From an uncultured Planctomycetota bacterium (GTDB lineage Bacteria > Planctomycetota > Planctomycetia > Gemmatales > Gemmataceae), in the NCBI GenBank assembly GCA_963849325.1, contig CAWKHF010000001.1, forward strand, positions 448,001 through 512,000: a stretch of DNA of 64,000 nucleotides, in the 5' to 3' direction. The notes beneath the pieces were generated by a model. That model was not told where the DNA came from, searched no databases, and was given only the letters and a program-made list of their open reading frames with translations. Shown one piece after another: positions 1 through 64,000 of the stretch. How positions within the stretch are numbered: the first letter of the stretch is position 1; every line of letters begins with the position of its first letter. The position numbers and the translations under genes were made by a program.

Positions 1-13
1 GCGAGTCAGGTGG

Positions 14-3000
14 GCTTCAATGCGGCCACGGCCCGAAGACCGTGGAGAACAGGGAGTCACCAGTGTTTGATCGCAACTGTCCGATGCTTCAATGCGGCCA
101 CGGCCCGAAGACCGTGGAGAACCTGCGATACCGCAACTCTTTATTGTCCACGAAATGCTTCAATGCGGCCACGGCCCGAAGACCGTGGAGAACCGGGCGG
201 CCCGGACAGGATCGATGCCGACGCGGAGGAGCTTCAATGCGGCCACGGCCCGAAGACCGTGGAGAACGAGAAGCGGGCGAGGCGGGTGCGAGCCTGGAGG
301 GCGTGCTTCAATGCGGCCACGGCCCGAAGACCGTGGAGAACGCCCGCGTCTGGATACGAACGCGAGACCGCAGCTATCGCTTCAATGCGGCCACGGCCCG
401 AAGACCGTGGAGAACGCGTACGGAACCGCCGTGATGGCGGCCGTGAACCGGCTTCAATGCGGCCACGGCCCGAAGACCGTGGAGAACTCGGGACTTTGAC
501 ACGACCCATATCGGGGATCGGTCTGCTTCAATGCGGCCACGGCCCGAAGACCGTGGAGAACCGTCTGGTCGTCGTGATGACCGGGACCGGAGCGATTGGG
601 CTTCAATGCGGCCACGGCCCGAAGACCGTGGAGAACCGGCGTGATAACCGTTGAACAGCTCGACTTGCTCGCGCTTCAATGCGGCCACGGCCCGAAGACC
701 GTGGAGAACGAGGTCTTAATCAAAGTCCTTGCCGATAGAATCAGCTTCAATGCGGCCACGGCCCGAAGACCGTGGAGAACTTCTTTTCTTGTTTGACGCC
801 AGAGGACATATACCAGCTTCAATGCGGCCACGGCCCGAAGACCGTGGAGAACGCGGTTGCTTTTGAGGGCCAATTGAGCTTGGCGGTGCTTCAATGCGGC
901 CACGGCCCGAAGACCGTGGAGAACCAACCCGCCGATTGACCCCGATACTGTTTTGACAGGGCTTCAATGCGGCCACGGCCCGAAGACCGTGGAGAACCTG
1001 GCAGCTTGCGACCCGCTGAAGGCCGCGAGGTGGCTTCAATGCGGCCACGGCCCGAAGACCGTGGAGAACTCGTTTGAAGGAGTAATCAATGCCAGGTGTC
1101 AAGCAGAGCTTCAATGCGGCCACGGCCCGAAGACCGTGGAGAACTTGCCCTCAGAGGACGCCGTTCCGGACAGTGATGAGGAGCTTCAATGCGGCCACGG
1201 CCCGAAGACCGTGGAGAACCAAATCACGTTCGGCCGGAGCCGTTCAGTGAACGGCGCTTCAATGCGGCCACGGCCCGAAGACCGTGGAGAACCCGAAGAA
1301 ATCCGGCAACGATGCCGCTGGCGTGACGCTGCTTCAATGCGGCCACGGCCCGAAGACCGTGGAGAACCCTGCGCGACTCATGGCGAGGGCCGCACTCTCC
1401 CCATAGGCGCTTCAATGCGGCCACGGCCCGAAGACCGTGGAGAACCGCATCTCGGCCCCCTCGCGTGAGCTGCGTCACCGACTTTGCTTCAATGCGGCCA
1501 CGGCCCGAAGACCGTGGAGAACCGGGCAATCCTGCTGTGATGAACGACGGCAGAGACGCTTCAATGCGGCCACGGCCCGAAGACCGTGGAGAACTTCGAG
1601 CGGCGCCGATGTTGGCGAGGTCGTTGTTCTGGCTTCAATGCGGCCACGGCCCGAAGACCGTGGAGAACCCCCGCATCGGGCCTTGCTGTGGCCCGTATGG
1701 CAGGGAGCTTCAATGCGGCCACGGCCCGAAGACCGTGGAGAACTCGCCCACCGGCAGGTAGCCCAGAGGCGGTAGGTGAGGCTTCAATGCGGCCACGGCC
1801 CGAAGACCGTGGAGAACATCGAAGCTATGAATGATTCATTGAAAGATGCTCTGCTTCAATGCGGCCACGGCCCGAAGACCGTGGAGAACGACTGGTACTA
1901 TCAGGACACAGACAGCCTGATAGTGAGTGCTTCAATGCGGCCACGGCCCGAAGACCGTGGAGAACCCGCGACCTATGGCAAAGTGGAACTGGAAGATCTG
2001 TGCTTCAATGCGGCCACGGCCCGAAGACCGTGGAGAACACAGGATGCCTTCCTCCGATGTCATCGCCGGCCCTCCCCGCTTCAATGCGGCCACGGCCCGA
2101 AGACCGTGGAGAACCTGTCGATACTCCCAGCATTTCGATCATACCGCGACGGCGCTTCAATGCGGCCACGGCCCGAAGACCGTGGAGAACAACCCGTTCA
2201 TTCGCCGGACTGTGGACAACGAGAACGGCTTCAATGCGGCCACGGCCCGAAGACCGTGGAGAACTCGCGTTGTCCTGGGCGTCACCCTGACACCGGATCA
2301 AGCTTCAATGCGGCCACGGCCCGAAGACCGTGGAGAACCGCTTCCGCAATCTGTATTGGCGTCGTCCCAAGACTAGCTTCAATGCGGCCACGGCCCGAAG
2401 ACCGTGGAGAACCCGGCCCGCCGTGCGCGGCACGCTCTGGACGGCCTAGCTTCAATGCGGCCACGGCCCGAAGACCGTGGAGAACAAGAAGTTCTCGGAC
2501 GAGATGATTGAGGAGCTGAAGGCTTCAATGCGGCCACGGCCCGAAGACCGTGGAGAACCGAGAATCCAAGCGAGATCAGGGTCGTGGCCATCGGGCTTCA
2601 ATGCGGCCACGGCCCGAAGACCGTGGAGAACTTGGAAACTCCCAATTCGTGTTGTCGCTGCTGTCGAGCTTCAATGCGGCCACGGCCCGAAGACCGTGGA
2701 GAACTTGAAGACAGCCACGACGTATGGGAAATGCTTGGCGAGCTTCAATGCGGCCACGGCCCGAAGACCGTGGAGAACAGTTCCTTGACGCACGCGCACG
2801 TCCACGTCCCGCCGGCGCTTCAATGCGGCCACGGCCCGAAGACCGTGGAGAACGCGAAAGTATCTGCGGCAGTGCTTTCGGCTGGGAATGCTTCAATGCG
2901 GCCACGGCCCGAAGACCGTGGAGAACTGCTTACGTCGCGTTGAGTTAAGTTTCCCTTTTTTCGGCTTCAATGCGGCCACGGCCCGAAGACCGTGGAGAAC

Positions 3001-6000
3001 ATCGTGACGTAGAGAGGTAATCGAGCCGGATACAGGCTTCAATGCGGCCACGGCCCGAAGACCGTGGAGAACTCGGCATCGGTGCCGACGCCAAGACCGA
3101 CCTCGAAGCTTCAATGCGGCCACGGCCCGAAGACCGTGGAGAACCATCTATCACATGGCCGTTCATAACCCGGCCACAGAGGCTTCAATGCGGCCACGGC
3201 CCGAAGACCGTGGAGAACTGATGAAACCAGTATGGAGTAGGGACTGGCGAGACCATGCTTCAATGCGGCCACGGCCCGAAGACCGTGGAGAACCAGTCCT
3301 TATGTCGCCCTATCAGCCAACACATAATTTGCTTCAATGCGGCCACGGCCCGAAGACCGTGGAGAACCTCCAATGCAGTGTTGTTTGAGAAAAGAGGCCG
3401 ACAAAGCTTCAATGCGGCCACGGCCCGAAGACCGTGGAGAACGAGAACCTCTGGTGTGGCAGGTATTTTCGATGTTATCGCTTCAATGCGGCCACGGCCC
3501 GAAGACCGTGGAGAACTGGAGATATATGCCGGAGGGGAGCTACCGTCCAAGCTTCAATGCGGCCACGGCCCGAAGCCGTGGAGAACTCAGTGCCAATCTC
3601 GCGGCACTGCCGGCAGTCCCGGAGGCTTCAATGCGGCCACGGCCCGAAGACCGTGGAGAACCAGAGCTAGTACATTCTATTTGCTTAGGAATTACAGCGG
3701 CTTCAATGCGGCCACGGCCCGAAGCCGTGGAGAACGTTCGCTCGGCTTTTCATCTTGCGGAGCAGGAGCGAGCTTCAATGCGGCCACGGCCCGAAGCCGT
3801 GGAGAACCTGGTGGCGGTTGCCGCGGAGGAGGTGTGGTGGCGGCTTCAATGCGGCCACGGCCCGAAGCCGTGGAGAACGTCCGGTAAATCAACATGGGTG
3901 AAGAATTGGCAAGACGCTTCAATGCGGCCACGGCCCGAAGCCGTGGAGAACCTCGGCGTGCCCGACTGTTGTTGCGCGGAAAGGGGGCTTCAATGCGGCC
4001 ACGGCCCGAAGACCGTGGAGAACTTCAAGGTGAAGTTCGATGTTGGGGATTCATTGTAGCTTCAATGCGGCCACGGCCCGAAGCCGTGGAGAACTCCAGA
4101 CCAGTTATCTTGGACGGTGAAGTGGGTAAGCTTCAATGCGGCCACGGCCCGAAGCCGTGGAGAACGTGGAATTGATACCCACCACCGGAGCTTGCACGAC
4201 AGCTTCAATGCGGCCACGGCCCGAAGCCGTGGAGAACTCGCCGCGTTGTGCGGCTGAACGCACCGGAGCAATCTGGGCTTCAATGCGGCCACGGCCTGAA
4301 GCCGTGGAGAACCAACGGTCCGGTGATTGGCAAGGTTTCGATACGAGAGCTTCAATGCGGCCACGGCCCGAAGAGCCGTGGAGAACCCACCGTTATTGCC
4401 GTGGTTCTCCTCGCACCTACATTAGCTTCAATGCGGCCACGGCCTGAAGCCGTGGAGAACAACCTCGCAACGCCTGCGATGACGGGACGAAATTCTGGCT
4501 TCAATGCGGCCACGGCCCGAAGCCGTGGAGAACTCGCGTTGCATCGGTGCAGGTGTCTGCTGCCACTTGGCGCTTCAATGCGGCCACGGCGAAGCCGTGG
4601 AGAACGCCAGGGAGGCCGGCCGCACGTCGGAATCGATCATGCTTCAATGCGGCCACGGCCTGAAGCCGTGGAGAACCCTGGCGCAAACGGCGACGGGCCT
4701 GCCGGGGCAGATGCTTCAATGCGGCCACGGCCCGAAGCCGTGGAGAACCTTATCAGACTGCAGAGCTTTCACCATTATGTTGTCCAAGCTTCAATGCGGC
4801 CACGGCCTGAAGCCGTGGAGAACCTGGCGGCGGCATGGAACACCGAGTCGGTATTCCAACGCTTCAATGCGGCCACGGCCTGAAGCCGTGGAGAACGTCG
4901 CCGTCGATGAGAAGGCGCTGGCCGCCGACTGGCAGCTTCAATGCGGCCACGGCCTGAAGCCGTGGAGAACGCGCGTGCGAACCCCCTGCCGCCGGCCCCC
5001 GGATGGCTTCAATGCGGCCACGGCCTGAAGCCGTGGAGAACTCGCGGCTCAGGATTTCGACGCGCCGGCACCCCGCTGCTTCAATGCGGCCACGGCCTGA
5101 AGCCGTGGAGAACCTTGGCGCGGATGGAACACCGAGTGCGTAGTCCAACGCTTCAATGCGGCCACGGCCCGAAGCCGTGGAGAACAAAAGCTTCGGACGA
5201 ACATCGTCAAGACGGACGCAGGCTTCAATGCGGCCACGGCCCGAAGCCGTGGAGAACCGACGCATCGCTACCACCACTGCTACCGACTAACGCCAGCTTC
5301 AATGCGGCCACGGCCTGAAGCCGTGGAGAACTGGGACAAGGCCGTCGATTTCTGGATCAGCACTGAATGGCTTCAATGCGGCCACGGCCCGAAGCCGTGG
5401 AGAACTGCCACGGCGTCCACCCCGATGATACGCATATTCGCATGCTTCAATGCGGCCACGGCCTGAAGGCCGTGGAGAACATATCCACGTCCACGCTGTG
5501 CCTGGCGATCATCATCGCGGCTTCAATGCGGCCACGGCGTGAAGCCGTGGAGAACGACGATGGTCGCGGGTCGACTGGGGCGAAAGGATGCGAGCTTCAA
5601 TGCGGCCACGGCCTGAAGCCGTGGAGAACCACTGCGGACATGGTAGTGTCGCCAGGTGATGTACGCTTCAATGCGGCCACGGCGATAGCCGTGGAGAACC
5701 TGCGGGATCTGCGTCGTGGCAGCTCCGAGCAACAGGGCTTCAATGCGGCCACGGCCCGAAGCCGTGGAGAACTTGAGTCTGACTGCACGATCACGACACG
5801 CCGCACGAGGCTTCAATGCGGCCACGGCCCGAAGCCGTGGAGAACAGCGATCTGCGGCCTGCATGCGTACAACCCTTGCTCGCGCTTCAATGCGGCCACG
5901 GCCTGAAGCCGTGGAGAACTTCACCCGCTGAACAGGGGCGGTTTCGACACCAGAAGCTTCAATGCGGCCACGGCCTGAAGCCGTGGAGAACGCGATAACG

Positions 6001-8175
6001 ACCGATTCACGTGGACGTGACGTTGTCTCGCTTCAATGCGGCCACGGCCTGAAGCCGTGGAGAACTCCGTCAGAAACAGCCGACAGGTCGTCAGACGACG
6101 CCAGCTTCAATGCGGCCACGGCCTGAAGCCGTGGAGAACGACACCAACACCACCACCACCAACTCCACCAACACGCTTCAATGCGGCCACGGCCTGAAGC
6201 CGTGGAGAACTCGAATCTGGTCAGAGAGCCGGATTGACCCCGATAGCTTCAATGCGGCCACGGCCTGAAGCCGTGGAGAACCTGATAGCTTGCGACCCGC
6301 TAAAGGCCGCCACGTGGCTTCAATGCGGCCACGGCCCGAAGCCGTGGAGAACAACGCAATGCTGGCGGCGTGGGCCAACGATGCGACGTGCTTCAATGCG
6401 GCCACGGCCCGAAGCCGTGGAGAACCCAGACTTTCAGGATTGCCGAGTACGCATCTAATAGCTTCAATGCGGCCACGGCCCGAAGCCGTGGAGAACGCGA
6501 CCGAGCAACTGCAACTCGCCTCCATGAAGCCTGCTTCAATGCGGCCACGGCCCGAAGCCGTGGAGAACGTACCATCGACCGCCGCCCCGCAAATCGCCGA
6601 ATAGCTTCAATGCGGCCACGGCCCGAAGACCGTGGAGAACTAGGCTCGATGCTGGGGCTGTGGCCGCATCGGTCGGAGCTTCAATGCGGCCACGGCCCGA
6701 AGCCGTGGAGAACTCGCGACCGACGCCGGCCGTACCGATCGAGGAGTGCTTCAATGCGGCCACGGCCCGAAGACCGTGGAGAACCCAACCTTGGGCGATA
6801 CTGTTGCATCCTCTGGCCTGCTTCAATGCGGCCACGGCCCGAAGCCGTGGAGAACGCACCAGTTGCCGAACGCCACCATTGCCCCTCGGTACCGCTTCAA
6901 TGCGGCCACGGCCCGAAGACCGTGGAGAACCCACGTCCCCAAAGGCACGCCGGGCCAAGGAAGGTCAGCTTCAATGCGGCCACGGCCCGAAGACCGTGGA
7001 GAACGCCCTGGGTCACGCATTTGCTCGCCGAATTTGCTCCAGCTTCAATGCGGCCACGGCCCGAAGACCGTGGAGAACCAGCGTGGGGTGTTGGTCGAGC
7101 AAAAGTGGGCTGACAGCTTCAATGCGGCCACGGCCCGAAGACCGTGGAGAACTTGAATACTCGCAATATACACGTCCCGAGTTGACGCTTCAATGCGGCC
7201 ACGGCCCGAAGACCGTGGAGAACGGCAAGTCGCTCTGGCAAACGGCCCCCGTTCTGCCCGTGCTTCAATGCGGCCACGGCCCGAAGACCGTGGAGAACTC
7301 CGATTGAAGCTCTTGGTGAAGCCGCAAAGCTGAGTGCTTCAATGCGGCCACGGCCCGAAGACCGTGGAGAACCCGCCGGGCATTGGAGCGCATCGGCCTC
7401 CGATTGCAGGCTTCAATGCGGCCACGGCCCGAAGACCGTGGAGAACAATGACGCTGTGCTCCGCCTTGCTCTGGCCGATTTGGCTTCAATGCGGCCACGG
7501 CCCGAAGACCGTGGAGAACGCAGCTCGTCTGCAACCGGCTTGCCCATCACCACGAGCTTCAATGCGGCCACGGCCCGAAGACCGTGGAGAACTCGGCCGG
7601 CGAGAGAAGCAATTCCTCGATTTGGCGCGTGCTTCAATGCGGCCACGGCCCGAAGACCGTGGAGAACGAACTCCCATTCGAGATTGTGAGCTTTTCCGGC
7701 GAGCTTCAATGCGGCCACGGCCCAAGACCGTGGAGAACCCTTGATGACAAGGCGGAACCCCATAAACATCGTCCCAGCTTCAATGCGGCCACGGCCCGAA
7801 GACCGTGGAGAACATCGCAACCGAGGGTCACACCGAGTCCAACACGTTTCGGCTTCAATGCGGCCACGGCCCGAAGACCGTGGAGAACGGAACCATCCCT
7901 ATGCACGCCTGGGGGGGATCAAGGCTTCAATGCGGCCACGGCCCGAAGACCGTGGAGAACGTCTGAGGTCGAATCGCCGGCGTCAGGCGAAGGCTGCTTC
8001 AATGCGGCCACGGCCCGAAGACCGTGGAGAACGCAGCCGCTCGTGCCTTGCCTCGACGTGCCGACAGCATGCTTCAATGCGGCCACGGCCCGAAGACCGT
8101 GGAGAACGCTGCCGCATGGGTGCGCGTGGCGACGAGTCGCTTCAATGCGGCCACGGCCCGAAGACCGTGGAGAAC
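14..8175 (-). CRISPR. Large CRISPR array, ~110 repeats (36-37 bp, type I-G/I-U-like), probably continuing past the left edge
   Basis: Repeat GCTTCAATGCGGCCACGGCCCGAAGACCGTGGAGAAC recurs every ~72 bp with unique spacers of roughly 31-41 bp. On the minus strand it reads GTTCTCCACGGTCTTCGGGCCGTGGCCGCATTGAAGC, with hairpin CCACGGTC-TTCG-GGCCGTGG and the 3' ATTGAAGC type I handle. The count is estimated from the period. Confidence 0.99.
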
Positions 8176-8450
8176 CGCTCGCGTTGCAAGCGGTGTATTT
8201 CACGCTCGTTAGAGCGTGCTCTGCGAGCAGGCTGAGGAATTGGAGGAACAGAGGAAGCAGAGGAAACAGTTCCTCATTCGTCAACTCCTGCCGGCGACAG
8301 ATGTTCGGCGACGCGAGCGGCTCGCGGGCCAAGCAAACAACGCATCTCCTCAATTGTCAAAGACCAGCGCCACGGAGACCGGGCGAACACGATTGCAGCA
8401 CCTTGGCGTTCGCGGCATCGATGCGAGAAGAACGGCGTGACCGACAGCGA
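8176..8450 (-). promoter_or_regulatory. CRISPR leader
   Basis: Non-repeat region between the last repeat and the cas6-like gene, at the 5' end of the array in handle orientation. Contains TCTTTGACAATTGA (minus strand, ~8349-8363) and the palindrome GCGAGCGGCTCGC (~8313-8325). Confidence 0.75.
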
Positions 8451-9431
8451 TCATTCGGTTGGGAGGAACAGGCCCAGACCGAAATGAGAGGCGTGGCCCA
8501 GACAAAGCGGCCCCGCCAACTCGCGGTCGAACTCCAGGCGGAACGCCGCCGTCGCTCGATTGGCCCCGTCGTCGCCCGGTTTGCGGCGGCCGCGACGGAA
8601 CTGAAGCGGCCGGAACGAACAGGTGCGGCCTACGTGATCCAAGACAGTATAGGCGGCCGATGCACCGGCCGCCAGGGTGGGTTGACGGCGGAGCCAGCGT
8701 TGGCTTTCTTCGGCAAGGACGCGGGCCGCGAAGTGCGGCCGGCCCGTGAGACCGTGACAGTCGGGCGGGTCTTTCTGACGGCCGCGTTTCTTGGGGCAGC
8801 GCGTGACGACAAACGGCGTGGCCGACTCCCAGACGCGGGCGGGACCAAACAGGCGACAGCGGAAATCCTCCGGCCGGCCCAGCCCCACCAGCAGCACCTG
8901 CAACGGGTCGCCCTCCCCCCAGGGCAGCCGCCGCACGGCTTGGAGGGCCGCCAGCTCGTCGGGGCCGAATCCCTCCGCGGCGTAGACGGTTACGTGATCG
9001 AGGCGGCTGGCGTCGTTCTCGGCCGTGGGCAGATAGTAGGCGTGGTCGTGGGAGTTCAGCGGCCGACCCGTTTCATCCTTTCCGGAAAACACCCGCGAGT
9101 AGAACTGCTGCGGATATCGCTTGGCGGCGTTTCCGTATCTGCGACGGTGCAGAAAGCGCTGAAAGCGATGCATGAGCACATGCCGAAACGCCTCGGCCAC
9201 TGGGAGGGTTTCGGTCACAAGTGGTAGCACCGGGCCGTCGAGCAGGAAGCGGGCGATCGTCATTAAGGCAGTGCCAGGTTTCTCGGTAACCACGACACGA
9301 AATGGGCGGTCATAGGGAACCGCTTCAAGTGTCGCGGAATCCAACGTCGGAACCACAATCGGTGTGATCCGATTGTCCGAGGCCTCTGTGTCAGGCCGCC
9401 GGCGACGCGAACCCCTTCTTGGCCTGCCCAT
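8451..9431 (-). CDS. csb2: Cas6-like crRNA processing RAMP, corresponding to the C-terminal half of type I-G Csb2
   Basis: Motifs FSGKD..GRPL..HDHAYYLP, LDHVTVYA..GF, WESATPFV and the terminal G-loop GPLCLGHASHFGLGLF. AAGGAG RBS before ATG 9431. ~326 aa, with no recognisable N-terminal Cas5 half. Confidence 0.85.
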   Translation of the reverse strand: MGRPRRGSRRRRPDTEASDNRITPIVVPTLDSATLEAVPYDRPFRVVVTEKPGTALMTIARFLLDGPVLPLVTETLPVAEAFRHVLMHRFQRFLHRRRYGNAAKRYPQQFYSRVFSGKDETGRPLNSHDHAYYLPTAENDASRLDHVTVYAAEGFGPDELAALQAVRRLPWGEGDPLQVLLVGLGRPEDFRCRLFGPARVWESATPFVVTRCPKKRGRQKDPPDCHGLTGRPHFAARVLAEESQRWLRRQPTLAAGASAAYTVLDHVGRTCSFRPLQFRRGRRKPGDDGANRATAAFRLEFDRELAGPLCLGHASHFGLGLFLPTE

Positions 9432-9433
9432 GC

Positions 9434-11766
9434 CTAGCTCCTTGTTCGTTTCCACCCTGTGCTGACATCATAAAGTTGAACGGCGAGGCTCATTGGGACA
9501 TGAACGATCTGTGATTCTTGCGACGCCTGGTCAATAGAGTAACCATATCGCTTGGGAACCTCAACGATCCGTTGCCCTAATTCAGGCTGCAGTTTCCGAA
9601 GCCGTCCCCGGCGCTGTCCAGGATCGGATAGCGCGTTCGCTTCCCGGAACTGCCGCCAAACGTCGGCGTCGGCAATGTCAACTTCGACGAAGTGCGCAAC
9701 CGCATCCTGACGTTCGTCGATGAGTCGAACCGCTTTGTCTTGGTCCTTTGCATCGATTCCTTCCCCACGGAGAGAGGCAAACTCCCACTGCTGAACCGCC
9801 TCCATGACCTTGTGAAAGGTGTCCGACCCGGTTCGGCTGGCGACGAGCCTGAAATATTCACCCACGCTCTCTTGGAGTCTTGGCTCGGGTACGGGCGTCC
9901 CTTGACCGGCAGCTCTTTCCAGAACCTCTCGCGGCACCCATCTCCTTGTTGCCATAGATCAGGTTGCCGGTATCTCCTTCCACTCTGACCAGGAAAACCT
10001 GGCCGCGGCGTCCCGTGCCGTGCCGGTTACACCGTCCGGCGGCCTGAACCACGGCGTCTAGGGGGGCCAGCGCTCGGAAAACCACGTCGAAGGACAGATC
10101 GACACCTGCCTCCACCACCTGAGTGGCGATGAGAAGATGCGGCCTACCGTGGCACTTTACGATCTGTTGTAAGATCTTCTTCCGGTCCAGCGGTCGCAAG
10201 TTTGTGGAAAGGTGAAAGACTGGATTATCGGAAACGCCGGGCAGCACCTTACCAAGGCGCATAGGTCGAGGGCTTCCTGGATGGTGTTCACGATGACAAG
10301 GCAAGACGGCTGCTTCGGGTCCGTTACCACATTGCGAATCCGATCAGCCAAGGCGACGAGGCTCACTGGCTGCCCCGTCTGCACATGGAGGTCGTAACGG
10401 TCGAATGCAACCGCCAGCGTTTCAGCCAAGGTCGGGCGCAGCTCGCTCACATCGGTTGCCTCGAAGATGGCCGGTTGGGTAGCCGTTACCAGCAGTACAT
10501 CGGTTCCCCATTGATCGCTCAGTGCTCGCAGCGCGGTGTTGATAAGCCGCCAGAACTTGGCGGGGATGGCTTGCACCTCGTCAAGGATTAAGATGGAACC
10601 AGCCAGGCGGGCAAATCGCCTCGTGTCGGCGACAGTTCCGTGGAACAGGGCGTTTACGACCTGGACGAACGTAGTGCAGATGATGTCGGCTCGCCATCCT
10701 TCGACCCAACTCCGAGCAAGCGACTGCTCGCCGCTCCGCGCCAGCTCGCCCGGCTCCGCGACGTGGTGGTGAACTGCCAGAGTGCTTTCGTCTGGCTCGT
10801 CATCTCCCCATATGCGGCGCAGCACAGACGCGTTCTGGTCGATGATGCTTGTAAACGGCAGCGCGTAGACGATCGGGCACGGGGGAAGGCCAGCGCCAAT
10901 GCGCGCCTCGCGACGCCGGAGCGCCCACCCCAGGGCCGCGAGGGTCTTCCCCGCCCCAGTGGGAACCGTCAAGCTCCATAGGTGGCCCGAGTCGAGCTGG
11001 TCGGAGGTTTGCCCGATCCACGGCGGCCTGATACACGTGTTCTCGTGCCTGAACGACACGCGGGTCGGCCGCTGGACCGAAGTTGGCGGCGGTTCGGAAC
11101 CGCTCCAAGTGGGCAATCGTGAATCGAAGGGGTGCTTTGAAGAGATCAGGTGCGAACCCTGTCGCGGAATCTCGATCTGCCTCAATCAACAGGCCGAACC
11201 AACGCAGCGCGTCCTGGAACCTCTTCATGGCGGCCAACCCGGATGGCCCTTGCCGAAAAGCGGTAGACGAGCTGCACCCGCAGCTTGGCCCATCGCAAGT
11301 CGAGGTCCGGCTTCTGGACCGGCTCGCCAAGACTTGCGGCAAGCCAGGTCGCCGCGCCTTCAAGATCCAGGGCTTGAAGTTGCTTCGCCCACAGGCCACG
11401 CGCCACATCGTCGGATGGGGGCAGTGATTCCAGCGCGTTCTTCAACCCCGTGTGGTGGTGCGCCACCATCAGATACGCCAAGACCGTTTGGTCTATGGTC
11501 AGGCCATGAGCGGCGACCTTGGGTAACAGGTGGTTAAGCAGCCAGACGGCCCCAAGGTGGGCGTGCTGCTTCAACCGGAGATCGCTGACAGGTTGACCCT
11601 TCAGGTAGTGCTGGAAGTGTTCTGTCCCTTTTGCCACGTCATGGAACAGGCCGGCGATCCGACCCAACCAGCCACAGGCGGTTAGCCGATTCGCCACGTC
11701 TTGAAGGTGGCCGGTCAGGGGCTTGCCTGGGTGCGATTCACAGAGCCGAAAAGCAGGTGCCATCAT
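9434..11766 (-). CDS. cas3: Cas3 HD nuclease-helicase (split by several apparent frameshifts)
   Basis: Across consecutive ORF pieces: N-terminal SHPGKPLTGHL..FHDVAK..HAHLG..HHTGL, Walker A VPTGAGKT, YALPFTSIIDQ, ILDEVQ, TATQP, ATQVVEAGVDLSF and QAAGRCNR. Confidence 0.93.
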
Positions 11767-12475
11767 CGCACCTCCAATACGTGCGCATGGTAGCCGTGAT
11801 CGAGCCGCCGGTCGTTTCAAGTAGGTACTCTTCGTACCGCTCCACCTGCCGCGTCGGCAGCATTTCGGCCGGCATGCGAATCCGCTGGTAGACGGCTTCC
11901 TCGTCCCAACGAATGTCCTGTAGATCCGCGGTGCGGATGGGCGATACAAAACGCTGATGCCCGGCCCCGTCGCGGACCTCCTCCGCCTGAACAGTTCGGA
12001 CCACATCCCCGAACCATGCGATCATCCATGCCAGACCGAGGCAAGGGGTGTAATTCGTCATGCCCCGGCGCAGGGTCGTCGCCAACCGCGAACCGAGTTC
12101 GGGATGGCTGAACCAAACCCGATACCGTGGCTCGCGGATGATCTCATACCGCATGATCGTATGCGGGTTCACCGACTTGGGCCGGAAGGTCTGGATGCCA
12201 AGCACGGTCGGCGTTCCCTTGGTGTCGAGAAGGTTGAGCGAAACGTGCCCGGTGCGCAGCGGCGCGAGCATCTGGAGGGCGAATATCGCCTGGGAATCCC
12301 GAAACTGCTCCAGGGAATCATTCTTCGGCAGCCCCAGCACCGCCCCGACGAGACCACAAAGCGCCGTTCGCGGCGGCGCCGGGAAGCTCAGCGCCGTCGT
12401 GATGGCGTACGGCCGCCGGAAGTGGGCCATGTCCGACAGCACATCGAAGACAATGAACTCGCGCGGCATGGTCAT
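11738..12475 (-). CDS. cas5: Cas5 (type I-B/Hmari-like)
   Basis: FDVLSDMAHFRRPYAITTALSFPAPPRTALCGLVGAVLG and YTPCLG; lies between cas7 and cas3. Confidence 0.93.
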   Translation of the reverse strand: MTMPREFIVFDVLSDMAHFRRPYAITTALSFPAPPRTALCGLVGAVLGLPKNDSLEQFRDSQAIFALQMLAPLRTGHVSLNLLDTKGTPTVLGIQTFRPKSVNPHTIMRYEIIREPRYRVWFSHPELGSRLATTLRRGMTNYTPCLGLAWMIAWFGDVVRTVQAEEVRDGAGHQRFVSPIRTADLQDIRWDEEAVYQRIRMPAEMLPTRQVERYEEYLLETTGGSITATMRTYWRCDDGTCFSAL

Positions 12476-13473
12476 TCCAGGTTTAGTGCTTCGGCCGGCA
12501 GGCCCAGGAAGATCCTGTCCGTCGGCTCCGAGGAAAAAGGCAAACGTTTGTCCCAGGCGTAGCGGACTCGTTCGATCCGCTCCTTCTTCCTGTCCAGGGC
12601 CGCCGCGAGTTCACCGAGTTGAAGCGCCACCTCGCGCACTTCGCGGATCTGCTCATCGCGGAGCGTCTGCCTACCTTCCTTCGCCGTTGCCGTGATGGTC
12701 AAGAACCGATCCAGCCGGCCGATGTACGCATTCGGTTCCTTGTATTCGATGACCAGCAGCAACAACGGACGCTGACCGATCTTGGATCGGCTGATGAGGT
12801 TTTTCGTCCCGTACCATATGCCTTTGTACAGTTCCTCGACATCCGCGTCCGTCAGTTTGGTCGTTGTCGCCGCTTGCTGGTTCACGATGCCGTAGAAGGC
12901 GATGAGGGCGTAGGGGAGGATGTACTCCTCGCGGAATGTCCTCTGCTGAGCGCCTTGACCTGACGCGAACGCACCGGTCCCCTTGATGAACCGTGGTTCG
13001 ACGCGGTGCAGGCTGGTACCCATTGCGAACTGAACCGGTCCTGTCAGCGTGACGCTGGAGTCTTTTTCATTTTTTTGGATTTTGGAAACCGGAATCGTGG
13101 CGCCGAAGAGCCGCACGTCGATGCACTCCTTGATGACGCCGGCCTGAATCAGGTCGCGCTTCTGTAAGACATTCGTGGCCTTTTCCCTGGCTTCCTTGGC
13201 GACCTTCTGGAAAAAGTCTTCCGCCCGGTCCTTCCCCTCTTGGATGGTGCCGTCCGGCTTCTCGATCTCCCGACAGAAGATCTCCTGCTTGCCGTAGTCA
13301 TGCAAGTAGTCGCGGATCGTGCGCTTCAGACGCACGTCGGACACTTTGGCCCGGCCGGTTTCCAGGTCCATGCGCGGCCGATTCTCGTCGTTGGGGTCGC
13401 CGTTGGGGTTGGCGTCCGTGATGTCGTAGACGAACAGAATCTCGCTGCGCCGGCTGACCGTCTCAGTCTTCAT
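12472..13473 (-). CDS. cas7: Cas7/Csh2 (type I-B)
   Basis: RSEILFVYDITDANPNGDP..NRPR, VSDVRLKRTIRDY, DVRLFG, SVTLTGPVQF, GTGAFAS and SRSKIGQRP. Confidence 0.95.
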   Translation of the reverse strand: MKTETVSRRSEILFVYDITDANPNGDPNDENRPRMDLETGRAKVSDVRLKRTIRDYLHDYGKQEIFCREIEKPDGTIQEGKDRAEDFFQKVAKEAREKATNVLQKRDLIQAGVIKECIDVRLFGATIPVSKIQKNEKDSSVTLTGPVQFAMGTSLHRVEPRFIKGTGAFASGQGAQQRTFREEYILPYALIAFYGIVNQQAATTTKLTDADVEELYKGIWYGTKNLISRSKIGQRPLLLLVIEYKEPNAYIGRLDRFLTITATAKEGRQTLRDEQIREVREVALQLGELAAALDRKKERIERVRYAWDKRLPFSSEPTDRIFLGLPAEALNLE

Positions 13474-15383
13474 GGATTCGTTTCCTCACTGGTTGCGGGT
13501 AAGGTTCCTTCGTCTTCCTGTTCCTTGGCGAGCCTAGATCGCAGGGCGTGCCCCAGGGCGAAGTAATAGGAGATGTCGTCCGGGCCCAATGTCCAGCGTT
13601 CCGCCGTCGCGGCCAAAGCGGAGGCAGCGCAGCTCAGCAATCCGCTGACGATGCGCTCCTTGTCGGGGCCATATGCCTTGGCTTTGTCCTTGGCGGCGAT
13701 GAACAATCGCTGAACGTCTGGTTGGTTCAAGCGGAAGCCCTTATACTTCCCCTCGAAGGGCGTCGATCCGCGCACCAGGCTCTGGATCGTCTCGATTCGT
13801 CCGCAGCACGCCCCGACCAGGAAGGCTGCCTGGGCAGCGGGGTCGGTACGAAGCCGGCTGGTTTCCGGCGCTTGCTGGAAGAAGTGGCGGACACGATCCG
13901 CCTGCTCGTTACCTCCGTAGTCCACTATCATAGTCGGCTGGCTCCTTTCGTTGTCTCCTCTTGTAAGTTCCTCAAAAAACAGAAGCGACCGGAAGAGATC
14001 GGCGAGCCTGAACGGCCAAGCCTTGCCCTCCAAGTAGTCTTCTTGAACCCAACGCATCCCGATCTCGACCATGCGGTCGGCGCGATGTGGTCGGATCTCC
14101 AAGGCTGGCGAGTGGCTGAAAGAAAGTCATCGTCGAAGGTGCTACCGCCGCGTGCCGCAGGATAGATGTTTCTGAAGCAGCCGAAGGTAAACCTCCCTTC
14201 GGTGAAGGTCTTTGGGCTCGGCGGTTGAAGCCAGGGATGACGATCAACCCGATCCTGCGCACGGAAGAGTTCCCGGAATCGGGACGGTAGTAAGCCGAAC
14301 ACGGTAGAGCGCTGGCCGGAACGACTGCGGGTCGGGTTGGTAAAAGAGCAGGTCGAGTTGTAGCCGGTTGTTCTCCTCCGCAATGATCTCGAACAGGTCG
14401 TCCTCCGCATCCGTGAGCCGTTTCGATGCCTTGCGATCCACACGAGCGCTGGCTAATCGGTTCAGGGATTGGTAGGTGTCGGTCGCTGCCAGCCGCACCG
14501 AGGCCGGCAACATCAGATACTTGAAGCCGTAGTAGTTGAAAGAGAGATCCCTTTTGATTCGTTCACCGGAGAAATCAACCTTGTCACAGCACTCGCGACA
14601 GGCGGGAAAGTTCCGCCAGGCGTCCAGCGCATCGAAACCTCCTGACACAGAGCCGGGTTTGTCCAGCGTGTAAACCTTGAACTGCTGGATTTGGAGCAGG
14701 CCAGATACCTCGGCATCCCGTCTGCCGCAGATACAGCACTGACCCACGCCCTTGACATCACCCCCTATGCCCTTCTTCTTTGATGCAGCTTCCGTCCCTT
14801 TGCGGACTAGCGCCTGCTGGAAGGCTTTGAAGTCACCAACCCATCGGGCCTCGCCTTCCGAAGGCCGCCAGGCCACCGAGAGGATCGCTGGTTTCGTCAG
14901 ATCGGGGTGGGCTTCCCGCAAGCGGATGAAGATGGCCGATCGAGGATCGCTGCCCGCTGACCCCTGTTTGTCCTTGGGAGACTGCAAACGGTCGCGCATG
15001 ACGGCAAGCGCCTCGCACTCGCATGTCGGTAGGTCTTCGCACTGCTCCAACGCTTCATTGATGCTGCGAGCAAGCCGGCTGAGTTTCTTGCCGATTTCCC
15101 CATCGGCCGTGTTCTCCTTGCCCTTCTTGACAGTCGCCATTCCGGTCGTCGGCGTCGCGTCCCACCCGTTCGGCGGTCCTGGTCGGTAGAGGCAGCGCAA
15201 ACGGCGACCCTCGTCGTATTCGTCCACCTGCACCCCCTCAAAGCCGTCGGATGAGAATACGAGCAGCAGGATTTCCTTGGTGCGAAATTTGGCCGACGGG
15301 TCGGCCGCATATTGGATCAGCTGGTCCTTGACCCCTTCTCGTTCGAGGTAGAACTGGCCGAGTTCGGCGAATTGATGTATCAC
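13470..15383 (-). CDS. cas8b: Cas8b/Csh1 (TM1802-like) large subunit, frameshifted near 14290 and 14100
   Basis: C.ICG Zn motif, FKVYTLDKPG..SGGF..AWRNFPAC.EC and C-terminal AAFLVG..Q...PF...YYFALG; lies immediately upstream of cas7. Confidence 0.88.
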
Positions 15384-15544
15384 CGGGTAGACCCTCTTGA
15401 TAGCCCGCGATTGTCGAGTCAGCCGCCACCCGCTTTACGGTCACCACGTCCTTGGCACTCACCTCCGTCGGTTGGCTGAGTTCTCACTTGGTCCATGCGC
15501 TTCGCGCACGAACGAACGATCTACAGCCGATCCTCGGTGAGGTG

Positions 15545-15550
15545 TATAAT
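15545..15550 (+). promoter_or_regulatory. Putative sigma70 -10 box for mini-array 1 / vapBC
   Basis: Perfect TATAAT 48 bp upstream of the mini-array in otherwise GC-rich DNA; no clear -35. Confidence 0.45.
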
Positions 15551-15598
15551 GTCCTACAGCCGGGCCCGCGAGCATACAAGGGCGGTAGCAGAAATCGC

Positions 15599-15710
15599 CT
15601 TCTCCACGGTCTTCGGGCCGTGGCCGCTTTGAAGCAGGCGTCTGCCAGTGGGACAGTTGACCGACCATAGTGAGTTCTCCACGGCCTTCGGGCCGTGGCC
15701 GCATTGACAG
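15599..15710 (+). CRISPR. Mini-array 1 (2 repeats, one 38-nt spacer), opposite orientation to the main array
   Basis: CTTCTCCACGGTCTTCGGGCCGTGGCCGCTTTGAAGC (15599-15635), spacer 15636-15673, GTTCTCCACGGCCTTCGGGCCGTGGCCGCATTGACAG (15674-15710). Confidence 0.93.
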
Positions 15711-15779
15711 GTGCTGCCGACCATCGCCCCTTTCTCTCCCGTACCGTCCGCCCGGTCAGGAGATTGCCGGAGACTGTCC

Positions 15780-16007
15780 ATGACCACCGTTTCCCTTTCG
15801 GAAGCTCAAGCCCATCTGCCGGAACTGTTGGAAAAAGTCGCGGCCGGTCAGGAGGTCGTCATCACGCGCGATGATACGCCGCTCGCCTTGATAACGCCCA
15901 TTTGCACGGCCAATCCGCAACCGCGGTTCGGCAGCTGCAAAGGAATGCTCTCCATCGTGAGTGATGATGAGGAACACCTGGAGCACTTCAAGGAGTACAT
16001 GCCTTGA
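15780..16007 (+). CDS. Phd/YefM-family antitoxin
   Basis: MTTVSLSEAQAHLPELLEKVAAGQEVVITR..P.A; overlaps the PIN toxin start. Confidence 0.88.
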   Translation: MTTVSLSEAQAHLPELLEKVAAGQEVVITRDDTPLALITPICTANPQPRFGSCKGMLSIVSDDEEHLEHFKEYMP

Positions 16008-16390
16008 GGCTCCTGCTCGATACGCACACGTTCCTCTGGTTTACGCTCGGCGACACCCAGTTGAGCCCCACAGCGCTGGCCCTCATCAATGATCCGGGGA
16101 ATGACAAGCTTATCAGCCCAGCCAGCTACTGGGAGATAGCCATCAAGGTCAGCATCAGGAAACTGGCCCTGAACCAGCCCTTCGAGGACTTCCTCGATCG
16201 CGGAATCCGGCAGAACGGCTTCAAAATTTTGCACATCGACCTGCGACACACGGCACGCGTGGTCACGTTGCCGTTCCACCACAAGGATCCGTTCGACCGT
16301 CTGCTCATCGCCCAAGCGTTGACCGAGGGCATCGCCATCGTGGGGGCTGACACGCTCTTCGATCAGTACGGCGCGACGCGGTTGTGGTAG
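16004..16390 (+). CDS. vapC: VapC PIN-domain toxin
   Basis: LLLDTHTFLW, SPASYWEIAIK and HHKDPFDRLLIAQA. Confidence 0.93.
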   Translation: MRLLLDTHTFLWFTLGDTQLSPTALALINDPGNDKLISPASYWEIAIKVSIRKLALNQPFEDFLDRGIRQNGFKILHIDLRHTARVVTLPFHHKDPFDRLLIAQALTEGIAIVGADTLFDQYGATRLW

Positions 16391-16408
16391 GGCAGATGTC
16401 GGGCCGTC

Positions 16409-16693
16409 TTACACCACCACAACCACATCCTTCGCATCGGCCGCCTCCGTCGGCCGGCCGAGCGCCTCGATCGCGTTCACGCACTTCGCGCACAGCGGGA
16501 TGAACAGCACCTGATCCTGCTCCAAGTTGATGAGATCATACAGCCGCGACCGCAAACGTACAAAGTCGGTAGCGGACAAGCGACACAAAAACACCGAATA
16601 TTGCTTGCGGTAGCCGAAGTCCTCGCACACCGTCGCCACCTTGCGCAGACGTTTCGGATCGCTGATGTCGTAGGCGACGAGGTAGCTATCCAA
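16409..16693 (-). CDS. cas2: Cas2
   Basis: [25 protein letters not shown], 94 aa. Confidence 0.96.
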
Positions 16694-16699
16694 GGATTA

Positions 16700-16734
16700 C
16701 CCCTCACCCTACCCTCTCCCCAAGGGGCGAGGGA
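16700..16734. repeat. REP-like palindrome (CCCTCACCCTACCCTCTCCC...GGGGCGAGGG)
   Basis: Intergenic hairpin between cas1 and cas2; a related hairpin lies at ~46319-46349. Confidence 0.55.
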
Positions 16735-16742
16735 CGATCGGC

Positions 16743-18462
16743 TCACCGCACCGTGAAGCCCGTGTACGCCGGCACCGAGCCGCGCACGTACGCGGCCAGC
16801 ATCCGCGCCTGCACCTCCAGCATCCGCGAATAGCTCATCTTGTAGCCGTACACCGGGTGCGTCACCACCGTCGCCTTCCGCTGCTCGTAGGCCTGGAAGA
16901 ACTTCCGCCGGCCCGAGTCCGTCAGCTGACACGCCTCGCGCCACACCAGGAAATCGTCCGGCGTCAGCATCTCGTTGTTGATCAGCGTCAGCACCACCGA
17001 GTCGGCGATCACCGGGCGGAACTCCTCCATCAGGTCCAGCGCCAGCGACGGCTTGCCGTGGCGGTTGGAGTGGAAGAAGCCCTTGTACGGGTCGAATCCC
17101 ACCGTGCAGACCGCCGCGAAGCAGTCCTTCGTCAGCATCGCGTAGGCGAACGACAAGCAGCGCGTTCACCGGGTCGCGCGGCGGGCGGCGGTTGCGCGTC
17201 GTGAACTCGAAGCCGCGGCCCGGCGGCTGCACCTGCAGGAAGCGGCCGAACTCGCCGAAGTACAGCGCCGCTCCCTGCCCCTCCAGCCCCAACACCGTCT
17301 CCAGCGGACGCGGCACTGTCCAACCGCCGGATCAGGTCCGCCAGACCCCGCGCGGCCGGCTCGTCGCTGCCGCGGTCGCCGTCGCCGCGCAGGCTGCGCA
17401 TCAGCAGCGCCCGCTGGTTGGTGAGCTTGGCCCGCACCACCGCCTTCGACAGCGTCAGGCACTCCGCGGCGTCGGCGAAGCGGCGGAACTGCGCCTCGCG
17501 CAGCCCGACGTTCTTGCGCTCGGCCGGCGCGAACGTGCCGATGAACCGGCCGTAGCCCGTCAGGTAGGCCACCGGGATCTCGTTCGTCACCAGCGTCTCC
17601 AGCGCCTGCGTCGAAACCTGCACGTTGCCGAAGACCACCACCTGCCGGATCGCGTGCATCGGCACCCGCGTCACCTCCTGGCCGTCCTTGCGGACGACCA
17701 GATGCTCGCTGCGCTTGCCGACGTGGCTGCCCGGCTCCTGCACGTACAGCACCGCGCCGTCGTCGGACTGCGGGATCACCCGCGTCAGGCCGGGCGGCGG
17801 CGAGGCCGTTTCCTCGGCGGCCGGCGGCAGGCCGATCTGGTAGAGCGTCTCCTCCGGCAGACAGACCGGGGCCAGCGAGCAGCCGAAACAGCGGTGCCGC
17901 AGCTCCGCCGGCAGCGGGTCCGGCGGGGCGTCCAGGGCAGACAGCCGCCGGCATTCGTCGATGGCCGTGCGCGTCTTCGCCCGCAGCTCGTCGCGTGAAG
18001 CGGACCTCGACGCGCTCGCGCGTGCCGGCGTAGAACTGGAAGCCGCGCTGCACCGGCGCGCCGAACGCTTCTTCCATCAGCAGCGCCTGGCCGCACAGCT
18101 GCACGGCGTCGTTGTCCCAGGTCGTCGGCCGGCCGTCGTCGTCGCGCGGGGCGGAGCCGTGCTTGGTCTCCACCGGGTAGGACACGCCGTCCTTCTCCTC
18201 GATCACGTCGAGGACGCCGCTGATGCCGAGCGTCTCCGACGACAGGTGGACGCCGCGACTGCGGTTTGCATCGCCTTCCTTGCGCGTCTTGTTGGCCAGT
18301 TCCGGCTCATCGACGCGGCGGTGATCGAACAGGCCGGCCTCGACGTGTTCGTTGGTGCGGCATCACGGCATCGACGTACTGGAGGTAGTAGAGGCGCGGG
18401 CAGTAGGTGACCTGGTTCAGTGCGCGCAGGGGGATCATCTGGGCGTCGGTCGTTGCGGTCAT
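16743..18462 (-). CDS. cas1: Cas4-Cas1 fusion (type I-G-like), frameshifted in this sequence
   Basis: Cas4 part: [30 protein letters not shown] and a C-terminal Cys cluster. Cas1 part: [48 protein letters not shown] and LEVQAR. Confidence 0.93.
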
Positions 18463-18490
18463 GATTCACCTCAGAGAGTCCGAGTAAGGG

Positions 18491-20407
18491 TTAATCCACC
18501 ATCCGCAGCTTGCAAGGCGCCGGATCCATAGCCACCAGGAGCGGCCGAGAAAGGTGCGTGAAACTGACCACCGCCTGACCCGGCGCCAGTCCCGGGATGC
18601 GGCTCCACAGCGACTCGTCGATGCCGCTGATGGTATGTCGCAGGTTCATTAACACCTGCGGGTCGGTCAGCTTGTGCAGCACAAAGTTGTTGCACAGCGA
18701 CAAAACCTGACGGGGCAAGTGCGCGGGTAACTGTGTCACGAACACCAGCCCGAGCCAGCGCTTCCGGCCGCGCTTGGCGATGCGGGCCACTTGCTGGAAC
18801 AGCGTGTCCATCCGCTCGATGCGATCCGCACTGAGGAACTCGTGCGCTTCCTCAATGATGAGCAGGACGCGAGGAACCGGCGGGTCCTGCCCCGCGGCCT
18901 TCGCCTTCTCGTAGCGGCGGTAGGCATTTTCTTGGGCTTTCTGAACGCCGCGCATCAGATCGGCGATCGCAAAATTCGCCAGTTCCGTCATGCCGGTGTC
19001 CGAAAGGTCCACCACGGAAACCTGACCCGGTGCGATGAGCTGGTCGTAGTTCAGCGGCGGAGCGCCGCGTTTTTGCAAATGGCGATCAAACACTTTCAAG
19101 CGATTCAGCCGCCAGAGCAGGCTCTTGACCTTGCCCCACGAGGACGCACTGCTCAGTTCCTTTGCCTTGATGTGTTTCTCCAACGCCGCGCGGCCGGCGT
19201 CGGTACGGAGCACGGCGTTGTATGGCTCGAAGCTCGTTTTGCTCACCGTCGCCAGACACTTGCCGACCACGTCGAGCAGCAGCGACAGCGTCAGGCGGGG
19301 CCAGCCGCGCTCGAACTCGTCGATGCGGAGCAGCAGCTGTTCCTGCTTGTCCACTTCTTCCTTCGGCTTGTCCCGTTGTGGGAAAATGCCGAGGTCGCGC
19401 ATTATCGCCTTGGTGATTTCGTAGGCCGGAAGAAACCGCTCAGATTGAGCATCGTTCATCCCCAGCATTTCGATAACCGCGTGCGGAGAAAGCGCGGCAA
19501 ACTGGAGCGAGAACTCGCTGCGGTTTGGATGGCGCGGGTTCGTGGACTCACGACCGACAAGGTGGTACAGCCGCATGGAGTCCGCGGGGATGCCGGCTGG
19601 CGACAGGCCACGCTCCTGCAAGGCGTCCAGCATCGTGCGGTGATCGGCCGGTTCGTGCAAGTGCGTGTATTCGCCCTCGACATCCAGCAGAATGACGGTC
19701 ATCCCCACGGCCTGAGCTTGCTGGATCAAGCCCGCCACCGTCGTCGATTTGCCGCCGCCCGTTGTACCGAGGACCGCGACGTGGCGCGGCAGCACGGCCT
19801 TCTTGTCGGACGGTACGTTGACGATCACCTCGCTCGCCCCAACCACGGAACCCAGCCGGATGTCGCCATCGGTGTGCAGGACTGCGGCTACCTCCGATTG
19901 CGTCAGGGCAACGACGGGGCTATTGGGCAGCGGTCGCAGGCGCGGCGGAACCAGCGAGCCGTTCTTGAGTTCCTCGCCCAGAATCGAGACCGTCGCGCGG
20001 CCGTGGTAGGGCGGCAGATAGACGCCGCCGCGCGCCGTCACGGTGACGAGCAAATGCGAGTCGGCCCGTAGCGTGTCCGGTTCAGCAAAGGGACCGGCGG
20101 TCACGATGCCCAGGTACTTGCGCCCGTCGCAGCTCTTGATGCGCACCAGGGATTGCGACGGCGCCTGTTGGGCGTGATCGCGCGGCAGCAGGACCGTCAC
20201 GCTGCCGTCTTCGCTGCCGGGCAGGTCGAACATGGTCGCGCCGATGGCGCCTTCCCGATCCGGGTCGGGAGCCAACTCGCCGCCGGCACGGGTTACGTCG
20301 GCTTGGACCTGCTGGAGCAGATCCTCCGGCGGACGGGCGATGCCCAGGTCTTCCTGGCCGTTGTCGTGTGCCGTCCTAGGCGTTGGTCGCGTTGTGGGTG
20401 CAGGCAT
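18491..20407 (-). CDS. herA: HerA/FtsK-family ATPase (DUF87)
   Basis: N-terminal HAS-barrel-like region, HVAVLGTTGGGKS, ILLDVEGEY, LLIIEEAHEF and RIAKRGRKRWLGLVFVTQLP. Confidence 0.9.
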   Translation of the reverse strand: MPAPTTRPTPRTAHDNGQEDLGIARPPEDLLQQVQADVTRAGGELAPDPDREGAIGATMFDLPGSEDGSVTVLLPRDHAQQAPSQSLVRIKSCDGRKYLGIVTAGPFAEPDTLRADSHLLVTVTARGGVYLPPYHGRATVSILGEELKNGSLVPPRLRPLPNSPVVALTQSEVAAVLHTDGDIRLGSVVGASEVIVNVPSDKKAVLPRHVAVLGTTGGGKSTTVAGLIQQAQAVGMTVILLDVEGEYTHLHEPADHRTMLDALQERGLSPAGIPADSMRLYHLVGRESTNPRHPNRSEFSLQFAALSPHAVIEMLGMNDAQSERFLPAYEITKAIMRDLGIFPQRDKPKEEVDKQEQLLLRIDEFERGWPRLTLSLLLDVVGKCLATVSKTSFEPYNAVLRTDAGRAALEKHIKAKELSSASSWGKVKSLLWRLNRLKVFDRHLQKRGAPPLNYDQLIAPGQVSVVDLSDTGMTELANFAIADLMRGVQKAQENAYRRYEKAKAAGQDPPVPRVLLIIEEAHEFLSADRIERMDTLFQQVARIAKRGRKRWLGLVFVTQLPAHLPRQVLSLCNNFVLHKLTDPQVLMNLRHTISGIDESLWSRIPGLAPGQAVVSFTHLSRPLLVAMDPAPCKLRMVD

Positions 20408-20423
20408 AGCTGTTCTCCTCTCC

Positions 20424-21698
20424 TCAATCGTGACGAGTCGTGCGTTCGCTGAAGTAGCGCCAGGGCGCACCGGCCGCAGCGTAGGCCGTTTCGGTCAGGT
20501 GGTGCAGACTGCCGCCGAACACCGAATCGCAAACGTGATGGGCCAAGTCGATCAGCAGCGGGAAGCCGCGCTCTTCTTGGAACATGCTGTCGGCCAGCAC
20601 GATATGGGCGGCGAAGTGAGCGTGGTCCACATGGGCGTAGAAGAGCTGCGCTGGAGCCAGGATCGAGGCGCGGTACAGGCCAACCACCACTTGCGACGCG
20701 ACACGCTCGATGAAGCGTGGTATCCATTCCGGCGGGGACAGCCGCTCGCCGTCCCAGAATAAGTCCCCGGAGGATTCCATCGTGAATCGGCGTTGTTGGA
20801 ACCAGCCTTCCAGACGCGGAGCCAAGTTGCCGAGGATGGCGTAATGCAGCGGAGGCAGCGCCTGGCCAATGGTCAGCGCCAGCAGTTCACGGGGCTCACT
20901 GGCCACGAAGACGAATTTGCCGTAACCCTCGATCAGTTCGCGCATCATCCCGGTCGCGGCGACCATCAATTCCAGGATGTCGGCGCCAGTCAGCAATTCG
21001 TAAGTGATCGGATTGCCGTGGCCCATCCGCCAAACCGCCCTCGATTGGCGGAGGAGAATGGCCCGTTCGGCGTAATCCATGACAGCCTTCCTCGCCAATT
21101 CGCCGAGTTGGTCGCTCGGCGTTCCGTGGTTGAGGGCGGCTCGTTGGTCGCGGCGTCGGAGCAGCTCTAATACCTCATTAAGGTCCGCGGGGCCGCGTTG
21201 CCGCAGGTCGCGGCGGAAGAGTCGCTGCTGCCATGTGCCTTGATCGCCAGCGTAGGATACCAGCGAAACGCCGACCTGGTAGATCGTCAGAGGCAGCGTA
21301 GCATGTACCTGAACCGTCCCGTCACACGCTTCCACACCGCCGTTAAATAACAGGCCGCGATGAATGAGGGCGAGAATGTCCATGTTCGCGGTGAAGACGC
21401 CGCAGCCCGGTGCCGAAGCTGGGTCGATAAGCTTTGGGAAAACTTCGCTGCGAATGCACCGTTGGTACTCGTCCTCCTGGGCGATGGCCTCACGCACTTC
21501 GCGCTCGATACGCGGATACTCCTGCGCCAGGTCTCCTCCCAGCCGCCATGTGTTCACATCGAGAACCCGTTGCAACTCCTCACCGAAGCTCGCTCGAAAC
21601 TCGGCGGCGGTTGCCGGTTCCGAAGGCAGGCGCGTCGGCGACCGTGCCGCGGCCGACACGGGGGATGCTGCATCGTCTCGGGATGTGGTGGTTGCCAT
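20424..21698 (-). CDS. nurA: NurA-like (RNase H fold) nuclease
   Basis: VEACDGT resembles the NurA AVDGS motif and GFPLLIDLAH resembles GYP..L..AH; directly upstream of herA. Confidence 0.72.
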   Translation of the reverse strand: MATTTSRDDAASPVSAAARSPTRLPSEPATAAEFRASFGEELQRVLDVNTWRLGGDLAQEYPRIEREVREAIAQEDEYQRCIRSEVFPKLIDPASAPGCGVFTANMDILALIHRGLLFNGGVEACDGTVQVHATLPLTIYQVGVSLVSYAGDQGTWQQRLFRRDLRQRGPADLNEVLELLRRRDQRAALNHGTPSDQLGELARKAVMDYAERAILLRQSRAVWRMGHGNPITYELLTGADILELMVAATGMMRELIEGYGKFVFVASEPRELLALTIGQALPPLHYAILGNLAPRLEGWFQQRRFTMESSGDLFWDGERLSPPEWIPRFIERVASQVVVGLYRASILAPAQLFYAHVDHAHFAAHIVLADSMFQEERGFPLLIDLAHHVCDSVFGGSLHHLTETAYAAAGAPWRYFSERTTRHD

Positions 21699-21780
21699 CG
21701 TTCGTTCTCCCACGCGCTTTGCCGGCACCCTCGCGCCTGACTATACTCTCCTGGATTAAAGTGGTCGCGCCCGTCCCTTG

Positions 21781-21807
21781 TCCGTGGCCCAGTTCTTTGA
21801 CAATTGA
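21781..21807 (+). promoter_or_regulatory. Leader-derived motif upstream of mini-array 2
   Basis: TCCGTGGCCCAGTTCTTTGACAATTGA matches the main leader (minus strand TCCGTGGCGCTGGTCTTTGACAATTGA) at 24/27 positions. Confidence 0.75.
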
Positions 21808-21834
21808 ACCGCATCGCCTTGCCACCTCGACGAG

Positions 21835-21946
21835 GTTCTCCACGTTCTTATGAACGTGGCCGCATTGAAGATCCCTCACTACTTCCCGACATGCGCGACA
21901 AAGTTCGACATTCTCCACGGTCTCATGGCTGTGGCCGCATTGAAGT
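21835..21946 (+). CRISPR. Mini-array 2 (2 diverged repeats, one 38-nt spacer)
   Basis: GTTCTCCACGTTCTTATGAACGTGGCCGCATTGAAGA (21835-21871), spacer 21872-21909, ATTCTCCACGGTCTCATGGCTGTGGCCGCATTGAAGT (21910-21946). Confidence 0.88.
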
Positions 21947-21984
21947 GTAAGCAATCCCGCAAGCTCGCCGTGGCAAGCCAACGC

Positions 21985-22719
21985 TCAGGAGCGCAGTCGC
22001 TGGAGCAACGGATCTTCCCGGACGGGCGGTAAGAGGAGACGGCTATAGTCCTTAGCCTGCTCCTGCGGCAGACCGAAATCGGCTTGCAACACTTCCGCAA
22101 GTCGGATTCTTCCTTCCACACCCGAAATCGACCCGGCTCGCGCCCATACGTCGGCGGCAGGCGCCAGCAGTTCGTAGGCGACCTGATCGGCTTCCTCTTC
22201 GGCCAGCGTGATGGTCGCGTGAAGCACTTCCCGGCGCGGGCCACGCCGCATCAAATGCAGATGAAAACCGAGGGAAATGCTTTTCAAGAGCGCATGAAGA
22301 CACTCCTCTGGCGTCGGCGGGCGCTCCCCGTCCAGGACTTCCACGATTCGTTTCCCCAAGTAGCGGCACGCCCGCCGCCGAGGATGCCAGTAATGTCGCA
22401 GAAAATGAGCCAACTCGTGTGCCAGTGAGAAACGCTGGTCGTCATCGCTGTCGGTTCCGTCGAGAAAGATCAGTCCATGACCGAAATGGGCCGCCAGGCA
22501 AGCCCGCAACGGACGATCCGCTTCGTCGCAACGACAGGCGATCCCGTTCCGGCACAACCAGTCACGGACACTATCAAGCCGTAAATGCGGCAGCAAGACG
22601 ATGGATACCGGCAGCGCCCGGACTATGGGCCGGCGTAATTCACGAGGGAAGGATTCGTCCAAGCCCGCAGCCGCCCAGAACTCACGGATCAATTCCGCGA
22701 TCCACAGCGGCACTCTCAT
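21985..22719 (-). CDS. ImmA/IrrE-family Zn metallopeptidase
   Basis: QRFSLAHELAHF (HExxH) followed by EEEADQVAYELLAP. Confidence 0.85.
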   Translation of the reverse strand: MRVPLWIAELIREFWAAAGLDESFPRELRRPIVRALPVSIVLLPHLRLDSVRDWLCRNGIACRCDEADRPLRACLAAHFGHGLIFLDGTDSDDDQRFSLAHELAHFLRHYWHPRRRACRYLGKRIVEVLDGERPPTPEECLHALLKSISLGFHLHLMRRGPRREVLHATITLAEEEADQVAYELLAPAADVWARAGSISGVEGRIRLAEVLQADFGLPQEQAKDYSRLLLPPVREDPLLQRLRS

Positions 22720-23099
22720 GACTTCGCTCCTTGCGGCGGAGTGTCTTCCGTCGTATTGTCTCGCGCCGCTAACAGGAATCCTTTCTCGCTGTTTTGGCCG
22801 CCGGCGCCAATCCGAAGCCGCAACAGGCTGTGACCCCGCCTGGCAACCTCGGCCAAGACCTCAGCATCGAGCGAGAAGCGCTGCGCGATCTTTTCGACAT
22901 CTTGCCAGAACAGAGGGGCCTGCGCTCGGGGCATCCGGCACAGGCGCAGATGGGTGAGGATTCCCTCGGAACAACCGAGCCGGATGGCCAATCCGGCATC
23001 CTCAAGCTGTTCGCTTCGGGCATACTCCGCCAGCGCGCTGGCGAAAAAATCGGGAGCATCGGCGACACGCAGGGCCAGGTGTTCCAGGTACGGATTCAT
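22716..23099 (-). CDS. Small hypothetical protein (possible HTH / anti-sigma / peptidase substrate)
   Basis: 127 aa, ATGA overlaps with both neighbours; contains LAIRLGCSEGILTHLRLCRMP and LLAARD. Confidence 0.7.
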   Translation of the reverse strand: MNPYLEHLALRVADAPDFFASALAEYARSEQLEDAGLAIRLGCSEGILTHLRLCRMPRAQAPLFWQDVEKIAQRFSLDAEVLAEVARRGHSLLRLRIGAGGQNSEKGFLLAARDNTTEDTPPQGAKS

Positions 23100-23731
23100 G
23101 CTTTTCTCCCGGCTCGCTCCAGCATCTTCTTTAACCGATCCTTGTTTCGCTTCACCTGCCGGAATTGCTCTTTCGCAGGCAGGTGCAACAAACCGTAGAG
23201 TTCGGCGAAGATTTTGGTCCGGCGTTCCTTCCGCAAAATCAAATCCAGCGCGCGGGAGTCGGTTTCGGACAAACCTTGGCAGACGGAATTTGAGATGGAG
23301 TTCATCGCGCTCTCGTCTTCCTCAGCCACTCGCATCGGGAGTGACGGATCGTCATGGCGTCCCAGATACTTCCCGGCCTCCTGCGAAAGTTCGACACTTT
23401 TCCACGAAACCCGGCCTTTGTTGTGTCTCCGTTCTTTATCGAGAAGGTTGCGCAAGTCTCCGCGGGCTGACATGCGCAGGTACACTTCCAGGGTCTGCCG
23501 TTCCGGAGAGTACGACCGCGGATTACGAATCAAAGCCAGCAGGGCATCCTCCGCAGCCTCGATGCGGACATCCGGAGGCACGCTCGCGTCGGTTTTGGCC
23601 AACCAGGCGACGAGCGGTTCCAGGTAGGCGTCAGCCAGATCATTCGGGGCAGTTGGATCATCAGCCAGGAGGCGCTGATGAATTTCAAGCGCGTTCGGTT
23701 GCCTGGGTGTTAAGGCGGTAGGACGGGCCAT
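23096..23731 (-). CDS. Divergent ECF/sigma70-like RNA polymerase sigma factor
   Basis: Region 2-like EAAEDALLALIRNPRSYSPERQTLEVYLRMSARGDLRNLLDKERR and a C-terminal region 4-like HTH (FAELYGL..VKRNKDRLKKML). Confidence 0.7.
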   Translation of the reverse strand: MARPTALTPRQPNALEIHQRLLADDPTAPNDLADAYLEPLVAWLAKTDASVPPDVRIEAAEDALLALIRNPRSYSPERQTLEVYLRMSARGDLRNLLDKERRHNKGRVSWKSVELSQEAGKYLGRHDDPSLPMRVAEEDESAMNSISNSVCQGLSETDSRALDLILRKERRTKIFAELYGLLHLPAKEQFRQVKRNKDRLKKMLERAGRKA

Positions 23732-23929
23732 GTTCTACAGTCCTGCGGATCGGTGTCGGGGCAGTGCTCAAGCAGCTTGGTCACCTGCCGGAACTTGGGC
23801 AGTATAAATCAAGTCACAGCTTAACGCGCAGGACCGGCGTATCAAGCACAAGTGGCTGAATTATCCCTACGTTGGCGCGACCTTATCGACCGAGCAAACC
23901 TATCACCAATCGCTGGACAATCGGCATCC

Positions 23930-24170
23930 GTGACCGCACCTTGGGCTCCAGGCCGGAAAGGCGGGGCGATGGAGCGGGGCTTCTCCGGGATGGTGAGCGA
24001 CACCAGGTCCAGTTGGCCCAGCCGGTCCAACTTGAGGAAGGAGCGAATCAACGGAAGCTTCAAATCATCCAGCTCGGCGTGATGGTTGATCCGGTCGTCG
24101 AACGGCACCGTGGCGGTCAGGGCCATCAGCTCGCGCGGCTCGCCGTTCCGCGCGTCGAGACTGTCCACAT
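23930..24170 (-). pseudogene. Internally deleted remnant of an AlbA/Schlafen ATP-binding (RecG-C-like) regulator
   Basis: ATVPFDDRI...LDDLKLPLIRSFL is fused directly to a C-terminal-type LVSLTIPEKPRS motif; family assignment is from memory of motifs. Confidence 0.45.
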
Positions 24171-24417
24171 CAACCCTGGCCTGACAGTGACGAAGGCCGT
24201 ACTGGAAGCCCTCGGCATTGTGGCTCCGCCGGAGAAAACCGCCCCGGCGGCGATCCGCCTTTCTCGCCGCGCTTGTCCATCACAACGCATAAACAACCGC
24301 TTATCACGGAATCCGCACGGAATGGGTGGAAACCACGGTATTTCATGGAATTCCGGCTTTTCTACCAACATTATCCGTAACTTTAACTCGATATACAGTA
24401 ACAACTTAAATCAATCA

Positions 24418-25455
24418 TTATGTTGAAGCCAGAATGTGCATAATGTCGCCGTCCTGGACAACGTAGGTCTTGCCCTCCAGCCGATAGACGCCGTGCGTCT
24501 TGGCCTCCTTCATCGAGCCGACGCGCTGAAAATCGTCGTAGCCGACGACCTCGGCGCGAACGAAGCCGCGAGCCAGGTCGGTGTGGATCTGTCCCGCGCC
24601 GACGACGGCGTCGGCCCCCTTGGGCATGGCCCAGGCCCGGCACTCGTCCTCGCCGACGGTGAAAAAGACGATCTGCCCCATCGCGGCGAAGATGGCCCGC
24701 AGCACCTCGTCGCGCACGAAACCCTTCAGTCCCAGGTCGTTCATGAACATCTGCCGATCTTCTTCCGGCAACTCGTGCAGCTCCAGCTCCAGCTTGGCCG
24801 GCGCTTGCAGGGCGCCGGGGGCCAACGCCAGCAGGTCGGCCGGCAGCGGCTGGTTGAGCCGGTCGTCGCCGAGGTTGACGAGTACCTGTTCCGGCTTGAG
24901 GGTGAGCAGCTGAAAACTGCGGATGGCCTTCTCTTCGTCGTCCTTGAGTCCCAGCGTGGCCGGCGACTGGTTGTGCTCGAAGGCGGCGGCGATGCGTTGC
25001 AGCAGGGCGATCTCCTGTTGATCGGCCTCTTTTTGCTTGGCCGGACGCGGTTTGCGCAGTTGGTCTTCCAGCCGGCTGACGCGGTTGCTGACAATCTCCA
25101 GGTCGGCGAACATCAACTCCTCGCGGAAGCGGCGCAGCTGGCCGGCGAGGTCCGGCTCGTTGAAGCCGTTGAGCACGACGAGCAGGCCGCCCGACTCGCG
25201 CAGGATGCCGAGACGGCGCGGGTTGTCGCGTCGCTCGGTGGCCAGCAGGCCCGGCGTGTCGAGGAACTCGATCGTCGCCGGCGTCGTCTTACGCGGCTGA
25301 AACTTCGCCGACAGCCAATCGAGGCGCGGATCGGGAATTTTGGCGATGCCGGTCTGTCCCGTCTGGCCCTTGGACGGGTCCGGCTTGACGCCGCTGAGCC
25401 ACTGGAACACGCTGCTCTTGCCCGAACCGGCGAAACCGACGATGCCGACTTTCAT
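24418..25455 (-). CDS. ychF: YchF/Obg-family ATPase
   Basis: MKVGIVGFAGSGKS, IPDPRLD, EFLDTPGL, FFTVGEDECRAW, IHTDLARGFVRAEV and RLEGKTYVVQDGDI. Confidence 0.93.
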   Translation of the reverse strand: MKVGIVGFAGSGKSSVFQWLSGVKPDPSKGQTGQTGIAKIPDPRLDWLSAKFQPRKTTPATIEFLDTPGLLATERRDNPRRLGILRESGGLLVVLNGFNEPDLAGQLRRFREELMFADLEIVSNRVSRLEDQLRKPRPAKQKEADQQEIALLQRIAAAFEHNQSPATLGLKDDEEKAIRSFQLLTLKPEQVLVNLGDDRLNQPLPADLLALAPGALQAPAKLELELHELPEEDRQMFMNDLGLKGFVRDEVLRAIFAAMGQIVFFTVGEDECRAWAMPKGADAVVGAGQIHTDLARGFVRAEVVGYDDFQRVGSMKEAKTHGVYRLEGKTYVVQDGDIMHILAST

Positions 25456-25592
25456 GTCCGTTCGTCCGCAGTTGGTAGACAGGGATAAGGTTATCGAGGA
25501 TCATCAACGTAAGTCGCCCTTGGCCACTGTACTACCCGTCCGCGGATCTGGCTACGCTGCCGGCCGCGGCCGGGGAATGGCGGACGAACGAA

Positions 25593-26332
25593 ATGTGTGA
25601 CGAATGGATGCCGCGTCTGGAGCTGCCCATCTCGTTCGAGCAGTTCCATCGGCTGCCGCGCAACGCGGCCTACAAGTACGAATATTTCGAGGACCGGGCC
25701 TGGCTGAACCCTCGACCGCGCTACTATCACGCGCTGCTCGAACTGGAAGCGCTGGCCGGTCGGCCGCCGGAGGGCGTTCGACCGACGACGGCGCTGCGCT
25801 CCGTTCGGCCGGCGGACTGGGAGGAGCTGGCGCCGCTGTTCGCCGCGGCGTTCGAGCGGCAGCAACCGTTTGGCGGCCTGGAGGACGAGCAGCGCGTCGA
25901 GGCGGCGCAAGAGCCTGGAGCACACGCGCCTCGGGCGGTGATGGTCCGTGGATTGAGCCGGCCAGCTTCGTCGCCACGGAGGGAGACGCCGGACACGAGG
26001 TCGGCGCCATCCTGGTGACGCTGTTGCCAGACGTGGAGCCGTCCGGCTGGGACAGCTATCACTGGCCGGAGCCGCCGCCGCCAGACGCACTGGTTCGCCG
26101 CCTCGGTCGGCCGCATTTGACGTGGATCTTCGTCAGTCCGTTCTTCGCCGGCCAGGGCGTCGGTACGCTCCTGCTGTCGGCCACGGTGCGCGAGCTGCTC
26201 GCGCTGGGTTACAAGCAGCTGGCCAGCACGTTCCTGATTGGCAATGATTCGAGTATGCTGTGGCACTGGCGCAATGGGTTTGCTCTATTGCCCTATCCAG
26301 GCTCACTAAGATCAATGAAAACAAGGACTTAG
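25593..26332 (+). CDS. GNAT-family acetyltransferase (frameshift ~25915); 3' end supplied by the integrated element
   Basis: HLTWIFVSPFFAGQGVGTLLL..N.SSMLWHWRNGF. Confidence 0.82.
26255..26277 (+). repeat. attL core (23 bp)
   Basis: Identical to 38785-38807. Confidence 0.92.
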
Positions 26333-26728
26333 GAGGGCAACAATTTGGCAACAATTTGGCTCCAATCGAGGCAACAAAAGAGGATGGTTTACTTCAACTA
26401 TCATCTTGGTAATCAATCGTGTCCTGGTAATGATCCGGCGCGAACATCCCCGACCTTCCCATCCCTTTTTTCCCCTGTTGCCAAAGCCGTCGATTCACCG
26501 CAACCCAACCAGACTTGCAATACTTCCCATGCTCACAGAACCACGCCTTTACCGCAGACCTCTCATTTTCACCGTCTCGTCCATGCCCTCCACCAACGGC
26601 TAACGGCGCGGAGGGCATGGACGAAGAACAAGAGCGTGGACATACCGAATTGCCCTAAACACTCCCTTTATTGTAGTAATTAGATTGGAACGCTTTGAGC
26701 CGGGCAAGTCTTGCCACGCTCCGGGGCG

Positions 26729-26965
26729 CTACGCCTTTCTACGATTCCTCTTCTTGCCCCTGTCCGGCGCTGGCTTGTCCTCACTTCCCTCGAAGACTTC
26801 GGGGAATCGGTTCCCGACAGCATCCTCGGCCAACCCGCGCACGAAGACCGACATAGCAACGCCGGCCTCAGCAGCGAGTATGCGCAGCTTGGCGTGAACT
26901 CTCTCCGCAAGATCGACGCGCACGGACTTTGTGCCTGGCGGCCGGCTTGTCCATTCTCTCGGCAT
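26729..26965 (-). CDS. Ribbon-helix-helix (Arc/CopG-like) repressor
   Basis: TKSVRVDLAERVHAKLRILAAEAGVAMSVFVRGLAEDAV; divergent from the early operon. Confidence 0.72.
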   Translation of the reverse strand: MPREWTSRPPGTKSVRVDLAERVHAKLRILAAEAGVAMSVFVRGLAEDAVGNRFPEVFEGSEDKPAPDRGKKRNRRKA

Positions 26966-27076
26966 GGCCCCTCCCTCGCGTGTTGTCCACAGCGCCAACG
27001 CTGACGGCGCGTAGGTAGTATACGCTCGCCGCCCAGAGCAAGCAATTCCCATCTTTGAGAAACCGAGAAAAAGGGG

Positions 27077-27118
27077 TTGACGTTGTGGACAACGAACCCT
27101 AAAATTATGTTGTCAACA
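27077..27118 (+). promoter_or_regulatory. sigma70 promoter with overlapping operator-like repeats
   Basis: TTGACG (27077-82), 17 bp, TAAAAT (27100-05). TGTGGACAAC at 27084-93 and GTTGTCAACA at 27109-18, with a third copy GTTGTCCACA at 26982-91. Confidence 0.78.
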
Positions 27119-27142
27119 ACGATGACAACAGAAAATGGAGGA

Positions 27143-27610
27143 ATGAACATGACCACAGCGACGCGAACCCGGAAAACGACGAAGCCCGTCCGCACGGCCA
27201 CGCTCGGCACGCTCAGCGACGGCAAGCTCCTCCTGTGTCTGACGCAAGATGGCGTGCTGCGGGCCTACCTGCTGACCTCGCTCGCCAGTGACTTCGGCAC
27301 GGCCTTCCATCTGCACAAGGCCGACGCCGGCGACGGCCACGCCGAAGAGTACGACGTGCTCCTGCACGGCCGCGAATCGAGCTGCACCTGCCCCGGACAC
27401 GAGTATCGGCATCACTGCAAACACGTGGAAGCGATCGAGGCGTTGATCCGCTCGGGCAAGCTGGCCGTCGCGGCGAAGCCCGCCCCGGCGCAGCCGCAAC
27501 CCGAGCAACCGGCGCCAGTCGCTCCGTCTGCTCCCGAGACGGCCAAGTGCTGCTTTGAGTGCGGCCGCCCGTCTGAGGGCTTCTACTGCGAACGCTGCGG
27601 ATACCTGTGA
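27143..27610 (+). CDS. SWIM Zn-finger protein with a C-terminal Zn ribbon
   Basis: SCTCPGHEYRHHCKH and CFECGR...YCERCG. Confidence 0.8.
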   Translation: MNMTTATRTRKTTKPVRTATLGTLSDGKLLLCLTQDGVLRAYLLTSLASDFGTAFHLHKADAGDGHAEEYDVLLHGRESSCTCPGHEYRHHCKHVEAIEALIRSGKLAVAAKPAPAQPQPEQPAPVAPSAPETAKCCFECGRPSEGFYCERCGYL

Positions 27611-27667
27611 CCCGATCACCACGGCGAGCGGAACGCCCTCCGCTCGCCTCATCCTGGAGAACGACCC

Positions 27668-28138
27668 ATGAACGCCGACGCCAAGCAGCTGTCACTCGCC
27701 TTGACCGCCCCATTCCCCGCCGAGGCGGTCCACTTCAAACCGCTATCGGTCAAGGGCAACCGCGCCCTCGCCGCCGCCTACCTCGACGCTCGCGCCGTGA
27801 TGCAGCGCCTCGATAACGTTTTCGGCGTGGGCGGCTGGAAAGACTCGTACCAGCTGGTCAACGGCGGGTCCGTGGTCTGCACGCTCTCGGTCAAGGTCGA
27901 TGGCGAGTGGATCGACAAGACGGATGTAGGCTCCCCCAGCGAGCAACCCGATGAAGGCGACCAATTGAAAGCCGCTTTCAGCGATTCGTTGAAGCGGGCC
28001 GCGATCAAGCTGGGGATCGGCCGCTATCTGTACCGTTTGCCGCGTCAGTGGGTGGACTACGATCCGCAGACGCGACAGTTCATCAAGCCGCCGCAGCTGC
28101 CCGCGTGGGCGCTGCCCTCGGCGAAGCAATCAGCCTGA
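27668..28138 (+). CDS. Rad52/Rad22-family (Sak-like) single-strand annealing protein
   Basis: YLDARAVMQRLDNVFG...W, KTDVG and LKAAFSDSLKRAAIKLGIGRYLY. Confidence 0.9.
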   Translation: MNADAKQLSLALTAPFPAEAVHFKPLSVKGNRALAAAYLDARAVMQRLDNVFGVGGWKDSYQLVNGGSVVCTLSVKVDGEWIDKTDVGSPSEQPDEGDQLKAAFSDSLKRAAIKLGIGRYLYRLPRQWVDYDPQTRQFIKPPQLPAWALPSAKQSA

Positions 28139-28145
28139 GATGGCG

Positions 28146-28235
28146 GGGGCGGTAGCTCAGTGGCGGAGCATCGGGGCATGACGCCAGCATGGAGGCGCTT
28201 ACCGATGGTCGCGGGTTCGATTCCCGCCCGCCCCG
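28146..28235 (+). tRNA. tRNA-like RNA with a non-canonical extended anticodon arm
   Basis: Acceptor GGGGCGG/CCGCCCC, D arm GCTC-AGTGGCG-GAGC, T arm GCGGG-TTCGATT-CCCGC. Anticodon stem TCGG/CCGA encloses ~27 nt with an inner CGCC/GGCG hairpin; no encoded CCA. Confidence 0.7.
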
Positions 28236-28271
28236 ATTCACTTGAACCCTTTTCCCTTCGGAGTAACGACC

Positions 28272-28643
28272 ATGACGAAGATGTTCCTCGACCCGCTGCC
28301 TCCGGCCGTCGTTGATTTTGAATGGCTCCGCCGGCCGTTCGGCCCGACCCTCGACCCGCAACGCGATCTCCCCGGCGTGCTGCGCATCGGCCGGCGCCTG
28401 TACTCCGTCTGGGGCATCGGATGGAACGAGCCGGGCGGACCCCGCGCGGTCGGGTTCGAGCTGTTGGATCAGCAGACAAACCGGACCTACAACATCTTTC
28501 TTGAGTGGTGGGGACCGGAATGCGATTGCGGGGAGGGCCGCTTTCACTTTCGAGCCGGCGGTTGCCGTCACATTGTCAACGTCCGGGCCGCGTTCGACGC
28601 CCTAGGATGGAAGGTCGTCCTCCCCCGGAGACCGGCAGCATAA
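28272..28643 (+). CDS. Second SWIM Zn-finger protein
   Basis: TYNIF...ECDCGEGRFHFRAGGCRH. Confidence 0.68.
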   Translation: MTKMFLDPLPPAVVDFEWLRRPFGPTLDPQRDLPGVLRIGRRLYSVWGIGWNEPGGPRAVGFELLDQQTNRTYNIFLEWWGPECDCGEGRFHFRAGGCRHIVNVRAAFDALGWKVVLPRRPAA

Positions 28644-28671
28644 ACGACACAAACGATAAGGAGAGCGGGAA

Positions 28672-29703
28672 ATGTCCGACGTACCGACGACGACGAACGC
28701 CTTGACATTGACAACGTTGTCACCCTCGAACACGGCGCCGCCGGCCGGATCGGCAGGCGGCGCCGAAGCCCTCGACGTGGCCGGCTTCCTCGGCCATCTC
28801 CAACACGAACGGCGATTGTCGGGTAACACCCTCGCCGCCTACGGTCTCGCCCTTCGCCAGTTCGCCGAGTGGGCGCAGTCCGGCGGCCTGGCTTGCCCCC
28901 TCCGGCCCGAATCCCGCGAGCTGGGCGGATTCCTCGAACACCTCCGCGATCAAGGACTATCCGCATCCAGTATCAGGCAAAAGCTCGCCGCCGTGAGGAC
29001 GTGCTATCGCTACCTGCATGTCCAGGGCCGCATATCGACGAAGACGCTGGGAGTTGTGCTCGGCACCGAGGGTCCGGCCGCGTGGCAGCGTCTACCGGCG
29101 GTCCTCGGCGCGGAGCAAGCGGCCCGATTGGTGCAAGCTCCGCTGCCCTCGGATCGCTACCACTTGCGCGACCGCGGAATTTTGGAGTTCCTGTACGCCT
29201 CCGGCTGTCGCGTGAGCGAGTTGTGCGATCTGACTTTGACGGACCTGCGCTTGTCGGATCGCTATGCCGAAGTGCTCGGCAAGGGCAACAAGCCTCGCCT
29301 CGTCCTGCTGGGCCGGCCGGCCGTGGCGGCCCTCGACGCCTACCTCGGCGAGTTGCGGCCTCGGATGGTGCGGTTGGCGCCGGAATCGCCCTGGCTATTC
29401 GTGAGTCGCGCCGGGCGGAGGTTGACGTGCGAAATGGTATGGACGCTCGTGAAGCGCTACGCCCGGCGGATGGGCCTGGAAGGCGTCAGCCCGCACGTCT
29501 TTCGGCACAGCTGCGCAACGGCGTTGATGAATGGTGGTGCAGGTCTGCAAACTGTCAGCAACTTGCTCGGGCACGCCAGCATCAACGCGACGCAGCGATA
29601 CCTTCACGTCGATGAGGAACGGAAGCGGGAGCTGCACCGCCTCTATCATCCCCTCGGCACGACGCCCTCCGAAACGGCAACGGTCCTTCCCGACGCCGCT
29701 TGA
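28672..29703 (+). CDS. XerD-like tyrosine recombinase
   Basis: LSGNTLAAY, RDRGILEFLYASGCRVSEL, GKGNKPR, SPHVFRHSCAT and LLGHASINATQRY. Confidence 0.92.
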   Translation: MSDVPTTTNALTLTTLSPSNTAPPAGSAGGAEALDVAGFLGHLQHERRLSGNTLAAYGLALRQFAEWAQSGGLACPLRPESRELGGFLEHLRDQGLSASSIRQKLAAVRTCYRYLHVQGRISTKTLGVVLGTEGPAAWQRLPAVLGAEQAARLVQAPLPSDRYHLRDRGILEFLYASGCRVSELCDLTLTDLRLSDRYAEVLGKGNKPRLVLLGRPAVAALDAYLGELRPRMVRLAPESPWLFVSRAGRRLTCEMVWTLVKRYARRMGLEGVSPHVFRHSCATALMNGGAGLQTVSNLLGHASINATQRYLHVDEERKRELHRLYHPLGTTPSETATVLPDAA

Positions 29704-29731
29704 CTGCGGCCCGTTATCAAGGAAAATCCCC

Positions 29732-30621
29732 ATGCAGCAAGCCCTCGACGGGTTCATTCGCCACATGGAAACGGAGAAACAGGCTTCGGACTGCACGGTT
29801 CGAGCGTATCGCGCAGACCTGCGCAAGCCGTAAACTTCTTCCGCTCCCAGCTGGGGACGCCTACGCCACGTCCCGAAGATCTGACGGCCGGCCTCCTGAG
29901 CGATTACGTCGCTTGGCTTGGCCGGCAAGGCTACGCCGCGAGCACAATACGGCGGCGCATGGCGGCCGTGCGATCATGGATTCGCTTCCTGGTTCAGCGA
30001 GGCTTGCGGTCAGACGATCCGTCCGCAAGCGTGTGCGGCCCGCGTCCGAATCGACGGCTCCCGCATTTCCTGACTGTCGCCGAGGTGGTGCGTCTGCTCG
30101 ACGCGCCGCCGGCCGACGCTCTTATCGGCGTGCGTGATCGCGCCGTACTGGCCGTGTTGTATTCCACCGGCGTCCGAGGCGGCGAGTTGACGGGCTTGAA
30201 CGTCGAGGACGTAAACGTAGACGCCGGCACGGCCAAGATACGGGGCAAGGGTCGGATTGAACGTCTGGGCATCCTGGGGCCGCCGGCCGTGGCCGCACTG
30301 TCGCGTTGGCTGAGCCGGCGCGACGAGTTGGCAGGTTCGTCGGAACCAGCCCTCTTTGTAGCCTGTACGGGTTCGCGCCTGGACTGTCGCTCAGTGAACC
30401 GACTGATCAAAAAACACGCGACCTGTATCGGTGTCGATAAACGCACTTCGCCGATCTCGTTTCGGCACAGCTTCGCCACGCACCTACTTAACGGCGGGTG
30501 TGATTTGCGTGGAATCCAAGCCATGCTTGGGCACTCTTGCCTTTCAACGACCCAGCGATACGCGCACGTTTCGACGCGGCGGCTTCGGAACGCCTACGAT
30601 CAATCGCACCCTCGCGCCTGA
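29732..30621 (+). CDS. XerC-like tyrosine recombinase (frameshift ~29828)
   Basis: SDCTVRAYRADL, RRLPHFL, RDRAVLAVLYSTGVRGGEL, GKGRIER, SPISFRHSFATHLL, LGHSCLSTTQRY and YDQSHPRA. Confidence 0.88.
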
Positions 30622-30716
30622 CAGGGTTGAGGAATATCTCCTTGCATCGCCCTGGATCGCCTGGGCCGCGTCCAGTTCAATCGGGACGGCTCATCGGTCT
30701 CTCGGCGCCCGCAACT

Positions 30717-31040
30717 TCAACTCGGCGGCGTCCAGCATGGCCGAGGCACTGTCTTCATGCTGGCGCAGGTGGTGAGCGACGGGCTGCGCCTGATCGCGGA
30801 GGGTGCGGAACGAAGAAGAGAGTATCGGCGCTGTAGGCCCAGGTGGAACGCTGCACACTTCGGGCAGAGCCAGTAATCGGCGTAGACGCACACAATGTCC
30901 TCCGTCAGTTCCTCGCACCTTTCGCAGAAGGAACCCGCCAGGGGCGGCGGTTCCGGTCTGTCTTGCTGCAAATCCCGGTGACAGTGCGTTGCCTGCCTGT
31001 CGCGCTGTCGCCACCGGGCTTTCATCGTCTCCACGTCCAT
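30717..31040 (-). CDS. Hypothetical Zn-finger protein
   Basis: CERC...CPKC; RBS-like GAAGAG upstream. Confidence 0.5.
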   Translation of the reverse strand: MDVETMKARWRQRDRQATHCHRDLQQDRPEPPPLAGSFCERCEELTEDIVCVYADYWLCPKCAAFHLGLQRRYSLLRSAPSAIRRSPSLTTCASMKTVPRPCWTPPS

Positions 31041-31527
31041 CGTTGTTTCTCTTCACCCTTCCCGGTAATGGTGAGGTCGGTGCGCAATGCCCCGACCGCT
31101 CTTTCGAGCAATCGGGACATTGCATAAGGCTTTCCCGTATAAAGGAGCCGGCCGTATGCTTTCATGCGCGTCGCGTTATTGATCCGCAGTCCGACGCGAG
31201 CCGTCACCGGCTCCCCTGCGCTGCGCTGGTCTCTACACGGCACCTGCCATCCGCACCGTTGAACGACCAGAAGCCGAGCGTCACTTCGCCCAGCTCGTGT
31301 CCAGCCCACGGCGTACTTGCATCCGCCGCCGGCCATCGTGAAGAGCACCCACGGTCGGCGGCCCTGTAAGCCCCGTCTGCCGTGGGTCTGGCGACGGACT
31401 CCAAGCCGCCGTCGCTATCAGCTTCTTCGTTTGGGCAATCACTCGGCATCGCCTCTCCGCACGAAGACACGCGGGTTGCTCGCGTCGCCGGCCGGAGCCA
31501 GGGGAGCCGTTGTCGTGGACGATGCGT

Positions 31528-31731
31528 TTACGCTGCCGGACTGGCCGCCACTGCTGGTTCCGGCATGATTAAGCCGAAACAAAACCAACTCCGGCAGCCG
31601 TGCCGCCGACAGTCTTCCAGGTGGGCGAACAAGGGGTTGTCGCCCGTCCAGGACACTATCGCCGCCGTCTCCTGGCCTCGGTCCCAGCCGGGACGCGAAG
31701 GCTGATCCGTCAGAGCGAATTCAAACATCAA
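31528..31731 (-). CDS. Small hypothetical protein
   Basis: Translationally coupled to the upstream ParB-like gene. Confidence 0.45.
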   Translation of the reverse strand: MMFEFALTDQPSRPGWDRGQETAAIVSWTGDNPLFAHLEDCRRHGCRSWFCFGLIMPEPAVAASPAA

Positions 31732-32918
31732 GCCGCCTCCGTTTCAGGTGTGTAAGTCGCCGTCTGTCGCAGCTTCTCCGGCAATCGATCCCATGTCACC
31801 TTCGGTATCCAGCCCAGACCTTTGCAGGTCTGGCACCCTGGAGCGACGGTCTCTCGGCAGCATGGGCAAGCCGTGTGCGGCTGCCAGTGGGCCAGCTCGC
31901 GGCGGATATTGGTCAAGTCCGCGGAGTGATACCGTTCGACGGACTCGCCGTCTCTGGTTTCCCTGGTCATTTTCAGGTGATTGGCCCGAAGTAGTTCGGC
32001 TCCCTCCATGCCGCCGAGCCGGTCGATCATCTTCGCCGCCTGGCCGAGATGCCGGTCAAGCTCCGAGAAGAAATCGACAGACTCCATCGCCTTCCGCGCT
32101 GCCTCGGTTCGGCAGGGAAAGCCCAGCGCGTCCTTGACAGCTCCGGTCGCTTCCTCCTTCGCCGTCGCCGGCGTGTCCGCCTTCTGACGCTTGCCGATCC
32201 GGCTTACGTCCATCTGGCGACCGTGCGCATCGACTCGAATGTCAGGCGCCGGCGCGGGCGGAGCGGGAGCCGTCGCCGAGGCGGGTGTCGAGCCGGCCAT
32301 CGGGGCCATTCGCGTCGGCGCGGCCGTCGCGGGAGGAACCGGGTCCGGCTCGGGAGTATCCCAGGGAGTGCGCGTCGATGCAAATGTCTCGTTCGGCGCG
32401 AACCAGTCGCCTGCCGAAGCGCTCTCCGTCTGCTCTGCGGAAATTTCCGCAGTGGGAGGCGATGCTTTCCGGCACTCGGCCAGATGGTAGCGCACGAGCT
32501 TTTCGTCCACCTTGCACGCCTTGGCGATGGCACGATTGCTCAGATGTGGATTGAGACGATAGGCCGTCAAGATCGCATTGCGTCGATCCTCAGCCGTCCG
32601 CCGCAAGCCGTGCGACGCATTGGCACCGAGGGCGTGCCACAACGCCGCCGTCCATTCGCCAGAGTGGACCTCGCACGGGATCTCTGTGCAACCCGCCTCC
32701 TGTGCGGCCTGGCATCGGTGGTGCCCATCGGCCAGGTGATAGACCTTGCCGTCGAAGAAGACAATGACGGGGGGCAACGTTGCCGGCCATGTGCCTTCGT
32801 CACCGAGCAACTCCATCAAGTCATCGACGTGCGCCCGGTTCGTCTCGGCACGCACCTGGAGCCCCTCGGTGCGAATCTGGGCCAGGGGGACAAGCTGCGG
32901 TTGAGAAGTGCGCGACAT
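31728..32918 (-). CDS. ParB/Srx N-terminal domain protein with HTH, Pro/Ala linker and C-terminal Zn finger
   Basis: LPPVIVFFDGKVYHLADGHHRCQAA, ANASHGLRRT..DRR, LSNRAIAKACKV and CPCC..CQTCKGLGW. Confidence 0.85.
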   Translation of the reverse strand: MSRTSQPQLVPLAQIRTEGLQVRAETNRAHVDDLMELLGDEGTWPATLPPVIVFFDGKVYHLADGHHRCQAAQEAGCTEIPCEVHSGEWTAALWHALGANASHGLRRTAEDRRNAILTAYRLNPHLSNRAIAKACKVDEKLVRYHLAECRKASPPTAEISAEQTESASAGDWFAPNETFASTRTPWDTPEPDPVPPATAAPTRMAPMAGSTPASATAPAPPAPAPDIRVDAHGRQMDVSRIGKRQKADTPATAKEEATGAVKDALGFPCRTEAARKAMESVDFFSELDRHLGQAAKMIDRLGGMEGAELLRANHLKMTRETRDGESVERYHSADLTNIRRELAHWQPHTACPCCRETVAPGCQTCKGLGWIPKVTWDRLPEKLRQTATYTPETEAA

Positions 32919-33152
32919 GGAAGCTCGAAGAAGTGGTTATGTGGGGAGTGAGAAGTGATCGAAAGGAGGCGGTCGAAAGTCTGCAACCGTGCTTGCGAGG
33001 AAAGCAGGAGCGAAGTAGACTGGTGGGCAACTCAGCGCCATCCATCGGAGATGAGAAATGCTCTGCACTCTCTTAATTTTGGTGGCCGACGAAAACATTT
33101 ATCAAGAGCGATCCGGCAACTATTTTGAGGCGATCTTGCTACTAACCTGGCT

Positions 33153-33344
33153 ATGTCTCATAGCCGCGCTCTCGCTCTCGGTCAGAAGAAAAACCGCCTG
33201 CCCGAAAGCCTTTTTCTCGGACCCATAGGACTATTCCTGGCTTGGCTTTTGCCACCACGGCGCCCTTGCCCGGCCTGCCGTTTTCGCATCCCGGTGGATG
33301 CTACACGGTGCGGTCACTGCGGAAGCACCGTCGCGGATGCCTGA
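33153..33344 (+). CDS. Small membrane Zn-ribbon protein
   Basis: LFLGPIGLFLAWLLP followed by CPAC...CGHCG. Confidence 0.55.
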   Translation: MSHSRALALGQKKNRLPESLFLGPIGLFLAWLLPPRRPCPACRFRIPVDATRCGHCGSTVADA

Positions 33345-33364
33345 TTCGATCGCTGCTCTTTTCT

Positions 33365-34834
33365 TTAGTGCGGCCGTTCGCGTCGATTTAGCTCCTCCAG
33401 CTGTCGCGTAATCCTTTCCAGTTCTTCGCGCATCTTCGGGACGTTTTTACGCTGAATTTCCAGCAATCGCTGCTCGAAAGGATTTTTGTTGAGGATGGAG
33501 AGCTGCATCTGCTTGCGGGCCTCGGCGATGGGAGAATATTTCGCCGGCTGCTCTCGGGACGCCTCCGTAATCATCATGTTGAGGTTGCGGCCTCTGCGGA
33601 TCAGCCTTTTTTCTTCCTTGCCCTCGTACCCCTCCCTGCCGGTCTGCGAAAAGCGCTCCAGGATGTCTGCGGCCCGTTCCGCTTTCCCCTCCCCGACATA
33701 GGCGTATCCATGCCGCGCGGTGTAGAAGTTTCGCTCGCCGCGCTGTTCAATCCCCCTCAACCTTTCGGCGTCCTGCTTTGCTTGCTCTCGTCTCTTCTCG
33801 GGGGAAAGCGCGTTCCATTCGTCGGCCGAGATGCCATGCGTATGACTAGACAGGTTTCGCGCCCATTCAAATTCTTCCTCGGTTGGCCGTCCGTGCTCCT
33901 CGGAAGGCGTCGAAATGTTGTTGACGGCGAGGGGGAGAGCTGCCGCCACGGCGGCGACCGCGCCAGCTGGCCCGGCGAGGCGGACGAGATTGGAAAGCAT
34001 GGCGCTCTCTTTCGCGGCCGCGTTCATCTTTCGGATCGCAGCCGTGGCGAGCGTCAGGACCGGAGAGAGCGCGGCCGCCGCATGACCGAAGCCGATCAGG
34101 GCAGGCACGGCGACCACGCCGCCGGCGACGAGCTTTTTCGTTCCGTCGTCGAGGCTCTCGAACCAGTCGGCCACGGTCATGATGCCGTCCACGGCATCCG
34201 TCATGACCGGCAACAAAGCACTGCCGATCTCCGCCGTGAGTATCTGAACAGCCCCTTCCATACTCCTAAATACCCCAGGGCTTGCCGCCGAAGCGAAGTG
34301 CTTCAGCTCCAGATACATTCCTGTAGTTGTGGCCGTGGCGATCAGTGCCGATTTCTGCACTCCCGTAAATGCCTGCTTGAGCGCCTTCATGTTGGCGGTC
34401 TCGCCCTTGATCTTCACCTGGTTCTGATCGAGCTGGCCGTTAAGATGCTCGAGCGCGTGAGCCTGCTTCTCCCACGTGCCGAGCGAAACTTGACCGGCCG
34501 CGGCGAGGCGGACCTCGGCCTCGGCGACCATGTTGATATTCTCGGCGGCCTGTCGCATGGCCTGCTCGAAGGGGAGCATGGGCGCCGGGGCCGAGGTCGA
34601 AGTCGTATTCGGCGCCGGCGTGGTCTGCGCGACCGGGACCGGCGAGTTCGGCGCGCCCGCCGAGGTCGGCCCGGCCGGGGAGTTCGGGTTCGGCGTGGGC
34701 GCCGGCGTGTTCAGTTGTGCTATGGGCGCAAAGTACGCCGCGATGGTTTGCAGCTGGCGCGTAGCCTGCGCTAGCTGCTGGATCACCGGCTGCATAAATG
34801 CGGGGACTTGATTGTCGGGGATCTTGTCGGACAT
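33365..34834 (-). CDS. Tape-measure-like helical protein
   Basis: Ala-rich helical sequence; EIGSALLPVMT..WFESLDDGTKKLVAGGVVAVPAL resembles phage tape-measure segments. Confidence 0.55.
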   Translation of the reverse strand: MSDKIPDNQVPAFMQPVIQQLAQATRQLQTIAAYFAPIAQLNTPAPTPNPNSPAGPTSAGAPNSPVPVAQTTPAPNTTSTSAPAPMLPFEQAMRQAAENINMVAEAEVRLAAAGQVSLGTWEKQAHALEHLNGQLDQNQVKIKGETANMKALKQAFTGVQKSALIATATTTGMYLELKHFASAASPGVFRSMEGAVQILTAEIGSALLPVMTDAVDGIMTVADWFESLDDGTKKLVAGGVVAVPALIGFGHAAAALSPVLTLATAAIRKMNAAAKESAMLSNLVRLAGPAGAVAAVAAALPLAVNNISTPSEEHGRPTEEEFEWARNLSSHTHGISADEWNALSPEKRREQAKQDAERLRGIEQRGERNFYTARHGYAYVGEGKAERAADILERFSQTGREGYEGKEEKRLIRRGRNLNMMITEASREQPAKYSPIAEARKQMQLSILNKNPFEQRLLEIQRKNVPKMREELERITRQLEELNRRERPH

Positions 34835-34846
34835 GGCAGCTCTTTA

Positions 34847-35164
34847 TTAGAGAATCGACGCTGACCTCGACGCGGCCAGCTGGGCAAGGGCGACGTTCAA
34901 GTCATCCTTGAGTTTCGCGGCGTATCCGGCGAAGCCGGCAGCGGCACTACTCTTTTCCAACGCCTCGGCGACGAGGTAGCAGATTGCCTCACCGAGAATG
35001 CGGCCCTGCTCGGCCGCGCCGTCGGCCGACTCTAACCGTGATTGATATTCCTGAATCTTGGCCTGTAGTGCAAAAACATGCCCACGATGCAGCTCCGCAG
35101 CGATACGGCCGTCAATGGATCCGTCGCAAAGCAGGTCGGCTTTCATCCGGTCGAAGGCATTCAT
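34847..35164 (-). CDS. Hypothetical protein
   Basis: GAGGTG RBS; co-oriented in the minus-strand operon. Confidence 0.6.
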   Translation of the reverse strand: MNAFDRMKADLLCDGSIDGRIAAELHRGHVFALQAKIQEYQSRLESADGAAEQGRILGEAICYLVAEALEKSSAAAGFAGYAAKLKDDLNVALAQLAASRSASIL

Positions 35165-35403
35165 CGTTACACCTCGAAGAAGAGAAAAAGGGACTGGTGA
35201 TCGAAGCGGCTGCTACTTGCCTGGTAGTGAATCTGGAGGGGGCAGCGCTGCACCTTTGCGCTGGGGAAGGCGTCGGCCGCTCGGCCAGGGCGGCAATCTG
35301 TTCGTGCAGGCTGGCAAAATCGAGGGCCAGCCGGCGCAGCACGCCGCGCGTTTCGCGGGCCAGCTTTCGACATTCGGCCGCCCTGCGACGGAGATGGACT
35401 GGA

Positions 35404-35871
35404 TCAATCGTTCGATGACGAGTTGTCATGGATCGCCTTGCCTTTCTCGAAAAAGCCAGGATGCTCGGATAGCATCTGGGCGAATTGATCTTTGATGAAT
35501 TCGATTTCTCGTTGAAGATCGACCTGGTGACGAGTCTTCAAAGTGAGTTCCAGGAGCCGGCTTGCGGCCGCGAGCTTGACCTGATCCTGTTCGGACTTCA
35601 TCAACGCCGCGAGCGTGTCCACGGCCGCGCCGTTCTGGGCCAGCAGCTTGCCCAGCGTTTCGGAGACCAGCTGGCTCCGGATTTCCTCGACCGCAGCCTT
35701 GAACGCCGGCCGTTTGAGCCATCGCCGCACCGTCCGTACCGTGACCCCAGCAGCGGCCGCCGCTACGCTGGCGGGTTGCCCAGCAGCGACGGCCAGGGCG
35801 GCGTTCAGCCAGCCCCCGCCGTTTGGGGTGACATTCTGGGGCTGTTTGCGGACAGGGGACACGACGGGCAC
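35404..35871 (-). CDS. HTH protein, terminase-small-subunit-like
   Basis: AAAAAGVTVRTVRRWLKRPAF followed by helical AVDTLAALM..VKLAAASRLL. Confidence 0.6.
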   Translation of the reverse strand: MPVVSPVRKQPQNVTPNGGGWLNAALAVAAGQPASVAAAAAGVTVRTVRRWLKRPAFKAAVEEIRSQLVSETLGKLLAQNGAAVDTLAALMKSEQDQVKLAAASRLLELTLKTRHQVDLQREIEFIKDQFAQMLSEHPGFFEKGKAIHDNSSSND

Positions 35872-36481
35872 CTACGATCTTGCTGGCATCTCAGACATCA
35901 TGTCTGATTTTCCTTCTATCAGACAACTTGTCTGACTTTACTCCCGCACGACGGATTCCCAAATCAAATCCTCTCCCTTTTGTGGGGGATTGTTTGGTCT
36001 GCTGGTCTACCCTGGGTCGGTTAGGTGATGCCAGGTGGTCAGACTGCCTGTCTGGTTCTCGGCCGGTGACGACGACATGGCCGATGGTTTTCGAGAGGTT
36101 TTGACCGGCCGCGAGGGCCGGAGGGACCGGGGCGTATCCGTCATGCCGCATCAACCAGCGGCCCGTTGCCCGGCTTAACCACGCCCCCGTAGGAGCGTGG
36201 GAACCCTTCGTTCTTCGTCGTCTTCGCGTCAAATCCGGTTCGTCGTGTGACGATCCGCGAAACCGCTTCGGCTCGGTGGGGAGGTTTGAACCCACCGCTG
36301 GCGCCGCCGGTCCCTCCGGCGACCGCTTCCGTTTTGTGTCGGGATAAACGTCCGCGTGCTCGCAACCCGCCGATCCGTCAGGACCGGAACCGACCTTCCT
36401 CGGAAAAACATCGCTTTGGGTGGCGGCTACTGGAAATGCAGCGGAGGGCGTGCTATATTTCAGTTACCGACCATCCTCTGA

Positions 36482-36519
36482 ACCGCCGAGCGCTGATACG
36501 CCCGGCGGTTCTTTTTTTT
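36482..36519 (+). terminator. Intrinsic terminator
   Basis: ACCGCCG...CGGCGGT stem followed by a T-run. Confidence 0.7.
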
Positions 36520-36531
36520 GATTCGCGCCGT

Positions 36532-36741
36532 CTATTCGGCCTTCGTGGCGATGTCGTCCGTCTCGACGCTATCGCATCCGAATAAATGCTTTAGGTCCTC
36601 CCAGCGCCAGCGGAGATGGCGGAACCCTGGCAGCGGCGGCGGCAGCATCCCACTTTTGGCCCAATCGGCTATCGTCTTCCGGGTAACATTCGCCGCCTCG
36701 GCGAGTTCCCGCGTTCCAACCCATCGTTTTCCCATCGGCAT
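36532..36741 (-). CDS. xis: Excisionase (MerR/AlpA-like HTH)
   Basis: VGTRELAEAANVTRKTIADWAKSGMLPPP..LRWRWEDL, next to the integrase. Confidence 0.78.
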   Translation of the reverse strand: MPMGKRWVGTRELAEAANVTRKTIADWAKSGMLPPPLPGFRHLRWRWEDLKHLFGCDSVETDDIATKAE

Positions 36742-37085
36742 TCCTCCAGACAAGCAGCAACCGGCGAATTTGAAGAAGTTCGAGTGCCCAAGAGGAGTTA
36801 TTGCGGGACAAGGAGAAATTGTGCGGCGCGATTCGGATTTTTCACGGAAGGAACCGGGAAGGTGACAACGTTGTCAGAGATGAGAGAGGGGAGTAGTTGA
36901 CAGAGCGAAATTGTTTCCTATCGCTGAGTGCGGAAGGCGACGCGAGTATCGGCGACGGGAGAGGAGACGATGCTTCGCCGCGAACGAGGAAGGTCAATGC
37001 GGCCGTCTACGCTGGCGCCAGTGCGCTCCGGGTGCCGCGACGGCCAACGGGCCGGCTTGCGCCTCGACAACGCGGCAGACGTGAG

Positions 37086-38633
37086 CTAATGCGTATCCCT
37101 GCGCGATCGCCGCGGCGACGGCTTCTTGTCGGTTGGCGCCTCGACAAAGCCGAGCTGCTGACCCAGCCAGGTAACGGCCTCGTCAAAGAGGACTTGTGGC
37201 GGGGCTGCATAGTGCTTGTCCGCCATCGTCGCGGGAGCATGACCAAGGAACAGATCGACGAATTGAGCGTGGACGGGATGCGATTTCAGCAAGGTTGCAG
37301 AGGTTTTTCGCAGCAGCTTCATGGGCTTTTTCAAGCCGAGCCGCTTTTGCAGTCTGCGGAAAAGATCTCCGAACGAATCGACAGCCCGATAGTTCCCTTC
37401 GATCAGCCGCTTGTACACGAAAGGTTTCCCCGTCTTGGTGACAAGAACGCGCTGCTGTCCGCTGCGGTGTTCTTGGAGCAAGGCAAATGTCGCGGGCCAG
37501 AGGAGATAATTAACGGTCGGCGTGTTCGCTCGCTTCCTGGTCTTGCTTCGTTTCCTGACGATCCGCCCCGCCAACCAATCGACCTCGGAATCGAGTAGGT
37601 CGGACACGTCCGCTTGCGTCGCGCCGCAATTGAGCTGTAATAGGAGAGCAAGGCGAAGTTTGGCTGTCGCCTCGCTGACGATACGACGTACCTCCTCGGC
37701 CTCGAACGTCTCGATATTCTCGTTCGCCGATCCAAAGGCGAACCGCCGAGAATTAAGGTTTCTCGGTTCGTCAATGACGTGTTCCTCCACCAGCCAACGC
37801 GCCCAGCATCGCGCCGCCAAGAAAACCTCCTTCGCGTATGCCTTCGACCAGCCGGAATCCGGCGATTGCTGGCGTTCGGCGAGCTTGGACACACAGTAGT
37901 TAAAGATCCCGCTTAGCTTGTCCTCGTCAATGCCGGCCGCGTCCGCGTCTTCGCCGAGGTAGTTGGCCACATGCGCGATATGGACGCGGATGGAAGCGAG
38001 CCGCACCGCCGACAGTTGGCCGGTAGTCACTTCGTCCATCTTCACCTTCAACCACTTCTCCACAAGCGATTTCACCGTCTTCCCAGACTCCCCCGAAGCG
38101 GCGACAGTCTCGCCCCGTAGTTCTTTGGCGGCCCGCTCCACCTGTTGCACGCGAGCGGGCGGGAGATGCCCTGCCACGGCCGGCGGCAGGGACGATAGCT
38201 CACCGAACAGGAGTCTTTCGAGCAAGCCCATTATCTCGCGGCGCCTGATCGTCTCCGCGTCCTCGACAGGGCTGGGCGGGTCGATGGGGATTTCGTCATC
38301 GCCCCGCGGGTCGCACTGGCCCTTGGGTTGCTGTGCCACTTCGCGGAGCAACGCTTGCTCCAAGAGATGCCGCACGTTCCCGAATAGGTCCGGCGCGACG
38401 CCCAGCGACGCCGCCGCAAGGTCTTCCATCGGTGCCGGAACGCGGCCCGGCTTGATGGCGTAATCCAGTTCGGCTTGCTTGTCCCGCCACCATTGATTCG
38501 CCGCGTGCAAGCTGTCCTCTTTCGTCTCGGGGACGCCGAGGGCTTTACAGGATACCCAAAAGCGTTTACCCTTGTGCATCCGCGTCCAGCGGCGACGTGA
38601 GGGAACCCATGTCATCAACTCCGGAGTCGGCAT
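37086..38633 (-). CDS. int: Tyrosine integrase of the element
   Basis: N-terminal arm-binding-like MTWVPSRRRWTRMHKGKRFWVSC, LLQLNCGATQADVSDL, RKRSKT, KLLRKTSATLL and FLGHAPATMADKHY; adjacent to attR. Confidence 0.88.
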   Translation of the reverse strand: MPTPELMTWVPSRRRWTRMHKGKRFWVSCKALGVPETKEDSLHAANQWWRDKQAELDYAIKPGRVPAPMEDLAAASLGVAPDLFGNVRHLLEQALLREVAQQPKGQCDPRGDDEIPIDPPSPVEDAETIRRREIMGLLERLLFGELSSLPPAVAGHLPPARVQQVERAAKELRGETVAASGESGKTVKSLVEKWLKVKMDEVTTGQLSAVRLASIRVHIAHVANYLGEDADAAGIDEDKLSGIFNYCVSKLAERQQSPDSGWSKAYAKEVFLAARCWARWLVEEHVIDEPRNLNSRRFAFGSANENIETFEAEEVRRIVSEATAKLRLALLLQLNCGATQADVSDLLDSEVDWLAGRIVRKRSKTRKRANTPTVNYLLWPATFALLQEHRSGQQRVLVTKTGKPFVYKRLIEGNYRAVDSFGDLFRRLQKRLGLKKPMKLLRKTSATLLKSHPVHAQFVDLFLGHAPATMADKHYAAPPQVLFDEAVTWLGQQLGFVEAPTDKKPSPRRSRRDTH

Positions 38634-38784
38634 GACGGACCTCCAATGGCGACAGGCGATTGTCAGTTCATCCGTATTATACCTCCCTGGCGTATCTCTG
38701 GCAACACTTTTTGGCAACAAAATTGGCGTTAAGATGGGAGGTTTGTTGCCGAAAAACCCTATAAAACAAGGCATTTTCGATTGC

Positions 38785-38874
38785 ATGCTGTGGCACTGGC
38801 GCAATGGCTTCCGTTTGCTGGCGTATCCGGGATCGTGGCGACAGCGGTTTCCGGAGCAGGAGGGGAAGCCGTAG
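38785..38874 (+). other. attR plus displaced original 3' end of the GNAT gene
   Basis: Encodes MLWHWRNGFRLLAYPGSWRQRFPEQEGKP* with host-like GC-rich codons. Confidence 0.88.
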
Positions 38875-38930
38875 AAGTATGACGAAGGGCAGTCGTCGCA
38901 TCGATGAACTCCACTAAAGAGGAACAAACC

Positions 38931-39167
38931 ATGTCCACCATGATCCCCGTAGAGGAAGCTCAGGCCCGGTTGAAAGAATTGATCGGTCAATTGGCCCCTG
39001 GTGAGGAAGTCGTTCTCACGGAAAACCAACAGCCGGTGGCGAAACTGATTGGCGAACGTCCGCCGCGCACGCCTCGGCCCGCTCCGGGGTTGGGCAAGGG
39101 CAGTATCCTCTACATGGCCGCTGACTTCGATGAACCGCTGGAGGAATTCAAGGAGTACGTGGAGTGA
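38931..39167 (+). CDS. Phd-like antitoxin
   Basis: EEAQARLKELIGQLAPGEEVVLTENQQPVAKL..DFDEPLEEFKEY. Confidence 0.88.
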   Translation: MSTMIPVEEAQARLKELIGQLAPGEEVVLTENQQPVAKLIGERPPRTPRPAPGLGKGSILYMAADFDEPLEEFKEYVE

Positions 39168-39550
39168 AGCTCCTTGTCGATACGCACACGTTCTTGTGGT
39201 TGGTCGAGGGGAACCCGAACCTGGGTACGGCCGCCCAAACCGCGATCAGCGACCCAGCCAACGAGTTATTTCTGAGTGTCGCGTCTGTGTGGGAGCTGGC
39301 GATCAAGACCGGCAACAAGAAGCTTATCCTCAGCGACCCGCTCCCCGTCTTCCTCTCCAAGTGGGCGGCAATCTATCAACTGAATCTCTTACCGATCCAG
39401 CCGTCTCACGCTCTGGCGGTCGTGGGGCTGCCGGCCCACCACAAAGACCCTTTCGATCGAATCTTGATCGCCCAGACCTTGGTTGAAGGAATGACCCTGG
39501 TGAGTGGGGACAGCAAGTTCGCACCGTATGGCGTGCCGATCCTTTGGTGA
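39164..39550 (+). CDS. vapC: VapC PIN toxin
   Basis: LLVDTHTFLW, SVASVWELAIK and HHKDPFDRILIAQ. Confidence 0.93.
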   Translation: MKLLVDTHTFLWLVEGNPNLGTAAQTAISDPANELFLSVASVWELAIKTGNKKLILSDPLPVFLSKWAAIYQLNLLPIQPSHALAVVGLPAHHKDPFDRILIAQTLVEGMTLVSGDSKFAPYGVPILW

Positions 39551-39600
39551 CGCCGGTTCACGATGGCCCTGGCCTTTTCCGAATTCCTCTCAAGGCCGAC

Positions 39601-41060
39601 TCATGCCCACGAAACTGCCGTCGTTCTCGCGGGCCAGCGCCCACAGGAAGGCGCCCACGTCGGGACTCTCGAAGAAGAAGCCGATGGCGTTGATGCGGAC
39701 GCGCGGCTGGGCCGGCACGTCTCGGTTCCAGTCGGCCTTGAGCGTGCGGCGGATGTGCTTGGCGAGGGCGTCGTTGCGCTCCACCTCCTTGAGGTTGCGC
39801 GACGCCTCGACGGCCAGCCCCTCGCCGAGGTTAGGCAGGCCGTCGGACAGCAGGTAGATCGTATCCAGTCCTCGGCGCGCAGACGGAAAGCGGCCTCCAG
39901 GGCGGCGTACATGTTGGTGCCGCCCTTGGGCTTGACGGCGGCCAGGCCGCGCAGCACGCGCTCCGGACTAGACTGCGCCTCGTAGTCCTGCCAGCCGTCG
40001 TCGCCGAACAGGAACGTCGGCTTCTCGGCGAACACGATCACCTGGTACTTCTCCAGGTCCGGCATGCTGCGCATCAGGCGGGCAACGGTGTTGCGTACCT
40101 CCGTCCACTTCGCCGGCGCCTGCGTGTTCTCGTCCACCAGATCCATACTGCCGGACATATCGACGAGGAAGACGACGCGGCGGCCGGTCAGGGCGATGCC
40201 GGCGAAGCGATTCTCCGCCGCCGCTCGCACTCGCGCCGCCTCGCTCGCCAGCGTCTTCTTCTCGTTTTGCAGCGTCGCCACATTCCGCCGAGCCAGGACC
40301 AGATCCTTGTCGCGACTGTCGAGGTCGCGCTCCAGGGAACGCCGCGCCGTCTGCAAGGCTTCCCGGTCCTTGTCGGCGTCCTTCAGTTCGCGCAGGCGCT
40401 TGGCGATCTCCTTTTCGAGGGCGCCGGCCAGCGCCTTTTCGGCGGCGTACTGCTCGCGCGCATCCTTGAGGTCGGCGCGCAGAGCGGGCACGAGGTTCGC
40501 CGTCGCTTGCAGGTCTTTCAGGCGCGTCTTCGCCGTCGTCAGCTCGCCGGCCAACTCCCGACCGCGCATCGTCTCGCGCTCGCCGCGCTTCTCGCTGCGC
40601 GCAGGTCTTTCTCCAGCACCGCCACGCGGCCGCCGGCGTCCTTCAACTGACGCTCCAGGTCGGCGGCGCGGCTATCTCCGCCTCGTGAGTTTCCGTGCGT
40701 CGCGGCCAGGTCTTTCTCCAGCGCCGTCACGCGCCGGCCGACGCGGTTAGCTGTCGCGACAACGCCTCGGCCTCGGCCTGCCGTGTACTCAGACGATTTT
40801 GCAGATCGCTTTTCTCCTCCTCGACGGACTCGATCCGCGCTGCCCAGGCGCATCACCATGCCGAGGGCGTCATCGCGTTCGGCGCGGTGCCGGCCAGGCG
40901 CTCCGTGATCTGACGGTTCTGTTCCTCGGCGCTCTCTTCGTGGTGCTTGGCCTCGCGCAGATTGATGCAGCCACAGCAGAATGACGCAGCCCAGGGCGCA
41001 GCAGAGCACGTCCACCATGGACAGGTTGAAAATCGAGGGGATGCGATGGCGGACGCGCAT
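39601..41060 (-). CDS. Membrane-anchored coiled-coil vWA protein (frameshifted)
   Basis: N-terminal SIFNLSMVDVLCCALGCVILLWL, long coiled coil, VVFLVDMSGSM, GGTNMYAAL and INAIGFF. Confidence 0.8.
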
Positions 41061-41075
41061 GGGAAATCCTCGGCG

Positions 41076-42594
41076 TTAGGCGATCGTCATCCAGGTCGGC
41101 GCTGGTCGCTGGGCTGTGCCGAGGAAGCGGACCAGCGGGCCGCCGGGTCCGAGGCGAATCCAGTCGCCGGAGTGCAGGGCGGTCGGCTGCGTCACCAGGC
41201 AGTCGTTGACGAAGCGTGCCGTGCCGGCTGCGGTCGCGCAGCAGATACACGCCGCGCGTGAAGGCGATCTCGCAGTGGCGGGCCGAGACGCTCGGGTACA
41301 ACTCGCGTCTCGAAGACCAGGTTGCAGGCCGGATCGCGGCCAAGCGTGAACAGGGGACCGGACAGCAGATGGTCCTCGCCGCGGTAGTGCAGCCGCGCCG
41401 GACCCCGATCGTCGGTCGCGTCGGAACCGGCGCGGCCCGGCAGCGGCACGGCGTCGAGATGGCCGCGCGGCAGCTCGCCCCGGTGCTGCCGCAACGCCAA
41501 CTCGAAGGCGGCGCGGGCCACGGCGTCGTCATCGAGGACGTGAACGCGGGCCGACAGGACGTGTGCCCTCGACCAGGTCTTCGCCGAAGTCGGGGTTGTC
41601 CTCGTCGCCGGACGCCTCGGACTCCGGGCGAAGGATGAGAGCTGTCCAGCGCCGCGACCAGGCCCGGCAAACGACCGGCCGGCCCGGTCAGCAGCACGGC
41701 GCCGACCGGGCCGAGCGCGGCGATCGACGTCAGAAAGTCCTGCGTCTCGGCGATCGCTCGCCGCACCAGCGGGTCGCACAGGGCCGACAGCTCGGCCGGC
41801 GCGAACTTCAGGTGCTGATACCAGTGCGGCGTTTGGATGACCATCTCGGCCGGCTCGCCGGCGGGGCGCGACGTCCAGCAGAGAGGCGAGCTGATCGAAG
41901 AGCGCCTGCTCGGTCTCGGCGGACTCGCGCGGATCGCGGCGGCTGAGGCGGACGCAGCGATGAGCGGCGCCGTCGAGCAGTCGGCCCAGCCAGGCGCCGC
42001 GCGCCAGCGGCGGAGCCGGTTGGGTGTGCAGCACGTGCAGCACATCGTCGCGCACGGCGACGGCCGACCACGTCAGGGCATGGCCATCGAGGTCGAGGAC
42101 GACGGCCAACCCCGACCAGGGCAGATGTTCGTGCGCGGCCAGGGCGACGGCCAGCGGCGACGGTACGGAGCCGAGCAGTGCGCCAGCGCGCCTTGCCGGC
42201 CAGGTTCGCCAGCAGCGCCGCCTGCGCCGGACTGAAGTATGCCGGCAGGGCCACGGTAACACCCTCGGCCTTGCCGATGCCGCTGCTGCAGATGTTCGCA
42301 GACCAGGGCGCAGGCGCGGGCGGCGTCGAGGCGATGCCGGCCGGCGTCCCAGGTGCGTGCGTCGCCGAGCTAGGGCAGGAAATCGAGACAGGCCAGGTGC
42401 GGCGACTTGCGACACAGCGCGGCGCCGGCCCGGCCGACCTGCGGCTGACGTTCCTCCAGGCTCAGCGCCAACGGCAGTTCGCGGCCGGTGCCGTCCAGCG
42501 GCAGCGGCATCGGTACGTGGGGACCGGACCCGTGACCCTCCCCTTGAATCGCCCGGGCGCGCGTGGCATTCAGGTCCAGGCCGATCAGGGTCAT
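41076..42594 (-). CDS. Hsp70/actin-like fold protein with C-terminal FHA domain (frameshifted)
   Basis: MTLIGLDLNATRARA, ALPAYF, FTLGRDPACNLVF and VSARHCEI..LRDRSRHGT. Confidence 0.68.
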
Positions 42595-42670
42595 GGTGCG
42601 TCTCCCGTTTAGCCGCGACGTGCAGCGGAGCGCGGGTTGTCCGCGCTCCGCTGCGCGTCGCGGCTGAACT

Positions 42671-43496
42671 CTAACTCGGCATTCGAACTTCCGCATGGGC
42701 CTCCGGCTCCAGATCGTACAGGCGCGTGACCAGATGTTCCAGGCAATACTGCTGGCAATCGATGACCAGCGCTTCCTCGTCGCGCTGGACGGAGTGGAGC
42801 AGGAACATGAGGACCAGGCTCAGGGCCAGGGCGATCAGCGTGCAGTCGAAGGCGACGTTGAGATGGCGCGTGGCGTCGTTGATGAAGTCGCCGATGGCCT
42901 TCTGCGTCTGCCCGCCCAGCGTCAGGCTGGTGGCCAGGCCGCGCACCGTGCCGAGAAAGCCGATGGCCGGGATCGCCCAGGCCAGGTAATGCACCGTCGC
43001 CATGCTGGAGACGAGCCGGCCCAGATCGACGTCGGCCTGCGTCCGCACGGTCTCGCTGACGTCGCGGCCGGAACGGCTGACGGCGTACTTGCCCAGGGCC
43101 AGGCGGATCATGTTGGCCAGGATGAACGGCCCGCCGCGCGCCGCCCGCTGCTCGACGCGCCGCTGCAACAGCCGGGCATCCTCCGGCAAGATGCACACGC
43201 CAACGTCGGTGGACAGCAGTTCCAGATCGAAGGCGCGGCGCTGGCGGCGCACTTCGAGATACCGGCCCAGCAAGATGAAGCCGGCCCAGGTGAAGCCGCA
43301 GTAGCAGGCGATCTGTTCGGGGCCGAGCAGTAGCCGGCTGAGACGTTCGGGCGTCCACTTGGACCAGTCGTTGCCGCTATCGCCCTTGCCGGCCGACCAC
43401 TGCCAGAGCGGGATGCAGATGGCGCAGACCAGGGCGAGGGCCAACAGCAGACAGCGGCCATTCGCGCGTGGGGCGATGGGAGGGAGTCAAGGCCAT
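42671..43496 (-). CDS. MotA/TolQ/ExbB proton-channel family protein
   Basis: YLAWAIPAIGFLGTVRGL and VAFDCTLIALALS; start inferred across a frameshift. Confidence 0.85.
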
Positions 43497-43743
43497 GCCG
43501 GAGTCCGCGGGGGCAACAGGGGATCGGACGGAAACGACTCAAGGAAATTGTGGGGCATGTCCGGAGGGGTTGTCAAGTCTGGCAGGACCGATTCAAGCGC
43601 TGATAGGCAGGCGCGGCGGAGCGGCTCGCCTTCGCCCAGACGAGGAAAACTCATGGCACTTTAATCAGGACCGATTATAGTGGGGGAGGCAACGGGCCAC
43701 GGCCCGGACGGCCACGGTGCCCGCCCGGAAACGAGAATCGAAC

Positions 43744-44418
43744 ATGCGCGTGCTGCTCATCGAGGACCACAAACCGCTGGTCCGCGCCCTCAAGCAAGGG
43801 CTGGAGGAAGAAGGTTTCGCCGTCGACGTCGCCACCGACGGACCCGAGGGCGATTTCAAGGCCCGCACGGCCGAATACGACGTCATCATCCTCGACATCA
43901 TGCTGCCCAAGGTGGACGGCCTGTCGCTGTTGCAGCGCTGGCGCAAGGAGGGCTTGACCACCCACATCCTCGTCCTGACGGCGCGCGGCAGCATGGAGGA
44001 CAAGGTCAAGGGTCTGGACCTCGGCGCCGACGACTACATGACCAAGCCGTTCGAGCTGGAGGAACTGCTGGCCCGCCTGCGCGCCCTGATCCGTCGCGGC
44101 CACCAGGTCAAAAGCCCCCTCATTCGCGTCCACGACCTGGAGATCGACACCGCCAGCCGCAGCGTCAAGCGCGGCGGCAAATCCATCCACCTGACGCCGC
44201 GCGAGTACGCCCTGCTCGAGTTCCTCGCCTTCCACCGCGGCAAGGTGACGACCCGCTCCATGATCTGGGAGCACCTGTACGACGACCAGGACGAGAATAC
44301 GTCCAACGTGGTGGACGTTTACATTCGCTATCTGCGCAATAAGATCGATAAAGGCTTCGATCCTCCCCTCATTCTGACTCGCTGGGGAGAGGGGTACATG
44401 CTGCGGAGCGATGACTAA
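43744..44418 (+). CDS. OmpR-family response regulator
   Basis: LLIED, ILDIMLP, GADDYMTKPF and SNVVDVYIRYLRNKID. Confidence 0.96.
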   Translation: MRVLLIEDHKPLVRALKQGLEEEGFAVDVATDGPEGDFKARTAEYDVIILDIMLPKVDGLSLLQRWRKEGLTTHILVLTARGSMEDKVKGLDLGADDYMTKPFELEELLARLRALIRRGHQVKSPLIRVHDLEIDTASRSVKRGGKSIHLTPREYALLEFLAFHRGKVTTRSMIWEHLYDDQDENTSNVVDVYIRYLRNKIDKGFDPPLILTRWGEGYMLRSDD

Positions 44419-44420
44419 TC

Positions 44421-46302
44421 ATGCGCTCGATCCGCCTGTCGCTGATGGTCTATTTCCTGGGTCTGTTGGCCGTGGCGTTGACGGCGGCATCGCTGCTGGT
44501 TTACCGCAACGCCGAGAAGACGTTGGCGGCCAAGCAGCAGGCGACGGAGCAACTCATCCGCGCCCAGTACAACGACCGCTGCCGCGAGCAAGAGAAGCGC
44601 CTGGACGACGCCTTGCTCTTGCAGGCGCAGTGCTGGCCCGGCTGGTGCAGGTGCAGCTCGACTGGTATCGGGCCGACCTGCAACCGCTGTACCTGCTCGG
44701 CTTGCTGTCGGCGAACCTCAATCCGAGCGGCTACGTGCTGGCGCCGACGTGGCTGGCCGAGGGAGCGCCGCCACCGCGACCGTCGCGGCCCGCGCGCGGC
44801 GAAACGCCGCCGCGCGAGGAGACGGGCCAGCGACCGGAGCCGCCACGCCTGGAACCGCCCAGCCCGGTCTACCTCGAATTCCTCCGCCGCAGTCTGACCG
44901 GCATCAAGCTCAAGGATGAGGTGGTCCTGCCCAGCGACGGCCAGGTCTGCGACTATTTCCAGATCGACGCTCCGCCGGGCAAGGCGTATCATTCGCCGTC
45001 GATGGGCAACCGCTCGTTTCCGCTGGACCCGTCGAAGTTCCACCCCGATCAGCTGTTCTACTGGGTCTACGACGACCGGAAGCTCGATGCCAACACGCGG
45101 GTACGGCGCGTGGTGTTCAAGGCGTCGGGGGTGGACATGGCCTCGATCCGCACCGGCCCGTCGGGTGCGTCGCCGGGCCGCCGCGATTCGTTCCGGCCTC
45201 CGAGGGTGCGCAGCAGCCGCACCATCTACAGCCGCCCCATCTACGTCCACTGCGCCGCCGACACCGGCCAGCGCGACGCGGCCATCGCCGGACTGGCGCG
45301 GCAGCGCGACGAGGAGTTGGCCGACACCGCCGCCCGCACGCGCGATTCCCTGAACGACCTGCGCCTGCTGGTTGCTGGCCATCAGTCTGGCCGTGTTCGG
45401 CGCCACCGGCGTCGGCAGCTTCGGGCTAGTACGGCTGGGTCTGTCGCCGTTGCGGCGTCTGTCCGACGCCGTCAGCCGGGTATCGATCCGCGATTTCCGT
45501 CTGCCGCTGGGCGACCGCCCGTTGCCGCTGGAGTTACACCCCATCGTCGAACGGCTCACGAGTACGCTGGCGCTGCTGCAGCGCGCCTTCGCGCGAGAAA
45601 AGCAGGCGGCGGCGGACATCTCGCACGAGCTGCGCACGCCCTTGGCCGCCCTGCTGACCACCACCGAGTTCGCCCTGCGCAAGCCGCGCTCCGCCGGAGC
45701 AATACCGCGAGCTGCTCGGCGATTGTCACACCAGCGCCCAGCAGATGAACCAGATCGTCGAACGGCTGCTGACGCTGGCTCGCCTTGATGCCGGCGTGGA
45801 TCGACTGCGGCTGCAGAAGGTGGACGTGGCCGCCCTGGCCCGGCAGTGCGCCGCCGTGGTCCGGCCGCTGGCCGAGGCGCGTGGCCTGAAGCTGACCGTT
45901 GACGACGACGCCGTTTCGCCGGCGGCGGGCGGCGATGGCGCCTGCCTGGTCGAGACCGACTCCGACAAGGTGCGCGAGGTGGTGACCAACCTGCTGCACA
46001 ACGCCATCCAGTACAATCGGCCGGGCGGCTCGGTCGGCCTGCGCGTGGCGCGACAGAACAGCCGCCTGGAGCTGGAGGTGCGCGACACGGGCATCGGCAT
46101 CGCCGCCGAGGCCCGCGGCCGCATCTTCGAGCGCTTCTACCGCGCCGACCCGTCGCGCGGCAGCGACGAGCTGCACGCCGGCCTGGGACTGGCCATCGTC
46201 AAGGAATACATCGACCTGATGGGCGGTTCGATCGGCGTCGAGAGCACCGAGGGACAGGGCAGCACCTTCCGCGTCCTGTTGCCGGTGCGGCCGATGACCT
46301 GA
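44421..46302 (+). CDS. Sensor histidine kinase (frameshifted)
   Basis: DISHELRTPL, NLLHNAIQYN, DTGIGI, IFERFYR and GLGLAIV. Confidence 0.9.
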
Positions 46303-46393
46303 GAGTCAGTCCGGTAAGCCCCTCTCCCCCGAAGCGGGGGAGAGGAGGGCTTAGCCGCGAGCGGCTTCGCATCCCTCTTTTTCGGGAGCATTC

Positions 46394-47048
46394 ATGCCGG
46401 TGCTCACGCTGCCACGCCCCCCGAAAGAACGCCGACGATCCGCCCGGCCCGGCCAGCCAAAGACCGCTGGCTGGACGACCCGGAAGTGCGACTGATGCTG
46501 CGCATCCGCGACGGCGACGAGGACGCCTTCCGTCAATTGGCGGAGCGCTACCGCACGCGCGTGTTCGGCTTCTTCTGCCGCCGGCTGGGCGACCGCCAGG
46601 AGGCCGAGGACTTGACGCAGGAAGTGTTGCTTCGCTTGTTCCGTTCGCGGCAGCGCTACCAGCCGCGCGCCCGCCTGGCGACGTGGGTCTTTCACATCAC
46701 GCAGAACGTGGCCCGCAACGCCCTGCGCTTCCGCCGTCGTCATCCCAGCGTGCGCCTGAACGACGGTGATGGGCGATGGACGACCTGCTGGACGTCTTGC
46801 CGGCGAGTGCCGGCGATGCGCCGTCGCGGCCGCTGGAGCGCGCCGAACTGGCCGGCGTCGTCCGCGCCGCCATCGCCGGACTCGGCGAGCGTCAGCGCAC
46901 CGCCTTGGAGCTGCACCAGTTCGAGGACCAGACCTACGCCGAGGTGGCCGCCCGCATGGACATGACGCTCAAGGCCGCCAAGAGCCTCCTGTATCGCACG
47001 CGCAACCTGCTCCGCGTTCGCCTGGCGCCGATGCTCCAGGACGATTGA
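46394..47048 (+). CDS. ECF sigma factor (frameshifted)
   Basis: EAEDLTQEVLLRLF, ATWVFHITQN and TYAEVAARM..AAKSLLYRTR. Confidence 0.88.
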
Positions 47049-47296
47049 GCGTCTGTTCCCGAAGTAGGTCCGGCGAGCCGAGCCGGACCCCTGTGCCGCT
47101 CGGCTCGCGGCACCTACCAACTACGCCACGCCAACCTCGAAAGCGCTTTAGCGGACCTACGCATCCGGACGCTCGGCCCGCGCCTGCATGAAGTCCGCCA
47201 AAGAACATGCCCAAAACCATTTCCGCATCCGTGAAGGCGACGCGGGAAGCGACCCGCGAGCGGAGGCGCTCGCGGGCCGACTTGCGAGGCTCGGCG

Positions 47297-49660
47297 TCAC
47301 GAAGACGGCGCGTTGGCGCCCGTGAGGGCGCCGAGCGCCACCTCCATGCCGATCAGCTCGAAGAACGAACCGAACGGCCCGGTGAACTGCAGGTTGAAGT
47401 CGATTTGCGCTTCGACCTGGCTCATTCCCGCTGTGTTGCCGGTCAACAGGTCGAGTACCAACTCGAAGCCGTCGAAGATCACGTTCACGTCCGCGACCAG
47501 CGGCGTCGGCGCGGGAGTGGGTGTCGGGGTCGGTGTTGGTGTGGGCGTCGGTGTTGGTGTGGGCGTTGGGGTCGGCGTCGGGGTTGGGGTGGGTGTGGGC
47601 GTCGGTGTGGGCGTGGGCGTCGGCAGCGGCGTGGTAGAAACGTACAGAGTGAAGTTCTCCGTCGCATCGCTGCCGACGCCGTTGTGGGCCGTAAGGGTAA
47701 GGTTATAGGCCCCGTCCGATCCCTGCGCCGGACTGCCGACGAATGTGGCGGTGCCGTCGCCGTTGTCGTGGAACGAGATGCCGCTGGGCAGCGATCCGCT
47801 TTCCTTCAAGCTGGACCAGGGAGTTCCGGTGGTGATGATAGGGGGGGCGTAGGCATTCGGGGCAATAGTCGCCTGGTTGTAGCCGGTGAAGGCGGGTGCC
47901 TGGGGTGCCGCGACCGTGAGCACGAAATTCTGGACGGCATCGCTGCCCGTGCCGTTGTGGGCCGTGATCGTGAACGGGTACGCGCCGGCCGCGCCCGAGG
48001 CGGGAGTGCCGCTCAGGATGGCCGTGCCGTCGCCGTTGTCCGTGAAGGTAACACCGCTGGGAAGTGCTCCGGTTTCCGACAGCGTGGCGTTGGGCGTGCC
48101 GGTGGTCGTCACGGTGAAGCTGCCGTTCAGACCCACGGCGAAGAGGGTGGAGCTATTGCTCGTGATGGCCGGCGCCTGCGTCGCCTGCACGGTGAGCGTG
48201 AAGTTGAAGGTGCCGTCCGTGCTGCCGCTACTGTTCTTGGCGGCGATCGTGAAGTTGTAGGTCCCGACCGTACCGGCGGCCGCGGTGCCGCCCAGGGTGG
48301 CGCTGCCGTTGCCGTTCTCCGTGAAGGTGACGCCGCTGGGCAAGGCTCCCGATTCCGTGAACGTGTCCGGGTCCGCAGGATTCGCTCCGGAGACGGAGAA
48401 GGAATTGCTCTGGCCGACCGCCCAGGTCAACGCCGGCAGGGTCAGGCTGCTGCCGCCGGAAGCCTCCAGGGTGGAACCGTCCACGTTCGTCAGGCTGGGC
48501 AGGGTGGTCGAGCCGGCCGTCATGGAGAGCACGCCGTTGGTGAAGGTGGTCCAGGACTTGGCGAGCTGCGGGTCGGTGCCATCCAAGGTCACGGAGACGC
48601 CGTTGAGATTGGCCAGGGCACTATTGACCAGAATACTGCCGTTGCCGATATCGGTGACGGCGAGGTTGTCGCTGGCGGTGCTCTCGTCGAGGCTGCCCGT
48701 CAGGCCGGTCAGCTTGACCTGGCCGCCCCTGCTGGCGAGGACCTGCCAGTAGGCCGCGGGCAGCTGGGTTACGCGGGTCAGGGCCGACAGGTCCAGCACA
48801 CTGCCGCTGCCGACGGACGTGAATTCACCGAGGCCGCCGTAGCCGGCGGTGGGATTGCCGGCCACGAAGTGAGTCACCCCCGGCAGGGCCAGGCTGCCGC
48901 CTTCGACGTCCAGGATGGAGCCATCGACGTTGGTCAGGCCGGGCAGGCTGTACGAGCCGCCCTGCACCTCCAGGTAGCCGTTGGTGAACGAGGTCCAGGA
49001 GTTGGCGAGCTGCTTGTCGGTGCCGTCCACGTAGACGCCGACGCCGTTGAGGCTGGTGAGCTTGCCGTCCAGAAGCGTGCCGTTGCTGTTGGCGAAGATG
49101 CCAATGCCCCCACCCTCTAAATCGCCATTCGGCCCGATGTAGGAGGAGGTGAGGCTGGTCAGGGTGGGGAAGCTCAGCGTCGCGCCGTTGCTGACATCCA
49201 GTTGGCCTCCGGTGATGGTCGTGTTGCCGTCGGCCGTCAAGCTGACGCCGGAGCCGGTGGCGGTCAGGCCGCCGGCCGTCATCGACAGCGGGCCGTTCAG
49301 TGCCGAGCTGCCGGAGGTGACGGTCAACGACCCGCCGGTGATCGCCAGCGTGTCGTTGCTGCCGGTGCTGAGACCCTGCACGGTGATGTCATCGATGTAC
49401 TGGATGGTGATGGTCGCGGCCGAGGTCGTGATGATGACGGCGGTGTCGCCGGCGCCGGGGACCTGGCCGGTGCTCCAGTTGGAGGCCACGTCCCAGTTGC
49501 CGCTGCCTGGGTTGATCCACGTGTCGGTCGCCGGAACGATGCGGACCTCCAAGCCCTCCAGAGACAGCGGCAGGCAGCGGGGCCGTCGCCGCGCCTTCGC
49601 GGCCGGCCGCGCGGCTGGGGACCTCCACGGGAACAAGGGAGCGATCCAGGTGCGAATCAT
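47297..49660 (-). CDS. Secreted surface protein: Ig-like (He_PIG-type) repeats, PT linker, C-terminal helical domain
   Basis: [13 protein letters not shown] motif, three [19 protein letters not shown]-type repeats and (PT)n. Confidence 0.85.
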
Positions 49661-49899
49661 GGTGCGTACCTCCTACGACGATGGGCTGGTGACGGGTCGG
49701 TGTCAGCCGACCACGATTGGACATTGGGTTGTCGGAAAGTACGAGTTTGCGGGGATGATCCTATCAGTCCAATCGATGGAAGGCAACGATTTTTGGCTCG
49801 GTTAAGAAAATGCGAAAATGAGAAAACGCAACACTCGCGCCGGACGTGGTGCCGGCGTCTGGACGGGGGCCGTTTCGTTCTGGCGCTGGTTTGATTTCC

Positions 49900-49956
49900 C
49901 GAGCCGCGAGCGTCAGCGAGCGGGAACGGCATCGCTCGCTGACGCTTGCGGCTCGG
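49900..49956. repeat. REP-like palindrome (GAGCCGCGAGCGTCAGCGAGCG...CGCTCGCTGACGCTTGCGGCTC)
   Basis: Intergenic inverted repeat; related half copies at ~53332 and ~57304. Confidence 0.7.
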
Positions 49957-50051
49957 GAAAGACTGCGCAGGAAGCGGCCCGCGAACGAATCCGCTCGCGG
50001 GCCGGCTAACGAGGACCGACTTCGCGAAGACAACCCCTTGTCGAGCTACGT

Positions 50052-53132
<3,081 letters not shown>

Positions 53133-53406
53133 GGTACAGACCTCCTACGACGCTGTAGTGACAACGAGTCGGCACTCGCCGACTTCCGGGAGCCGCTCAC
53201 TGTAAGAAGTACGGACGGGCAAGTATGATCCTTACGACAAAAAGGACAGAATGCCATTTTATTTTGTCACATTAGAGATTTCTAATGTGCATCGAAGCGC
53301 GCCGTTCCGTTCTGACGGTGGTTCGGTTTTCCGAGCCACGAGCATCAGCGAGCGGGAAGCGGCCCACGAGCGGAGGCGCTCGCGGGCCGACTGGCGAGGC
53401 TCGGCT

Positions 53407-56400
53407 TCACGAAGATGGCGTGTTGGCGCCCGTGAGGGCGTTGAGCACCGCCTCGATGCCGATCAGCTCGAAGTACGGGCCGAGCGGCCCGGTGAACTGC
53501 AAGTTGAAGTCGATTTGCGCTTCCACCTGGCTGACTCCCGCCGTGTTGCCGGTCAACAGGTCGAGTACCAGCTCGAAGCCGTCGACGATCACATTCACGT
53601 CCGCAACGAGCGGCGTCGGCGCGGGAGTGGGTGTCGGTGTTGGCGTCGGCGTTGGCGTCGGTGTTGGAGTCGGCGTCGGTGTCGGTGTCGGTGTTGGAGT
53701 CGGCGTCGGGGTCGGAGTTGGCGTCGGCGTGGGGGTCGGAGTTGGAGTTGGCGTCGGGGTCGGAGTAGGCGTCGGTGTTGGAGTTGGAGTAGGCGTTGGT
53801 GTCGGGGTCGGGGTTGGAGTGGGCGTTGGAGTGGGCGTGGGCGTCGGTGTTGGCGTTGGAGTTGGAGTAGGCGTTGGTGTCGGGGTTGGAGTGGGCGTGG
53901 GCGTGGGCGTGGGCGTCGGCGTCGGCGTTGGAGTTGGGGTCGGAGTGGGTGTCGGGGTCGGCGTCGGCGTGGGTGTAGGTGTCGGAGTGGGAGTGGGCGA
54001 TGGGGTGCCGGAGGCGTACACGTTCTCGGTGGACGTGGCCGGCACGGTCACGCCGGCCACCAAATCGGTCGCCGCCGAGTTGAAGACCACGACGCTGCCA
54101 TCGCCGCTGAGTACGGCGGTGTCGGAGTTGGCGTTGCCGCCGTCCGTGCCGGCGCTGTTGCTGCTGGCCAGGGTCGTGGTGCTCGTTGCCAGGTGGCGCA
54201 CGAAGACCTGCGTGTAGCCCTTGGCGTTGGCGTCGTTGCTGGTCAGGTTGGTGGCAGCACTGTCGAAGGCGATGACCGAGCCATCGTCGCTGATGCTGGG
54301 ATTTTCCGAGAAGGCATTGCCGCCGTTGGTGCCGGCGCTGTTGATACTGACCAGGGTGGTGGTCGGATTGGACGCCAGCCAATTTCGGCTGTAAATCTGG
54401 GGGCCGGTGATGGTCTGGTTGGCCAGGAAGTCGCCGTTGGCGCTCTGGAAGGCCACCGTGCCGCCGTCGCCGCTGAGGACCGGCTCGACGCTTCCGCCGT
54501 AGGCATCCGTTCCGCCGGACGAGTTCACGGAGATCAGTGTCGGCACGCCCGCCTGCACGTCCTCGGCGAACACGTTGGTGGAACTGTTGGCCAGGTTGCC
54601 GAGCAGGTCGTTGGCGCTGCTCCACCAGGCGAGGTAGCGGCCGTTATCGCTGAGGCTGACCGAGTTGATATCGGCATCCGTAGTGAACACGCCGGGCGCC
54701 TTGGCGCTGACCAGGCTGACGGTGTTGCTGGCCACGTTGTAGGCGAAGACGTTGTCCTGGCCGGCGATGAAGTCGGTGGTGCCGGGGACCAGGTTGTACG
54801 AGGAGTTGAAGACGACGGTGCTGCCGTCGGAGCTGACCGTCAGCGGCGGGTTGACATCGAGCAGGGCGCCATTCTCCACGGAAAGAGCGCCGACTTCCTG
54901 CGTGGTGCCGGTCTTCAGGTTGGTCACGAAGAGATTGGTAACATCGCCCGCGCTGCCGCCCTGGTCCCAGCCGTAGGCGAGGATCTGGCCGTTGTCGCTG
55001 AGACTGGCATCGCCCGCGCCCTCCAGTTCAGTGTCGTTGGGGTTGCCGGTGACCTGGGTGACGGTCGGGCTGCCGGATTGCCAATTGCTCGTGACGTAGA
55101 CGTTCGGCTCCAGAAAAGCGGCGCTTAGGCTGCCCTGGAAGGCCACGGTGCTGCCGTCGCCGCTGATGACCGGCTGTTGCACGAGTGTGAAGGGCGTCGC
55201 CCCAACACCTGTCTGGGCGATGACGGTGTTCGTTTTGGTATTCGCGTTCCAGGCGAGGACCTGTCCGTAGCTGGTGCTGGGGCTGGTGAACAACTCATCG
55301 TACGCGATGTACGTGCCGTTGTCGCTGATGCTGAAGACCCCCCCCTGGTCCGCGTCCTCGGTGTTGCCGGCGCCGGCGGCGGGACTGACCTGCGCGAGCG
55401 TGCCGGAGGCGATGTTGTAGGCGAAGATCTGGAGATGAGCGCCGGTGCCATCCGCGCTCTCGCCCGGCAAGTTGGTGGCGAGACTTTGAAAGGCCAAGGT
55501 GCTGCCGTCTTTGCTGAGGAGGGGGTCCGATGAGTCGCCGTTGGCGCCGTTGCCCGTGCTGTCGGCGCTGGCCAGTTTCGTCGAGAGGCTGCCATACTGG
55601 ATGGCCCCTGTGGTCGGGGCGAGGTTGAGCGTGGTGACGAAAAGCTGGTAATGGCTGGAGTTACTGTCGTTGGCCGTCAAGTTGGTGGCGTTGCTCTGAT
55701 AGGCGACGACCAATTGGCCGTTGCTGTTCTCGCTGATGCTGGGCGTTTGCACGGGCGCATTGGCGGGGTTGCCGTCCGTGCCGAGGCTGACCAGGTAGGT
55801 CTGCCCCAGTTGCATGTCGCGCACAAACACTTCCTCGCCGCCGCTGCTGTTGCTCGTCAGGTTGGTGGCATCGCTGACAAAGGCGACGTAACGACCATCG
55901 GGCGTCATGACCGGCTCGTCGGCGAAAGCGCCACCGCCGACGTCGCCCGTGCCAGTGCTGTTGATGCTGACCAAGCTGGTCGTGCCGGTCGCCAGGTTGC
56001 GCCAATAGACGTCGCTGTTGCCCGTCATGGCGAGACCGGGAACCAAGTTGTCGGAGTCGCTGGTGAAGACGGCGTACTGTCCGTTGGCGCTGACCGCCTC
56101 CAGGGACGCGGAAGGCATAGACGAGGAGTCTTCGGCAATGGTCGAGACCTGATTGCCGGTGGCCGCCGTGGTCGTGGTCGGTTCGACGCTCAACGGTTTC
56201 AGCGTCTGGTTGCTCAGCGAGTACAGGTAAAGGTTCTGCACATCGGGGTTGTTATCGATGTAGCCGCCGGCGGCGTTCAGGTTCGTGGCGAAGCTGTTGA
56301 AGGCCAGCGTGCCGCCGTCCCGGCTGAGGGTGGGGTTGGACGAGTTGCCGTTGCCGCCGTTGCCGCTGCTGTCGGCGCTGACCAGCCTCGTCGTGAGGGT

Positions 56401-57103
56401 GTTGGTCTCGATGTCGCCGCTGGAGTCGAGGTTGAGCGTGGTGGCGAAAATCTGGTAATTGCCGCTATTGGTGTCGCCGCTGGTCAAGTTGGTGGCGTTG
56501 CTCTGGTAGGCGACGACCAATTGGCCGTTGCTGTTCTCGGCTGATGCTGGGCGTTTGCACGGGCGCATTGGCGGGCTTGCCGTCCGTGCCGAGGCTGACC
56601 AGGTAGGTCTGGCCCAGTTGCATGTCGCGCACGAACACTTCCTCGCCGCCGCTGCCATTGCTCGTCAGGTCGGTGGCATCGCTGACGAAGGCGACATAGC
56701 GGCCATTGGACGTGACGACCGGGTCGTCGGCGAAGGCGCCGCCGCCGACGTCGCCCGTGCCGGTGCTGTTGATGCTGACCAGGCTGGTCGTGCCGAAGGC
56801 CAGGTCGCGCCGATAGACGTCGCTTCCGCCGTTGATGGTGACGCCGTTGACCAGGTTGGTGGCGCTGCTGGTGAAGACTTCGTACTGGCCGTTGACGTTG
56901 ATCGAACCCGGTGCGGTGGACGAAGGCGCATTGCCCATCGTCGTTCCCGTCGGATCGACGCTGACCGGCAGCGTGGCGGAAGGCAGCGTCCGGTCCTCCA
57001 GGCTTTCCAGACGAGGACGGAAGTCCGCCCGCGATGCCCGCCGTTGGCGGCGGGAGACTTGGGACGGACACGGGAAGAGGGAAGCGATCCAGCGGGGCAT
57101 CAT
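53407..57103 (-). CDS. Secreted TolB-like beta-propeller protein with PT linker (frameshift ~56540)
   Basis: [13 protein letters not shown] and repeated P.IS.DG..VAF.S.ATNL; C-terminal domain shared with 47297-49660. Confidence 0.85.
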
Positions 57104-57420
57104 GGCACGGACCTCCTACGACGCTGTAGTGACAACGAGTCGGCACTCGCCGACTTCCGGGAGCCGCTCACTGTAAGAAGTACGGACGGGCAAGTATGAT
57201 CCTTACGACAAAAAGGACAGAATGCCATTTTATTTTGTCACATTAGAGATTTCTAATGTGTATCGAAGCGCGCCGTTCCGTTCTGGTGATGGTTCGGTTT
57301 CTCTGAGCCGCGAGCGTCAGCGAGGGGGAAGCGTCCCGCGAGCGAATCCGCTCGCGGGACGACTTGCGAGGACCGACTTCACGAAGACCGTCGTTCGCCG
57401 AGCGAACAAGCGAGCACCTT

Positions 57421-57497
57421 TCCGAGCCTGAAGCGTAAGCGAAGAGGAACGGCAACCTTCGGTTGCCGTTCCTCTTCGCTTACGCTTCAGGCTCGGA
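57421..57497. repeat. REP-like palindrome (CCGAGCCTGAAGCGTAAGCGAAGAG...CTCTTCGCTTACGCTTCAGGCTCGG)
   Basis: Long perfect inverted repeat; second copy at ~61503-61556. Confidence 0.78.
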
Positions 57498-57519
57498 AAG
57501 ATTGTCGCTGGATCATGCA

Positions 57520-60500
57520 CTAAGGATGTCCAGGATGCCGCGTCGGCGTCGGCGTCGGGTTAGGCGTCGGGGTCGGTGTTGGTGTTGGAGTGGGTGTCGG
57601 CGTTGGGGTGGGAGTAGGTGTGGGCGTCGGCGTCGGCGTCGGCGTTGGAGTGGGCGTAGGCGTTGGAGTGGGCGTAGGCGTCGGGGTCGGTGTGGGCGTC
57701 GGCGTCGGGGTCGGCGTGGGCGTCGGGGAGCCGGGACGTTTAGGGTGCGGTGTCGGCGTCGGCGTCGGCGTCGGTGTTGGAGTGGGCGTAGGCGTTGGGG
57801 TCGGCGTTGGGGTCGGCGTCGGTGTAGGCGTCGGCGTCGGAGTAGGGTGGGGTAGGAGTCGGTGTCGGTGTCGGAGTAGGGCTGGGTGGGTGTCGGTGTC
57901 GGCTGGAGTGGAGTAGGCGTCGGTGTCGGAGTGGGCGTCGGTGTCGGAGTCGGGCGGAGTTGGAGTCGGCGTCGGGGTCGGCGTGGGGGTCGGACGTGGG
58001 CGTGGGCGTCGGCGTCGGAGTAGGTGTGGGCGTCGGCGTCGGAGTAGGTGTCGGTGTCGGAGTTGGAGTCGGCGTCGGCGTCGGAGTAGGTGTCGGTGTC
58101 GGAGTTGGAGTTGGAGTCGGTGTCGGCGTCGGCGTCGGCGTCGGTGTCGGTGTCGGCGTTGGAGTAGGCGTCGGGGTCGGAGTGGGCGTCGGGGTCGGCG
58201 TCGGGGTGGGTGTCGGAGTAGGTGTGGGCGTCGGAGTCGGTGTGGGCGTGGGCGTAGGCGTTGGAGTGGGAGTCGGTGTCGGCGTGGGCGTGGGATTGAA
58301 CTCGGTGGCGCCGATGTCGAGGAGGTTGCCTTTGCCGCCGTTGATCAGACGCGCGAAGCCCAGGCCACGCTGATCGGAGCCATACCAGAAGGACACCGTC
58401 GGCAACACCGCGTTATCGCCGGCATCGATGGCCGGACTGCCCGCCAGCAACAGGATCGTCGGCGTCGAGCCGCCATGGTTGCCCAGCGTGCCGATGCCTG
58501 GGGCCACGTTGAGGAGGTCGCCGTGGGCGGCGCTGAAGCCGGAACTGCCGCTGCTGTTGCCGATCAGGTTGTGTTCGCTGTTCGTGGCCGAGCCGAAGTA
58601 ATCGGGGGCCGAGGCGGCGTTGTTGAGCGCCACCAGGGTGTTGGTCAGGCTGAGGTTGGAGCCAGCGTTGTTGGAGATGCCACCGCCGCTGCTGAGGGCC
58701 GTCACGCCGGTGGAGCCGGACGCGCCGGGCGTGTTGCCGGCGCCGCCCGCACCGCCGAGTCCGGCGAGACCTTGCACCGCGGCGTTGTCGGCCACCGTGA
58801 CGTTGGTGAGCGTAACGAGGCCGCCTTGGTTGGCTGGGGCCTGCACGGCGATAGCGCCGCCGAGGGCAGGTCCGCTGGCGCCGCCGTTGCCGCCGTTGCC
58901 GCCCTGGCCATTGGAGGCGGCGCCGCCGATGCCGCCCCGGCCGCCGTTGCCGGCGGTGACGCTGTTGTTGGCCATCGTCGCATTGGTCACCTGCGTGGTG
59001 CCGCCGCCGATCAGGTAGGTGCCGGCGCCCGCGGCGAAACCGCCGTTGCCGCCGTTGCCGCCCAAACCACCGCTGCGACCGCCGCCGCCATTGCCGCCGG
59101 CGCCGCCGGCGCCGCCGGTGACGAAGTTGCCCGACAGAGTGGAATGGAAGAGAGAGCTATTGCCCGGGCCGCTGCTAGAGATGCCGGGAACGTTGTTGTT
59201 GCTGTCGTAGACACCGCCGCCGAAGGCCCCGCCGCCGCTGCCGCCGACACCGCCGCCGCTGCCGGTACCGTTGGCGATCGTGGCACCGCTGCCGCCGTTG
59301 CCGCCGGCGCCGCCCGTGCCGCTGTTGCCGGACACCGCGGCGAAGCCCAGACCCAGCTGTCCACGGCTCGCGCTCGCCGCCGCGTAGTTCACGCCGGCCC
59401 CGAAGATGCTGCCGCCGGCGCCGCCGGCGCCGCCCATGACAGCGGTCGCGTTGCTGGCGCCGCCGTTGCCGCCGGCGCCGCCGAAAAGGAGGTTGCCCGC
59501 GATGGTAACGGGAAGGATGACACCAGCGGGAGTCCAACCGTCGCCGAGCACGATGGTGCCGCCGCCGCTGAAGGCATTGATGCCGCCGCCTTGGGCCGAG
59601 CCGCCCGCGCCGCCGCCGCCGCCACCGCCCGCGCCGCCGACACCGCCGATGCCGCCGACGCCGCCGCTGGCCGTATTCGTTTGCACGATCGGGCCATTCA
59701 TCAACTCCACATTGAGGGTAAGCCCGGTCCCGGCCAGGGCGTGGATGCCGCCGCCATAGGCATTGCCGCCATTGCCGCCGTTGCCGCCGGCGCCGCTCTG
59801 GGCGTTGCCTCCCGCGCCGCCGGCCCCGCCGAGGACGGTGTTGCCCGATACGAGGGTGGCGCTGCCCGTGAGGTCCACGCGGCCACCGCCGAAAGCGAAC
59901 AGGCCGCCGCCCTGGGCCGTGCCGCCGGTGCCACCGCCCCCGCCTGGCTTATTGCGGGCCGCCGCCGCCACGCCCTGGCCTCCCTGGCCGGCCTGCGCCT
60001 TGTTGCCTGTCAGCGTCATGCTGTTCAGATTCAGCGCAATGGCCGCGCCGCTGACGAAGACCCCGCCTCCCTGAGCCGCGCCGCCGCCGCTGCTGGAAAA
60101 GTTGTTGTTGCCGTTGTAGCCATTGCCGCCGATCGCCTGGTTGCCGCTGATCGAGCTGGAGTTGAGGGACACGGGTCTGTCGGCCTGGAGGATGGCGATC
60201 CCGCCGCCCTCGGCGATGCCGGCCGGCGCCACGCCCACGACGCCGTTGCCGGCGAGGGCCGCGTTGCCGCTGAGGACCGTGCCGTTGGTCACCGTCAAGT
60301 TCCCGGTCGAGACGAACACGCCGCCGCCATAGGCGCTGTTATTGTTGCCGTCGGCCTTGTTGTTCTGGATTTTGGCGTCGCTAAGGGTGACGTTGCCGCC
60401 GCCCACGGCCAGGAGGCCGCCGCCCTCCGCTGCCGCGTTCGTTCCGGCGTAGGCCTCGTTGCCGCTGACGAGCGTGCCGTTGTTCACCACCAACGAACTG

Positions 60501-61252
60501 CCCGAAACGAAGACGCCGCCGCCATAGGCGCTGGCGCTGTTGCCGTTGGCCTGATTGTTCTGGATGACGGCGTCACTGAGGGTAACGCTGCCGCCGGCGG
60601 CCGCGATGGCGCCGCCCTCCGCCACCGCGCCTCCGCCGCCGTTGGCCTGGTTGCCGCGGAAGATCGTGCCGTTGGTCACGGTCAACTGACCCCACGAGAC
60701 GAACACGCCGCCGCCGATGGCGTTGCCGGCGCTGCCGACCGCCTGGTTGTTCTGGATAATGGCGTTGCTGAGCGTGACGCTGCCGCCGGCGGCGTAGATG
60801 GCCCCGCCCTCCGCCACCTTGTTCGAGCCGGCACCGTTGTCGTGGGCCGCGCCGTTCTGGATGGTCAACGACTGGAACGTCACGTTGGTGTAGAGGCCGA
60901 GGTTGAAGTCGCGGTTGTTGGCGGCGGCGGCATCGATCACCACGTCGCCGGCCTTGCCGGTGGCGCCCTGGATGGTCAGGGCGTGGCCGGTCGTCACCAT
61001 CAATTGGTTGGACAGACTATAGGTTCCCGCCGACAGCACGATGGTATTGGCCGCGTCCGAAGTGGGCAAGTTGACGGCGTTAAGGGCTTGCTGCAGTTGA
61101 GGGAGGTTGCCGACATCGAAGATGGCCGGGGCCAGACGCTCCTCCAGCGCTTCCAAACGCAGTCGTTGCGTCCGTCGCGTTTTCGTCGGCCGCTTGGGTT
61201 CGAGGTCCCCGTTCCGTCCGAAGAGTTGGCGAATCCAGCGATGACAAAACAT
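57520..61252 (-). CDS. Secreted Gly-rich beta-helix protein with choice-of-anchor Q-like domain and PT tail
   Basis: [16 protein letters not shown] repeats continue through apparent indels to PTRHPGHP* at 57520. Confidence 0.82.
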
Positions 61253-61570
61253 GGGCGTCCTCCTCGTTGAGGATAAAGGGCGAAATCCGATTGATGCACA
61301 GGGAACCTTCCCCCGAGGCGAAACCGTCGAGGGGTCCGACTTGGCAGTCTCCCTACCTGGACGATCGATCCTGAGGATGGTATCGAGTGTATCGGCCGCT
61401 CGCCGAGCCGTCTAGCCGCAACTCGACATTTTTACCTCTGAACTGGGGAAATGCTCAAGGTGATCCGTGGCACCGATTGCGGATGCTTCATTGCGCCGCC
61501 ATTCCGAGCCTGAAGCGTAAGCGAAGAGCACTCTTCGCTTACGCTTCAGGCTCGGAAAGATTATCGCTGG

Positions 61571-62444
61571 CTAGAACTCGGTGGCGCCGATGTCGATGAT
61601 GTTGCCCTTGCCGCCATTGATCACGCGCGGGAAGCCTGGGCCGCGCTGATCGTAGAGACCCGTCAGCAACGTCGCCGCGTTGTCGCCGGCGTCGATGGCC
61701 GGACTGCCGGTCATCAACAGGATCGTCTGCGTCACACCACCGTGGTTGCCCAGCGTGCCGATGAGCGCGGCCACGTTGAGGAGGTCGCCGTGCGCCGCGC
61801 TGAAGCCGGAGCTGCCGCTGCTGTTGCCGATCAGGTTGTGGTCGCTGCTGTTGACCGAACCGAAGTAATCGGGGGCCGAGGCGGCCTTGTTGGACGCCAC
61901 CAGGGTGTTGGTCAGGAGGAGGTTGGAACTGGGGTAATTGAAGATACCGCCGCCTTGGCCGGCGCCGACACTGCCGGCGACGCCGGCCTTGCCGCCGGTG
62001 CCCGCGGCGCCGCCGGTGCCTTGCGCCACGGCGTTGTAGGCTACCGTGACGTTGGTGAGACGAATGCGGCCGCCGGAAAAGGCCAGCACATAGAGTCCGC
62101 CGCCCTGGACGGAGGCGCTGTTGCCGCCGTTGCCGCCTCGGCTGCCGCTGCCACCGTTGCCGCCGCCGCCGGCGGTGGCGGTGTTGCAGCATCAATTGGC
62201 TGGTCAGGTTGTACTGGCCCGCCGCCAGGACGATGGTGTTGGTCGCGTCTGAGGTAGGCAAGTTGACGGCGTTGATGGCATTGTGCAGTTGGGTGAGGTT
62301 GCCGACATCGAGGATGGCCGGAGCCAGCCGTTCCTCCAGCGACTCCAGACGCAGCCGTTGCGTCCGTCGCGTTTTCGTCGGCCGCTTGTGTCCGAGGCTC
62401 CAGTTCAGTCCGAAGAGCTTGCGAATCCAGCGATGGCGAAACAT
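61571..62444 (-). pseudogene. Internally deleted paralog of the 57520-61252 protein
   Basis: The same N-terminus ([18 protein letters not shown]) jumps out of frame at ~62190 to the C-terminal DIGATEF domain. Confidence 0.65.
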
Positions 62445-62563
62445 GGGCGTCCTCCTCATTGAGGAAAGGGGAGCACCCAGGCATCCTAGGCGCGCACGGA
62501 GGAACTTCCCCCGGCGCGAGGACAGCCTCCCTCGCGTTGAGGGAAGTCCATCCACGCGGACCT

Positions 62564-62712
62564 TGTCTCTTCTGTCTCCACTACCGAATACGGAGGCTGT
62601 GACAGTAGCCCCCGGTGGGTCTCGTCCCTCGACCCACCCTACCCCGTCTCTTCTGTCTCCACTACCCACTACGGAGGCTGTGACAGTAGGGTGGATCGAG
62701 GGACGAGACCCA
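62564..62712. repeat. Local direct duplication (~43 bp) upstream of the secreted-protein cluster
   Basis: GTCTCTTCTGTCTCCACTACC...TACGGAGGCTGTGACAGTAG occurs at ~62565 and ~62646; GGGTCTCGTCCCTCGA and TCGAGGGACGAGACCC form an inverted pair. Confidence 0.65.
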
Positions 62713-62849
62713 CCACACCCCTACCCCCCTCCGCACACGTACCCCAAGGCACGGCGCCGCTAGACATATCCCTTGCGTCGGCCGCGTCCGACGCGGATAC
62801 TGGTCGCGGATCGTCGCTGGACAACTTCTTTTCCCGAATGGGTGCCGCG

Positions 62850-63635
62850 ATGCCGGACGTGGCGTACGATCGGTTGGACGTGGTGGCGGTGGGACCGCAC
62901 CCGGACGATTTGGAGATCACCTGTGGCGGCACGCTGGCCAAGCTGGTGCGGCAGGGCTACCGCGTCGGCATGGTGGACCTGACCAGCGGCGAGCCGACGC
63001 CGCGCGGCTCGGAAGAGGTCCGGGCCGGCGAGGCGGAAGCGGCCCGCCAAGTGCTCGGCGTCCCCGTTCGCCTGAACGCCGGACTGCCCAACCGCGAGTT
63101 GATGGACGTGCCGGCCAACCGCTACGTGTTAGCGACGCTGTTTCGCCGTCTGCGGCCGGCCGTGGTGATCGGCGTGGCCGGCCGCACGCCCGCCGCCTCG
63201 CCGGACCACCATCAGGCCCATCTGCTCATCGAGGCCGCCCGCTTCTGGTCGCAGCTGACCAAGTGGGACGAGCGCTTCGGCGGCACGGCTCCCCATCGCG
63301 TGCCGCACCTGGTCTACGCTCCCTTCCCCTTCGACGCCGAGGTCCGCCACTGGCACAGCACCTTTGTCATCGACATTAGCGATACCTTTGAGCAGAAATT
63401 GGCGGCGGTGCGCTGCTACGCCTCGCAGTTCGACGAGGCGCGTTTCGCCAAGGTCAGCCATTTCGTGACCGGCCATGCCATCGCCGCCGGCAGCCGCGCC
63501 GGCTTCGCCTACGGCGAGCTGTTCGCCCTGCCGCACCCCGTCGGCGCCAGCGACCTGCACGCCCTGGTCCACGGCGGCAAGGGCGTGCCGGCCCCCGTGC
63601 CCCTGCCGCGCGATCCGGCCCAGCCCGAACAGTGA
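62850..63635 (+). CDS. PIG-L family deacetylase (BshB1-like)
   Basis: VVAVGPHPDDLE, DLTSGE, SPDHH and CYASQF. Confidence 0.88.
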   Translation: MPDVAYDRLDVVAVGPHPDDLEITCGGTLAKLVRQGYRVGMVDLTSGEPTPRGSEEVRAGEAEAARQVLGVPVRLNAGLPNRELMDVPANRYVLATLFRRLRPAVVIGVAGRTPAASPDHHQAHLLIEAARFWSQLTKWDERFGGTAPHRVPHLVYAPFPFDAEVRHWHSTFVIDISDTFEQKLAAVRCYASQFDEARFAKVSHFVTGHAIAAGSRAGFAYGELFALPHPVGASDLHALVHGGKGVPAPVPLPRDPAQPEQ

Positions 63636-63665
63636 GAGCAGACAGCCCAAGCCAAGGAGACGAGG

Positions 63666-64000
63666 ATGATTCGTATACGCAACGCTTTCCCGGCCGCCTG
63701 GACGTTCGCCGCGAGTCTGCCGTTCCTCGTCCTGATGCTGGCCGACGCGGAGCAACCGCGAGAGAAGCCGGCCCGCAAACTGGTCCTCGTCATCCACGGC
63801 GGCGAGGGCGACCTGCCCGAGAAGGTCTCGCCGGAGTTGGAGAAGCAACACCAGGAAGTCCTGGAGGAAGCACTGCGGCAGGGATACCAGCGCCTCAAAC
63901 AAAACAAGAAGGGCGCCAGTCTCGACGCCGTGGAGGCCGCCATCCGCGTGATGGAGGATTCGCCGCTGTTCAACGCCGGCAAGGGCGCGGTGTTCACGCA
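63666..64000 (+). CDS. iaaA: Isoaspartyl peptidase/L-asparaginase (5' part, truncated by the window)
   Basis: LVIHGGEG...SLDAVEAAIRVMEDSPLFNAGKGAVFT. Confidence 0.88.
   Translation, partial: MIRIRNAFPAAWTFAASLPFLVLMLADAEQPREKPARKLVLVIHGGEGDLPEKVSPELEKQHQEVLEEALRQGYQRLKQNKKGASLDAVEAAIRVMEDSPLFNAGKGAVFT

Follow-up and report, generated by a model that had tools for sequence, protein, structure and literature searches.

A hybrid type I-B/I-G CRISPR-Cas locus in a soil planctomycete, with adaptation genes linked to a sigma factor/peptidase and NurA-HerA cassette

CapH-CapP, DdrO-IrrE and ImmR-ImmA are regulators that respond to DNA damage. A sigma factor stands beside capH/capP in 24 CBASS systems, and capH/capP, at times with a sigma factor, are described as controlling many defence operons (bioRxiv 10.1101/2022.04.27.489752). 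CRISPR-linked nurA-herA genes were noted earlier in Pyrobaculum (PMC3396285), and NurA with DUF87 is listed among candidate auxiliary genes (PMC10910872); for the pair kept beside CRISPR in Thermoproteales, an adaptation role has been proposed (PMC3396285; PMC10910872). Type I-G systems, of the Thioalkalivibrio sulfidiphilus/Geobacter type, combine a Cas4-Cas1 fusion, cas2, a hairpin repeat, a ATTGAAGC-type 8-nt handle and a Csb2-derived Cas6 activity, whose isolated C-terminal domain binds and cleaves the repeat in vitro (PMC9638904). The gene order of type I-B systems is cas8b (TM1802 family), cas7 (Csh2), cas5b and then a cas3 whose product has its HD domain at the N terminus. Finally, CreR and other cr-like RNAs consist of two degenerate repeats around a spacer with partial complementarity to a PAM-flanked site in a cas promoter (bioRxiv 10.1101/2023.03.10.532045; 10.1101/2023.03.03.530964). 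Subtype I-G has 0 occurrences in the main text of a 2023 survey of such regulatory mini-arrays.

The locus described here shares features with each of these systems. It lies in a window of 64,000 nt, the whole stretch analysed, from a soil planctomycete of the family Gemmataceae (genome G000). On the minus strand, the order is ECF-like sigma factor, 127-aa gene, ImmA/IrrE peptidase, NurA-fold gene, herA, cas4g/cas1g, cas2, cas8b, cas7b, cas5b, cas3b, Csb2 C-terminal gene, leader and array, with vapBC and two 2-repeat mini-arrays on the plus strand (table 1). Every element named in a preliminary description of this DNA was thus found in its place. Its view that only vapBC departs from the minus strand holds for the cas and cassette genes; both mini-arrays, however, read plus in the crRNA sense, which makes them antisense to the main array as well as to the cas genes.

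Table 1. Features of the locus (positions in the window).
Feature	Position	Strand	Basis or remark
CRISPR array, part in window	14-8175	-	112 repeats in window
Leader	8176-8450	-	position only, between Cas6-like gene and first repeat
Stand-alone Csb2 C-terminal (Cas6-like) domain, 334 aa	8451-9455	-	TIGR02165 69.3 bits (cut-off 45); Cas56g 1.1e-55
cas3, N-terminal HD domain, Cas3b-like	9434-11775	-	profile matches; 5 frame pieces
cas5b	11738-12475	-	TIGR02592, 98.2 bits (cut-off 97)
cas7b (Csh2)	12472-13473	-	TIGR02590, 287.8 bits (cut-off 171.55)
cas8b	13470-15383	-	TM1802 family; profile matches; intact 633-aa orthologue in G593
Mini-array 1, two diverged repeats	15599-15710	+	38-nt spacer, 15636-15673
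vapB (Phd/YefM-type antitoxin) and vapC (PIN toxin)	15780-16390	+	PF02604 35 bits; PF01850 52.1 bits
cas2	16409-16693	-	PF09827, 81.1 bits
cas4g/cas1g fusion	16743-18462	-	profile match; 4 single-base insertions near 18357, 17994, 17307, 17156
herA (FtsK/HerA-type ATPase)	18491-20470	-	DUF87 67.4 bits; NF042943 8.3e-26; PADLOC HerA 9.5e-30
NurA-fold nuclease gene	20424-21728	-	predicted fold; true start likely ATG at 21698
Mini-array 2, two diverged repeats	21835-21946	+	spacer 21872-21909; brackets nurA promoter
Promoter motif upstream of nurA	21882-21909	-	wholly within mini-array 2 spacer, in its reverse complement
ImmA/IrrE (M78) metallopeptidase, CapP-like	21985-22719	-	PF06114 34.2 bits (cut-off 22); capP 8.9e-07
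127-aa protein	22716-23099	-	weak HTH signal, conserved C-terminal LLAARD motif
Divergent ECF-like sigma factor, 211 aa	23096-23731	-	sub-threshold Pfam match and fold
Promoter motif inside sigma gene	23369-23395	-	~270 nt upstream of 127-aa gene

The chimeric I-B/I-G make-up proposed in that description is borne out: the effector genes are I-B-like, the cas4/1 fusion and the Cas6-like gene I-G-like, and a genome from another genus shares this hybrid make-up. There (genome G593), an intact cas4/1g-cas2-cas8b-cas7b-cas5b-cas3b series, whose 781-aa Cas3 scores 521.9 bits to PADLOC Cas3b, is followed by the C-terminal half of Csb2, truncated as in the window, and by an array. Indeed, the TIGR02165 match of the window's Cas6-like gene covers profile positions 229-491 only. 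Compared with type I-G, both genomes keep only the Cas6 half of Csb2, and have cas8b-cas7b-cas5b-cas3b where its Cas5 half, cas3g, cas8g and cas7g would be; compared with type I-B, the window lacks cas6b and a separate cas4/cas1b, its repeat processing and adaptation being derived from type I-G. Full I-G effector genes are found in relatives L001, L003, L055, L062 and L098. As in T. sulfidiphilus, toxin-antitoxin genes and an extra nuclease lie between effector and adaptation genes (PMC9638904), and the vapBC insert recurs in relative L003. The whole array comprises 252 repeats (C1:435192-456175) of 37 nt that end in ATTGAAGC when read along the minus strand, with 36/37-nt loop variants; canonical repeats are uniform at the leader end, and the 36-nt variants appear further in, from 6873 downwards. 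One array spacer matches the organism's own genome at 34/35 positions with a TTC PAM, consistent with the published TTN of type I-G; such a self-match is awkward for an active system.

As assembled, cas4/cas1 falls into five pieces, cas8b into three (its frame shifts near 14303 and is restored near 14123) and cas3 into five. These ten frame changes over three cas genes, together with the self-matching spacer and a mini-array 1 for which no target was found, would suit a decaying remnant in which the three genes are pseudogenes and the mini-arrays debris. However, errors of the assembly (completeness 84.7%) are the most likely source of the frameshifts, since it also breaks rpoB (at least four pieces) and rpoC (at least three). 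The cas4/1 pieces, all four breaks of which are single-base insertions, retain 83-96% amino-acid identity to the intact orthologues of L001 and L003 (570-585 aa in L001-L003), the long array keeps uniform repeats near its leader, and the hairpin of the mini-array 2 repeats is kept through compensatory stem changes. We thus regard decay as very improbable.

The nurA-like gene of the earlier reading stands by fold, and without any sequence-family match. The structure model (pLDDT 73.7) has NurA, HerA-NurA or TdpAB chains as its top 11 Foldseek matches in the PDB (E 3.7e-07 to 6.4e-05); profile searches gave no family match for the window protein, and Pfam NurA matches 0/24 members of the family. 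The sigma factor likewise is recognized by fold and by a Pfam match, the latter below threshold (17.4 bits, cut-off 24). Sigma70_r2 is matched by 14/31 family members at E<=0.01, and with the structure model (pLDDT 83.7) the Foldseek matches listed at ranks 1-50 are all sigma factors, the best E being weak (1.6e-03).

For the 127-aa protein, the predicted complex with the sigma factor reaches an ipSAE of 0.88 (best of three controls, 0.01), a mark attained by 116/157 solved complexes and 2/215 mismatched pairs, in rough counts made with our own alignments. Between runs, at least 79% of contacts recur, with a partner pLDDT of at least 77. The protein is thus predicted to bind the sigma factor, at region 2, and an anti-sigma factor seems a better description of it than a simple repressor; the score could stem from solved sigma/anti-sigma pairs memorized by the predictor, and since there are weak HTH matches the protein could also repress by binding DNA, as CapH does. 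The neighbouring peptidase contains HELAH; its capP match spans only ~40 residues, and no PDB match was found by sequence. As in CapH-CapP-type regulators, the genes for an M78 peptidase, a small HTH-like protein and a sigma factor of the sigma-70 family stand together ahead of an immune operon. The differences are that the operon which they would control here comprises nurA-herA and CRISPR adaptation genes, and that the small protein is predicted on sigma region 2, either instead of DNA or in addition to it.

The five-gene cassette recurs in the family and is recurrently linked to cas4g/cas1g-cas2. It is counted, by its NurA-like gene, in 85/251 other Gemmataceae genomes (about a third); the gene is present in 41 of 90 genera, that of G000 included. 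Among 43 loci examined, cas4g/cas1g follows herA in the same orientation in 22 (immediately in 21) and is divergent from the sigma gene in eight; six have no cas gene in their flanks, two are too short and five are distant NurA-like genes. Cassette and cas4g/cas1g therefore adjoin in 30/36 informative loci, whereas a lack of recurrent linkage to cas genes was part of what the preliminary description had named as refuting its view.

A conserved bipartite promoter motif (GTCGAAC, ~16 nt, GGGAAC) accompanies this linkage. A regular expression matches 69 times over loci that total 1.80 Mb; in the window's own genome it finds 34 sites in 16.3 Mb (45 in the reversed-genome null). Position weight matrix sites fall inside the sigma gene on its sense strand (32), upstream of nurA (22) and upstream of cas4/1 (8), whereas no copy of the motif was found ahead of the sigma gene. 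Where cas4/1 stands apart from the herA operon, the motif precedes it: it points at cas4/1 in 8/8 divergent loci, as listed for the window and these loci, and lies 72-329 nt upstream of 4/4 distant copies from lone-cassette genomes for which the upstream DNA was retrieved, these copies being ~44-50 kb from the cassette or on other contigs. A single motif before nurA and before stand-alone cas4/1 fits a private sigma regulon over resection and adaptation, as had been suggested, and its co-occurrence with the cassette suggests that the adjacent ECF-like sigma factor is most likely its reader.

Alternatively, the five genes could form a self-contained anti-phage system, a HerA-scaffolded NurA with a sigma/anti-sigma/protease switch, that merely shares defence islands with type I-G and plays no part in adaptation. 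The window's HerA fits models of anti-phage HerA proteins, the fold matches of the NurA-like protein include the defence pair TdpAB (HerA/NurA-like), the cassette stands away from cas genes in 6/36 informative loci, and the wide use of capH/capP in defence operons (bioRxiv 10.1101/2022.04.27.489752) points the same way. Against this, besides the motif shared with cas4g/cas1g, only ~20-40 nt separate herA from cas4/1 in many loci (the window, L001, L045, L046, L057), and cas4g/cas1g is kept elsewhere in 5/5 lone-cassette genomes searched (of 6). We therefore judge this explanation unlikely.

Parts of the combination were known before, which tempers the claim of a new system: CRISPR-linked nurA-herA and a sigma factor beside capH/capP are both in the sources cited above. 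The Thermoproteales pairs differ in being archaeal, with csm6 between both genes, and without a sigma/peptidase module (PMC3396285; PMC10910872); for 'NurA + DUF87', the catalogue offers no mechanism (PMC10910872). The linkage, the shared motif, the I-B/I-G hybrid and the CreR-like mini-arrays of relatives support much of the earlier interpretation.

With respect to these mini-arrays, the proposed regulatory role is supported in relatives, whereas mini-array 1 of the window has no target found. Targets were scored over 20 spacer positions, namely 1-23 without 6, 12 and 18. Nearby, the highest-scoring sites in relatives reach 19/20 in L001 (TTC PAM), 18/20 in L078 and L065, and 17/20 in L082 (TTC); they fall in adjoining promoter regions, with mismatches at 6, 12 and 18 as in CreR, so that by their spacers these mini-arrays appear to behave like CreR regulators. 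Unlike CreR, some also lie beside the adaptation operon, and one window mini-array encloses the regulated promoter itself.

Neither window spacer reaches 15/20 within +/-2.5 kb, nor has a convincing match genome-wide; the one in mini-array 2 is no more than the promoter at that place, with PAM-position bases AGA that are the repeat end, and mini-array 1 accompanies the vapBC insert. Both could thus be by-products of off-site spacer integration or recombination that regulate nothing, CreR-like control being confined to relatives, a possibility that we take seriously though we lean against it: plus-strand promoter-like sites precede both (TGTATAAT at 15543-15550; a sigma-70-like promoter at 21719-21747), their hairpins are conserved, and antisense mini-arrays or single repeats occupy equivalent positions in at least 11 relatives.

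We favour, with a probability of roughly 0.6, a working hybrid CRISPR-Cas locus whose adaptation genes form the tail of a sigma-driven nurA-herA operon. An I-B-type Cascade and Cas3 (cas8b, cas7b, cas5b, cas3b) would use I-G-type repeats processed by the stand-alone Csb2-derived Cas6 domain. The I-G-type adaptation module (cas4g/cas1g, cas2) would be expressed behind the NurA-fold nuclease and HerA from the dedicated promoter, which in relatives would also drive separate cas4/1 genes, and which the sigma factor encoded just upstream most likely reads. The 127-aa protein would probably keep this factor inactive, in the manner of an anti-sigma factor, until a signal leads the ImmA/IrrE-type peptidase to cleave it; if CapP and IrrE are a guide, this signal may be single-stranded DNA arising from damage or infection. 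Interference genes would be under separate control, by crRNA-like RNAs of the CreR type from antisense mini-arrays. Once the sigma factor is released by this cleavage of the 127-aa protein, spacer capture would be induced along with end resection, and NurA-HerA may supply resected ends or fragments as prespacer substrate.

In the window, which is stretch C1:448001-512000 of its genome (G000), the gene order of the preliminary description, in which every gene from the sigma-like factor to the array except vapBC lies on the minus strand, was borne out by ORF listing and family scans (see table). Five of these genes, coding for a sigma-like factor, a 127-aa protein, an ImmA/IrrE peptidase, a NurA-like protein and HerA, are hereafter called the cassette.

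Layout of the CRISPR-Cas locus and its regulatory elements, in window coordinates
Feature	Position	Strand	Remark
Sigma-like gene	23096-23731	minus	211 aa
Motif copy inside the sigma-like gene	23369-23395	minus	in poorly conserved linker
127-aa ORF	22716-23099	minus	
M78 ImmA/IrrE peptidase gene	21985-22719	minus	
Mini-array 2	21835-21946	plus (crRNA sense)	spacer 21872-21909
nurA promoter motif	21882-21909		in reverse complement of mini-array 2 spacer
Sigma-70-like promoter	21719-21747	plus	points into mini-array 2
nurA-like 434-aa ORF	20424-21728	minus	no sequence-family match
herA	18491-20470	minus	family scan
cas4g/cas1g fusion	16743-18462	minus	
cas2	16409-16693	minus	
vapBC	15780-16390	plus	PF01850, 52.1 bits versus 23.6; PF02604, 35 versus 29.8
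Mini-array 1	15599-15710	plus (crRNA sense)	
cas8b, cas7b, cas5b, then cas3		minus	cas3 with N-terminal HD domain
334-aa Csb2 C-terminal-half gene, then leader		minus	profile positions 229-491 only
Array	14-8175	minus	

Several cas genes are interrupted in the window. Alignment with three intact orthologues placed four single-base insertions in cas4g/cas1g, which is split into five frame pieces with 83-96% amino-acid identity to the relatives' loci L001 and L003; cas8b carries two compensating frameshifts and cas3 four, the intact orthologues in G593, a genome of another genus, coding for 633 aa (Cas8b) and 781 aa (Cas3). Since rpoB (at least four pieces) and rpoC (at least three) are broken too in the same assembly (G000:C1:334967-343005, outside the window), and essential genes cannot be pseudogenes, the frameshifts in these three cas genes are probably assembly indel errors and not biology. 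Indeed, single-base indel errors look genome-wide in this assembly (8.16 Mb, 14 contigs, 84.7% complete), so any ‘pseudogene’ call in it needs read-level checking. The three closest loci belong to metagenome-assembled genomes of Gemmataceae or ‘Planctomycetaceae’, and a sequencing-run lookup returned only two soil-metagenome DNA runs, with 0.05-0.06 of the sampled words, and listed no RNA run.

The proposal of a chimera between subtypes I-B and I-G held up. The cas8b, cas7 and cas5b families of a type I-B effector are present in the window: cas7 (Csh2) scores 287.8 bits versus a cut-off of 171.55 and cas5b 98.2 versus 97, while the split cas8b pieces fall below the curated cut-off (72.2 and 31.1 bits versus 156.95) but exceed that of Pfam PF09484 (140.4 and 64.5 versus 25.1), the intact G593 orthologue being recognized by PADLOC as Cas8b (2.8e-71). 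The adaptation gene is the I-G-type fusion, its pieces matching NF049935 at 7e-17, 2.7e-44 and 7.1e-66; the L001 orthologue, 88% identical in DNA to that of the window, reaches 681.6 bits versus a cut-off of 560. Genuine I-G effector genes (cas3g, cas8g2, cas7g and Csb2) follow cas2 in L001, L003, L055, L062 and L098. In the window, tblastn with the L001 cas3g, cas8g2 and cas7g queries found nothing, full-length Csb2 is lacking, and the HD domain of Cas3 is N-terminal and not C-terminal as in I-G. Family scans of 20 ORFs gave no cas6b match, the sole Cas6-like gene being the C-terminal half of Csb2. The same hybrid is present in G593, with cas8b-cas7b-cas5b-cas3b followed by a Csb2 C-terminal half (334-346 aa across the two genomes) and the array, and with Cas7b 74% identical between both; judging by gene content, the hybrid is thus stable across two genera. 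Such a chimera would make functional sense, as the isolated C-terminal domain of Csb2 is described in PMC9638904 as cleaving and binding the I-G repeat: Cas5b would substitute for the Cas5 half of Csb2, the Cas6 half being retained for the I-G-type repeat. Directly past the array of the G593 hybrid locus (stretch L097, 112-6141), there are genes for type I restriction-modification and a fragment related to Argonaute or SIR2, so this region is a defence island.

The main array spans C1:435192-456175 with 252 repeats, 112 of which fall within the window. Its 37-nt repeat, in minus-strand reading, ends in ATTGAAGC, hence the array is transcribed together with the cas genes. Within the window, repeat variants differ only in the length and sequence of the hairpin loop (36 or 37 nt, rarely 34, 35 or 38) and occur in blocks, 37-nt repeats being leader-proximal and at the far end and 36-nt repeats between. 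The complete array shows one break of 1,996 bp (G000:C1:444163-446158, beyond the window) and seven gaps of 106-182 nt each, where the repeat has degenerated. When 240 spacers of 25-50 nt were compared by blast with their own genome and the loci, one real self-match emerged: spacer 1523-1557 agrees with G000:C6:235120-235154 at 34/35 bases, its sole mismatch being at spacer position 18. The bases immediately 5' to the matched site are TTC, which for this genome is the sole indication of a PAM. Either the spacer targets its own genome, or it matches a mobile element that is integrated or was co-binned.

The cassette itself is composed of families with variable degrees of sequence similarity to known proteins. 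The NurA-like family comprises more than 1,630 relatives, yet none of 24 members matches the Pfam NurA family (PF09376) at E ≤ 0.01; the window protein has no match in Pfam, NCBIfam or PADLOC, and a profile search of PDB gave no sequence match to NurA. In Foldseek searches with its AlphaFold model (pLDDT 73.7), ranks 1-11 were NurA, HerA-NurA or TdpAB chains (E 3.7e-07 to 6.4e-05; TM 0.29-0.49), followed by PIWI and EndoV, and NurA is found on 21-64% of the members of the nearest ESM Atlas clusters, which we use as a lead only. The predicted fold and the herA gene directly downstream identify the 434-aa ORF as a NurA-fold (RNase H-like) protein and putative nuclease. Its neighbour is a DUF87/HerA ATPase (PF01935, 67.4 bits versus 23.2; PF05872, 42.8 versus 22).

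For the sigma-like protein of the window, Sigma70_r2 reaches 17.4 bits versus a gathering score of 24, and Pfam gave no match to Sigma70 region 4. Across the family, Sigma70_r2 is detected at E ≤ 0.01 in 14 of 31 members, and the family profile retrieved ECF sigma factors first from PDB (E = 0.041). With the structural model (pLDDT 83.7), all PDB matches listed at Foldseek ranks 1-50 were sigma factors, with weak E-values (at least 1.6e-03), and region 2 of SigmaE (5or5) superposed over 94 columns (TMt 0.81, rmsd 2.3). Weak as these E-values are, the gene codes, according to its predicted two-domain sigma2-sigma4 fold, for an ECF-like sigma factor. The 127-aa protein displays a conserved C-terminal LLAARD motif and weak HTH matches (HTH_31 in 4 of 29 members; one Xre-like at 1.1e-04); neither for this protein nor for the peptidase did PDB sequence searches give anything meaningful. 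Predicted as a complex, the sigma-like and 127-aa proteins reached an ipSAE of 0.88, versus 0.01 for the best of three controls; this mark is attained in 116 of the 157 complexes of solved structure and in 2 of 215 mismatched pairs (rough counts, as our own alignments were used). Prediction runs shared at least 79% of contacts with a partner pLDDT of at least 77, and the predicted interface on sigma (residues 24-41 and 57-69) corresponds to region 2. The prediction supports binding of sigma by the 127-aa protein, with the caveat that the model could remember solved sigma/anti-sigma pairs. The third protein carries an M78 peptidase domain with a HEXXH motif, read as HELAH in the translation (PF06114, 34.2 bits versus 22; PADLOC capP, 8.9e-07).

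Among 251 other genomes from the same family, 85 have the NurA-like gene, corresponding to 41 of 90 genera with that of the window counted; at E ≤ 1e-10, it was found in none of 400 genomes sampled from the rest of the phylum. We then scored by tblastn the arrangement of cas genes at 43 loci, namely the three closest and 40 picked from the 85 genomes for long contigs and spread, some loci being extended. In 22 loci, cas4g/cas1g-cas2 shares the strand of herA and lies downstream of it; the two are immediate neighbours in 21, and effector genes intervene in L082. In eight others, cas4g/cas1g is divergent from the sigma gene. Six were free of cas genes over about 12-19 kb, two stretches were too short to tell, and in five the NurA-like gene is a distant one (28-31% identical), accompanied neither by the full cassette nor by cas genes. 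The cassette therefore adjoins cas4g/cas1g in 30 of the 36 informative loci, showing that linkage of sigma-IrrE and NurA-HerA to cas genes, on which the preliminary description made its proposal depend, is recurrent. Five of the six lone-cassette genomes were searched for cas4g/cas1g, and all five have it elsewhere. In the complete genomes G459 and G458 (contig C1 in both), the nearest cas4g/cas1g is 44-50 kb from the cassette on the same chromosome; there, cassette and cas4g/cas1g are unlinked as an operon and have the promoter motif in common.

This bipartite motif, GTCGAAC(TT), about 16 nt, then (C)GGGAAC, was derived from aligned ImmA-nurA spacers. As a regular expression it has 69 matches over 1.80 Mb of loci, counted on both strands (a few of them doubled, as stretches L097/L098 overlap L054/L049), and 34 in 16.3 Mb of the window's own genome versus 45 in a reversed-genome null, so it is not generally enriched in this genome. 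A position weight matrix gave 89 sites of at least 14 bits across loci. Of these, 22 precede nurA, 8 precede cas4g/cas1g, 19 fall elsewhere, and 32 are sense-strand sites within the sigma coding sequence, about 265 nt ahead of the gene for the 127-aa protein. All eight divergent loci have a site upstream of sigma that points at cas4g/cas1g (one tallied as upstream of cas4g/cas1g, the others as elsewhere). Likewise, the distant cas4g/cas1g copies were inspected upstream in four of the five lone-cassette genomes searched, and all four are preceded, at 72-329 nt, by a perfect sense motif. Effector operons have no motif in front, and no conserved operator or palindrome was seen in the sequences searched upstream of sigma. 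Inside the sigma gene, the motif encodes conserved residues V-E-L ... G-K/N, in the window and in the 32 matrix matches alike. As an internal promoter, this copy could serve the genes of the small protein and the peptidase, or yield a product consisting of sigma4 only. Motif placement is the strongest support for a single putative regulon uniting nurA-herA, cas4g/cas1g-cas2 and the small-protein and peptidase genes. Of the private sigma regulon initially proposed, the common control is thus sustained by the motif shared between nurA and separate cas4g/cas1g genes, and we infer that the neighbouring sigma factor would be its reader.

Both mini-arrays of the window are made of two degenerate repeats and one spacer outside the main array and, being read on the plus strand, are antisense to the cas genes. 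With a covariance model (R1) of the repeat, antisense mini-arrays or single repeats were found between cas2 and the first effector gene in L001, L045, L055, L065, L071, L073, L078 and L082, and between herA and cas4g/cas1g in L061, L065, L066 and possibly L079. Spacer matches were scored over 20 seed positions (1-23 minus 6, 12 and 18), and the best ones nearby are as follows. The L001 spacer matches the cas3g promoter region at 19/20 with a TTC PAM, and that of L082 a site about 50 nt upstream of cas3g at 17/20, also with TTC; L078 and L065 score 18/20, their matches being flanked by GGA, L045 and L066 16/20, and three others 15/20, near chance by our own estimate (chance per search, calculated by hand for p = 0.3 per base and 10,000 positions, of about 0.4 for 15/20 and about 0.005 for 17/20). 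In the relatives' spacers, mismatches are concentrated at positions 6, 12 and 18, the pattern anticipated for a type I Cascade. The relatives' mini-arrays thereby resemble CreR in their promoter-matching spacers and in these mismatch positions, described for CreR in bioRxiv 10.1101/2023.03.10.532045 and 10.1101/2023.03.03.530964; ‘I-G’ occurs 0 times in the main text of the latter. In L066 (7886-8144), the mini-array between herA and cas4g/cas1g is antisense and has four repeats; two of the spacers in it are nearly the same for 31 nt or more from their start, and a third has matches 77-130 nt ahead of the promoter motif of cas4g/cas1g.

Mini-arrays of the kind first proposed to be regulatory in the window have CreR-like matches in relatives; in the window itself, the spacer of mini-array 1 found no target in seed scans of the locus, the whole genome, intergenic regions and ±2.5 kb, nor in a gapped scan of 8100-24500; its best match (12/14 at 23626) is about chance by our own estimate. 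Upstream of mini-array 1, TGTATAAT is, in our own reading of the sequence, a promoter-like element; a promoter scan of 15350-15800 found no sigma-70-type promoter. We also considered mini-array 1 and vapBC, a PIN toxin gene preceded by a small antitoxin gene, as a CreTA analogue, and rejected it: there is no spacer match upstream of vapBC, and in L003, from the same genus, vapBC occurs without any repeat-like sequence anywhere in the locus. There (13105-14586), vapBC occupies the same place after cas2 and is followed by a partial second cas2 copy (residues 35-94).

In mini-array 2, the repeats, with compensatory changes in their stem, flank the nurA promoter, the motif of which is contained in the spacer together with a sequence acting as ribosome-binding site in relatives. 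The promoter-to-start distance of nurA is about 170 nt in the window versus about 25 nt in relatives. In the scans used for mini-array 1, this spacer resembled, with gaps, only 23359-23395 (30/38), the second motif copy, and the bases at its PAM position are AGA, identical to the repeat end. This arrangement may reflect repression by Cascade, antisense transcription or a by-product of off-site integration.

From these elements, we propose a switch triggered by single-stranded DNA, to which, with its mini-array 2 feedback, we assign a probability of roughly one in three. An ECF-like sigma factor, a small anti-sigma-like protein and an ImmA/IrrE peptidase sensing single-stranded DNA would jointly turn on NurA-HerA end resection and Cas4/1-Cas2, so that spacer capture would be licensed only in the presence of broken or resected DNA, with NurA-HerA making the prespacer substrates. 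In the window's genome, where the nurA promoter serves as a mini-array ‘spacer’, Cascade loaded with the RNA of that mini-array, or antisense transcription across it, could provide a feedback by which the adaptation operon responds to how the interference machinery stands.

Each component is known singly: CRISPR-linked nurA-herA is described in PMC3396285 and PMC10910872, and capH/capP with a sigma factor in bioRxiv 10.1101/2022.04.27.489752, as are elsewhere CreR-type mini-arrays and subtypes I-B and I-G. No description of a sigma-controlled nurA-herA-cas4/1 operon or of an I-B/I-G chimera was found in the literature searched. The regulatory architecture is well supported, and the mechanism we infer from it is testable. 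It bears on when bacteria acquire spacers, and on the source of prespacer DNA where RecBCD/AddAB may not be used. The locus is a record of a stable chimera between I-B and I-G, with a Cas6 domain detached from Csb2 that would serve an I-B Cascade, and it brings mini-arrays of the CreR type into the I-G lineage. Finally, it represents a widespread natural arrangement in which the genes of a resection machine and of an integrase would stand under a common dedicated promoter, with a candidate signal-sensing switch.

Follow-up and report, generated by a model that had tools for sequence, protein, structure and literature searches.

A degenerate CRISPR mini-array upstream of vapBC in a Planctomycetota cas locus: a candidate CreR-type gene, probably orphaned by effector exchange

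Results

Gene organization of the cas locus

The window, that is, the whole stretch of 64,000 nucleotides analyzed here (G000:C1:448001-512000), was taken from an assembly of 8.16 Mb that consists of 14 contigs and has a completeness of 84.7%. The main CRISPR array is located at positions 1-8175 on the minus strand; it runs past the start of the window and contains at least 253 repeats on contig C1. Its repeat is 37 nt long (GTTCTCCACGGTCTTCGGGCCGTGGCCGCATTGAAGC), and the first repeat lies at 8139-8175. Next to the array, on the same strand, are a cas6-like gene (8451-9455) with similarity to the C-terminal portion of Csb2, cas3 (about 9443-11763), cas5b (11738-12475), cas7b (12472-13473), and cas8b of the TM1802 family (13470-15383). 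This effector module (cas8b-cas7-cas5-cas3) is I-B-like, not I-G. The adaptation module, also on the minus strand, consists of an intact cas2 (16409-16693) and a cas4/cas1 fusion (16746-18462), and is followed by herA (18491-20470) and the gene for a 424-aa protein, g424 (20424-21698).

Whereas cas7, cas5, cas2, herA, g424, and vapBC are intact, the cas8b frame contains 3 in-frame stops in this assembly, and cas3 and cas4/cas1 are each broken up into five pieces that lie in different reading frames. When cas4/cas1 is compared with that of G003, a genome of the same genus, each of its four breaks proves to be an insertion of one base outside any homopolymer. A small number of contigs with lowish completeness often accompanies long-read indel errors. 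The interrupted cas genes may represent either a nonfunctional system or indel errors of the assembly. The main array carries one spacer, s91, with a 34/35 match at C6:235120 flanked by TTC, which is the sole near-perfect protospacer in its own genome; the breaks in the cas genes, if real, would fit this near-perfect self-target.

Structure of mini-array 1

The original prediction placed a repeat-spacer-repeat unit on the plus strand, divergent from cas8b and ahead of a VapBC pair. This arrangement was confirmed from the sequence, as was the location of the unit between the adaptation and effector modules, with the intact cas2 on one side and cas8b, which starts at 15383, on the other. The unit, mini-array 1, is composed of repeat 1 (R1; 15599-15635), which matches the 37-nt main-array consensus at 35/37 positions, a 38-nt spacer (S1; 15636-15673), and repeat 2 (R2; 15674-15710), which matches the consensus at 33/37 positions. 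A search of the window with a 26-nt core of the repeat, allowing at most 3 mismatches, returned 72 matches, whereas 100 shuffles gave an expectation of 0.00; just two of the 72 are on the plus strand, namely the two repeats of mini-array 1. The length of S1 is within the range of the main-array spacers (31-43 nt; n=243 extracted).

The two repeats have decayed differently. The 3' handle of R1, TTTGAAGC, matches the consensus at 7/8 positions. In R2, the hairpin is intact and the first 29 nt are kept at 28/29 positions, and the final 8 nt have degenerated (ATTGACAG vs ATTGAAGC, 5/8). Such an asymmetry of the handles is a feature of CreR/CreA-type genes, and the layout of two repeats and one spacer between cas2 and cas8b is likewise of this type. 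With the handle kept in R1 and degenerate in R2, the pattern of decay fits a gene for a single RNA. Mini-array 1 departs from a canonical array in its single spacer, in the cas2 remnant upstream of it, and in lacking the main-leader motif described below. Since both repeats are nearly consensus, the unit could be young.

An Rfam scan of 15300-16500 gave just two snoRNA matches, both below the threshold and attributable to chance. A 9-bp inverted repeat bracketing the whole of mini-array 1 was seen in the fold, with a rough p of about 0.1. A possible second, deleted copy of S1 downstream of R2 was rejected, as 1027/3000 shuffles reached its score and control spacers scored higher.

The DNA between cas8b and mini-array 1

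The gap of 215 bp between cas8b and R1 is not a leader. It contains a decayed copy of cas2 on the minus strand (15441-15597), corresponding to the 3' ~60% of the gene, whose truncated 5' end abuts R1 (tblastn E 9e-5; DNA alignment score of 96 to the intact cas2 of the window). The TATAAT that had been pointed out ahead of the mini-array is present at 15545-15550, and its position falls within this decayed copy. A short inverted repeat flanking R1 had also been proposed to modulate processing. Its parts are present (GCAGA, 15588-15592; CGCCT, 15596-15600; AGGCG, 15636-15640; TCTGC, 15641-15645), but it amounts to only 5+5 bp with a 3-nt bulge, and it is unused in the minimum-free-energy fold of 15575-15725; its left half belongs mostly to the cas2 remnant, with the last two bases in R1. 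A comparison with the leader of the main array showed that the motif TCTTTGACAATTGA, which is common to the main leader and the DNA upstream of a second mini-array in the window, is missing upstream of mini-array 1.

The vapBC pair and its leader

The antitoxin gene vapB (15780-16007, plus strand) encodes a Phd/YefM-family protein of 75 aa (PhdYeFM_antitox, E 6.4e-9), and vapC (16004-16390, plus strand) encodes a PIN-domain toxin of 128 aa (PIN, E 1.3e-13) and is convergent with cas2. The two genes overlap by 4 nt (16004-16007), which is the gene layout of a type II VapBC pair, and the role as a toxin is predicted from the domains. The antitoxin ATG had been reported about 70 bp after the second repeat, and the leader between R2 and vapB is in fact 69 nt long (15711-15779, plus strand).

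A scan of 15200-16500, which includes the stretch between R2 and vapB, revealed neither terminator-like nor sigma-70-like sites. By inspection, most vapBC homologues elsewhere in the family have a -10-like motif near the ATG; it is absent here and in the related locus L032. Because of the absence of such sites and of this motif, the co-transcription of mini-array 1 and vapBC from a point upstream of R1 is plausible. On such a transcript, cleavage of the vapBC leader by Cas6 at both repeats would be plausible as well.

Search for a partner of S1 in this genome

A genome-wide search for PAM-flanked seed matches to S1, covering the window and the 8.16-Mb assembly, yielded nothing above chance. 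Seeds of 12-13 nt were at chance level in both, and the best non-self match in 8201-24000 (12/15) was reached by 157/300 shuffles. In the region around the vapBC leader (15340-15800), the best matches were four sites at 8/10, which is chance level, and none had a TTC flank; thus, the CreA target in the toxin promoter that characterizes CreTA and CrePA was not found there. The S1 pattern had 0 matches in viral_contigs and 0 in metagenome_contigs. When the search was widened to the rest of the window and to all the loci of relatives collected here, the two best matches, both at 13/15, one at 31875 with a non-TTC flank inside a 396-aa ORF and the other at L050:9765 with a TTC flank inside cas3g, were rejected as chance because both lie within coding regions.

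S1 was also compared with sequences of relatives. It resembles the spacer of locus L068 (global score of 7.0 against a control maximum of 4.5; n=111 spacers). Its similarity to the segment of G003 that precedes vapB by 47-77 nt is weak (reached by 18/5000 shuffles and equaled by 1/111 controls), and no significant similarity to the spacer of L032 was detected, with 14/111 controls scoring as high.

Mini-arrays at the corresponding position in relatives

A metagenome scan with a Cas4/Cas1 alignment gave 80 loci, 31 of which had at least 1500 nt downstream of cas4/cas1. A mini-array was present within 3 kb in six of the 31 loci (L025, L030, L032, L065, L068, and L077); L063 had a full array instead, and no mini-array was detected in the remaining loci at the thresholds used. 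The mini-arrays of these relatives, as well as that of G009, a genome of the same genus, are located between cas2 and the effector operon on the strand opposite to the cas genes. In L031 and L080, the mini-array is upstream of the adaptation operon. Repeat pairs picked up in L056 and L095 by a generic scan were discarded as coding-like DNA and a 75-nt tandem duplication. In the loci of genomes selected by their relatedness in Cas8b (L012-L014), there was no mini-array within 6 kb.

The handle ATTGAAG was kept in R1 of all eight relatives and in R2 of only two of the eight. The effector set of G009 is type I-G, with Cas3 having a C-terminal HD domain, GSU0053, and GSU0054. Its first repeat is reduced to the hairpin and CCGCATTGAAGT, and its second repeat is near-intact and ends with ATTGTTAG. 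The spacer of G009, which is identical to that of L025, starts with TACGCGACGAATTGGCGT, and its target is on the opposite strand, ~75 nt ahead of the first repeat.

Predicted targets of the spacers of relatives

Matches between spacer and target were scored over the first 18 nt of the spacer minus positions 6, 12, and 18, that is, over 15 positions, and compared with 300 shuffles. Positions 6, 12, and 18 are the bases flipped out by Cascade in type I structures. Local targets matching at 15/15 with a TTC flank were obtained for L032, L068, and G009/L017, and none of the shuffles reached this score in any of the three cases (0/300 each). Any mismatches in their first 18 nt are at positions 6, 12, or 18; between the G009 spacer and its target there are three mismatches, at exactly these positions. 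Lower scores were obtained for the local targets of L030 (14/15, TAC, 2/300 shuffles), L080 (14/15, TTA, 1/300 shuffles), and L065 (13/15, TTA, 6/300 shuffles). The best matches of L077 (11/15, 275/300 shuffles) and, in 2.2 kb of sequence, of L031 (11/15, 70/300 shuffles) were at chance level and had no PAM-side flank. The trinucleotide TTC is common to the targets of relatives and the flank of the s91 protospacer in this genome.

In G009, L032, and L068, the PAM is preceded by a sigma-70-like promoter called by consensus match (10-11/12), whose -10 hexamer lies 12-20 nt upstream of the PAM. The G009 promoter (TTGACA-18-TAAGAT, 10/12) leads into a small ORF and cas3g, and the expected transcription start is followed within a few bases by the target. 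The strong sigma-70-like promoters of L032 (TTGACT-16-TAGAAT) and L068 (TTGACA-16-TATGAT) face the effector operon, and the target is just downstream of each. Taken together, the PAM-flanked partial targets at effector promoters and the asymmetry of the handles suggest that the mini-arrays of these relatives have the CreR design, in which Cas would repress its own expression by means of a partially matching site at the effector promoter. The PAM-flanked partial target typical of CreR/CreA-type RNAs is present in G009, L032, and L068 and absent here. The original prediction of a CreA/CreR-like regulatory RNA, as opposed to an ordinary array, is partly supported for mini-array 1: the support comes by descent, through the PAM-flanked, seed-proximal partial targets of relatives with a mini-array in the corresponding place, and this genome offers no target above chance. 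The membership of mini-array 1 in the CreR class rests on the relatives.

The proposed Cascade-guided repression of vapBC by S1 is not supported in this genome: in the three clearest relatives the target adjoins the effector promoter instead of the cargo, the cargo is interchangeable, and S1 has no target above chance here.

Cargo genes and the effector module

The genes behind the mini-array differ from locus to locus. In L032, the order is the mini-array, 56 nt, vapB, vapC, and a convergent cas2, the Pfam assignments being Phd/YefM and PIN; its vapBC shows 83.7% nucleotide identity to 15759-16408, and its spacer targets the effector promoter. L032 is the closest architectural match to the present locus despite its dissimilar spacer. 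The corresponding slot is occupied by DUF433 and PIN-like DUF5615 genes in G009 and L025, a ParE-like gene and others in L065, genes for DUF5678 and an Asp protease in L077, and one gene with no family assigned in L030, and there is no cargo in L068. Where present, the cargo always has the same orientation as the mini-array. Because the slot behind the mini-arrays holds different genes across relatives, vapBC is regarded as cargo.

Two further genomes bear on the origin of the locus. L012 (= G129), a contig of a MAG from the same family of Planctomycetota, is colinear with the present locus over cas4/cas1-cas2 and cas8b-cas7-cas5-cas3; in it, cas2 is followed after 60 bp by cas8b, with neither vapBC nor a mini-array. 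G003 shares 15778-21710 (vapBC-cas2-cas4/cas1-herA-g424) at 79% identity. Its effector genes are different ones: the four genes of G003 between cas2/vapBC and the array had no tblastn match in the window, and we take the 902-aa gene to be cas3g on the basis of its length and location. An intact mini-array is lacking in G003; upstream of its vapB there are a solo repeat-like element and a small ORF, which is presumably the remnant of a DUF104-like antitoxin gene. Homology between R1-S1-R2 and this solo repeat plus small ORF was considered and rejected, since the match to R2 falls in an apparent conserved coding motif; the "spacer" after the solo repeat has no target.

The place of the promoter and target in G009, L032, and L068 is occupied in this genome by the cas2 remnant. 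The simplest reading of these sequences is that, in an order of events that we infer, the CreR-vapBC unit of an I-G-like locus was kept and its promoter, target, and effectors were replaced by a cas2-cas8b module of the kind found in L012. Mini-array 1 would have been orphaned because the segment with the promoter and target, together with the I-G effectors, was replaced by the cas2 remnant and the I-B-like module.

A second mini-array

A looser repeat scan revealed mini-array 2 (21835-21946, plus strand), with two repeats matching at 31/37 each and a 38-nt spacer, S2. It is divergent from the g424-herA-cas4/cas1-cas2 operon, and the changes in its repeat stems appear, by reading, to preserve pairing. 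S2 is homologous to a 48-nt DNA segment of G003 between an M78-like gene and g424, with a score of 19 against a control maximum of 10 (0/1000 shuffles). Against the same 5'-UTR element, S2 matches at 13/15 in L022 and L026, with a TTC flank in L026. By our own count, the site TTC-TCCCACGCGCTTTGCCG of this genome, which runs from 21708 beside the g424 start, matches S2 at only 9/15. Because S2 fits the element upstream of g424 in relatives and the own site just reaches 9/15, mini-array 2 has the appearance of a CreR-type gene that regulates the adaptation operon and from which the target has diverged.

Discussion

The anatomy and synteny of the locus, the targets in relatives, and the lack of one here, all observed in silico, are accounted for by the reading that mini-array 1 represents a CreR-type gene which a swap of the effector module has orphaned and that vapBC is cargo behind it, possibly co-transcribed with it. 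We hold this reading with moderate confidence. A degenerate one-spacer CRISPR from an I-G-like locus would give rise to a single crRNA-like RNA. In relatives, this RNA would guide Cascade to a TTC-flanked partial site below the divergent effector promoter, so that Cas represses itself. Behind the mini-array there would be a variable cargo slot, filled here by vapBC. The orphaned mini-array 1 may still provide the transcript on which vapBC is carried, and Cas6 would then cut it at both repeats.

The lack of a terminator-like or sigma-70-like site between R2 and vapB, together with the -10-like motif missing near the ATG here and in L032, is also what would be expected if processing by Cas6 were itself the selected function, with the repeats serving as cleavage sites in the 5' leader of vapBC and the spacer being irrelevant. 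Solo repeats occur in 5'-UTR-like positions of unrelated genes in the same genus, which is in favor of this idea. However, a single repeat would suffice for cleavage, the mini-array of L068 is kept without any cargo, and the significant PAM-flanked targets of the clearest spacers of relatives point to a guide function. We consider this explanation unlikely.

It appears similarly improbable that mini-array 1 is a small array of the ordinary kind or a recombination relic, its spacer being a normal immune one or the unit having no function. The nearly consensus repeats, the lack of a target for S1, the interrupted cas genes, and the recombination junction beside the cas2 remnant would all agree with such an origin. 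On the other hand, S1 had no match in the viral and metagenome contigs, the main leader has no homology to the sequence preceding mini-array 1, and the position, the strand, and the asymmetric decay of the repeats are the same as those of the targeted mini-arrays of relatives.

An addiction module of the CreA or CrePA kind, in which the mini-array RNA and Cascade silence the vapBC promoter and the loss or inhibition of Cascade frees the PIN toxin, has precedents: mini-array control of cargo TA genes is predicted, and enrichment of TA genes between mini-arrays and cas genes is reported, in Shmakov et al. 2023 (PMC10120712), and one CreA target is described to repress two flanking divergent promoters (10.1101/2023.03.10.532045). 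The target in relatives sits between the unit of mini-array and cargo and the divergent effector operon, and S1 bears the weak likeness noted above to the DNA upstream of the G003 vapB. Nevertheless, we regard this possibility as very doubtful, since S1 has no target near vapBC or elsewhere in this genome, the predicted mini-array promoter of G009 is ~36 nt from the target rather than flanking it, de-repression would lift the antitoxin and the toxin alike, the cargo is swapped or missing in relatives, and the orthologous vapBC of G003 is without an intact mini-array.

The reading of an orphaned CreR-type gene can be carried further into a speculative form, to which we give little credence: in this I-G/I-B lineage, the CreR mini-array and the cargo slot would form one transcription unit, type II TA pairs of the VapBC sort would be expressed only as Cas6-processed tails of a Cas-regulating RNA, and the repeats would mark the breakpoints for the exchange of whole effector modules. 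If this were true, the TA dosage would be tied to the status of Cas6 and Cascade, and an addiction or anti-anti-CRISPR device would have been made from a protein TA pair.

Under the reading of an orphaned CreR-type gene, G009, L032, and L068 are three clean natural test cases, in which the promoter, the PAM, and the 18-nt match are legible in the DNA. The present genome is an apparent natural knock-out, with the regulator kept and the target gone through the swap of the effector module. Such loci bear on the gain and loss of these circuits and on the transcriptional dependence of a TA pair on a mini-array.

Comparison with known systems

In CreTA (Li et al. 2021) and CrePA (10.1101/2024.01.05.574328), a crRNA-like antitoxin in a cas locus lies beside a toxin gene, as mini-array 1 does beside vapC. 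What acts as the toxin there, either an RNA or the protein CreP, is described as directly repressed by Cascade-CreA with no protein antitoxin, whereas the neighbor here is a complete type II VapBC pair, and S1 has no target.

CreR mini-CRISPRs are described in types I-B, I-E, and V-A, and an asymmetry of the handle between the first and second repeats of creA/creR is described in the same source (10.1101/2023.03.10.532045). Mini-array 1 resembles them as a degenerate two-repeat mini-CRISPR by an effector operon, with R1 keeping the 5' handle and R2 the 3'-handle part; the partial match of the spacer to a PAM-flanked site at the effector promoter is a likeness confined to the relatives. It differs in that this genome has no target and in its setting, a Planctomycetota MAG whose I-G-like lineage would have received an I-B-like effector by a swap.

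In type I-D, mini-arrays are reported to head variable, TA-rich cargo in gene-shuffling hotspots, and TA genes are reported to be enriched between mini-arrays and cas genes in types I-B, I-E, I-F1, and I-D (Shmakov et al. 2023, PMC10120712). Since TA cargo behind mini-arrays is described there, a mini-array beside a TA pair is not new in kind. The subtype and the phylum differ here, and the targets predicted in that work are upstream of the cargo, whereas those of the relatives are at the effector promoter and none is present in this genome. The likeness lies in a mini-array that heads a variable slot of TA or other cargo within a CRISPR-cas locus, with other cargo in relatives, none in L068, and cas2 beside cas8b in L012. 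The locus would extend CreR-type autoregulation and its TA-rich cargo slot to bacteria of soil and freshwater that are related to Planctomycetota and have I-G-like loci.

Integrity and surroundings of the cas locus

Approximately 10 frame breaks or stops were found in cas3 (9443-11763), cas8b (13470-15383), and cas4/cas1 (16746-18462), all on the minus strand of the window, and the adjoining cas7, cas5, cas2, herA, g424, and vapBC are intact. The breaks represent either real decay or assembly indels. A decayed copy of cas2 corresponding to the 3' ~60% of the gene (15441-15597, minus strand) is located between cas8b and mini-array 1, the two-repeat array ahead of vapBC, and a similar cas2 fragment is present upstream of the TA region of G003, a genome of the same genus (L011 11124-11293).

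Three genes adjoin the locus (21985-23731, minus strand): one encodes an M78/IrrE-like peptidase, another is an ORF of 127 aa, and the product of the third shows a weak match to sigma-70 region 2. In a contig of the same family (L012), three ORFs of like sizes adjoin the locus on the strand opposite to that of the cas genes, and are probably the same trio. Further away, at about 47400-62200 of the window, there are long GC-rich stretches of 9-18-nt periodic repeats on either side of 50-60 kb, which probably encode glycine-rich repeat proteins.

Main array and solo repeats

The main CRISPR array extends over ~21 kb (C1:435192-456175, including 1-8175 of the window) and consists of at least 253 repeats, among which several variants differ by 1-2 loop bases. 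A TTC-flanked site of the same genome (C6:235120-235154) agrees with one of its spacers, s91, at 34 of 35 positions, and the lone mismatch falls at position 18; this site is a potential self-target.

Several genomes of this genus carry solo CRISPR repeats that precede unrelated genes by 8 to ~150 nt: at C12:38172 of the source genome and at about 11330-11369 of L011 on the plus strand, and at L018:7913, L019:8819, and L020:8193 on the minus strand. In some of the repeats, inspection suggested stem changes that preserve pairing. These repeats may serve as Cas6 sites within 5' UTRs. According to a reading of the translations, the genes behind them include those for a zinc-ribbon membrane protein, a putative caspase-like protein, and a putative response regulator.

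CreR targets and mini-array 2

In the I-G relatives, a small ORF of 62-79 aa precedes cas3g (L017 9439-9657, minus strand; L032 9256-9480 and L068 3017-3205, plus strand), and the target of CreR, the crRNA-like Cas-regulating RNA, is situated 18-59 nt before the ORF start in all three loci. No Pfam match was obtained for the ORF in these loci; its translations look conserved by eye.

Upstream of cas4/cas1-cas2, and likewise on the minus strand (18491-21698), are the genes for a HerA-like ATPase and for a protein of 424 aa (the g424 product) that belongs to no known family. Both genes are kept alongside cas4/cas1-cas2 in G003 and, based on nucleotide similarity, in G009 (also of this genus), L032, and L065. 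Mini-array 2 (21835-21946, plus strand) is divergent from this g424-herA-cas4/cas1-cas2 operon, and its spacer is homologous to an element in the g424 5' UTR of G003, L022, and L026. The L026 element has a TTC flank and matches the spacer at 13 of 15 positions (the first 18 nt without positions 6, 12, and 18). The window's own g424 site appears to have drifted, matching at only 9 of 15. Mini-array 2 may therefore be a CreR-type regulator of the adaptation operon.

Follow-up and report, generated by a model that had tools for sequence, protein, structure and literature searches.

A CRISPR mini-array that appears to have replaced its own protospacer upstream of a nurA-like gene in a Gemmataceae genome

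Mini-array 2, one of two small repeat clusters within a type I CRISPR-Cas locus of an uncultured soil planctomycete, looks like a frozen self-targeting event and not like a conserved regulator. Our preferred reading, to which we give a probability of roughly 0.45, is that a cassette composed of a promoter, a shortened leader, and a repeat-spacer-repeat unit replaced its own protospacer, and that one Cas6-cut crRNA can probably still be produced from it, now without a PAM-flanked target in the genome. Regulatory mini-arrays such as CreR and CreA are known, but not the way in which they came to lie beside the promoters under their control. In the present case, filled and empty alleles are available for direct comparison, and the repeat-guide-repeat unit occupies precisely the PAM-flanked sequence matched by its guide, a sequence that is likely the control region of the spacer-acquisition genes. 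If this reading is right, either self-targeting has had a new outcome here, the replacement of the target by an array unit, or the element is a selfish guide that protects the site of its own insertion. A further consequence is that intact hairpins in a mini-array are, by themselves, no evidence for a conserved regulator.

The locus and the control region of nurA

The sequence analyzed (64,000 nt, referred to as the window) belongs to a Gemmataceae (Planctomycetota) metagenome-assembled genome (MAG) of 8.16 Mb in 14 contigs that is 85% complete. The main CRISPR array is encoded on the - strand and has 112 repeats in the window (14..8175) out of a total of about 260, as the array extends leftward on the contig; its 37-nt repeat is GTTCTCCACGGTCTTCGGGCCGTGGCCGCATTGAAGC. 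To the right of the leader and on the same strand are, in order, a gene for a Csb2-like Cas6-type protein, pieces of Cas3, cas5b, cas7/csh2, and cas8b. Beyond mini-array 1 and the neighboring phd/PIN pair, the - strand carries pieces of cas4/cas1, then herA (18491-20470), and then a 424-amino acid gene that opens this block. Mini-array 2 is located between this NurA-like gene and a convergent ImmA/M78-like gene (Table 1). The locus combines type I-B effector genes with an I-G-like Cas3, Cas4/Cas1, and a Csb2-like Cas6. The reading frames of cas8b, cas3, and cas4/cas1 are split over two or three frames. As an N-terminus is likewise out of frame in a related long-read MAG (L013), these breaks may be indel errors of assembly and not decay; given the same breaks, the CRISPR system may also be inactive. 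Mini-array 1 was not recovered as native DNA in genome G003, where the sequence upstream of phd is unrelated.

The 424-residue protein had no match in sequence searches against Pfam, NCBIfam, or PDB. In an Atlas feature search, all 30 of its 30 matches fell within one cluster set (top score 0.97), and in the three rows shown for this set the NurA family PF09376 is carried by 21-64% of the cluster members. Homologues with 38-86% identity are present in seven related loci (L013-L019). The gene order orf211-orf127-immA-nurA-herA-cas4/cas1 is shared by L013-L018, and in the most distant locus, L019, no match to orf127 or cas4/cas1 was found. The sequence of this region is the same in L014 and L017, and six distinct related nurA loci were counted. 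The first gene of the conserved block, orf211, matches Pfam Sigma70_r2 (E 0.0038), and its best PDB profile match is an ECF sigma factor, SigE (E 0.34). Five of six orf211 homologues match the sigma70-ECF model TIGR02937 (best E 1.6e-8), a model to which the window's own orf211 gave no match.

Table 1. Features of the locus with their window coordinates
Feature	Position	Strand	Description
Main-array leader (275 nt)	8176..8450	-	Conserved distal block at 8350-8376; junction motif beside repeat 1
Csb2-like (Cas6-type) gene	8451..9455	-	Presumed processing enzyme; TIGR02165, E 3.6e-19, C-terminal half of the model only
Mini-array 1	15599-15710	+	phd/PIN pair next to it
NurA-like gene (424 aa)	20424..21698	-	Opens the nurA-herA-cas4/cas1 block; Atlas feature search and herA neighbor
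Left junction, native GTTC + TCCCAC	21704..21713	+	TTC motif and first 6 nt of the putative ancestral protospacer; also complement of the nurA ribosome-binding site
Cassette upstream part (121 nt)	21714..21834	+	Strain-specific; absent from empty-allele contigs
Sigma-70-like site TTGCCG-17 nt-TATACT	21719-21747	+	Only site of the region in a promoter scan (1 vs 0.1 expected)
Leader-like block	21781..21807	+	Contains TTGACA (21797-21802); 24/27 vs main leader 8376-8350 (-)
Repeat R1, GTTCTCCACGTTCTTATGAACGTGGCCGCATTGAAGA	21835-21871	+	8-bp stem preserved by a double change, G-C to U-A
Predicted 5' handle of R1, ATTGAAGA	21864-21871	+	Repeat comparison and fold
Spacer (38 nt)	21872-21909	+	Native nurA-upstream segment with both conserved boxes inside
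Box TACTTCCC(G)	21880-21888	+	Inside the spacer
Box AAGTTCGAC	21901-21909	+	Inside the spacer
Repeat R2, ATTCTCCACGGTCTCATGGCTGTGGCCGCATTGAAGT	21910-21946	+	Stem kept with one G-U pair; loop TCAT
Native intergenic DNA	21947..21984	+	Reaches the ImmA/M78-like stop codon; covered by empty-allele contigs
ImmA/M78-like gene	21985-22719	-	Peptidase_M78, E 2.5e-8
orf211, ECF-sigma-like	23096..23731	-	First gene of the conserved block; second box copy inside, 23367-23396

Upstream of nurA, the related loci share two boxes that read, on the nurA strand, GTCGAACTT and GGGAAGTA separated by 11-12 nt. They lie 16-19 nt upstream of the nurA start in all six distinct relatives; those of L018 and L019 are divergent. 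Two box copies per locus, one upstream of nurA and one inside orf211, were found in the window and in five of six relatives scanned, and a scan of the whole genome resulted in 12 fuzzy matches, with exact boxes only in the two copies of the locus. The box segment is probably a promoter of the nurA-herA-cas4/cas1 adaptation block. Judging from the GAAC type of the first box and from how far the boxes lie from the start codon, they are possibly a sigma-dependent promoter read by the ECF-type sigma factor of the locus; alternatively, they may serve as an operator or may have arisen by duplication of the copy in the coding region. In the window the boxes are 182 nt upstream of the nurA start, compared to the 16-19 nt of the relatives. 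A mini-ORF of five codons (- strand, 21865-21848) sits behind the boxes in the place formerly held by nurA.

Repeats and upstream part of mini-array 2

Repeats were assigned to the family of the locus if they were 37 nt in length, could form an 8-bp hairpin in which positions 6-13 pair with 18-25, and carried a 3' handle region of the form CCGCATTGAAG(C). Both R1 and R2 belong to this family. Each is identical to the main-array repeat at 31 of 37 positions, with changes at positions 11, 16, 17, 19, 20, and 37 in R1 and at positions 1, 15, 16, 17, 21, and 37 in R2, and the two differ from one another at 7 of 37 positions. Taken over both repeats, the changes affect five of eight loop sites, the last base in both cases, and position 1 of R2, the rest being in the stem. 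In R1, the pair G11-C20 has become U-A by a true double change and U12-G19 has become U-A; in R2, G10-C21 has become G-U. All eight stem pairs are kept in both repeats, for which 8-bp hairpins are predicted (-12.9 kcal/mol for R1 and -12.1 kcal/mol for R2), and positions 26-36, corresponding to CCGCATTGAAG, are unchanged. In simulations, six random substitutions retained the eight pairs together with positions 26-36 with P = 0.0037 per repeat, and three random stem substitutions retained the eight pairs with P = 0.021.

A search for CCGCATTGAAG with at most one mismatch resulted in 115 matches in the window, compared to 1.49 expected, of which 112 are in the main array (- strand) and three are on the + strand (15624, 21860, and 21935). 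Among the matches listed in a search of the entire 8.16-Mb genome, the only long repeat matches outside the main array were the two mini-arrays, with the repeats of mini-array 2 matching the main repeat at E 6e-4 and 0.01. When 21 repeats of the family from 12 genomes or contigs were compared, 94.6% of the cells were paired and four double pair changes were observed, a result reached by none of 500 shuffles. All four of these double compensatory changes fall in solitary or mini-array repeats.

The block resembling the main leader lies 27 nt before R1, and its counterpart in the main leader lies 174 nt before the first repeat. This block is nearly invariant across the main-array leaders of four genomes (G000, G009, G073, and G145), against which the copy in mini-array 2 gave local alignment scores of 31-41, with a shuffle maximum of 29. 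The leader of a three-repeat array in G036 scored 24, equal to its own shuffle maximum, and the regions upstream of other mini-array or solitary repeats did not exceed shuffles in local alignment to the block. The copy is slightly nearer to the G009 leader (17 of 17 positions around TTGACA) than to the main leader of its own genome. Only the distal block of the leader is present in mini-array 2; about 148 nt are absent, including a stretch conserved in the four main leaders and the TTGCAACGCGAGCG-type leader-repeat junction. With the leader truncated and the conserved junction missing, it is plausible that mini-array 2 is unable to acquire spacers. It also departs from a canonical acquisition-competent array, with its identical repeats, foreign spacers, and full leader, in that R1 and R2 are not identical and the spacer is native.

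Several elements of the original prediction were borne out by these comparisons. It had proposed that the hairpin is preserved by compensatory changes, which agrees with the double change in R1, the eight of eight pairs in both repeats, and the rarity of such an outcome under random decay; that CCGCATTGAAG is retained, as it is in R1 and R2; and that a truncated copy of the leader precedes the repeats, as the 24/27 block does. The proposed inability to take up spacers is, as stated, plausible in view of the missing junction and the missing 148 nt or so. The array was also described as divergent from the nurA-like gene, in accord with its position on the + strand and its own promoter-like site.

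The DNA at 21699-21834 has no second copy in the genome other than the 27-nt leader block. A search of 252 genomes of the family with the upstream part of the cassette did not reveal a donor, and the matches consisted of main-array leaders (G009 at E 0.003 and the genome's own at E 0.01) and one other stretch, which is present in about 40 of the 252 genomes. The latter was considered as a donor and set aside as a coincidence, as its copy in L034, the one locus inspected, lies in a coding region. This region presumably encodes NADH dehydrogenase subunit D, judging from the translation, and three loci with the stretch gave no matches in Rfam.

Empty alleles and the origin of the spacer

No repeats were found between the immA-like gene and nurA in any of the six distinct related loci, and mini-array 2 was absent from all four closely or moderately related metagenome contigs. 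Three of these, soil-metagenome contigs from three runs in three studies, have 0-1 differences over 30-49 nt on the left flank of the cassette and 5-7 differences over 63-183 nt on the right flank. In these contigs, position 21713 is joined to 21947 through 39 other letters, such that the 233 nt at 21714-21946 correspond to 39 nt there. In the fourth contig, which is more distant, 21711-21963 are missing. The cassette can therefore be described as 121 nt, R1, 38 nt, and R2, with its right border at the final base of R2 and its left border after a retained TTC and the initial 6 nt of the native 38-mer. By our reading of the alignment, the segment that follows R2 (21947..21984) is homologous to L013 and L016.

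When written out from window positions 21705-21713 and the 39 letters, the empty allele contains TTC, 38 nt, and 7 nt, followed by 21947 onward. Of the 38 nt after TTC, 34 are identical to the spacer of mini-array 2 in a gapless alignment, which indicates that the spacer is the host's own nurA-upstream sequence and is neither foreign nor a dedicated guide. The four sites that differ (5, 18, 21, and 27 of the spacer) all lie outside the two boxes. The repeats (31/37) and the leader block (24/27) diverge more from the main array than the flanks do from the empty allele, which makes it unlikely that the cassette was copied recently from the main array as it now stands; the cassette would be either older than its present flanks or of outside origin. 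None of the public sequencing runs contains the cassette, which is known from a single MAG, and no RNA run was listed for 21600-22100.

The length of the spacer is typical of the locus, as 203 of 249 parsed main-array spacers are 35-38 nt in length and 44 of 249 are exactly 38 nt. When the 249 spacers and 79 spacers from relatives were compared to the genome and to the loci of relatives, a single strong match was obtained. This match, the sole strong self-match of a main-array spacer, covers 34 of 35 positions (C6:235120-235154) and has TTC directly 5' of it. TTC was taken as the PAM based on this one spacer match and on the habits of type I systems, as TTC is a common PAM in types I-B, I-C, and I-G. 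The TTC beside the 38-mer could be a coincidence, as the complement of the nurA ribosome-binding site includes these bases. Nevertheless, a 38-nt segment that directly follows TTC and has repeats on both sides is the expected product of spacer acquisition, and not of two chance insertions. The case for self-targeting consists of a 34/38 match next to TTC in the empty alleles of closely related strains, with the site gone from the window's own genome and the PAM derived from one match.

Other targets were sought at several levels. The main array had no match in the phage collection, and in the cas loci of relatives its spacers matched over no more than 13-18 nt, which is chance level for 251 queries. 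In a search of both strands of the window that ignored every sixth base, no run beginning at position 1 of either mini-array spacer reached 10 nt. For the mini-array 2 spacer, the longest seed run is 8 nt (38567-38604) and lies outside the cas locus. Among the matches listed in a genome-wide BLAST search, this spacer matched only 11-16 nt at E of at least 2.4, again at chance level. The spacer's own DNA is preceded by AGA, with which R1 ends, in place of TTC, and the second box copy, inside orf211, is by our reading out of register with the spacer in the seed.

Proposed history, competing explanations, and related systems

According to the preferred reading, a spacer would have been taken from the promoter of the adaptation block, either of the same cell or of a conspecific. 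The cassette bearing this spacer would then have replaced the target, parting the protospacer from TTC and ending the self-match. The + strand may be transcribed from the promoter of the cassette, and the Cas6-type enzyme would cut both hairpins to release one crRNA starting with AUUGAAGA at about 21864. In conspecifics with the empty allele, such a crRNA would have a 34/38 match beside TTC; as it would lack a PAM-flanked target in its own genome, it would not be an autoregulator. The cassette may also affect nurA in cis, since the boxes have been displaced and a convergent promoter has been set against them. Acquisition, the mode of replacement, transcription, Cas6 cutting, and the cis effect on nurA are all steps that we infer from the arrangement of the DNA. 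The weakest point of the proposal is that no simple recombination path was found that places repeats on both sides of the target. Ectopic integration of the neo-CRISPR type predicts native sequence duplicated around a foreign insert; the arrangement observed here is the opposite, and this route was rejected.

The original prediction had interpreted mini-array 2 as an element selected for Cas6 processing that yields a fixed regulatory crRNA. In a form like that of CreR or CreA, the mini-array would be kept by selection because its crRNA guides Cascade to a promoter and tunes the adaptation genes or a toxin. We regard this as rather unlikely. The preserved hairpin and handle, the promoter-like site of its own, and the correspondence of the spacer to a promoter-like cas motif are all consistent with such a role, and mini-arrays are common in type I-B loci, 18% of which have one according to Table 1 in Shmakov et al. 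(10.1101/2023.03.03.530964). However, the window has no second site that is PAM-flanked or seed-matching, the best run being the 8 nt described above. The sole homologous site is the spacer itself, with AGA in place of TTC, and the box copy in orf211 is, as we read it, out of seed register. The prediction had itself named homologous loci without the repeats as something that would tell against it, and with none in six related loci and none in four contigs, the mini-array is not conserved in the manner of a regulator. Its guide, moreover, is native sequence. An unlikely alternative, too, is that the element is inert debris, in which illegitimate recombination left two repeat-bearing pieces on either side of a native segment, giving the look of an array by accident and without function. 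Relatives do carry solitary repeats at many scattered places, the cassette is present in one genome only, the cas genes are possibly broken, and the 9 nt with which the repeat begins, GTTCTCCAC, are similar to the native GTTCTCCCAC, the ribosome-binding-site complement, a likeness that perhaps aided recombination. Debris of this kind does not readily account for a spacing of exactly 38 nt with a left border right after TTC, for the correct order and orientation of leader block and promoter-like site, or for the stem and handle kept in both repeats, each at P = 0.0037 under random change.

A selfish mini-CRISPR that homes to or guards its site is quite improbable in our judgment. Such an element would sit in its own target, and its crRNA would turn the host's Cascade-Cas3 on an incoming empty allele from a conspecific, so that it resists loss and may spread. 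Like a homing element, mini-array 2 lies inside its own recognition site and disrupts it, with the PAM split from the target; filled and empty alleles coexist among close relatives; and the cassette looks older than its flanks, as would be the case for an element moving between backgrounds. Against this stand the single filled allele known and the mismatch of the empty alleles at seed position 5, which should weaken cleavage. Least probable of all is an artefact in the assembly of a long-read metagenome bin: the absence of the cassette from independent runs and the frame breaks in several cas genes, which are maybe indel errors, would fit, but the junctions are clean, the spacer is collinear with native DNA, and neither the repeats nor the 121-nt upstream part of the cassette occur elsewhere in the genome, leaving no source for a chimera. 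The most far-reaching interpretation, which we offer as a long shot, is that of a guide-only homing or guarding element in the promoter of the adaptation operon that has Cascade-Cas3 destroy or convert the conspecific empty allele, and would be a bacterial counterpart of a gene drive. In its weaker form, a cassette that replaces its target would be an undescribed exit from autoimmunity and a route by which regulatory mini-arrays are born beside the promoters that they later control.

Homing endonuclease genes and synthetic CRISPR gene drives place an element within its own recognition sequence, splitting it. Mini-array 2 has a split recognition site as well, but differs in being a guide only, with no nuclease.

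By analogy, mini-array 2 would work most like a crRNA-like mini-array such as CreR or CreA, yet it departs from these in two defining respects. CreR and other regulatory mini-arrays are described from I-B, I-E, I-F1, and V-A loci (Liu et al., bioRxiv 10.1101/2023.03.10.532045; Shmakov et al., 10.1101/2023.03.03.530964). Like CreR as presented there, mini-array 2 has two degenerate repeats by cas genes, is divergent from the cas operon, keeps the hairpin and handle, and has a guide that corresponds to a promoter-like cas region. Whereas the CreR guide partially matches a separate, PAM-flanked promoter site, the guide of mini-array 2 is the promoter-like segment itself, at full length and in place, and whereas CreR is conserved among related loci, mini-array 2 is absent from all relatives examined. 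Thus the degenerate repeats beside cas genes are shared with CreR, and the separate PAM-flanked target and the conserved position and guide are not. CreTA, a CRISPR-regulated toxin-antitoxin system (NAR 2022, PMC9458426), similarly involves one or two ectopic repeats as a mini-array inside a type I cas locus. No toxin gene with a spacer-matched promoter was found in the window, although the five-codon mini-ORF behind the boxes was noted.

For self-targeting, the escape routes given in PMC6990116 are mutation or deletion of the target, loss of the spacer, and inactivation of cas genes. Mini-array 2 resembles these cases in having a spacer from its own chromosome and a target now without a PAM, and differs in that the spacer-bearing cassette occupies the place of the target. 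A cassette that replaces its target was not found in the parts consulted of the self-targeting and mini-array literature. Finally, 10.1101/2024.10.29.618823 describes viral and phage mini-arrays (Cracr/crlRNA) that repress host cas promoters. Mini-array 2 is likewise a small, apparently promoter-driven repeat-guide unit on a putative cas promoter and its cassette appears foreign to the flanks, whereas no phage or plasmid context was found around it. One IMG/VR contig carries repeats of the CRISPR family of this locus at its end, with unrelated spacers.

DNA within and beside mini-array 2

Mini-array 2 consists of two repeats, R1 (21835-21871) and R2 (21910-21946), around a 38-nt spacer on the + strand upstream of the nurA-like gene. 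It also holds a mini-ORF (see the table), which is made up of the first bases of the spacer and the complement of R1, lies directly after the GGGAAGTA box, and takes its stop codon from the changed loop of R1.

Two resemblances between the DNA flanking the repeats and sequences elsewhere were evaluated. The 30 nt preceding R1 (window 21802-21832) are 87–90% identical to a stretch found once per genome in approximately 40 family genomes. In L034, the single locus that was read, the counterpart falls within a coding region, which we take to be that of NADH dehydrogenase subunit D, and the likeness was judged a coincidence and set aside. On the other side of the array, window 21950-21970, native DNA just 3' of R2, matches 21 nt exactly (E 5e-5) inside a coding region on another contig of the same genome (C12:807583-807603); this match may be due to chance.

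Related repeats outside mini-array 2

Repeats of this family were also identified in mini-array 1 and, in degenerate form, in loci of other Gemmataceae (table).

Locations of the mini-ORF, mini-array 1 and degenerate repeats of the same family, solitary or paired, in loci of other Gemmataceae (L-numbers)
Feature	Location	Strand	Remarks
Mini-ORF, 5 codons (ATG CGG CCA CGT TCA TAA)	window 21865-21848	-	GAGGGA ribosome-binding site ahead
Mini-array 1	window 15599-15710	+	two repeats around a 38-nt spacer
Degenerate repeat(s)	L012:2742-2778	-	
Degenerate repeat(s)	L016:611-647	+	
Degenerate repeat(s)	L032:1500-1611	-	
Degenerate repeat(s)	L004:1500-1536	-	
Degenerate repeat(s)	L026		other Gemmataceae
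Degenerate repeat(s)	L027		other Gemmataceae
Degenerate repeat(s)	L030		other Gemmataceae

The first repeat of mini-array 1 carries two changes, and the last four bases of the second are degenerate. The array is oriented divergently from cas8b, with TATAAT approximately 50 nt upstream and a phd/PIN pair (15711-16390) directly downstream. A search of the window for a seed target of its spacer returned none. A two-repeat array with the same placement relative to cas1 is present in another family genome, G169 (L024:1498-1607), and the spacers of the two arrays are weakly similar.

In some of the scattered repeats the stem has changed in a compensatory way: a C-G pair has become A-U in genome G009, and an A-U pair has become G-C in genome G112. 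The TCTCAT loop of R2 recurs in the second of the two paired G112 repeats. The solitary repeat of L016 ends 16 nt ahead of the start of the sigma-like gene. The first 280 nt of L043, an IMG/VR contig filed as viral, are an array end of this repeat family in which the last repeat is degenerate.

The main array and the cas genes

The genes for cas3, cas8b and cas4/cas1 (window 9434-12006, 13470-15383 and 16477-18502, respectively) are each split into two or three reading frames, which could reflect genuine frame breaks or indel errors of long-read sequencing. Identity to the related locus L013 is 94% for the Cas1 part but only 76–78% for nurA, suggesting that the locus is a mosaic.

Spacer 91 of the main array, counted from the leader, matches the organism's own chromosome at 34 of 35 positions (contig C6:235120-235154) with TTC as the 5' flank, possibly representing a tolerated self-target or a prophage target. 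Within the window, the main array contains blocks of 36-nt repeat variants; left of the window (contig C1), a 1991-nt interruption lies between spacer units 136 and 137, counted from the leader. Elsewhere in the window, 47400-62200 holds very long runs of G+C-rich repeats with a 12/18-nt period (families D1, D2, D4 and D8), which presumably encode, on the - strand, glycine-rich repeat proteins.

Follow-up and report, generated by a model that had tools for sequence, protein, structure and literature searches.

In a 64,000-nt stretch of DNA from an uncultured Gemmataceae bacterium, called the window hereafter, the spacer-length insert of a small CRISPR array (mini-array 2) shares a two-part sequence with the interior of a sigma-like gene. 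The question raised by this locus is whether the partial match reflects CRISPR targeting of the sigma gene or some other property common to the two sites. It is best read as shared gene control rather than as CRISPR targeting of that gene. As judged from comparative sequence data, both copies are likely to represent one conserved promoter-like cis-regulatory element of a five-gene cassette, whose most likely reader is the sigma factor of the cassette itself.

The Two Copies and Their Surroundings

The genes and the two motif copies are as follows.
23096 to 23731, minus strand: sigma-70-family (ECF-like) protein of 211 aa, assigned from Pfam, a family profile, AF2 and Foldseek
22716 to 23099, minus strand: small 127-aa protein, probably of XRE-type HTH fold (CapH/DdrO-like, a weak assignment), with an invariant C-terminal LLAARD
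21985 to 22719, minus strand: M78 (IrrE/CapP-like) metallopeptidase (Pfam Peptidase_M78 2.5e-8, above the cut-off; PADLOC capP 8.9e-7)
20424 to 21698, minus strand: NurA-like protein, ATG at 21698, named from its Atlas neighbours and its pairing with HerA
18491 to 20470, minus strand: HerA ATPase (Pfam DUF87/HerA 2.6e-18; PADLOC HerA 9.5e-30)
16477 to 18206, minus strand: Cas4/Cas1 fusion gene, read as two ORF pieces
21880 to 21910, minus strand: nurA-proximal motif copy, TGTCGAAC-N14-CGGGAAGTA, candidate nurA-herA promoter, which fills the "spacer" of mini-array 2
23367 to 23396, minus strand: internal motif copy, TGTCGAAC-N13-CGGGAAGTA, in codons 113-122 of the sigma-like gene, candidate internal promoter of the small gene and the M78 peptidase gene

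On the plus strand, the two copies, which lie about 1.5 kb apart, have in common an exact 9-nt block (TACTTCCCG, at 21880-21888 and 23367-23375) and an exact 11-nt block (AAAGTTCGACA, at 21900-21910 and 23386-23396). The gap between the blocks is 11 nt in the spacer copy (ACATGCGCGAC) vs. 10 nt in the sigma-gene copy (GCCTCCTGCG). The two blocks, their spacing and their coordinates were thus reproduced as given in the preliminary description, and its estimate that one copy lies about 180 bp upstream of nurA agrees with the measured distance, the nurA ATG being 182 nt downstream of the spacer copy. The similarity extends past the blocks, with TCCC at 21872-21875 and 23360-23363 on one side and, beyond the 11-mer, a likeness between TTCTCCACG (21911-21919) and TTTTCCACG (23398-23406) on the other.

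The pattern TGTCGAACTTT-N8-13-CGGGAAGTA occurs twice in the window, each time on the minus strand, and was absent from all of 100 dinucleotide shuffles. Genome-wide (8,163,468 bases, 14 contigs), TGTCGAACTTT-N10/11-CGGGAAGTA occurs only at 21880-21910 and 23367-23396, while the single blocks are found twice (11-mer) and 51 times (9-mer). When the 243 main-array spacers and both mini-array spacers were compared with the genome by BLAST, the sigma site was not prominent by local-alignment score, and the best matches of the mini-array spacers were chance 13-14-mers. The match is significant because of its bipartite form, its uniqueness in the genome, the distance between the copies and, above all, its conservation in other genomes.

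Conservation of the Motif in Homologous Cassettes

Homologous five-gene cassettes from Gemmataceae, Dehalococcoidia and metagenome contigs were compared, the search for related loci having been seeded with a three-sequence alignment. The gene order is sigma-like protein, small HTH-like protein, M78 peptidase, NurA-like protein and HerA, followed in the window by cas4/cas1; by tblastn, the cassette is syntenic in loci L011, L012, L013, L016, L019, L020 and L022-L026. Of the 12 loci with NurA, four (the window, L012, L016 and L024) have a cas4/cas1 gene within the stretches examined.

The conserved pattern, GTCG[AC]AC - fixed gap - GGGAA, is found after the M78 stop codon and ahead of nurA in 12 of the 13 loci that hold this junction (the window and 11 others), L024 being devoid of the nurA-proximal copy. 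The junction of L012 illustrates the arrangement: the motif begins 2-3 nt past the M78 stop codon and is followed by GGAGGA and then by the nurA ATG, with no CRISPR repeat. The second position, within the sigma ORF, is occupied in 11 of 14 loci according to the strict pattern and in the remaining three in relaxed form, these copies keeping GTC GAA/GGA ... GGG AAT / CGG AAC. The spacer copy of the window is of the nurA-proximal type (GGGAAGTAG), like those of L012 and L023, and the internal copies read GGGAAGTAT. The pattern is specific, with 29 matches in 373,216 scanned bases, 23 of them at the two cassette positions. All 23 are on the sense strand, and their GTCG-to-GGAA distance is 22 nt in 18 instances, 23 nt in four and 20 nt in one; the sequence between the blocks is not conserved. 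Two matches were detected in viral contigs, neither adjoining cassette genes. A relaxed search for a wider regulon in this genome yielded six matches vs. four in the reversed sequence, and therefore no wider regulon backs the sigma-regulon reading.

Constraint on the DNA itself is apparent in the internal copies. The residues encoded there vary (GK, GN or RN; VEL or VAL), while the synonymous codons stay invariant across loci, valine being GTC in 15/15 cases, glutamate GAA in 12/12, glycine GGG in 10/10 and arginine CGG in 4/4. Given local codon usage and loci taken as independent, the probabilities of such invariance are about 1e-6 for GTC, 1e-7 for GAA, 1e-8 for GGG and 7e-3 for CGG, values that overstate independence, since the loci are related. 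The preliminary description had asked whether the DNA motif, and not only the encoded peptide, is conserved in homologous loci. The answer is positive, as indicated by the occupancy of both positions, the prevailing 22-nt spacing, and the invariance of synonymous codons where amino acids differ.

The Sigma-Like Protein and Its Partners

The sigma-like protein of the window matches Pfam Sigma70_r2 with an E value of 0.0038 and 17.4 bits, below the 24-bit gathering cut-off; the same model matches 10 of the 14 family members, at best with 3.1e-6, and the family profile matches Mycobacterium tuberculosis SigK at an E value of 0.0047. The family has no match to a curated NCBIfam or PADLOC model. 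In the AF2 model (mean pLDDT 82), two helical domains exceed 90, and a linker at about residues 105-130, in which the internal motif copy lies, has low pLDDT. The best Foldseek match of this model is E. coli sigmaE (6jbq_F, 5.8e-4) and nearly all top matches listed are sigma factors, with low TM scores (0.3-0.4) because the domain orientation differs. As modeled, the 211-aa protein folds like ECF sigma factors, with sigma-2 and sigma-4 domains joined by a linker.

According to its model, the small protein looks like an HTH protein and not like an anti-sigma factor. Its best Foldseek match has an E value of 0.17, the CapH N-terminal domain ranking second at 0.24, and Pfam HTH_31 matches 2 of the 14 members of its family at 0.007. 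This HTH-like protein could itself be the binder of the motif. The NurA-like protein has no Pfam, NCBIfam, PADLOC or PDB sequence match; in its nearest Atlas clusters (0.97), PF09376 NurA is present in 21-64% of the members.

A Candidate Promoter Pair

The element is laid out like a sigma-dependent promoter, with (T)GTCG(A/C)AC as the -35-like block and GGGAA(G/C)(T)A as the -10-like block on the sense strand, set at a fixed gap of variable sequence. In the proposed mechanism, the copy ahead of nurA-herA would constitute one promoter, P_nurA, and the copy coded within the sigma-2/sigma-4 linker, which is oriented toward the small gene and that of the peptidase, would constitute another, P_int. 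Transcription is predicted to start at both, most likely through their recognition by the sigma factor of the cassette. It is probably the HTH/M78 pair that gates this circuit, much as CapH/CapP or DdrO/IrrE would. The preliminary description had likewise preferred a sigma promoter embedded in a CRISPR spacer, and motif conservation, spacing and invariant codons argue for that interpretation.

GAAC-containing -35 elements are typical of ECF sigma factors, many of which go with a CGT-type -10. The cassette resembles ECF sigma/promoter systems in that a small two-domain sigma-70-family protein is encoded beside the genes that it would control, in that two conserved blocks are set at a fixed distance with GAAC in the first, and in that one motif copy is situated within the operon of the regulator itself or upstream of it. 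Unlike in those systems, one copy is embedded in the linker coding sequence of the sigma gene itself, and the sigma factor is partnered by an HTH-like protein plus an M78 peptidase, with no recognizable anti-sigma factor.

Some observations speak against a promoter. The -10-like block (GGGAAGTA) differs from the CGT-type -10, and in the other loci some 20-21 nt separate GGGAA from the nurA ATG, which would give a very short leader. Just ahead of nurA, an operator or an RNA-level signal is equally possible.

Mini-Array 2 and the Main CRISPR Array

The CRISPR-related features around the nurA-proximal copy are the following.
21835 to 21871, plus strand: repeat R1 of mini-array 2, 31/37 identical to the main repeat, its stem kept by a compensatory G-C to U-A change
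21872 to 21909, plus strand: "spacer" of mini-array 2, 38 nt, the reverse complement of which is the promoter motif plus GTGAGGGA
21910 to 21946, plus strand: repeat R2 of mini-array 2, 31/37 identical to the main repeat
21781 to 21807, plus strand: leader element TCCGTGGC.C.G.TCTTTGACAATTGA, with two copies in the genome
21719 to 21747, plus strand: sigma-70-like promoter match TTGCCG-17-TATACT, from a consensus scan only, pointing away from nurA
1 to 8175, minus strand: main CRISPR array, with the 37-nt repeat GTTCTCCACGGTCTTCGGGCCGTGGCCGCATTGAAGC, extending left of the window

What is unusual here is that the 38-nt spacer of a mini-array with retained repeat hairpins and an element of the main-array leader is the candidate nurA promoter itself. 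The 8-bp repeat hairpin forms in the plus sense only and includes one compensatory pair. R2 begins with an A in place of the G of the main repeat; this base is the last A of the 11-mer and, read on the minus strand, provides the T of TGTCGAAC. The leader element is common only to the leader of the main array (8350-8376 of the window, minus strand), which numbers 252 repeats in the genome, and the TTGCCG-17-TATACT match could drive mini-array 2. With two repeats and a leader fragment around P_nurA, a processed crRNA-like RNA antisense to this promoter is therefore probably also made, as far as can be predicted from these elements.

Among the cassettes compared, P_nurA is flanked by CRISPR repeats in this genome only, with repeats at the M78-nurA junction in none of the 12 others. 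When 150 family genomes were searched at the DNA level for the mini-array, nothing was found beyond ordinary arrays or single repeats. From one DNA run (share 0.06), five short contigs (155-240 nt) were obtained that contain parts of nurA and M78, none of them across the mini-array. The sequences flanking mini-array 2 hold no third degenerate repeat, the best identities (19/37 and 6/37) being within background, and the leaders of mini-array 1 and of a solitary repeat on contig C12 have nothing significant in common with other leaders. No phage matches were obtained for the main-array spacers against 50,697 phage records. A relic of a native promoter was also sought in the 38-nt interval that separates R2 from the M78 stop codon, and this candidate was rejected, as 985 of 5000 shuffles scored equally well.

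Alternative Explanations

The motif might be the operator of a repressor, such as the small XRE-like HTH protein, a putative substrate of the M78 peptidase, rather than a -35/-10 pair. This alternative, which we hold to be unlikely, draws on the small-protein model (pLDDT 86.6), which matches XRE-type HTH proteins only, including the CapH N-terminal domain (7t5u) and DdrO, on the capP match of the peptidase, and on the location of the nurA-proximal site directly upstream of the ribosome-binding site, equally apt for an operator. However, those Foldseek matches are weak, and the two blocks are mutually unrelated and without dyad symmetry, unlike the inverted repeats to which dimers of XRE proteins usually bind. 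A sigma factor agrees better with the fixed 22-nt geometry, the single sense-strand orientation and the GAAC-containing first block. As for a fortuitous likeness, or the remnant of a duplicated fragment of the sigma gene, its probability is next to negligible. Single 11-14-mers common to a spacer and an 8-Mb genome are indeed frequent, but the bipartite pattern is absent from the shuffles and unique in the genome, the same motif occupies the orthologous intergenic place in other phyla, and the sequences between and beyond the blocks are unlike, contrary to what a gene fragment would leave.

The other explanations involve CRISPR RNAs. A mini-array of the CreR/CreA type might produce a crRNA-like RNA that guides a type I effector to the sigma-gene site and represses the gene, including its internal promoter. 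The location inside the cas locus, the preserved hairpin with its compensatory change in the two repeat-like units, the leader element found elsewhere only in the main-array leader, and the promoter-like nature of the matched site are consistent with this, and the available parts of the published accounts describe mini-arrays whose spacers show partial complementarity to cas or cargo gene promoters (PMC10120712; 10.1101/2023.03.10.532045). In those same parts, the targets of regulatory mini-arrays have a canonical PAM and contiguous 5' seed pairing. The PAM expected here is TTC, as deduced from a single main-array protospacer (34/35), the only well-matched one; ahead of the sigma site stands GCG, or GGC in the other register. 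Only four seed bases (TCCC) pair before a 1-nt register shift, short of a contiguous seed of at least 10 nt, and the 9- and 11-nt exact blocks are mutually 1 nt out of register. No genome site combines a TTC PAM, a match to the spacer seed and good overall identity, and a search of the genome for PAM-plus-seed targets of either mini-array spacer yielded no convincing candidate. Moreover, the same motif pair in 11 loci without a mini-array, which is absent from all 12 other cassettes, already accounts for the match. Guidance of Cascade by a crRNA, offered in the preliminary description as an alternative, is thus very unlikely, and the remark made there that the seed-end match is poor was borne out. 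Action at the RNA level is more improbable still, to a high degree: the plus-strand RNA of the mini-array would be able to base-pair with the minus-strand sigma mRNA over 9 + 11 nt and might act as an antisense RNA or guide an RNA-targeting effector, but the two short helices are split by an 11x10-nt mismatched loop, the Cmr2 and Csm1 models detected no Cas10 in the genome (84.7% complete), and the motif kept in loci without the mini-array explains the similarity.

Relation to Known Regulatory Systems

Like CapH/CapP of CBASS and DdrO/IrrE, the cassette pairs an M78 peptidase with a small protein of probable XRE-like fold upstream of a defense or repair module. It differs from both in having a sigma factor in front, and in that the putatively controlled genes are NurA-HerA, with cas4/cas1 in some loci.

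As regards CreA/CreR, the available parts of the reports (PMC10120712; 10.1101/2023.03.10.532045) describe mini-arrays that, like mini-array 2, have two degenerate repeats around one spacer-length insert in a type I cas locus, with parts of the repeat hairpin and handle kept and a spacer that relates to a promoter. Unlike in the systems described there, the spacer of mini-array 2 is itself the conserved, putative native promoter of the neighboring operon, on the opposite strand, and does not pair with a promoter elsewhere; the sole similar site has no PAM or seed match, and the mini-array was not found in related loci. Promoters inside spacers of CRISPR arrays are also known from Sulfolobales, where, according to the accessible part of the account, they are cryptic, accidental, AT-rich, of viral origin and suppressed by the cell (PMC10883916). 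The element described here differs from these in being an orthologous, conserved candidate host promoter in its native place and orientation.

Possible Function and Significance

That the arrangement is functional rather than accidental, the mini-array having captured, or arisen around, the native sigma-dependent promoter of an adaptation-linked nurA-herA-cas4/cas1 operon, seems to us quite unlikely. If it were so, transcripts with their start within the spacer would have R1 in reverse complement in their 5' UTR. By pairing with abundant pre-crRNA, this anti-repeat could let the supply of crRNA feed back on the operon. An opposing leader-driven transcript of the mini-array would collide with the promoter or mask it. 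The promoter may have turned into a spacer via CRISPR adaptation at a solitary leader-repeat unit, or through array-templated repair after self-targeting, and either route, if true, would be a new way for the CRISPR machinery to rewire host gene control. By keyword search of the literature, which was not exhaustive, no description was found of a native promoter flanked by CRISPR repeats, and a conserved host promoter serving as the spacer of a mini-array appears to be an undescribed state.

A shared promoter motif would explain the partial spacer match without crRNA-guided regulation. If the promoter reading is true, it comes with a warning that partial matches between spacers and genomes near cas loci need not mean such regulation. 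It would also provide a clear case of a promoter in the inter-domain linker of its own regulator, revealed by invariant synonymous codons. An uncurated cassette present in several phyla would then have an ECF-like sigma factor and an HTH/M78 pair in control of a NurA-HerA module, and its ready-made promoter motif would render the circuit directly testable.

The bipartite match and its setting

Mini-array 2 sits between the M78 peptidase and NurA-like genes of a cassette that lies next to type I cas genes, and the features concerned are the following.

1-8175, repeat reads on the minus strand: main CRISPR array, 37-nt repeat, 252 repeats in the genome
8350-8376 (minus) and 21781-21807 (plus): 27-nt leader element with TTGACA inside, copies 24/27 identical, only these two in the genome
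15599-15710, plus: mini-array 1, with a 38-nt spacer between repeats that match the main repeat at 35/37 and 33/37
16477-18206, minus: Cas4/Cas1 fusion gene, in pieces
18491-20470, minus: HerA
ATG at 21698, minus: NurA-like protein
21835-21871, plus: repeat R1 of mini-array 2
21872-21909, plus: its 38-nt spacer
21910-21946, plus: its repeat R2
21985-22719, minus: M78 peptidase
22716-23099, minus: small protein, 127 aa
23096-23731, minus: sigma-like gene, 211 aa

The NurA-like protein is named after its HerA partner and its Atlas neighbours (PF09376 in 21-64% of members); a direct family match was sought for it and none was found. The cas genes beyond the main array comprise Cas8b/TM1802, Cas7, Cas5, Cas3 pieces and a Csb2-like piece. 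Reading frames are split across 8451-18206: cas8b (14244-15383 and 13470-14102), the cas4/cas1 fusion and cas3 (three or more pieces between 9434 and 12006) each fall into separate ORFs that overlap. Comparison with relatives by tblastn switches frame across these genes, reflecting either cas gene decay or assembly indel errors (completeness 84.7%, 14 contigs). Both mini-arrays of the window are on the plus strand. Mini-array 1 separates cas8b from a divergent small ORF and has a TATAAT some 48 nt upstream of it, a position typical of a CreR-like regulator; a genome search for a PAM-plus-seed target of its spacer found none. A solitary repeat unit distant from the cas locus (contig C12 of the same genome, 38172-38208, plus strand; 31/37 to the main repeat) keeps the repeat hairpin. 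The stretch 47000-62000 carries tandem repeats that are very long and GC-rich, with periods of 12/18 nt, together with related paralogous blocks (families D1, D2, D4, D8); these are probably genes for repetitive surface proteins.

The mini-array 2 spacer contains TACTTCCCG-N11-AAAGTTCGAC, the final A of the 11-mer block being the first base of R2, and a second copy of both blocks, with an N10 gap, is found at 23367-23396 within the sigma-like ORF. The two exact blocks that the preliminary description had reported as shared by spacer and sigma gene are confirmed: the bipartite pattern is matched twice in the window versus 0 times in 100 shuffles, and is absent elsewhere in the 8.16-Mb genome.

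Conservation of the motif in homologous cassettes

Of 60 relatives searched with the sigma-like protein, 7 had matches (E up to 0.001), and further loci came from one scan each of genome and metagenome collections (L017 and L018 duplicate the contigs of L011 and L012). Their source MAGs are Gemmatales or Gemmataceae, plus two Dehalococcoidia. The order sigma, small, M78, NurA, HerA is common to L011, L012, L013, L016, L019, L020, L022, L024, L025 and L026 (tblastn); the contig ends within NurA in L023 and within the small gene in L027, and L021 has sigma, small and M78 without NurA. In L012, the M78 stop is directly followed by TGTCGAACTTC-N10-CGGGAAGTA, then GGAGGA and the nurA ATG, and this junction is devoid of CRISPR repeats.

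The cross-locus pattern GTCG[AC]A[CA]-N10-17-[CTG]GGAA occurs at the M78 end, upstream of nurA, in 12 of 13 loci (the exception being L024) and within the sigma ORF in 11 of 14; just 6 of its 29 matches in 373,216 scanned bases fall outside these two positions. The remaining three sigma genes still have GTC GAA or GGA ... GGG AAT or CGG AAC at the aligned codons. Of 23 instances, 18 have a GTCG-to-GGAA distance of 22 nt, four, including the window's nurA copy, have 23 nt and one has 20 nt; the sequence between the blocks shows no conservation across them.

Some loci depart from this layout. The metagenomic L024 has an in-frame TAA in its sigma gene immediately before the internal motif (5836, minus strand) and an extra copy upstream of that gene, on the other strand (about 6270), but lacks one in front of nurA; the locus may represent a split variant or one in decay. 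In L021 (5670-5900), another ORF, possibly an insertion, replaces nurA after the M78-proximal motif, which is retained. In L011 (3270-3360), a long, perfect-looking inverted repeat (arms of about 35 nt) follows the M78 stop and precedes the nurA promoter motif, showing the M78-nurA junction to be a hotspot for insertions.

At the internal site, codons are invariant for valine (GTC, 15/15), glutamate (GAA, 12/12), glycine (GGG, 10/10) and arginine (CGG, 4/4), with chance probabilities of about 1e-6, 1e-7, 1e-8 and 7e-3 from the codon usage of long ORFs of the same loci, figures that overstate independence since the loci are kin. The encoded residues vary (VEL, VEH, VEQ or VAL; GK, GN or RN), the homologues are 27-53% identical to the window protein, and the motif falls where the model is poor, in the linker (about residues 105-130) that joins two confident helical domains. 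Together, these properties mean that the DNA is constrained beyond the protein's requirement, which answers whether the DNA motif or only its peptide is conserved: codons stay invariant where residues differ.

Candidate readers of the motif

Sigma70_r2 of Pfam matches 10 of the 14 members of the 211-aa family (best 3.1e-6), the window copy being under the cut-off; a family profile finds SigK at E 0.0047, and by structure the protein's model best matches sigma factors, E. coli sigmaE among them. The -35 boxes of ECF factors typically contain GAAC. The motif consists of two unrelated blocks with a fixed gap, in a single orientation directly ahead of genes, with GAAC in the first block, and judged from sequence it has the anatomy of a sigma-dependent promoter. 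The promoter reading preferred in the preliminary description has comparative and codon support, and the sigma factor would drive both P_int, the internal copy, and P_nurA, the nurA-proximal one (21880-21910, minus strand).

The small protein (model pLDDT 86.6) weakly resembles XRE-type HTH domains (best E 0.17), the CapH N-terminal domain and DdrO being among its weak structural matches, and its homologues share a near-invariant C-terminal LLAARD (14/14). The M78 peptidase matches PADLOC capP. By analogy with CapH/CapP or DdrO/IrrE, the HTH/peptidase pair would gate the cassette.

Mini-array 2 as a possible guide RNA

The match might also mean that the spacer RNA guides a CRISPR effector to the sigma gene, or is antisense to it. 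Mini-array 2 has its crRNA sense on the plus strand, where both repeats keep an 8-bp hairpin that R2 loses in the other sense; in R1 a G-C pair is replaced by U-A, a compensatory change, and the only other genome copy of the 27-nt element a little upstream of R1, which may be a leader promoter or protein-binding site, is in the main-array leader. These features suggest that mini-array 2 has been maintained; its transcription and processing are probable. The sigma site, however, is preceded by GCG or GGC, not by the 5' TTC that accompanies the single good main-array protospacer. The TTC PAM comes from a single main-array spacer (1523-1557) matching 34 of 35 bases on contig C6 of its own genome (235120-235154), either a self-target or a resident mobile element. 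The seed-end match is as poor as originally described: pairing at the 5' end stops after four bases at a register shift, and one block is a base out of register with the other. Regulatory mini-arrays described in the literature have targets with an adjacent PAM and a seed match (PMC10120712; 10.1101/2023.03.10.532045), in contrast to the sigma site, which has neither. The genome holds no PAM-plus-seed site for this spacer elsewhere, nor a match with either Cas10 model (completeness 84.7%). Targeting of the sigma gene, or antisense action on it, is thus unlikely, and since the same motif pair occurs in loci without any mini-array, the spacer/sigma match needs no CRISPR explanation.

A probable promoter in the place of a spacer

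In 11 other cassettes, the motif lies between the M78 stop and nurA without repeats. In the window, 38 nt and R2 stand between it and the M78 stop, and on its other side R1 and a 136-nt leader precede the nurA ATG. The promoter motif fills the spacer from the -35 to an SD-like GAGGGA, the deviant first base of R2 completes TGTCGAAC, and the copy in the spacer belongs to the nurA-proximal type (GGGAAGTAG). A relic of the native promoter, sought between R2 and the M78 stop, was not supported. This arrangement possibly arose by spacer acquisition at an inserted leader-repeat unit, or through self-targeting followed by array-templated repair. Any RNA started at the spacer promoter would have an anti-repeat in the operon 5' UTR. 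The cassette with its promoter pair is a new variation on known kinds of regulation, and the promoter-as-spacer state, present in this one genome, is the part that deserves experiment.

Follow-up and report, generated by a model that had tools for sequence, protein, structure and literature searches.

A predicted sigma/anti-sigma switch with a co-encoded M78 peptidase upstream of HerA and CRISPR adaptation genes

Introduction

Bacterial immune genes can be costly or even harm the cell that carries them, and when bacteria express them is an open question. It is raised by a locus of an uncultured member of the Planctomycetota (family Gemmataceae), in which genes for a divergent sigma factor, a small protein and a zinc peptidase lie upstream of a CRISPR-Cas locus. 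What would such a set of genes control, and what might set it off? We analysed the locus within a stretch of 64,000 nucleotides, hereafter called the window.

Peptidases of the M78 (ImmA/IrrE) type are known from IrrE/DdrO of Deinococcus and ImmA/ImmR of ICEBs1, where they cleave the adjacent Xre-type protein after DNA damage and thereby relieve its control. The partners in these pairs are repressors and no sigma factor takes part, unlike in the locus described here. Proteolytic release of a sigma factor is known from σE-RseA, in which an anti-sigma domain sequesters the ECF sigma factor until proteolysis by DegS/RseP and then ClpXP frees it, the cut in RseA exposing a C-terminal ...AA degron for ClpXP. 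In a CRISPR context, protease-dependent sigma release is found in the type III-E system Craspase-Csx30-Csx31-RpoE. A first-pass annotation of the window had combined these themes and proposed that the small protein is an anti-sigma factor or a repressor, which the peptidase cleaves in order to free the sigma factor for transcription of the defence genes.

Results

The three genes lie on the minus strand and encode a 211-aa ECF-like sigma factor (P0001, 23731..23096), a 127-aa protein (P0002, 23099..22716) and a 244-aa M78 peptidase (P0003, 22719..21985). Both junctions (23099-23096 and 22719-22716) read ATGA on this strand, in agreement with the overlaps reported at first pass. The HExxH peptidase named there is likewise confirmed: Pfam Peptidase_M78 (PF06114) scores 34.2 bits against a cut-off of 22 and is the one Pfam domain found in the protein, the PADLOC capP model matches with 8.9e-7, and the HELAH sequence occupies residues 101-105 (22405-22419), with His101, Glu102 and His105 invariant in 19 sequences. 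Profile matches to IrrE and CapP in the PDB are limited to positions 82-112, i.e. the HExxH region (E 0.049 for IrrE), and the protein is shorter than the solved IrrE and CapP chains (291-301 residues). A C-terminal GAF-like regulatory domain of the CapP/IrrE type is not among the Pfam matches, and similarity to these two proteins was not detected outside the HExxH region.

The trio is not confined to the window locus. It forms the head of a conserved unit of five genes in the order sigma factor, 127-aa protein, M78 peptidase, X (about 420 aa) and HerA. To quantify this we used 80 metagenome loci, gathered via alignment to the peptidase and hence anchored on it, with contigs long enough for each test as denominators. 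The gene of the 127-aa protein is present in 64 of 64 and that of the sigma factor in 53 of 53 testable loci, followed by X in 47/49 and HerA in 34/35. Of 48 sources anchored on the sigma factor, 25 repeat the gene order, as do all testable loci among the 80 anchored on the peptidase, a recurrence far above chance. Relatives of the peptidase are encoded in at least 216 of 600 pattern-matching stretches from soil metagenomes, among which the cassette is widespread; in a sample of 400 other genomes of the phylum, the profile of the 127-aa protein found no match at E ≤ 1e-10. In the window the cassette does stand upstream of a type I-B cas locus with an array of at least 112 repeats, and to this extent it heads a CRISPR locus as first annotated.

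The first gene encodes a divergent sigma factor of 211 residues with a region 2 domain. Pfam Sigma70_r2 scores 17.4 bits on the protein itself, under the cut-off of 24, and is matched by 30 of the 42 members of its family (best E 8.8e-7). Residues 12-106 of the AlphaFold model superimpose on region 2 of E. coli σE (4lup_A) with a Z score of 12.0 and an rmsd of 1.8 Å over 91 residues, and the top Foldseek matches of the model are all sigma70-family factors. The divergent sigma factor of the first-pass annotation is borne out by these data. Of the two folds, sigma2 and sigma4, on which that annotation had made the assignment depend, sigma2 is found. Sigma70_r4 is matched by none of the 42 family members in Pfam, and the sigma4 region could be aligned only in full-length superpositions of high rmsd (6jbq_F, Z 10.4, 147 residues, 16.6 Å). 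The C-terminal helices 131-206 are modelled with pLDDT values of 78-92, and a search of the sigma profile against PDB sequences gave no match. A sigma70-type promoter upstream of the sigma gene was considered and rejected: the search returned two sites with 1.0 ± 1.1 expected, including one 9-of-12 match at 23889-23860.

A two-block motif of ECF type, TGTCGAACTTT-N10-12-CGGGAAGTA, occurs only twice in the 8.16-Mb genome. One copy (P_X, 21883..21910, minus strand) lies upstream of X-herA; the other (P_int, 23370..23396, minus strand) falls within the sigma gene, where the sigma2-sigma4 linker is encoded, and precedes the predicted anti-sigma and peptidase genes. The genome-wide search was run with the pattern TGTCGAACTTN{11,15}GGAA, and its reversed-pattern control gave a single match. 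We then scored the motif with a position weight matrix trained on 18 M78-X intergenic sites, in which P_X reaches 31.4. In 1.4 million positions (47 genome loci and the window) there are 79 matches with scores of at least 14, comprising 23 before X, 22 inside the sigma gene at about +335 nt, 19 between the sigma gene and a long anti-sigma-like gene, and 15 elsewhere. The 80 metagenome loci, which lie outside the training set, yield 118 matches, 48 of them before X, 8 just past M78, 40 inside the sigma gene, 12 elsewhere on the plus strand and 10 on the minus strand. Counted by testable locus, P_X is present in 48/57 and P_int in 38/57.

In the second block of P_int, GGAA is kept despite changing residues (GKY, RNI, PEH, AEY and others) and a shifting codon phase, demonstrating a constraint on the DNA. 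A codon test with a strict protein pattern, covering 9 of 25 genes, further shows that among nine close relatives with the VEL...GKY peptide rare codons are kept and the Leu codon CTT is fixed in 7 of 8 (background 0.11). The motif is directional and not an inverted repeat. It consists of a -35 block that contains AAC and a distinct -10 block, 10-12 nt apart as written, and is located 20-70 nt upstream of start codons. It accompanies the sigma family in three gene contexts and, judged from sequence, is a candidate for the cognate promoter of this ECF-like family. Copies upstream of the sigma gene itself are rare (loci L066 and L069). No terminator was found between M78 and X. In the window P_X also forms the 'spacer' of a mini-array of two degenerate CRISPR repeats (mini-array 2, 21831..21945); the four close relatives inspected (L001, L002, L004 and L046) have P_X without flanking repeats.

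The 127-aa protein is modelled as a helical N-terminal domain (residues 1-100) followed by a disordered tail, with a pLDDT of 87 overall and 53-62 in the tail. Homologues of its N-domain form the cytoplasmic heads of FecR-type membrane proteins (BLASTP 8e-8; hhalign probability 99.6, E 3.6e-24), in which a hydrophobic segment and a FecR domain follow and whose genes lie directly downstream of sigma homologues. As in FecI/FecR, relatives of the cassette sigma factor are thus paired with FecR-domain proteins, and these carry the N-domain of the inhibitor. Prediction of pairwise complexes, a check named in the first-pass annotation, gave an ipSAE of 0.88 for the sigma factor with the 127-aa protein, compared to 0.00 for the best of three controls, and places the binding site on sigma region 2. 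Among solved complexes 116 of 157 attain this mark, as do 2 of 215 mismatched pairs, a calibration that applies only roughly here since the prediction was made with unpaired alignments. Contacts agree to 100% between runs, and the pLDDT of the partner is at least 78. The predicted interface comprises residues 24-41 and 57-69 of the sigma factor and residues 2-19, 50-58 and 67-74 of the inhibitor, the segment 50-58 including the invariant Cys54 and Pro57. The zinc-binding ZAS class I motif H-x3-C-x2-C is absent: the corresponding stretch reads H50-LRL-C54-RM-P57, lacks the second cysteine and has only Cys54 and Pro57 as invariant positions.

Searches with the fold of the 127-aa protein gave nothing at E ≤ 0.001 with Foldseek against the PDB (best E 0.16) and a best Z score of 5.2 with VIA-align against 48,161 chains, and an anti-sigma domain is in neither list. 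The weak resemblances that were obtained are to Xre-type DNA-binding domains, which take Foldseek ranks 1 and 2, the second being the N-domain of CapH (E 0.24; VIA Z 3.9). HTH_31 is matched by 9 of 45 family members in Pfam (best E 0.0018, none strong), and HTH_3 clusters of the ESM Atlas reach a score of 0.78. Because of this likeness the protein may have a DNA-binding role, as in a CapH/CapP-type switch, where it would act as an Xre repressor on the motif before X-herA until removed by the peptidase, with the sigma factor as an extra or passenger. The capP match of the peptidase fits such an arrangement, as do the 24 CBASS systems in which Lau et al. place a sigma70-family gene alongside capH and capP, the passages concerned assigning no role to it (10.1101/2022.04.27.489752). 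We nevertheless regard it as unlikely. The shape of the motif, directional, in two blocks and ahead of start codons, is not that of an inverted repeat, and the motif follows the sigma family into peptidase-free loci (the 19 sites before the long anti-sigma-like gene). Moreover, the N-domain is common to FecR-type membrane proteins, and the putative recognition helix 50-58 coincides with the predicted sigma contact. Taken together, the FecR-type homology of the N-domain, the predicted binding to sigma2 and a tail motif linked to M78 point to an anti-sigma factor. Of the two roles offered at first pass it is this one that sequence and models favour.

The tail motif has the sequence G-F-L-L-A-A-R-D (residues 107-114; 22758..22781, minus strand) and is the proposed site of the peptidase. 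Ala111, Ala112 and Arg113 are invariant in 45 sequences, and 99 of 103 short forms of the inhibitor carry a motif of the LLAA-RD type. Among 48 sources, 23 have both an AAR[DE] tail and an M78 gene and 21 have neither; two combine M78 with a near-variant tail (TARD, AARP), and in two the inhibitor domain is absent. Sources without an M78 gene all lack the tail motif. A single ORF of a Mycobacterium locus (L045) encodes the inhibitor domain, AARD and M78 as a fusion; capH-capP fusions are described by Lau et al., who also report that CapP cuts CapH before an essential arginine, between Phe82 and Arg83 (10.1101/2022.04.27.489752). Given the co-occurrence and the fusion, and by analogy with this site, the M78 peptidase probably cleaves the 127-aa protein at the tail motif.

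Sigma binding is predicted for residues 1-100 and the proposed cut falls beyond them, so cleavage of the tail need not by itself free the sigma factor, and release requires an extra step, which the model below supplies as a degron. An alternative is an anti-sigma function of the 127-aa protein that is relieved by some other signal, with M78 acting on the sigma factor or X or being part of a toxin-antitoxin-like pair; M78/Xre pairs are described as toxin-antitoxin modules in the relevant part of a published account (PMC10538038). We give this little credence in view of the strict co-occurrence of tail motif and peptidase, the three-part fusion and the invariant arginine after small residues, which recalls the mapped CapH site.

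Downstream of the cassette and on the same strand lie X (434 aa, 20424..21728) and a HerA-type ATPase (659 aa, 18491..20470). Both the central and the C-terminal P-loop domain of the latter are matched, with DUF87 at 67.4 bits (cut-off 23.2, 2.6e-18) and HerA_C at 42.8 bits (cut-off 22, 3.8e-11) in Pfam and with HerA (9.5e-30) and mad8 (1e-21) in PADLOC. X, the conserved partner of HerA, is possibly NurA-like. This lead comes from ESM Atlas features (score 0.97; clusters with 21-64% NurA-carrying members). NurA (PF09376) is matched by 0 of 17 members at E ≤ 1 in Pfam, the PDB profile search returned chance matches only, and the hhalign probability with one bona fide NurA (genome G207) is 0.1. 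The identification of X as NurA is therefore a lead only.

A cas4-cas1 fusion gene (16746..18462, minus strand) and cas2 (16409..16693, minus strand; Pfam CRISPR_Cas2 6.8e-23, PADLOC Cas2 2e-24) follow. The fusion gene is broken into five frame pieces by four frameshifts, as seen in tblastn with the intact 570-aa protein of a relative (L004), which matches in frames -2, -3, -1, -2 and -3 with 88-96% identity. Genes for Cas proteins follow HerA in about 40% of loci, namely 9/21 genome sources and 10/26 testable metagenome loci, the latter having been searched for homologues with a limited number of Cas queries. They point to subtypes I-B, I-C (Cas3 and Cas5d), I-G (Csb1/Csb2) and V-B (a weak C2c1 match). 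In the window the P_X motif stands ahead of X-herA-cas4/cas1-cas2, and the genome-wide pattern search found no copy ahead of the interference genes. The predicted regulon is thus X-herA-cas4/cas1-cas2, and not demonstrably the type I-B interference genes. The notion that the cassette provides activation-type control of a type I system, put forward at first pass, is not upheld, as the conserved target is X-HerA and the cas genes that accompany a part of the loci belong to different types.

The same data allow the reading that the switch belongs to a self-standing defence or repair module, controls X-HerA only and has cas neighbours merely through the clustering of defence islands. Behind HerA, 16/26 metagenome loci, searched with the limited queries mentioned, and 12/21 genome sources gave no cas match. 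The neighbourhood survey suggested at first pass did turn up defence genes besides cas, with a methyltransferase upstream in 13 of 33 testable metagenome loci and with UvrD, KAP NTPase and Schlafen, or a metallophosphoesterase and an SMC-like ATPase as further defence- or repair-like neighbours. We hold this reading to be quite possible, if on the doubtful side. On the other hand, cas4-cas1 starts close behind HerA on the same strand, 52-151 nt past it in 6 of 9 metagenome cases and within about 30 nt in the window. Additional motif copies lie before the gene preceding cas4-cas1 in L095 and L099 (scores 24.8 and 26.3) and after cas1 in L125 (23.8), and the accompanying cas genes represent four different CRISPR subtypes. 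The switch seems to activate the neighbouring helicase gene pair along with, in many bacteria, CRISPR genes for spacer capture.

Two tyrosine recombinase genes (28672-29703 and 29959-30621) lie 5-7 kb off the cassette, and the HerA protein also matches the P-loop models of TraG, TrwB and FtsK. Both would fit an ImmR/ImmA-like module of an integrated mobile element, which would regulate excision or transfer and use HerA as a DNA pump in the manner of FtsK. This we consider very improbable: the sigma factor has no match among 72,556 plasmid and 50,697 phage records, recombinases are outside the conserved unit in other loci, and in the window the gene of the housekeeping GTPase YchF separates the two recombinase genes from the cassette.

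Discussion

We favour, with moderate confidence, a model in which the cassette is a protease-gated sigma/anti-sigma switch that frees the sigma factor for P_X and P_int. Each computational test that we ran is in line with the core of the first-pass proposal, an anti-sigma factor removed by the peptidase to release the sigma factor. From the observed gene order, folds, homology, motif placement and motif/peptidase co-occurrence we infer binding, cleavage, a degron and a trigger as its steps. Translational coupling would lead to joint production of the sigma factor, the 127-aa protein and M78. With its helical N-domain, the 127-aa protein would clamp sigma region 2 and deny the sigma factor access to RNA polymerase. 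On a signal, which by analogy with CapP, IrrE and ImmA may be DNA damage or single-stranded DNA, M78 would cut the disordered tail of the inhibitor at G-φ-L-φ-A-A|R-D. The cut would expose an ssrA-like ...LLAA C-terminus and could thus hand the inhibitor to ClpXP. The free sigma factor would then direct RNA polymerase to P_X for transcription of X-herA and, in the window organism, of cas4-cas1 and cas2 behind it, and to P_int, where fresh inhibitor and peptidase would be made as a negative feedback.

A more far-reaching interpretation, which we put forward tentatively and consider rather doubtful, is that the five genes together serve CRISPR adaptation as an inducible booster common to CRISPR types. 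M78 activated by damage or an invader would destroy a new kind of soluble anti-sigma factor, and the sigma factor would co-transcribe an X-HerA nuclease/translocase with Cas4-Cas1-Cas2. X-HerA would make prespacers from invader or broken DNA in the role of RecBCD or AddAB, and spacer capture would be confined to times at which the cell contains foreign or damaged DNA.

Like CapH/CapP of CBASS, DISARM and other systems, the cassette precedes an immune operon and pairs the gene of an M78 zinc peptidase with that of a small helical protein. This protein, however, is predicted from the complex models to bind a sigma factor rather than DNA, the DNA element is a promoter-like two-block motif rather than an operator, and the proposed cut motif is in a disordered tail rather than a dimerisation helix. 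The target also differs, being X-HerA with or without cas genes. In comparison with RseA and FecR, the predicted inhibitor is soluble and lacks the H-x3-C-x2-C zinc motif. The proposed releasing protease, unlike those of σE-RseA, is a dedicated cytoplasmic M78 encoded in the same cassette, and, unlike in either σE-RseA or FecI-FecR, the candidate promoter of sigma type for the inhibitor lies inside the sigma gene. The protease of type III-E is an RNA-guided effector working downstream of target recognition, in contrast to the stand-alone M78 of the cassette, which would act upstream of cas expression.

Control of CRISPR by a sigma factor is not unprecedented. In Myxococcus xanthus the ECF sigma/anti-sigma pair DdvS/DdvA controls a defence island including CRISPR-Cas (PMC11506125). 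DdvA differs from the cassette inhibitor in being a transmembrane TPR-CHAT protein whose three-helix anti-sigma domain binds zinc; the targets are CBASS and type III-B, and in the parts of that article describing the pair neither M78 nor HerA is involved. HerA/NurA pairs are stated to co-evolve with type III systems (PMC6546367, in the section concerned) and are listed among putative CRISPR auxiliary genes (PMC10910872, likewise). Unlike these accessory pairs, X-HerA follows a sigma switch and adjoins cas genes of types I-B, I-C, I-G and V-B, mostly before the adaptation genes, and its X is not demonstrably NurA. A full-text literature search found no description of a sigma/anti-sigma/M78 switch or of its link to HerA, the closest statement in the text retrieved being one sentence of Lau et al.

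The system is compact and makes a clear prediction for each part, i.e. the interface, the cut site and the -35/-10 blocks, and is therefore directly testable in E. coli. The orthogonal set of sigma factor, anti-sigma factor, protease and promoter could possibly serve as a synthetic switch. If the model is true, an M78 peptidase releases a dedicated sigma factor with a private promoter, present in two genomic copies, rather than removing a repressor. It would then also account for the sigma genes beside capH and capP in CBASS, provided that those belong to the sigma family of the cassette, and it offers a handle on the induction of spacer acquisition and on the supply of DNA to it.

Architecture of the cassette

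The cassette consists of three reading frames on the minus strand of the window, P0001 (23731..23096, 211 aa), P0002 (23099..22716, 127 aa) and P0003 (22719..21985, 244 aa). Re-reading of the frames and of both junctions, P0001/P0002 and P0002/P0003, each an ATGA overlap, bears out the three-gene arrangement described in the first-pass annotation. Judged by its sequence, P0003 is an M78 (ImmA/IrrE) peptidase. It matches PF06114 with 34.2 bits (Pfam cut-off 22) and the PADLOC capP model with 8.9e-7, and H101, E102 and H105 are invariant across 19 homologues; similarity to IrrE and CapP is not detectable outside the HExxH region.

P0001 belongs to a family of proteins of about 211 aa (139 matches at E≤0.001), in which Pfam finds Sigma70_r2 in 30 of 42 aligned members, P0001 itself falling under the cut-off. 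The sigma2 domain of its AlphaFold model (pLDDT 80) superposes on region 2 of E. coli sigmaE with a Z of 12.0 and an rmsd of 1.8 Å over 91 residues, which supports a sigma2 fold, one of the two folds whose absence would have counted against the first-pass reading. Every listed Foldseek match of the model is a sigma70-family factor or a complex containing one. Sigma region 4 is not found in P0001 by Pfam and is covered solely in full-length superpositions.

A search of 1.84 billion library proteins returns 794 representatives of the P0002 family at E≤0.001. The P0002 model comprises six helices (residues 3-100, pLDDT ~95) followed by a disordered tail. A clear structural relative was not found among solved structures; the weak matches are to Xre-type HTH proteins, the CapH N-domain among them.

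P0002 is a predicted anti-sigma factor

Residues 1-92 of P0002 are homologous to the N-domain of FecR-domain proteins that carry a hydrophobic segment and are encoded after sigma homologues (BLASTP 8e-8; hhalign probability 99.6, E 3.6e-24), and an invariant L-x-L-C-x-x-P signature is common to both. This order of N-domain, hydrophobic segment and FecR domain is the classic architecture of a membrane anti-sigma factor. The pairwise complex prediction proposed earlier as a check, run with P0001 and P0002 family alignments, gives a score of 0.88 compared to 0.00 for the best of three controls. Of 157 solved complexes 116 attain this mark, as against 2 of 215 mismatched pairs, a calibration that is approximate for custom alignments such as these. 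The runs show 100% contact agreement, with a partner pLDDT of at least 78. On the sigma side the predicted interface maps to residues 24-41 and 57-69, which take in a conserved DPTA loop as well as the helix of A59/A60/A63, and on the P0002 side to residues 2-19, 50-58 (with the invariant C54 and P57) and 67-74. Because of the FecR N-domain homology, the predicted complex with its interface and the translational coupling, P0002 is predicted to be an anti-sigma factor that would bind region 2 of sigma.

Conservation of the unit

We then compared 47 sigma-anchored genome loci from several phyla, which together with the window give 48 sources. A profile of P0002 places its N-domain directly 3' of the sigma gene in 46 of these; the other two are fusions of sigma to a PD40 beta-propeller (L026:7962-9923 and L032:7683-9974; 653 and 763 aa), which have no separate anti-sigma-like gene. 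A short P0002 form is followed by an M78 gene in 25/48 sources, and a long P0002-like form occurs without M78 in 21/48. In the Chloroflexota loci L014, L021, L031 and L034 eight long forms were scanned, each of them a FecR-domain protein of 400-570 aa, and a hydrophobic stretch follows the N-region in 8 of 10 aligned long forms; those of L017 and L043 have no Pfam match. In the neighbour clustering a protein of ~420 aa, X (434 aa in the window, 20424..21728, minus strand), and a HerA ATPase (18491..20470, minus strand) come after the short form, often accompanied by a DNA methyltransferase upstream.

This order recurs in an independent, peptidase-anchored sample of 80 metagenome loci. Counted over contigs long enough to test, a P0002-like gene is present in 64/64, sigma in 53/53, X in 47/49, HerA in 34/35 and the upstream methyltransferase in 13/33. 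At L042:12702-15742 a metallophosphoesterase and an SMC-like ATPase follow HerA, an order like that of the archaeal herA-mre11-rad50-nurA cluster. Since plasmid and phage collections contain no match to P0001, and a sample of 400 other genomes from the phylum none to the P0002 profile, the unit appears rare, chromosomal and patchy in distribution.

The P0002 tail co-occurs with the peptidase

The disordered tail that closes the short P0002 forms bears the motif G-phi-L-phi-A-A-R-D, and 45 sequences share its A111, A112 and R113 without exception. Such a motif occurs in 99 of the 103 short forms and a near-variant in the remaining four. Tail and peptidase occur together: both AAR[DE] and M78 are present in 23/48 sources and both absent in 21/48, while two have M78 with a near-variant tail (TARD, AARP) and two lack both the P0002 domain and M78. 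In a Mycobacterium MAG (L045:3189-4298) the P0002 domain, AARD and M78 are fused in one 370-aa ORF, which could be a self-cleaving form of the switch.

In CapH, CapP cleaves the F82-R83 bond, and the substitution R83A prevents this (10.1101/2022.04.27.489752). By analogy, the cut site in P0002 would lie between A112 and R113. As such a cut would spare the predicted sigma-binding domain, a further step is probably needed; the C-terminus so exposed, ...LLAA, resembles an ssrA/RseA-type ClpXP degron and may act as one.

A two-block motif accompanies the sigma family

The M78-X intergenic regions have a directional two-block motif in common, TGTCGAACTTT-N10-12-CGGGAA(G/T/C)(T/A)A, located 20-70 nt upstream of the start codon of X, from which a Shine-Dalgarno sequence separates it. 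On sequence grounds the layout is ECF-like, with a spacer of 16 nt if the -35 is TCGAAC and the -10 is GGAAGT. A PWM was trained on 18 M78-X intergenic sites and used at a score of at least 14. Across the 47 genome loci and the window (1.4 million positions) it yields 79 hits, 23 before X, 22 inside the sigma ORF, 19 between sigma and a long P0002-like gene, 9 elsewhere on the plus strand and 6 on the minus strand. The 80 metagenome loci, which lie outside the training set, yield 118, namely 48 before X, 8 just after M78 at contig ends, 40 inside the sigma ORF, 12 elsewhere on the plus strand and 10 on the minus strand. Among 57 testable metagenome loci the copy before X (P_X) is present in 48 and that inside the sigma gene (P_int) in 38. 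In the 8.16-Mb assembly of the window the pattern TGTCGAACTTN{11,15}GGAA has exactly two matches, both on the minus strand within the cassette, P_X (21883-21910) and P_int (23370-23396), compared to one match for a reversed-pattern control.

P_int sits at a fixed offset of ~+335 nt in the low-confidence sigma2-sigma4 linker. Its first block encodes V-E-L in every case, while in the second block GGAA is kept, in two codon phases, and the encoded residues vary (GKY, GNY, RNI, RNN, PEH, AEY, GNM and others). In nine closely related sigma genes keeping VEL...GKY, Leu is CTT in 7/8 (0.11 elsewhere) and Tyr is TAT in 8/8 (0.34 elsewhere). The changing residues and phases and the fixed rare codons thus demonstrate that conservation acts on the DNA. 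Since the motif tracks the sigma family through three gene contexts, we read it as the cognate promoter of the P0001 family. In L024 it lies before herA and not before X. Strong copies are found just upstream of sigma itself in L066 (position 2290, PWM 31.3) and L069 (position 6897, 30.0), from which positive autoregulation would follow; the window has no such copy.

The unit is recurrently joined to CRISPR adaptation genes

Of the 21 genome sources that reach far enough, 9 have cas genes behind HerA in the same orientation, as do 10 of 26 testable metagenome loci, whereas the unit stands alone, without cas genes, in ~60% of loci. The genome cases comprise cas4-cas1 (window, L001, L002, L004, L024), cas3 and cas5d (L003), cas1 and cas3 (L011), cas6 (L012) and csb1 and csb2 (L013). 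In a Lindowbacteria MAG (L024:12913-16530) the unit and cas4-cas1 are followed by a protein with a weak match to the C2c1 (Cas12b) helical domain (E 5e-8). In 6 of 9 metagenome cases cas4-cas1 starts 52-151 nt past HerA. An extra motif copy lies between HerA and cas4-cas1, ~50 nt before an intervening ORF, in L095 (24.8) and L099 (26.3), and directly after the cas1 match in L125 (23.8). The unit is thus found again and again beside adaptation genes, and these belong to several CRISPR types.

The window cas genes are of type I-B (cas8b, cas7b, cas5b, cas3 and a Cas5-6g-like gene). On the minus strand, cas4-cas1 (16746-18462) is split into five frame pieces, each 88-96% identical to an uninterrupted relative of 570 aa, cas8b (13470-15383) into two and cas3 (9434-12006) into at least four. 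This may reflect decay or local assembly errors; the five adjoining genes, sigma through HerA, have unbroken frames, which favours decay.

The CRISPR array (15-8175, plus strand) consists of 36-37-nt repeats, at least 112 in number, and runs past the left end of the window. It contains blocks of the repeat variants GGCCCGAAGACCGTGG, GGCCCGAAGCCGTGG and GGCCTGAAGCCGTGG; in the minus-strand reading, ATTGAAGC closes the repeat. On either side of X-herA-cas4/cas1-cas2 lies a mini-array of two repeats, in the opposite orientation to the main array. In one (21831-21945) two degenerate repeats enclose an intact P_X as 'spacer' (PWM 31.4); the other (15595-15709) has no motif copy. P_X lacks flanking repeats in the four close relatives inspected (L001, L002, L004, L046). 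Upstream of the cassette, a YchF GTPase gene separates it from two tyrosine recombinase genes (28672-29703 and 29959-30621, plus strand) and a ParB-like gene (31728-32918, minus strand), all three 5-9 kb away. Between 47200 and 62700 the DNA is GC-rich and highly repetitive, with periods of 6, 9 and 18 nt, e.g. GCCGCCGTT and GGTGTC, and is overlain on both strands by several very long ORFs, of 1170 aa at most.

Proposed mechanism and relation to known systems

The first-pass annotation proposed that the peptidase cleaves P0002 and so frees the sigma factor to transcribe the defence genes. This mechanism is the best supported, while the type I target it named is too narrow and holds only in part. 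It builds on the observed gene order and overlaps, sigma2 fold, M78 site, domain homology, motif placement and motif/peptidase co-occurrence. P0002 would sequester sigma until the peptidase, in response to a DNA-damage-like trigger, cuts its tail at AA|RD, after which P0002 would be degraded. The sigma factor would then transcribe X-herA-cas4/cas1-cas2 from P_X, and the inhibitor and peptidase from P_int, providing negative feedback.

CapH/CapP is the closest known system. In 24 CBASS systems capH and capP have a sigma70-family gene as neighbour, to which Lau et al. assign no role, and capH/capP fusions exist (10.1101/2022.04.27.489752). An ECF pair, DdvS/DdvA, is described as able to control a CRISPR-containing island (PMC11506125), listings of CRISPR accessory genes include HerA/NurA pairs (PMC6546367, PMC10910872), and Sulfolobus Csa3a is described as coupling adaptation with nurA and herA expression (PMC5587795). 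No account of a sigma/anti-sigma/M78 switch came up in full-text searches of the literature. The cassette is a real, conserved regulatory module that varies the M78 controller theme, its proposed output being a sigma factor.
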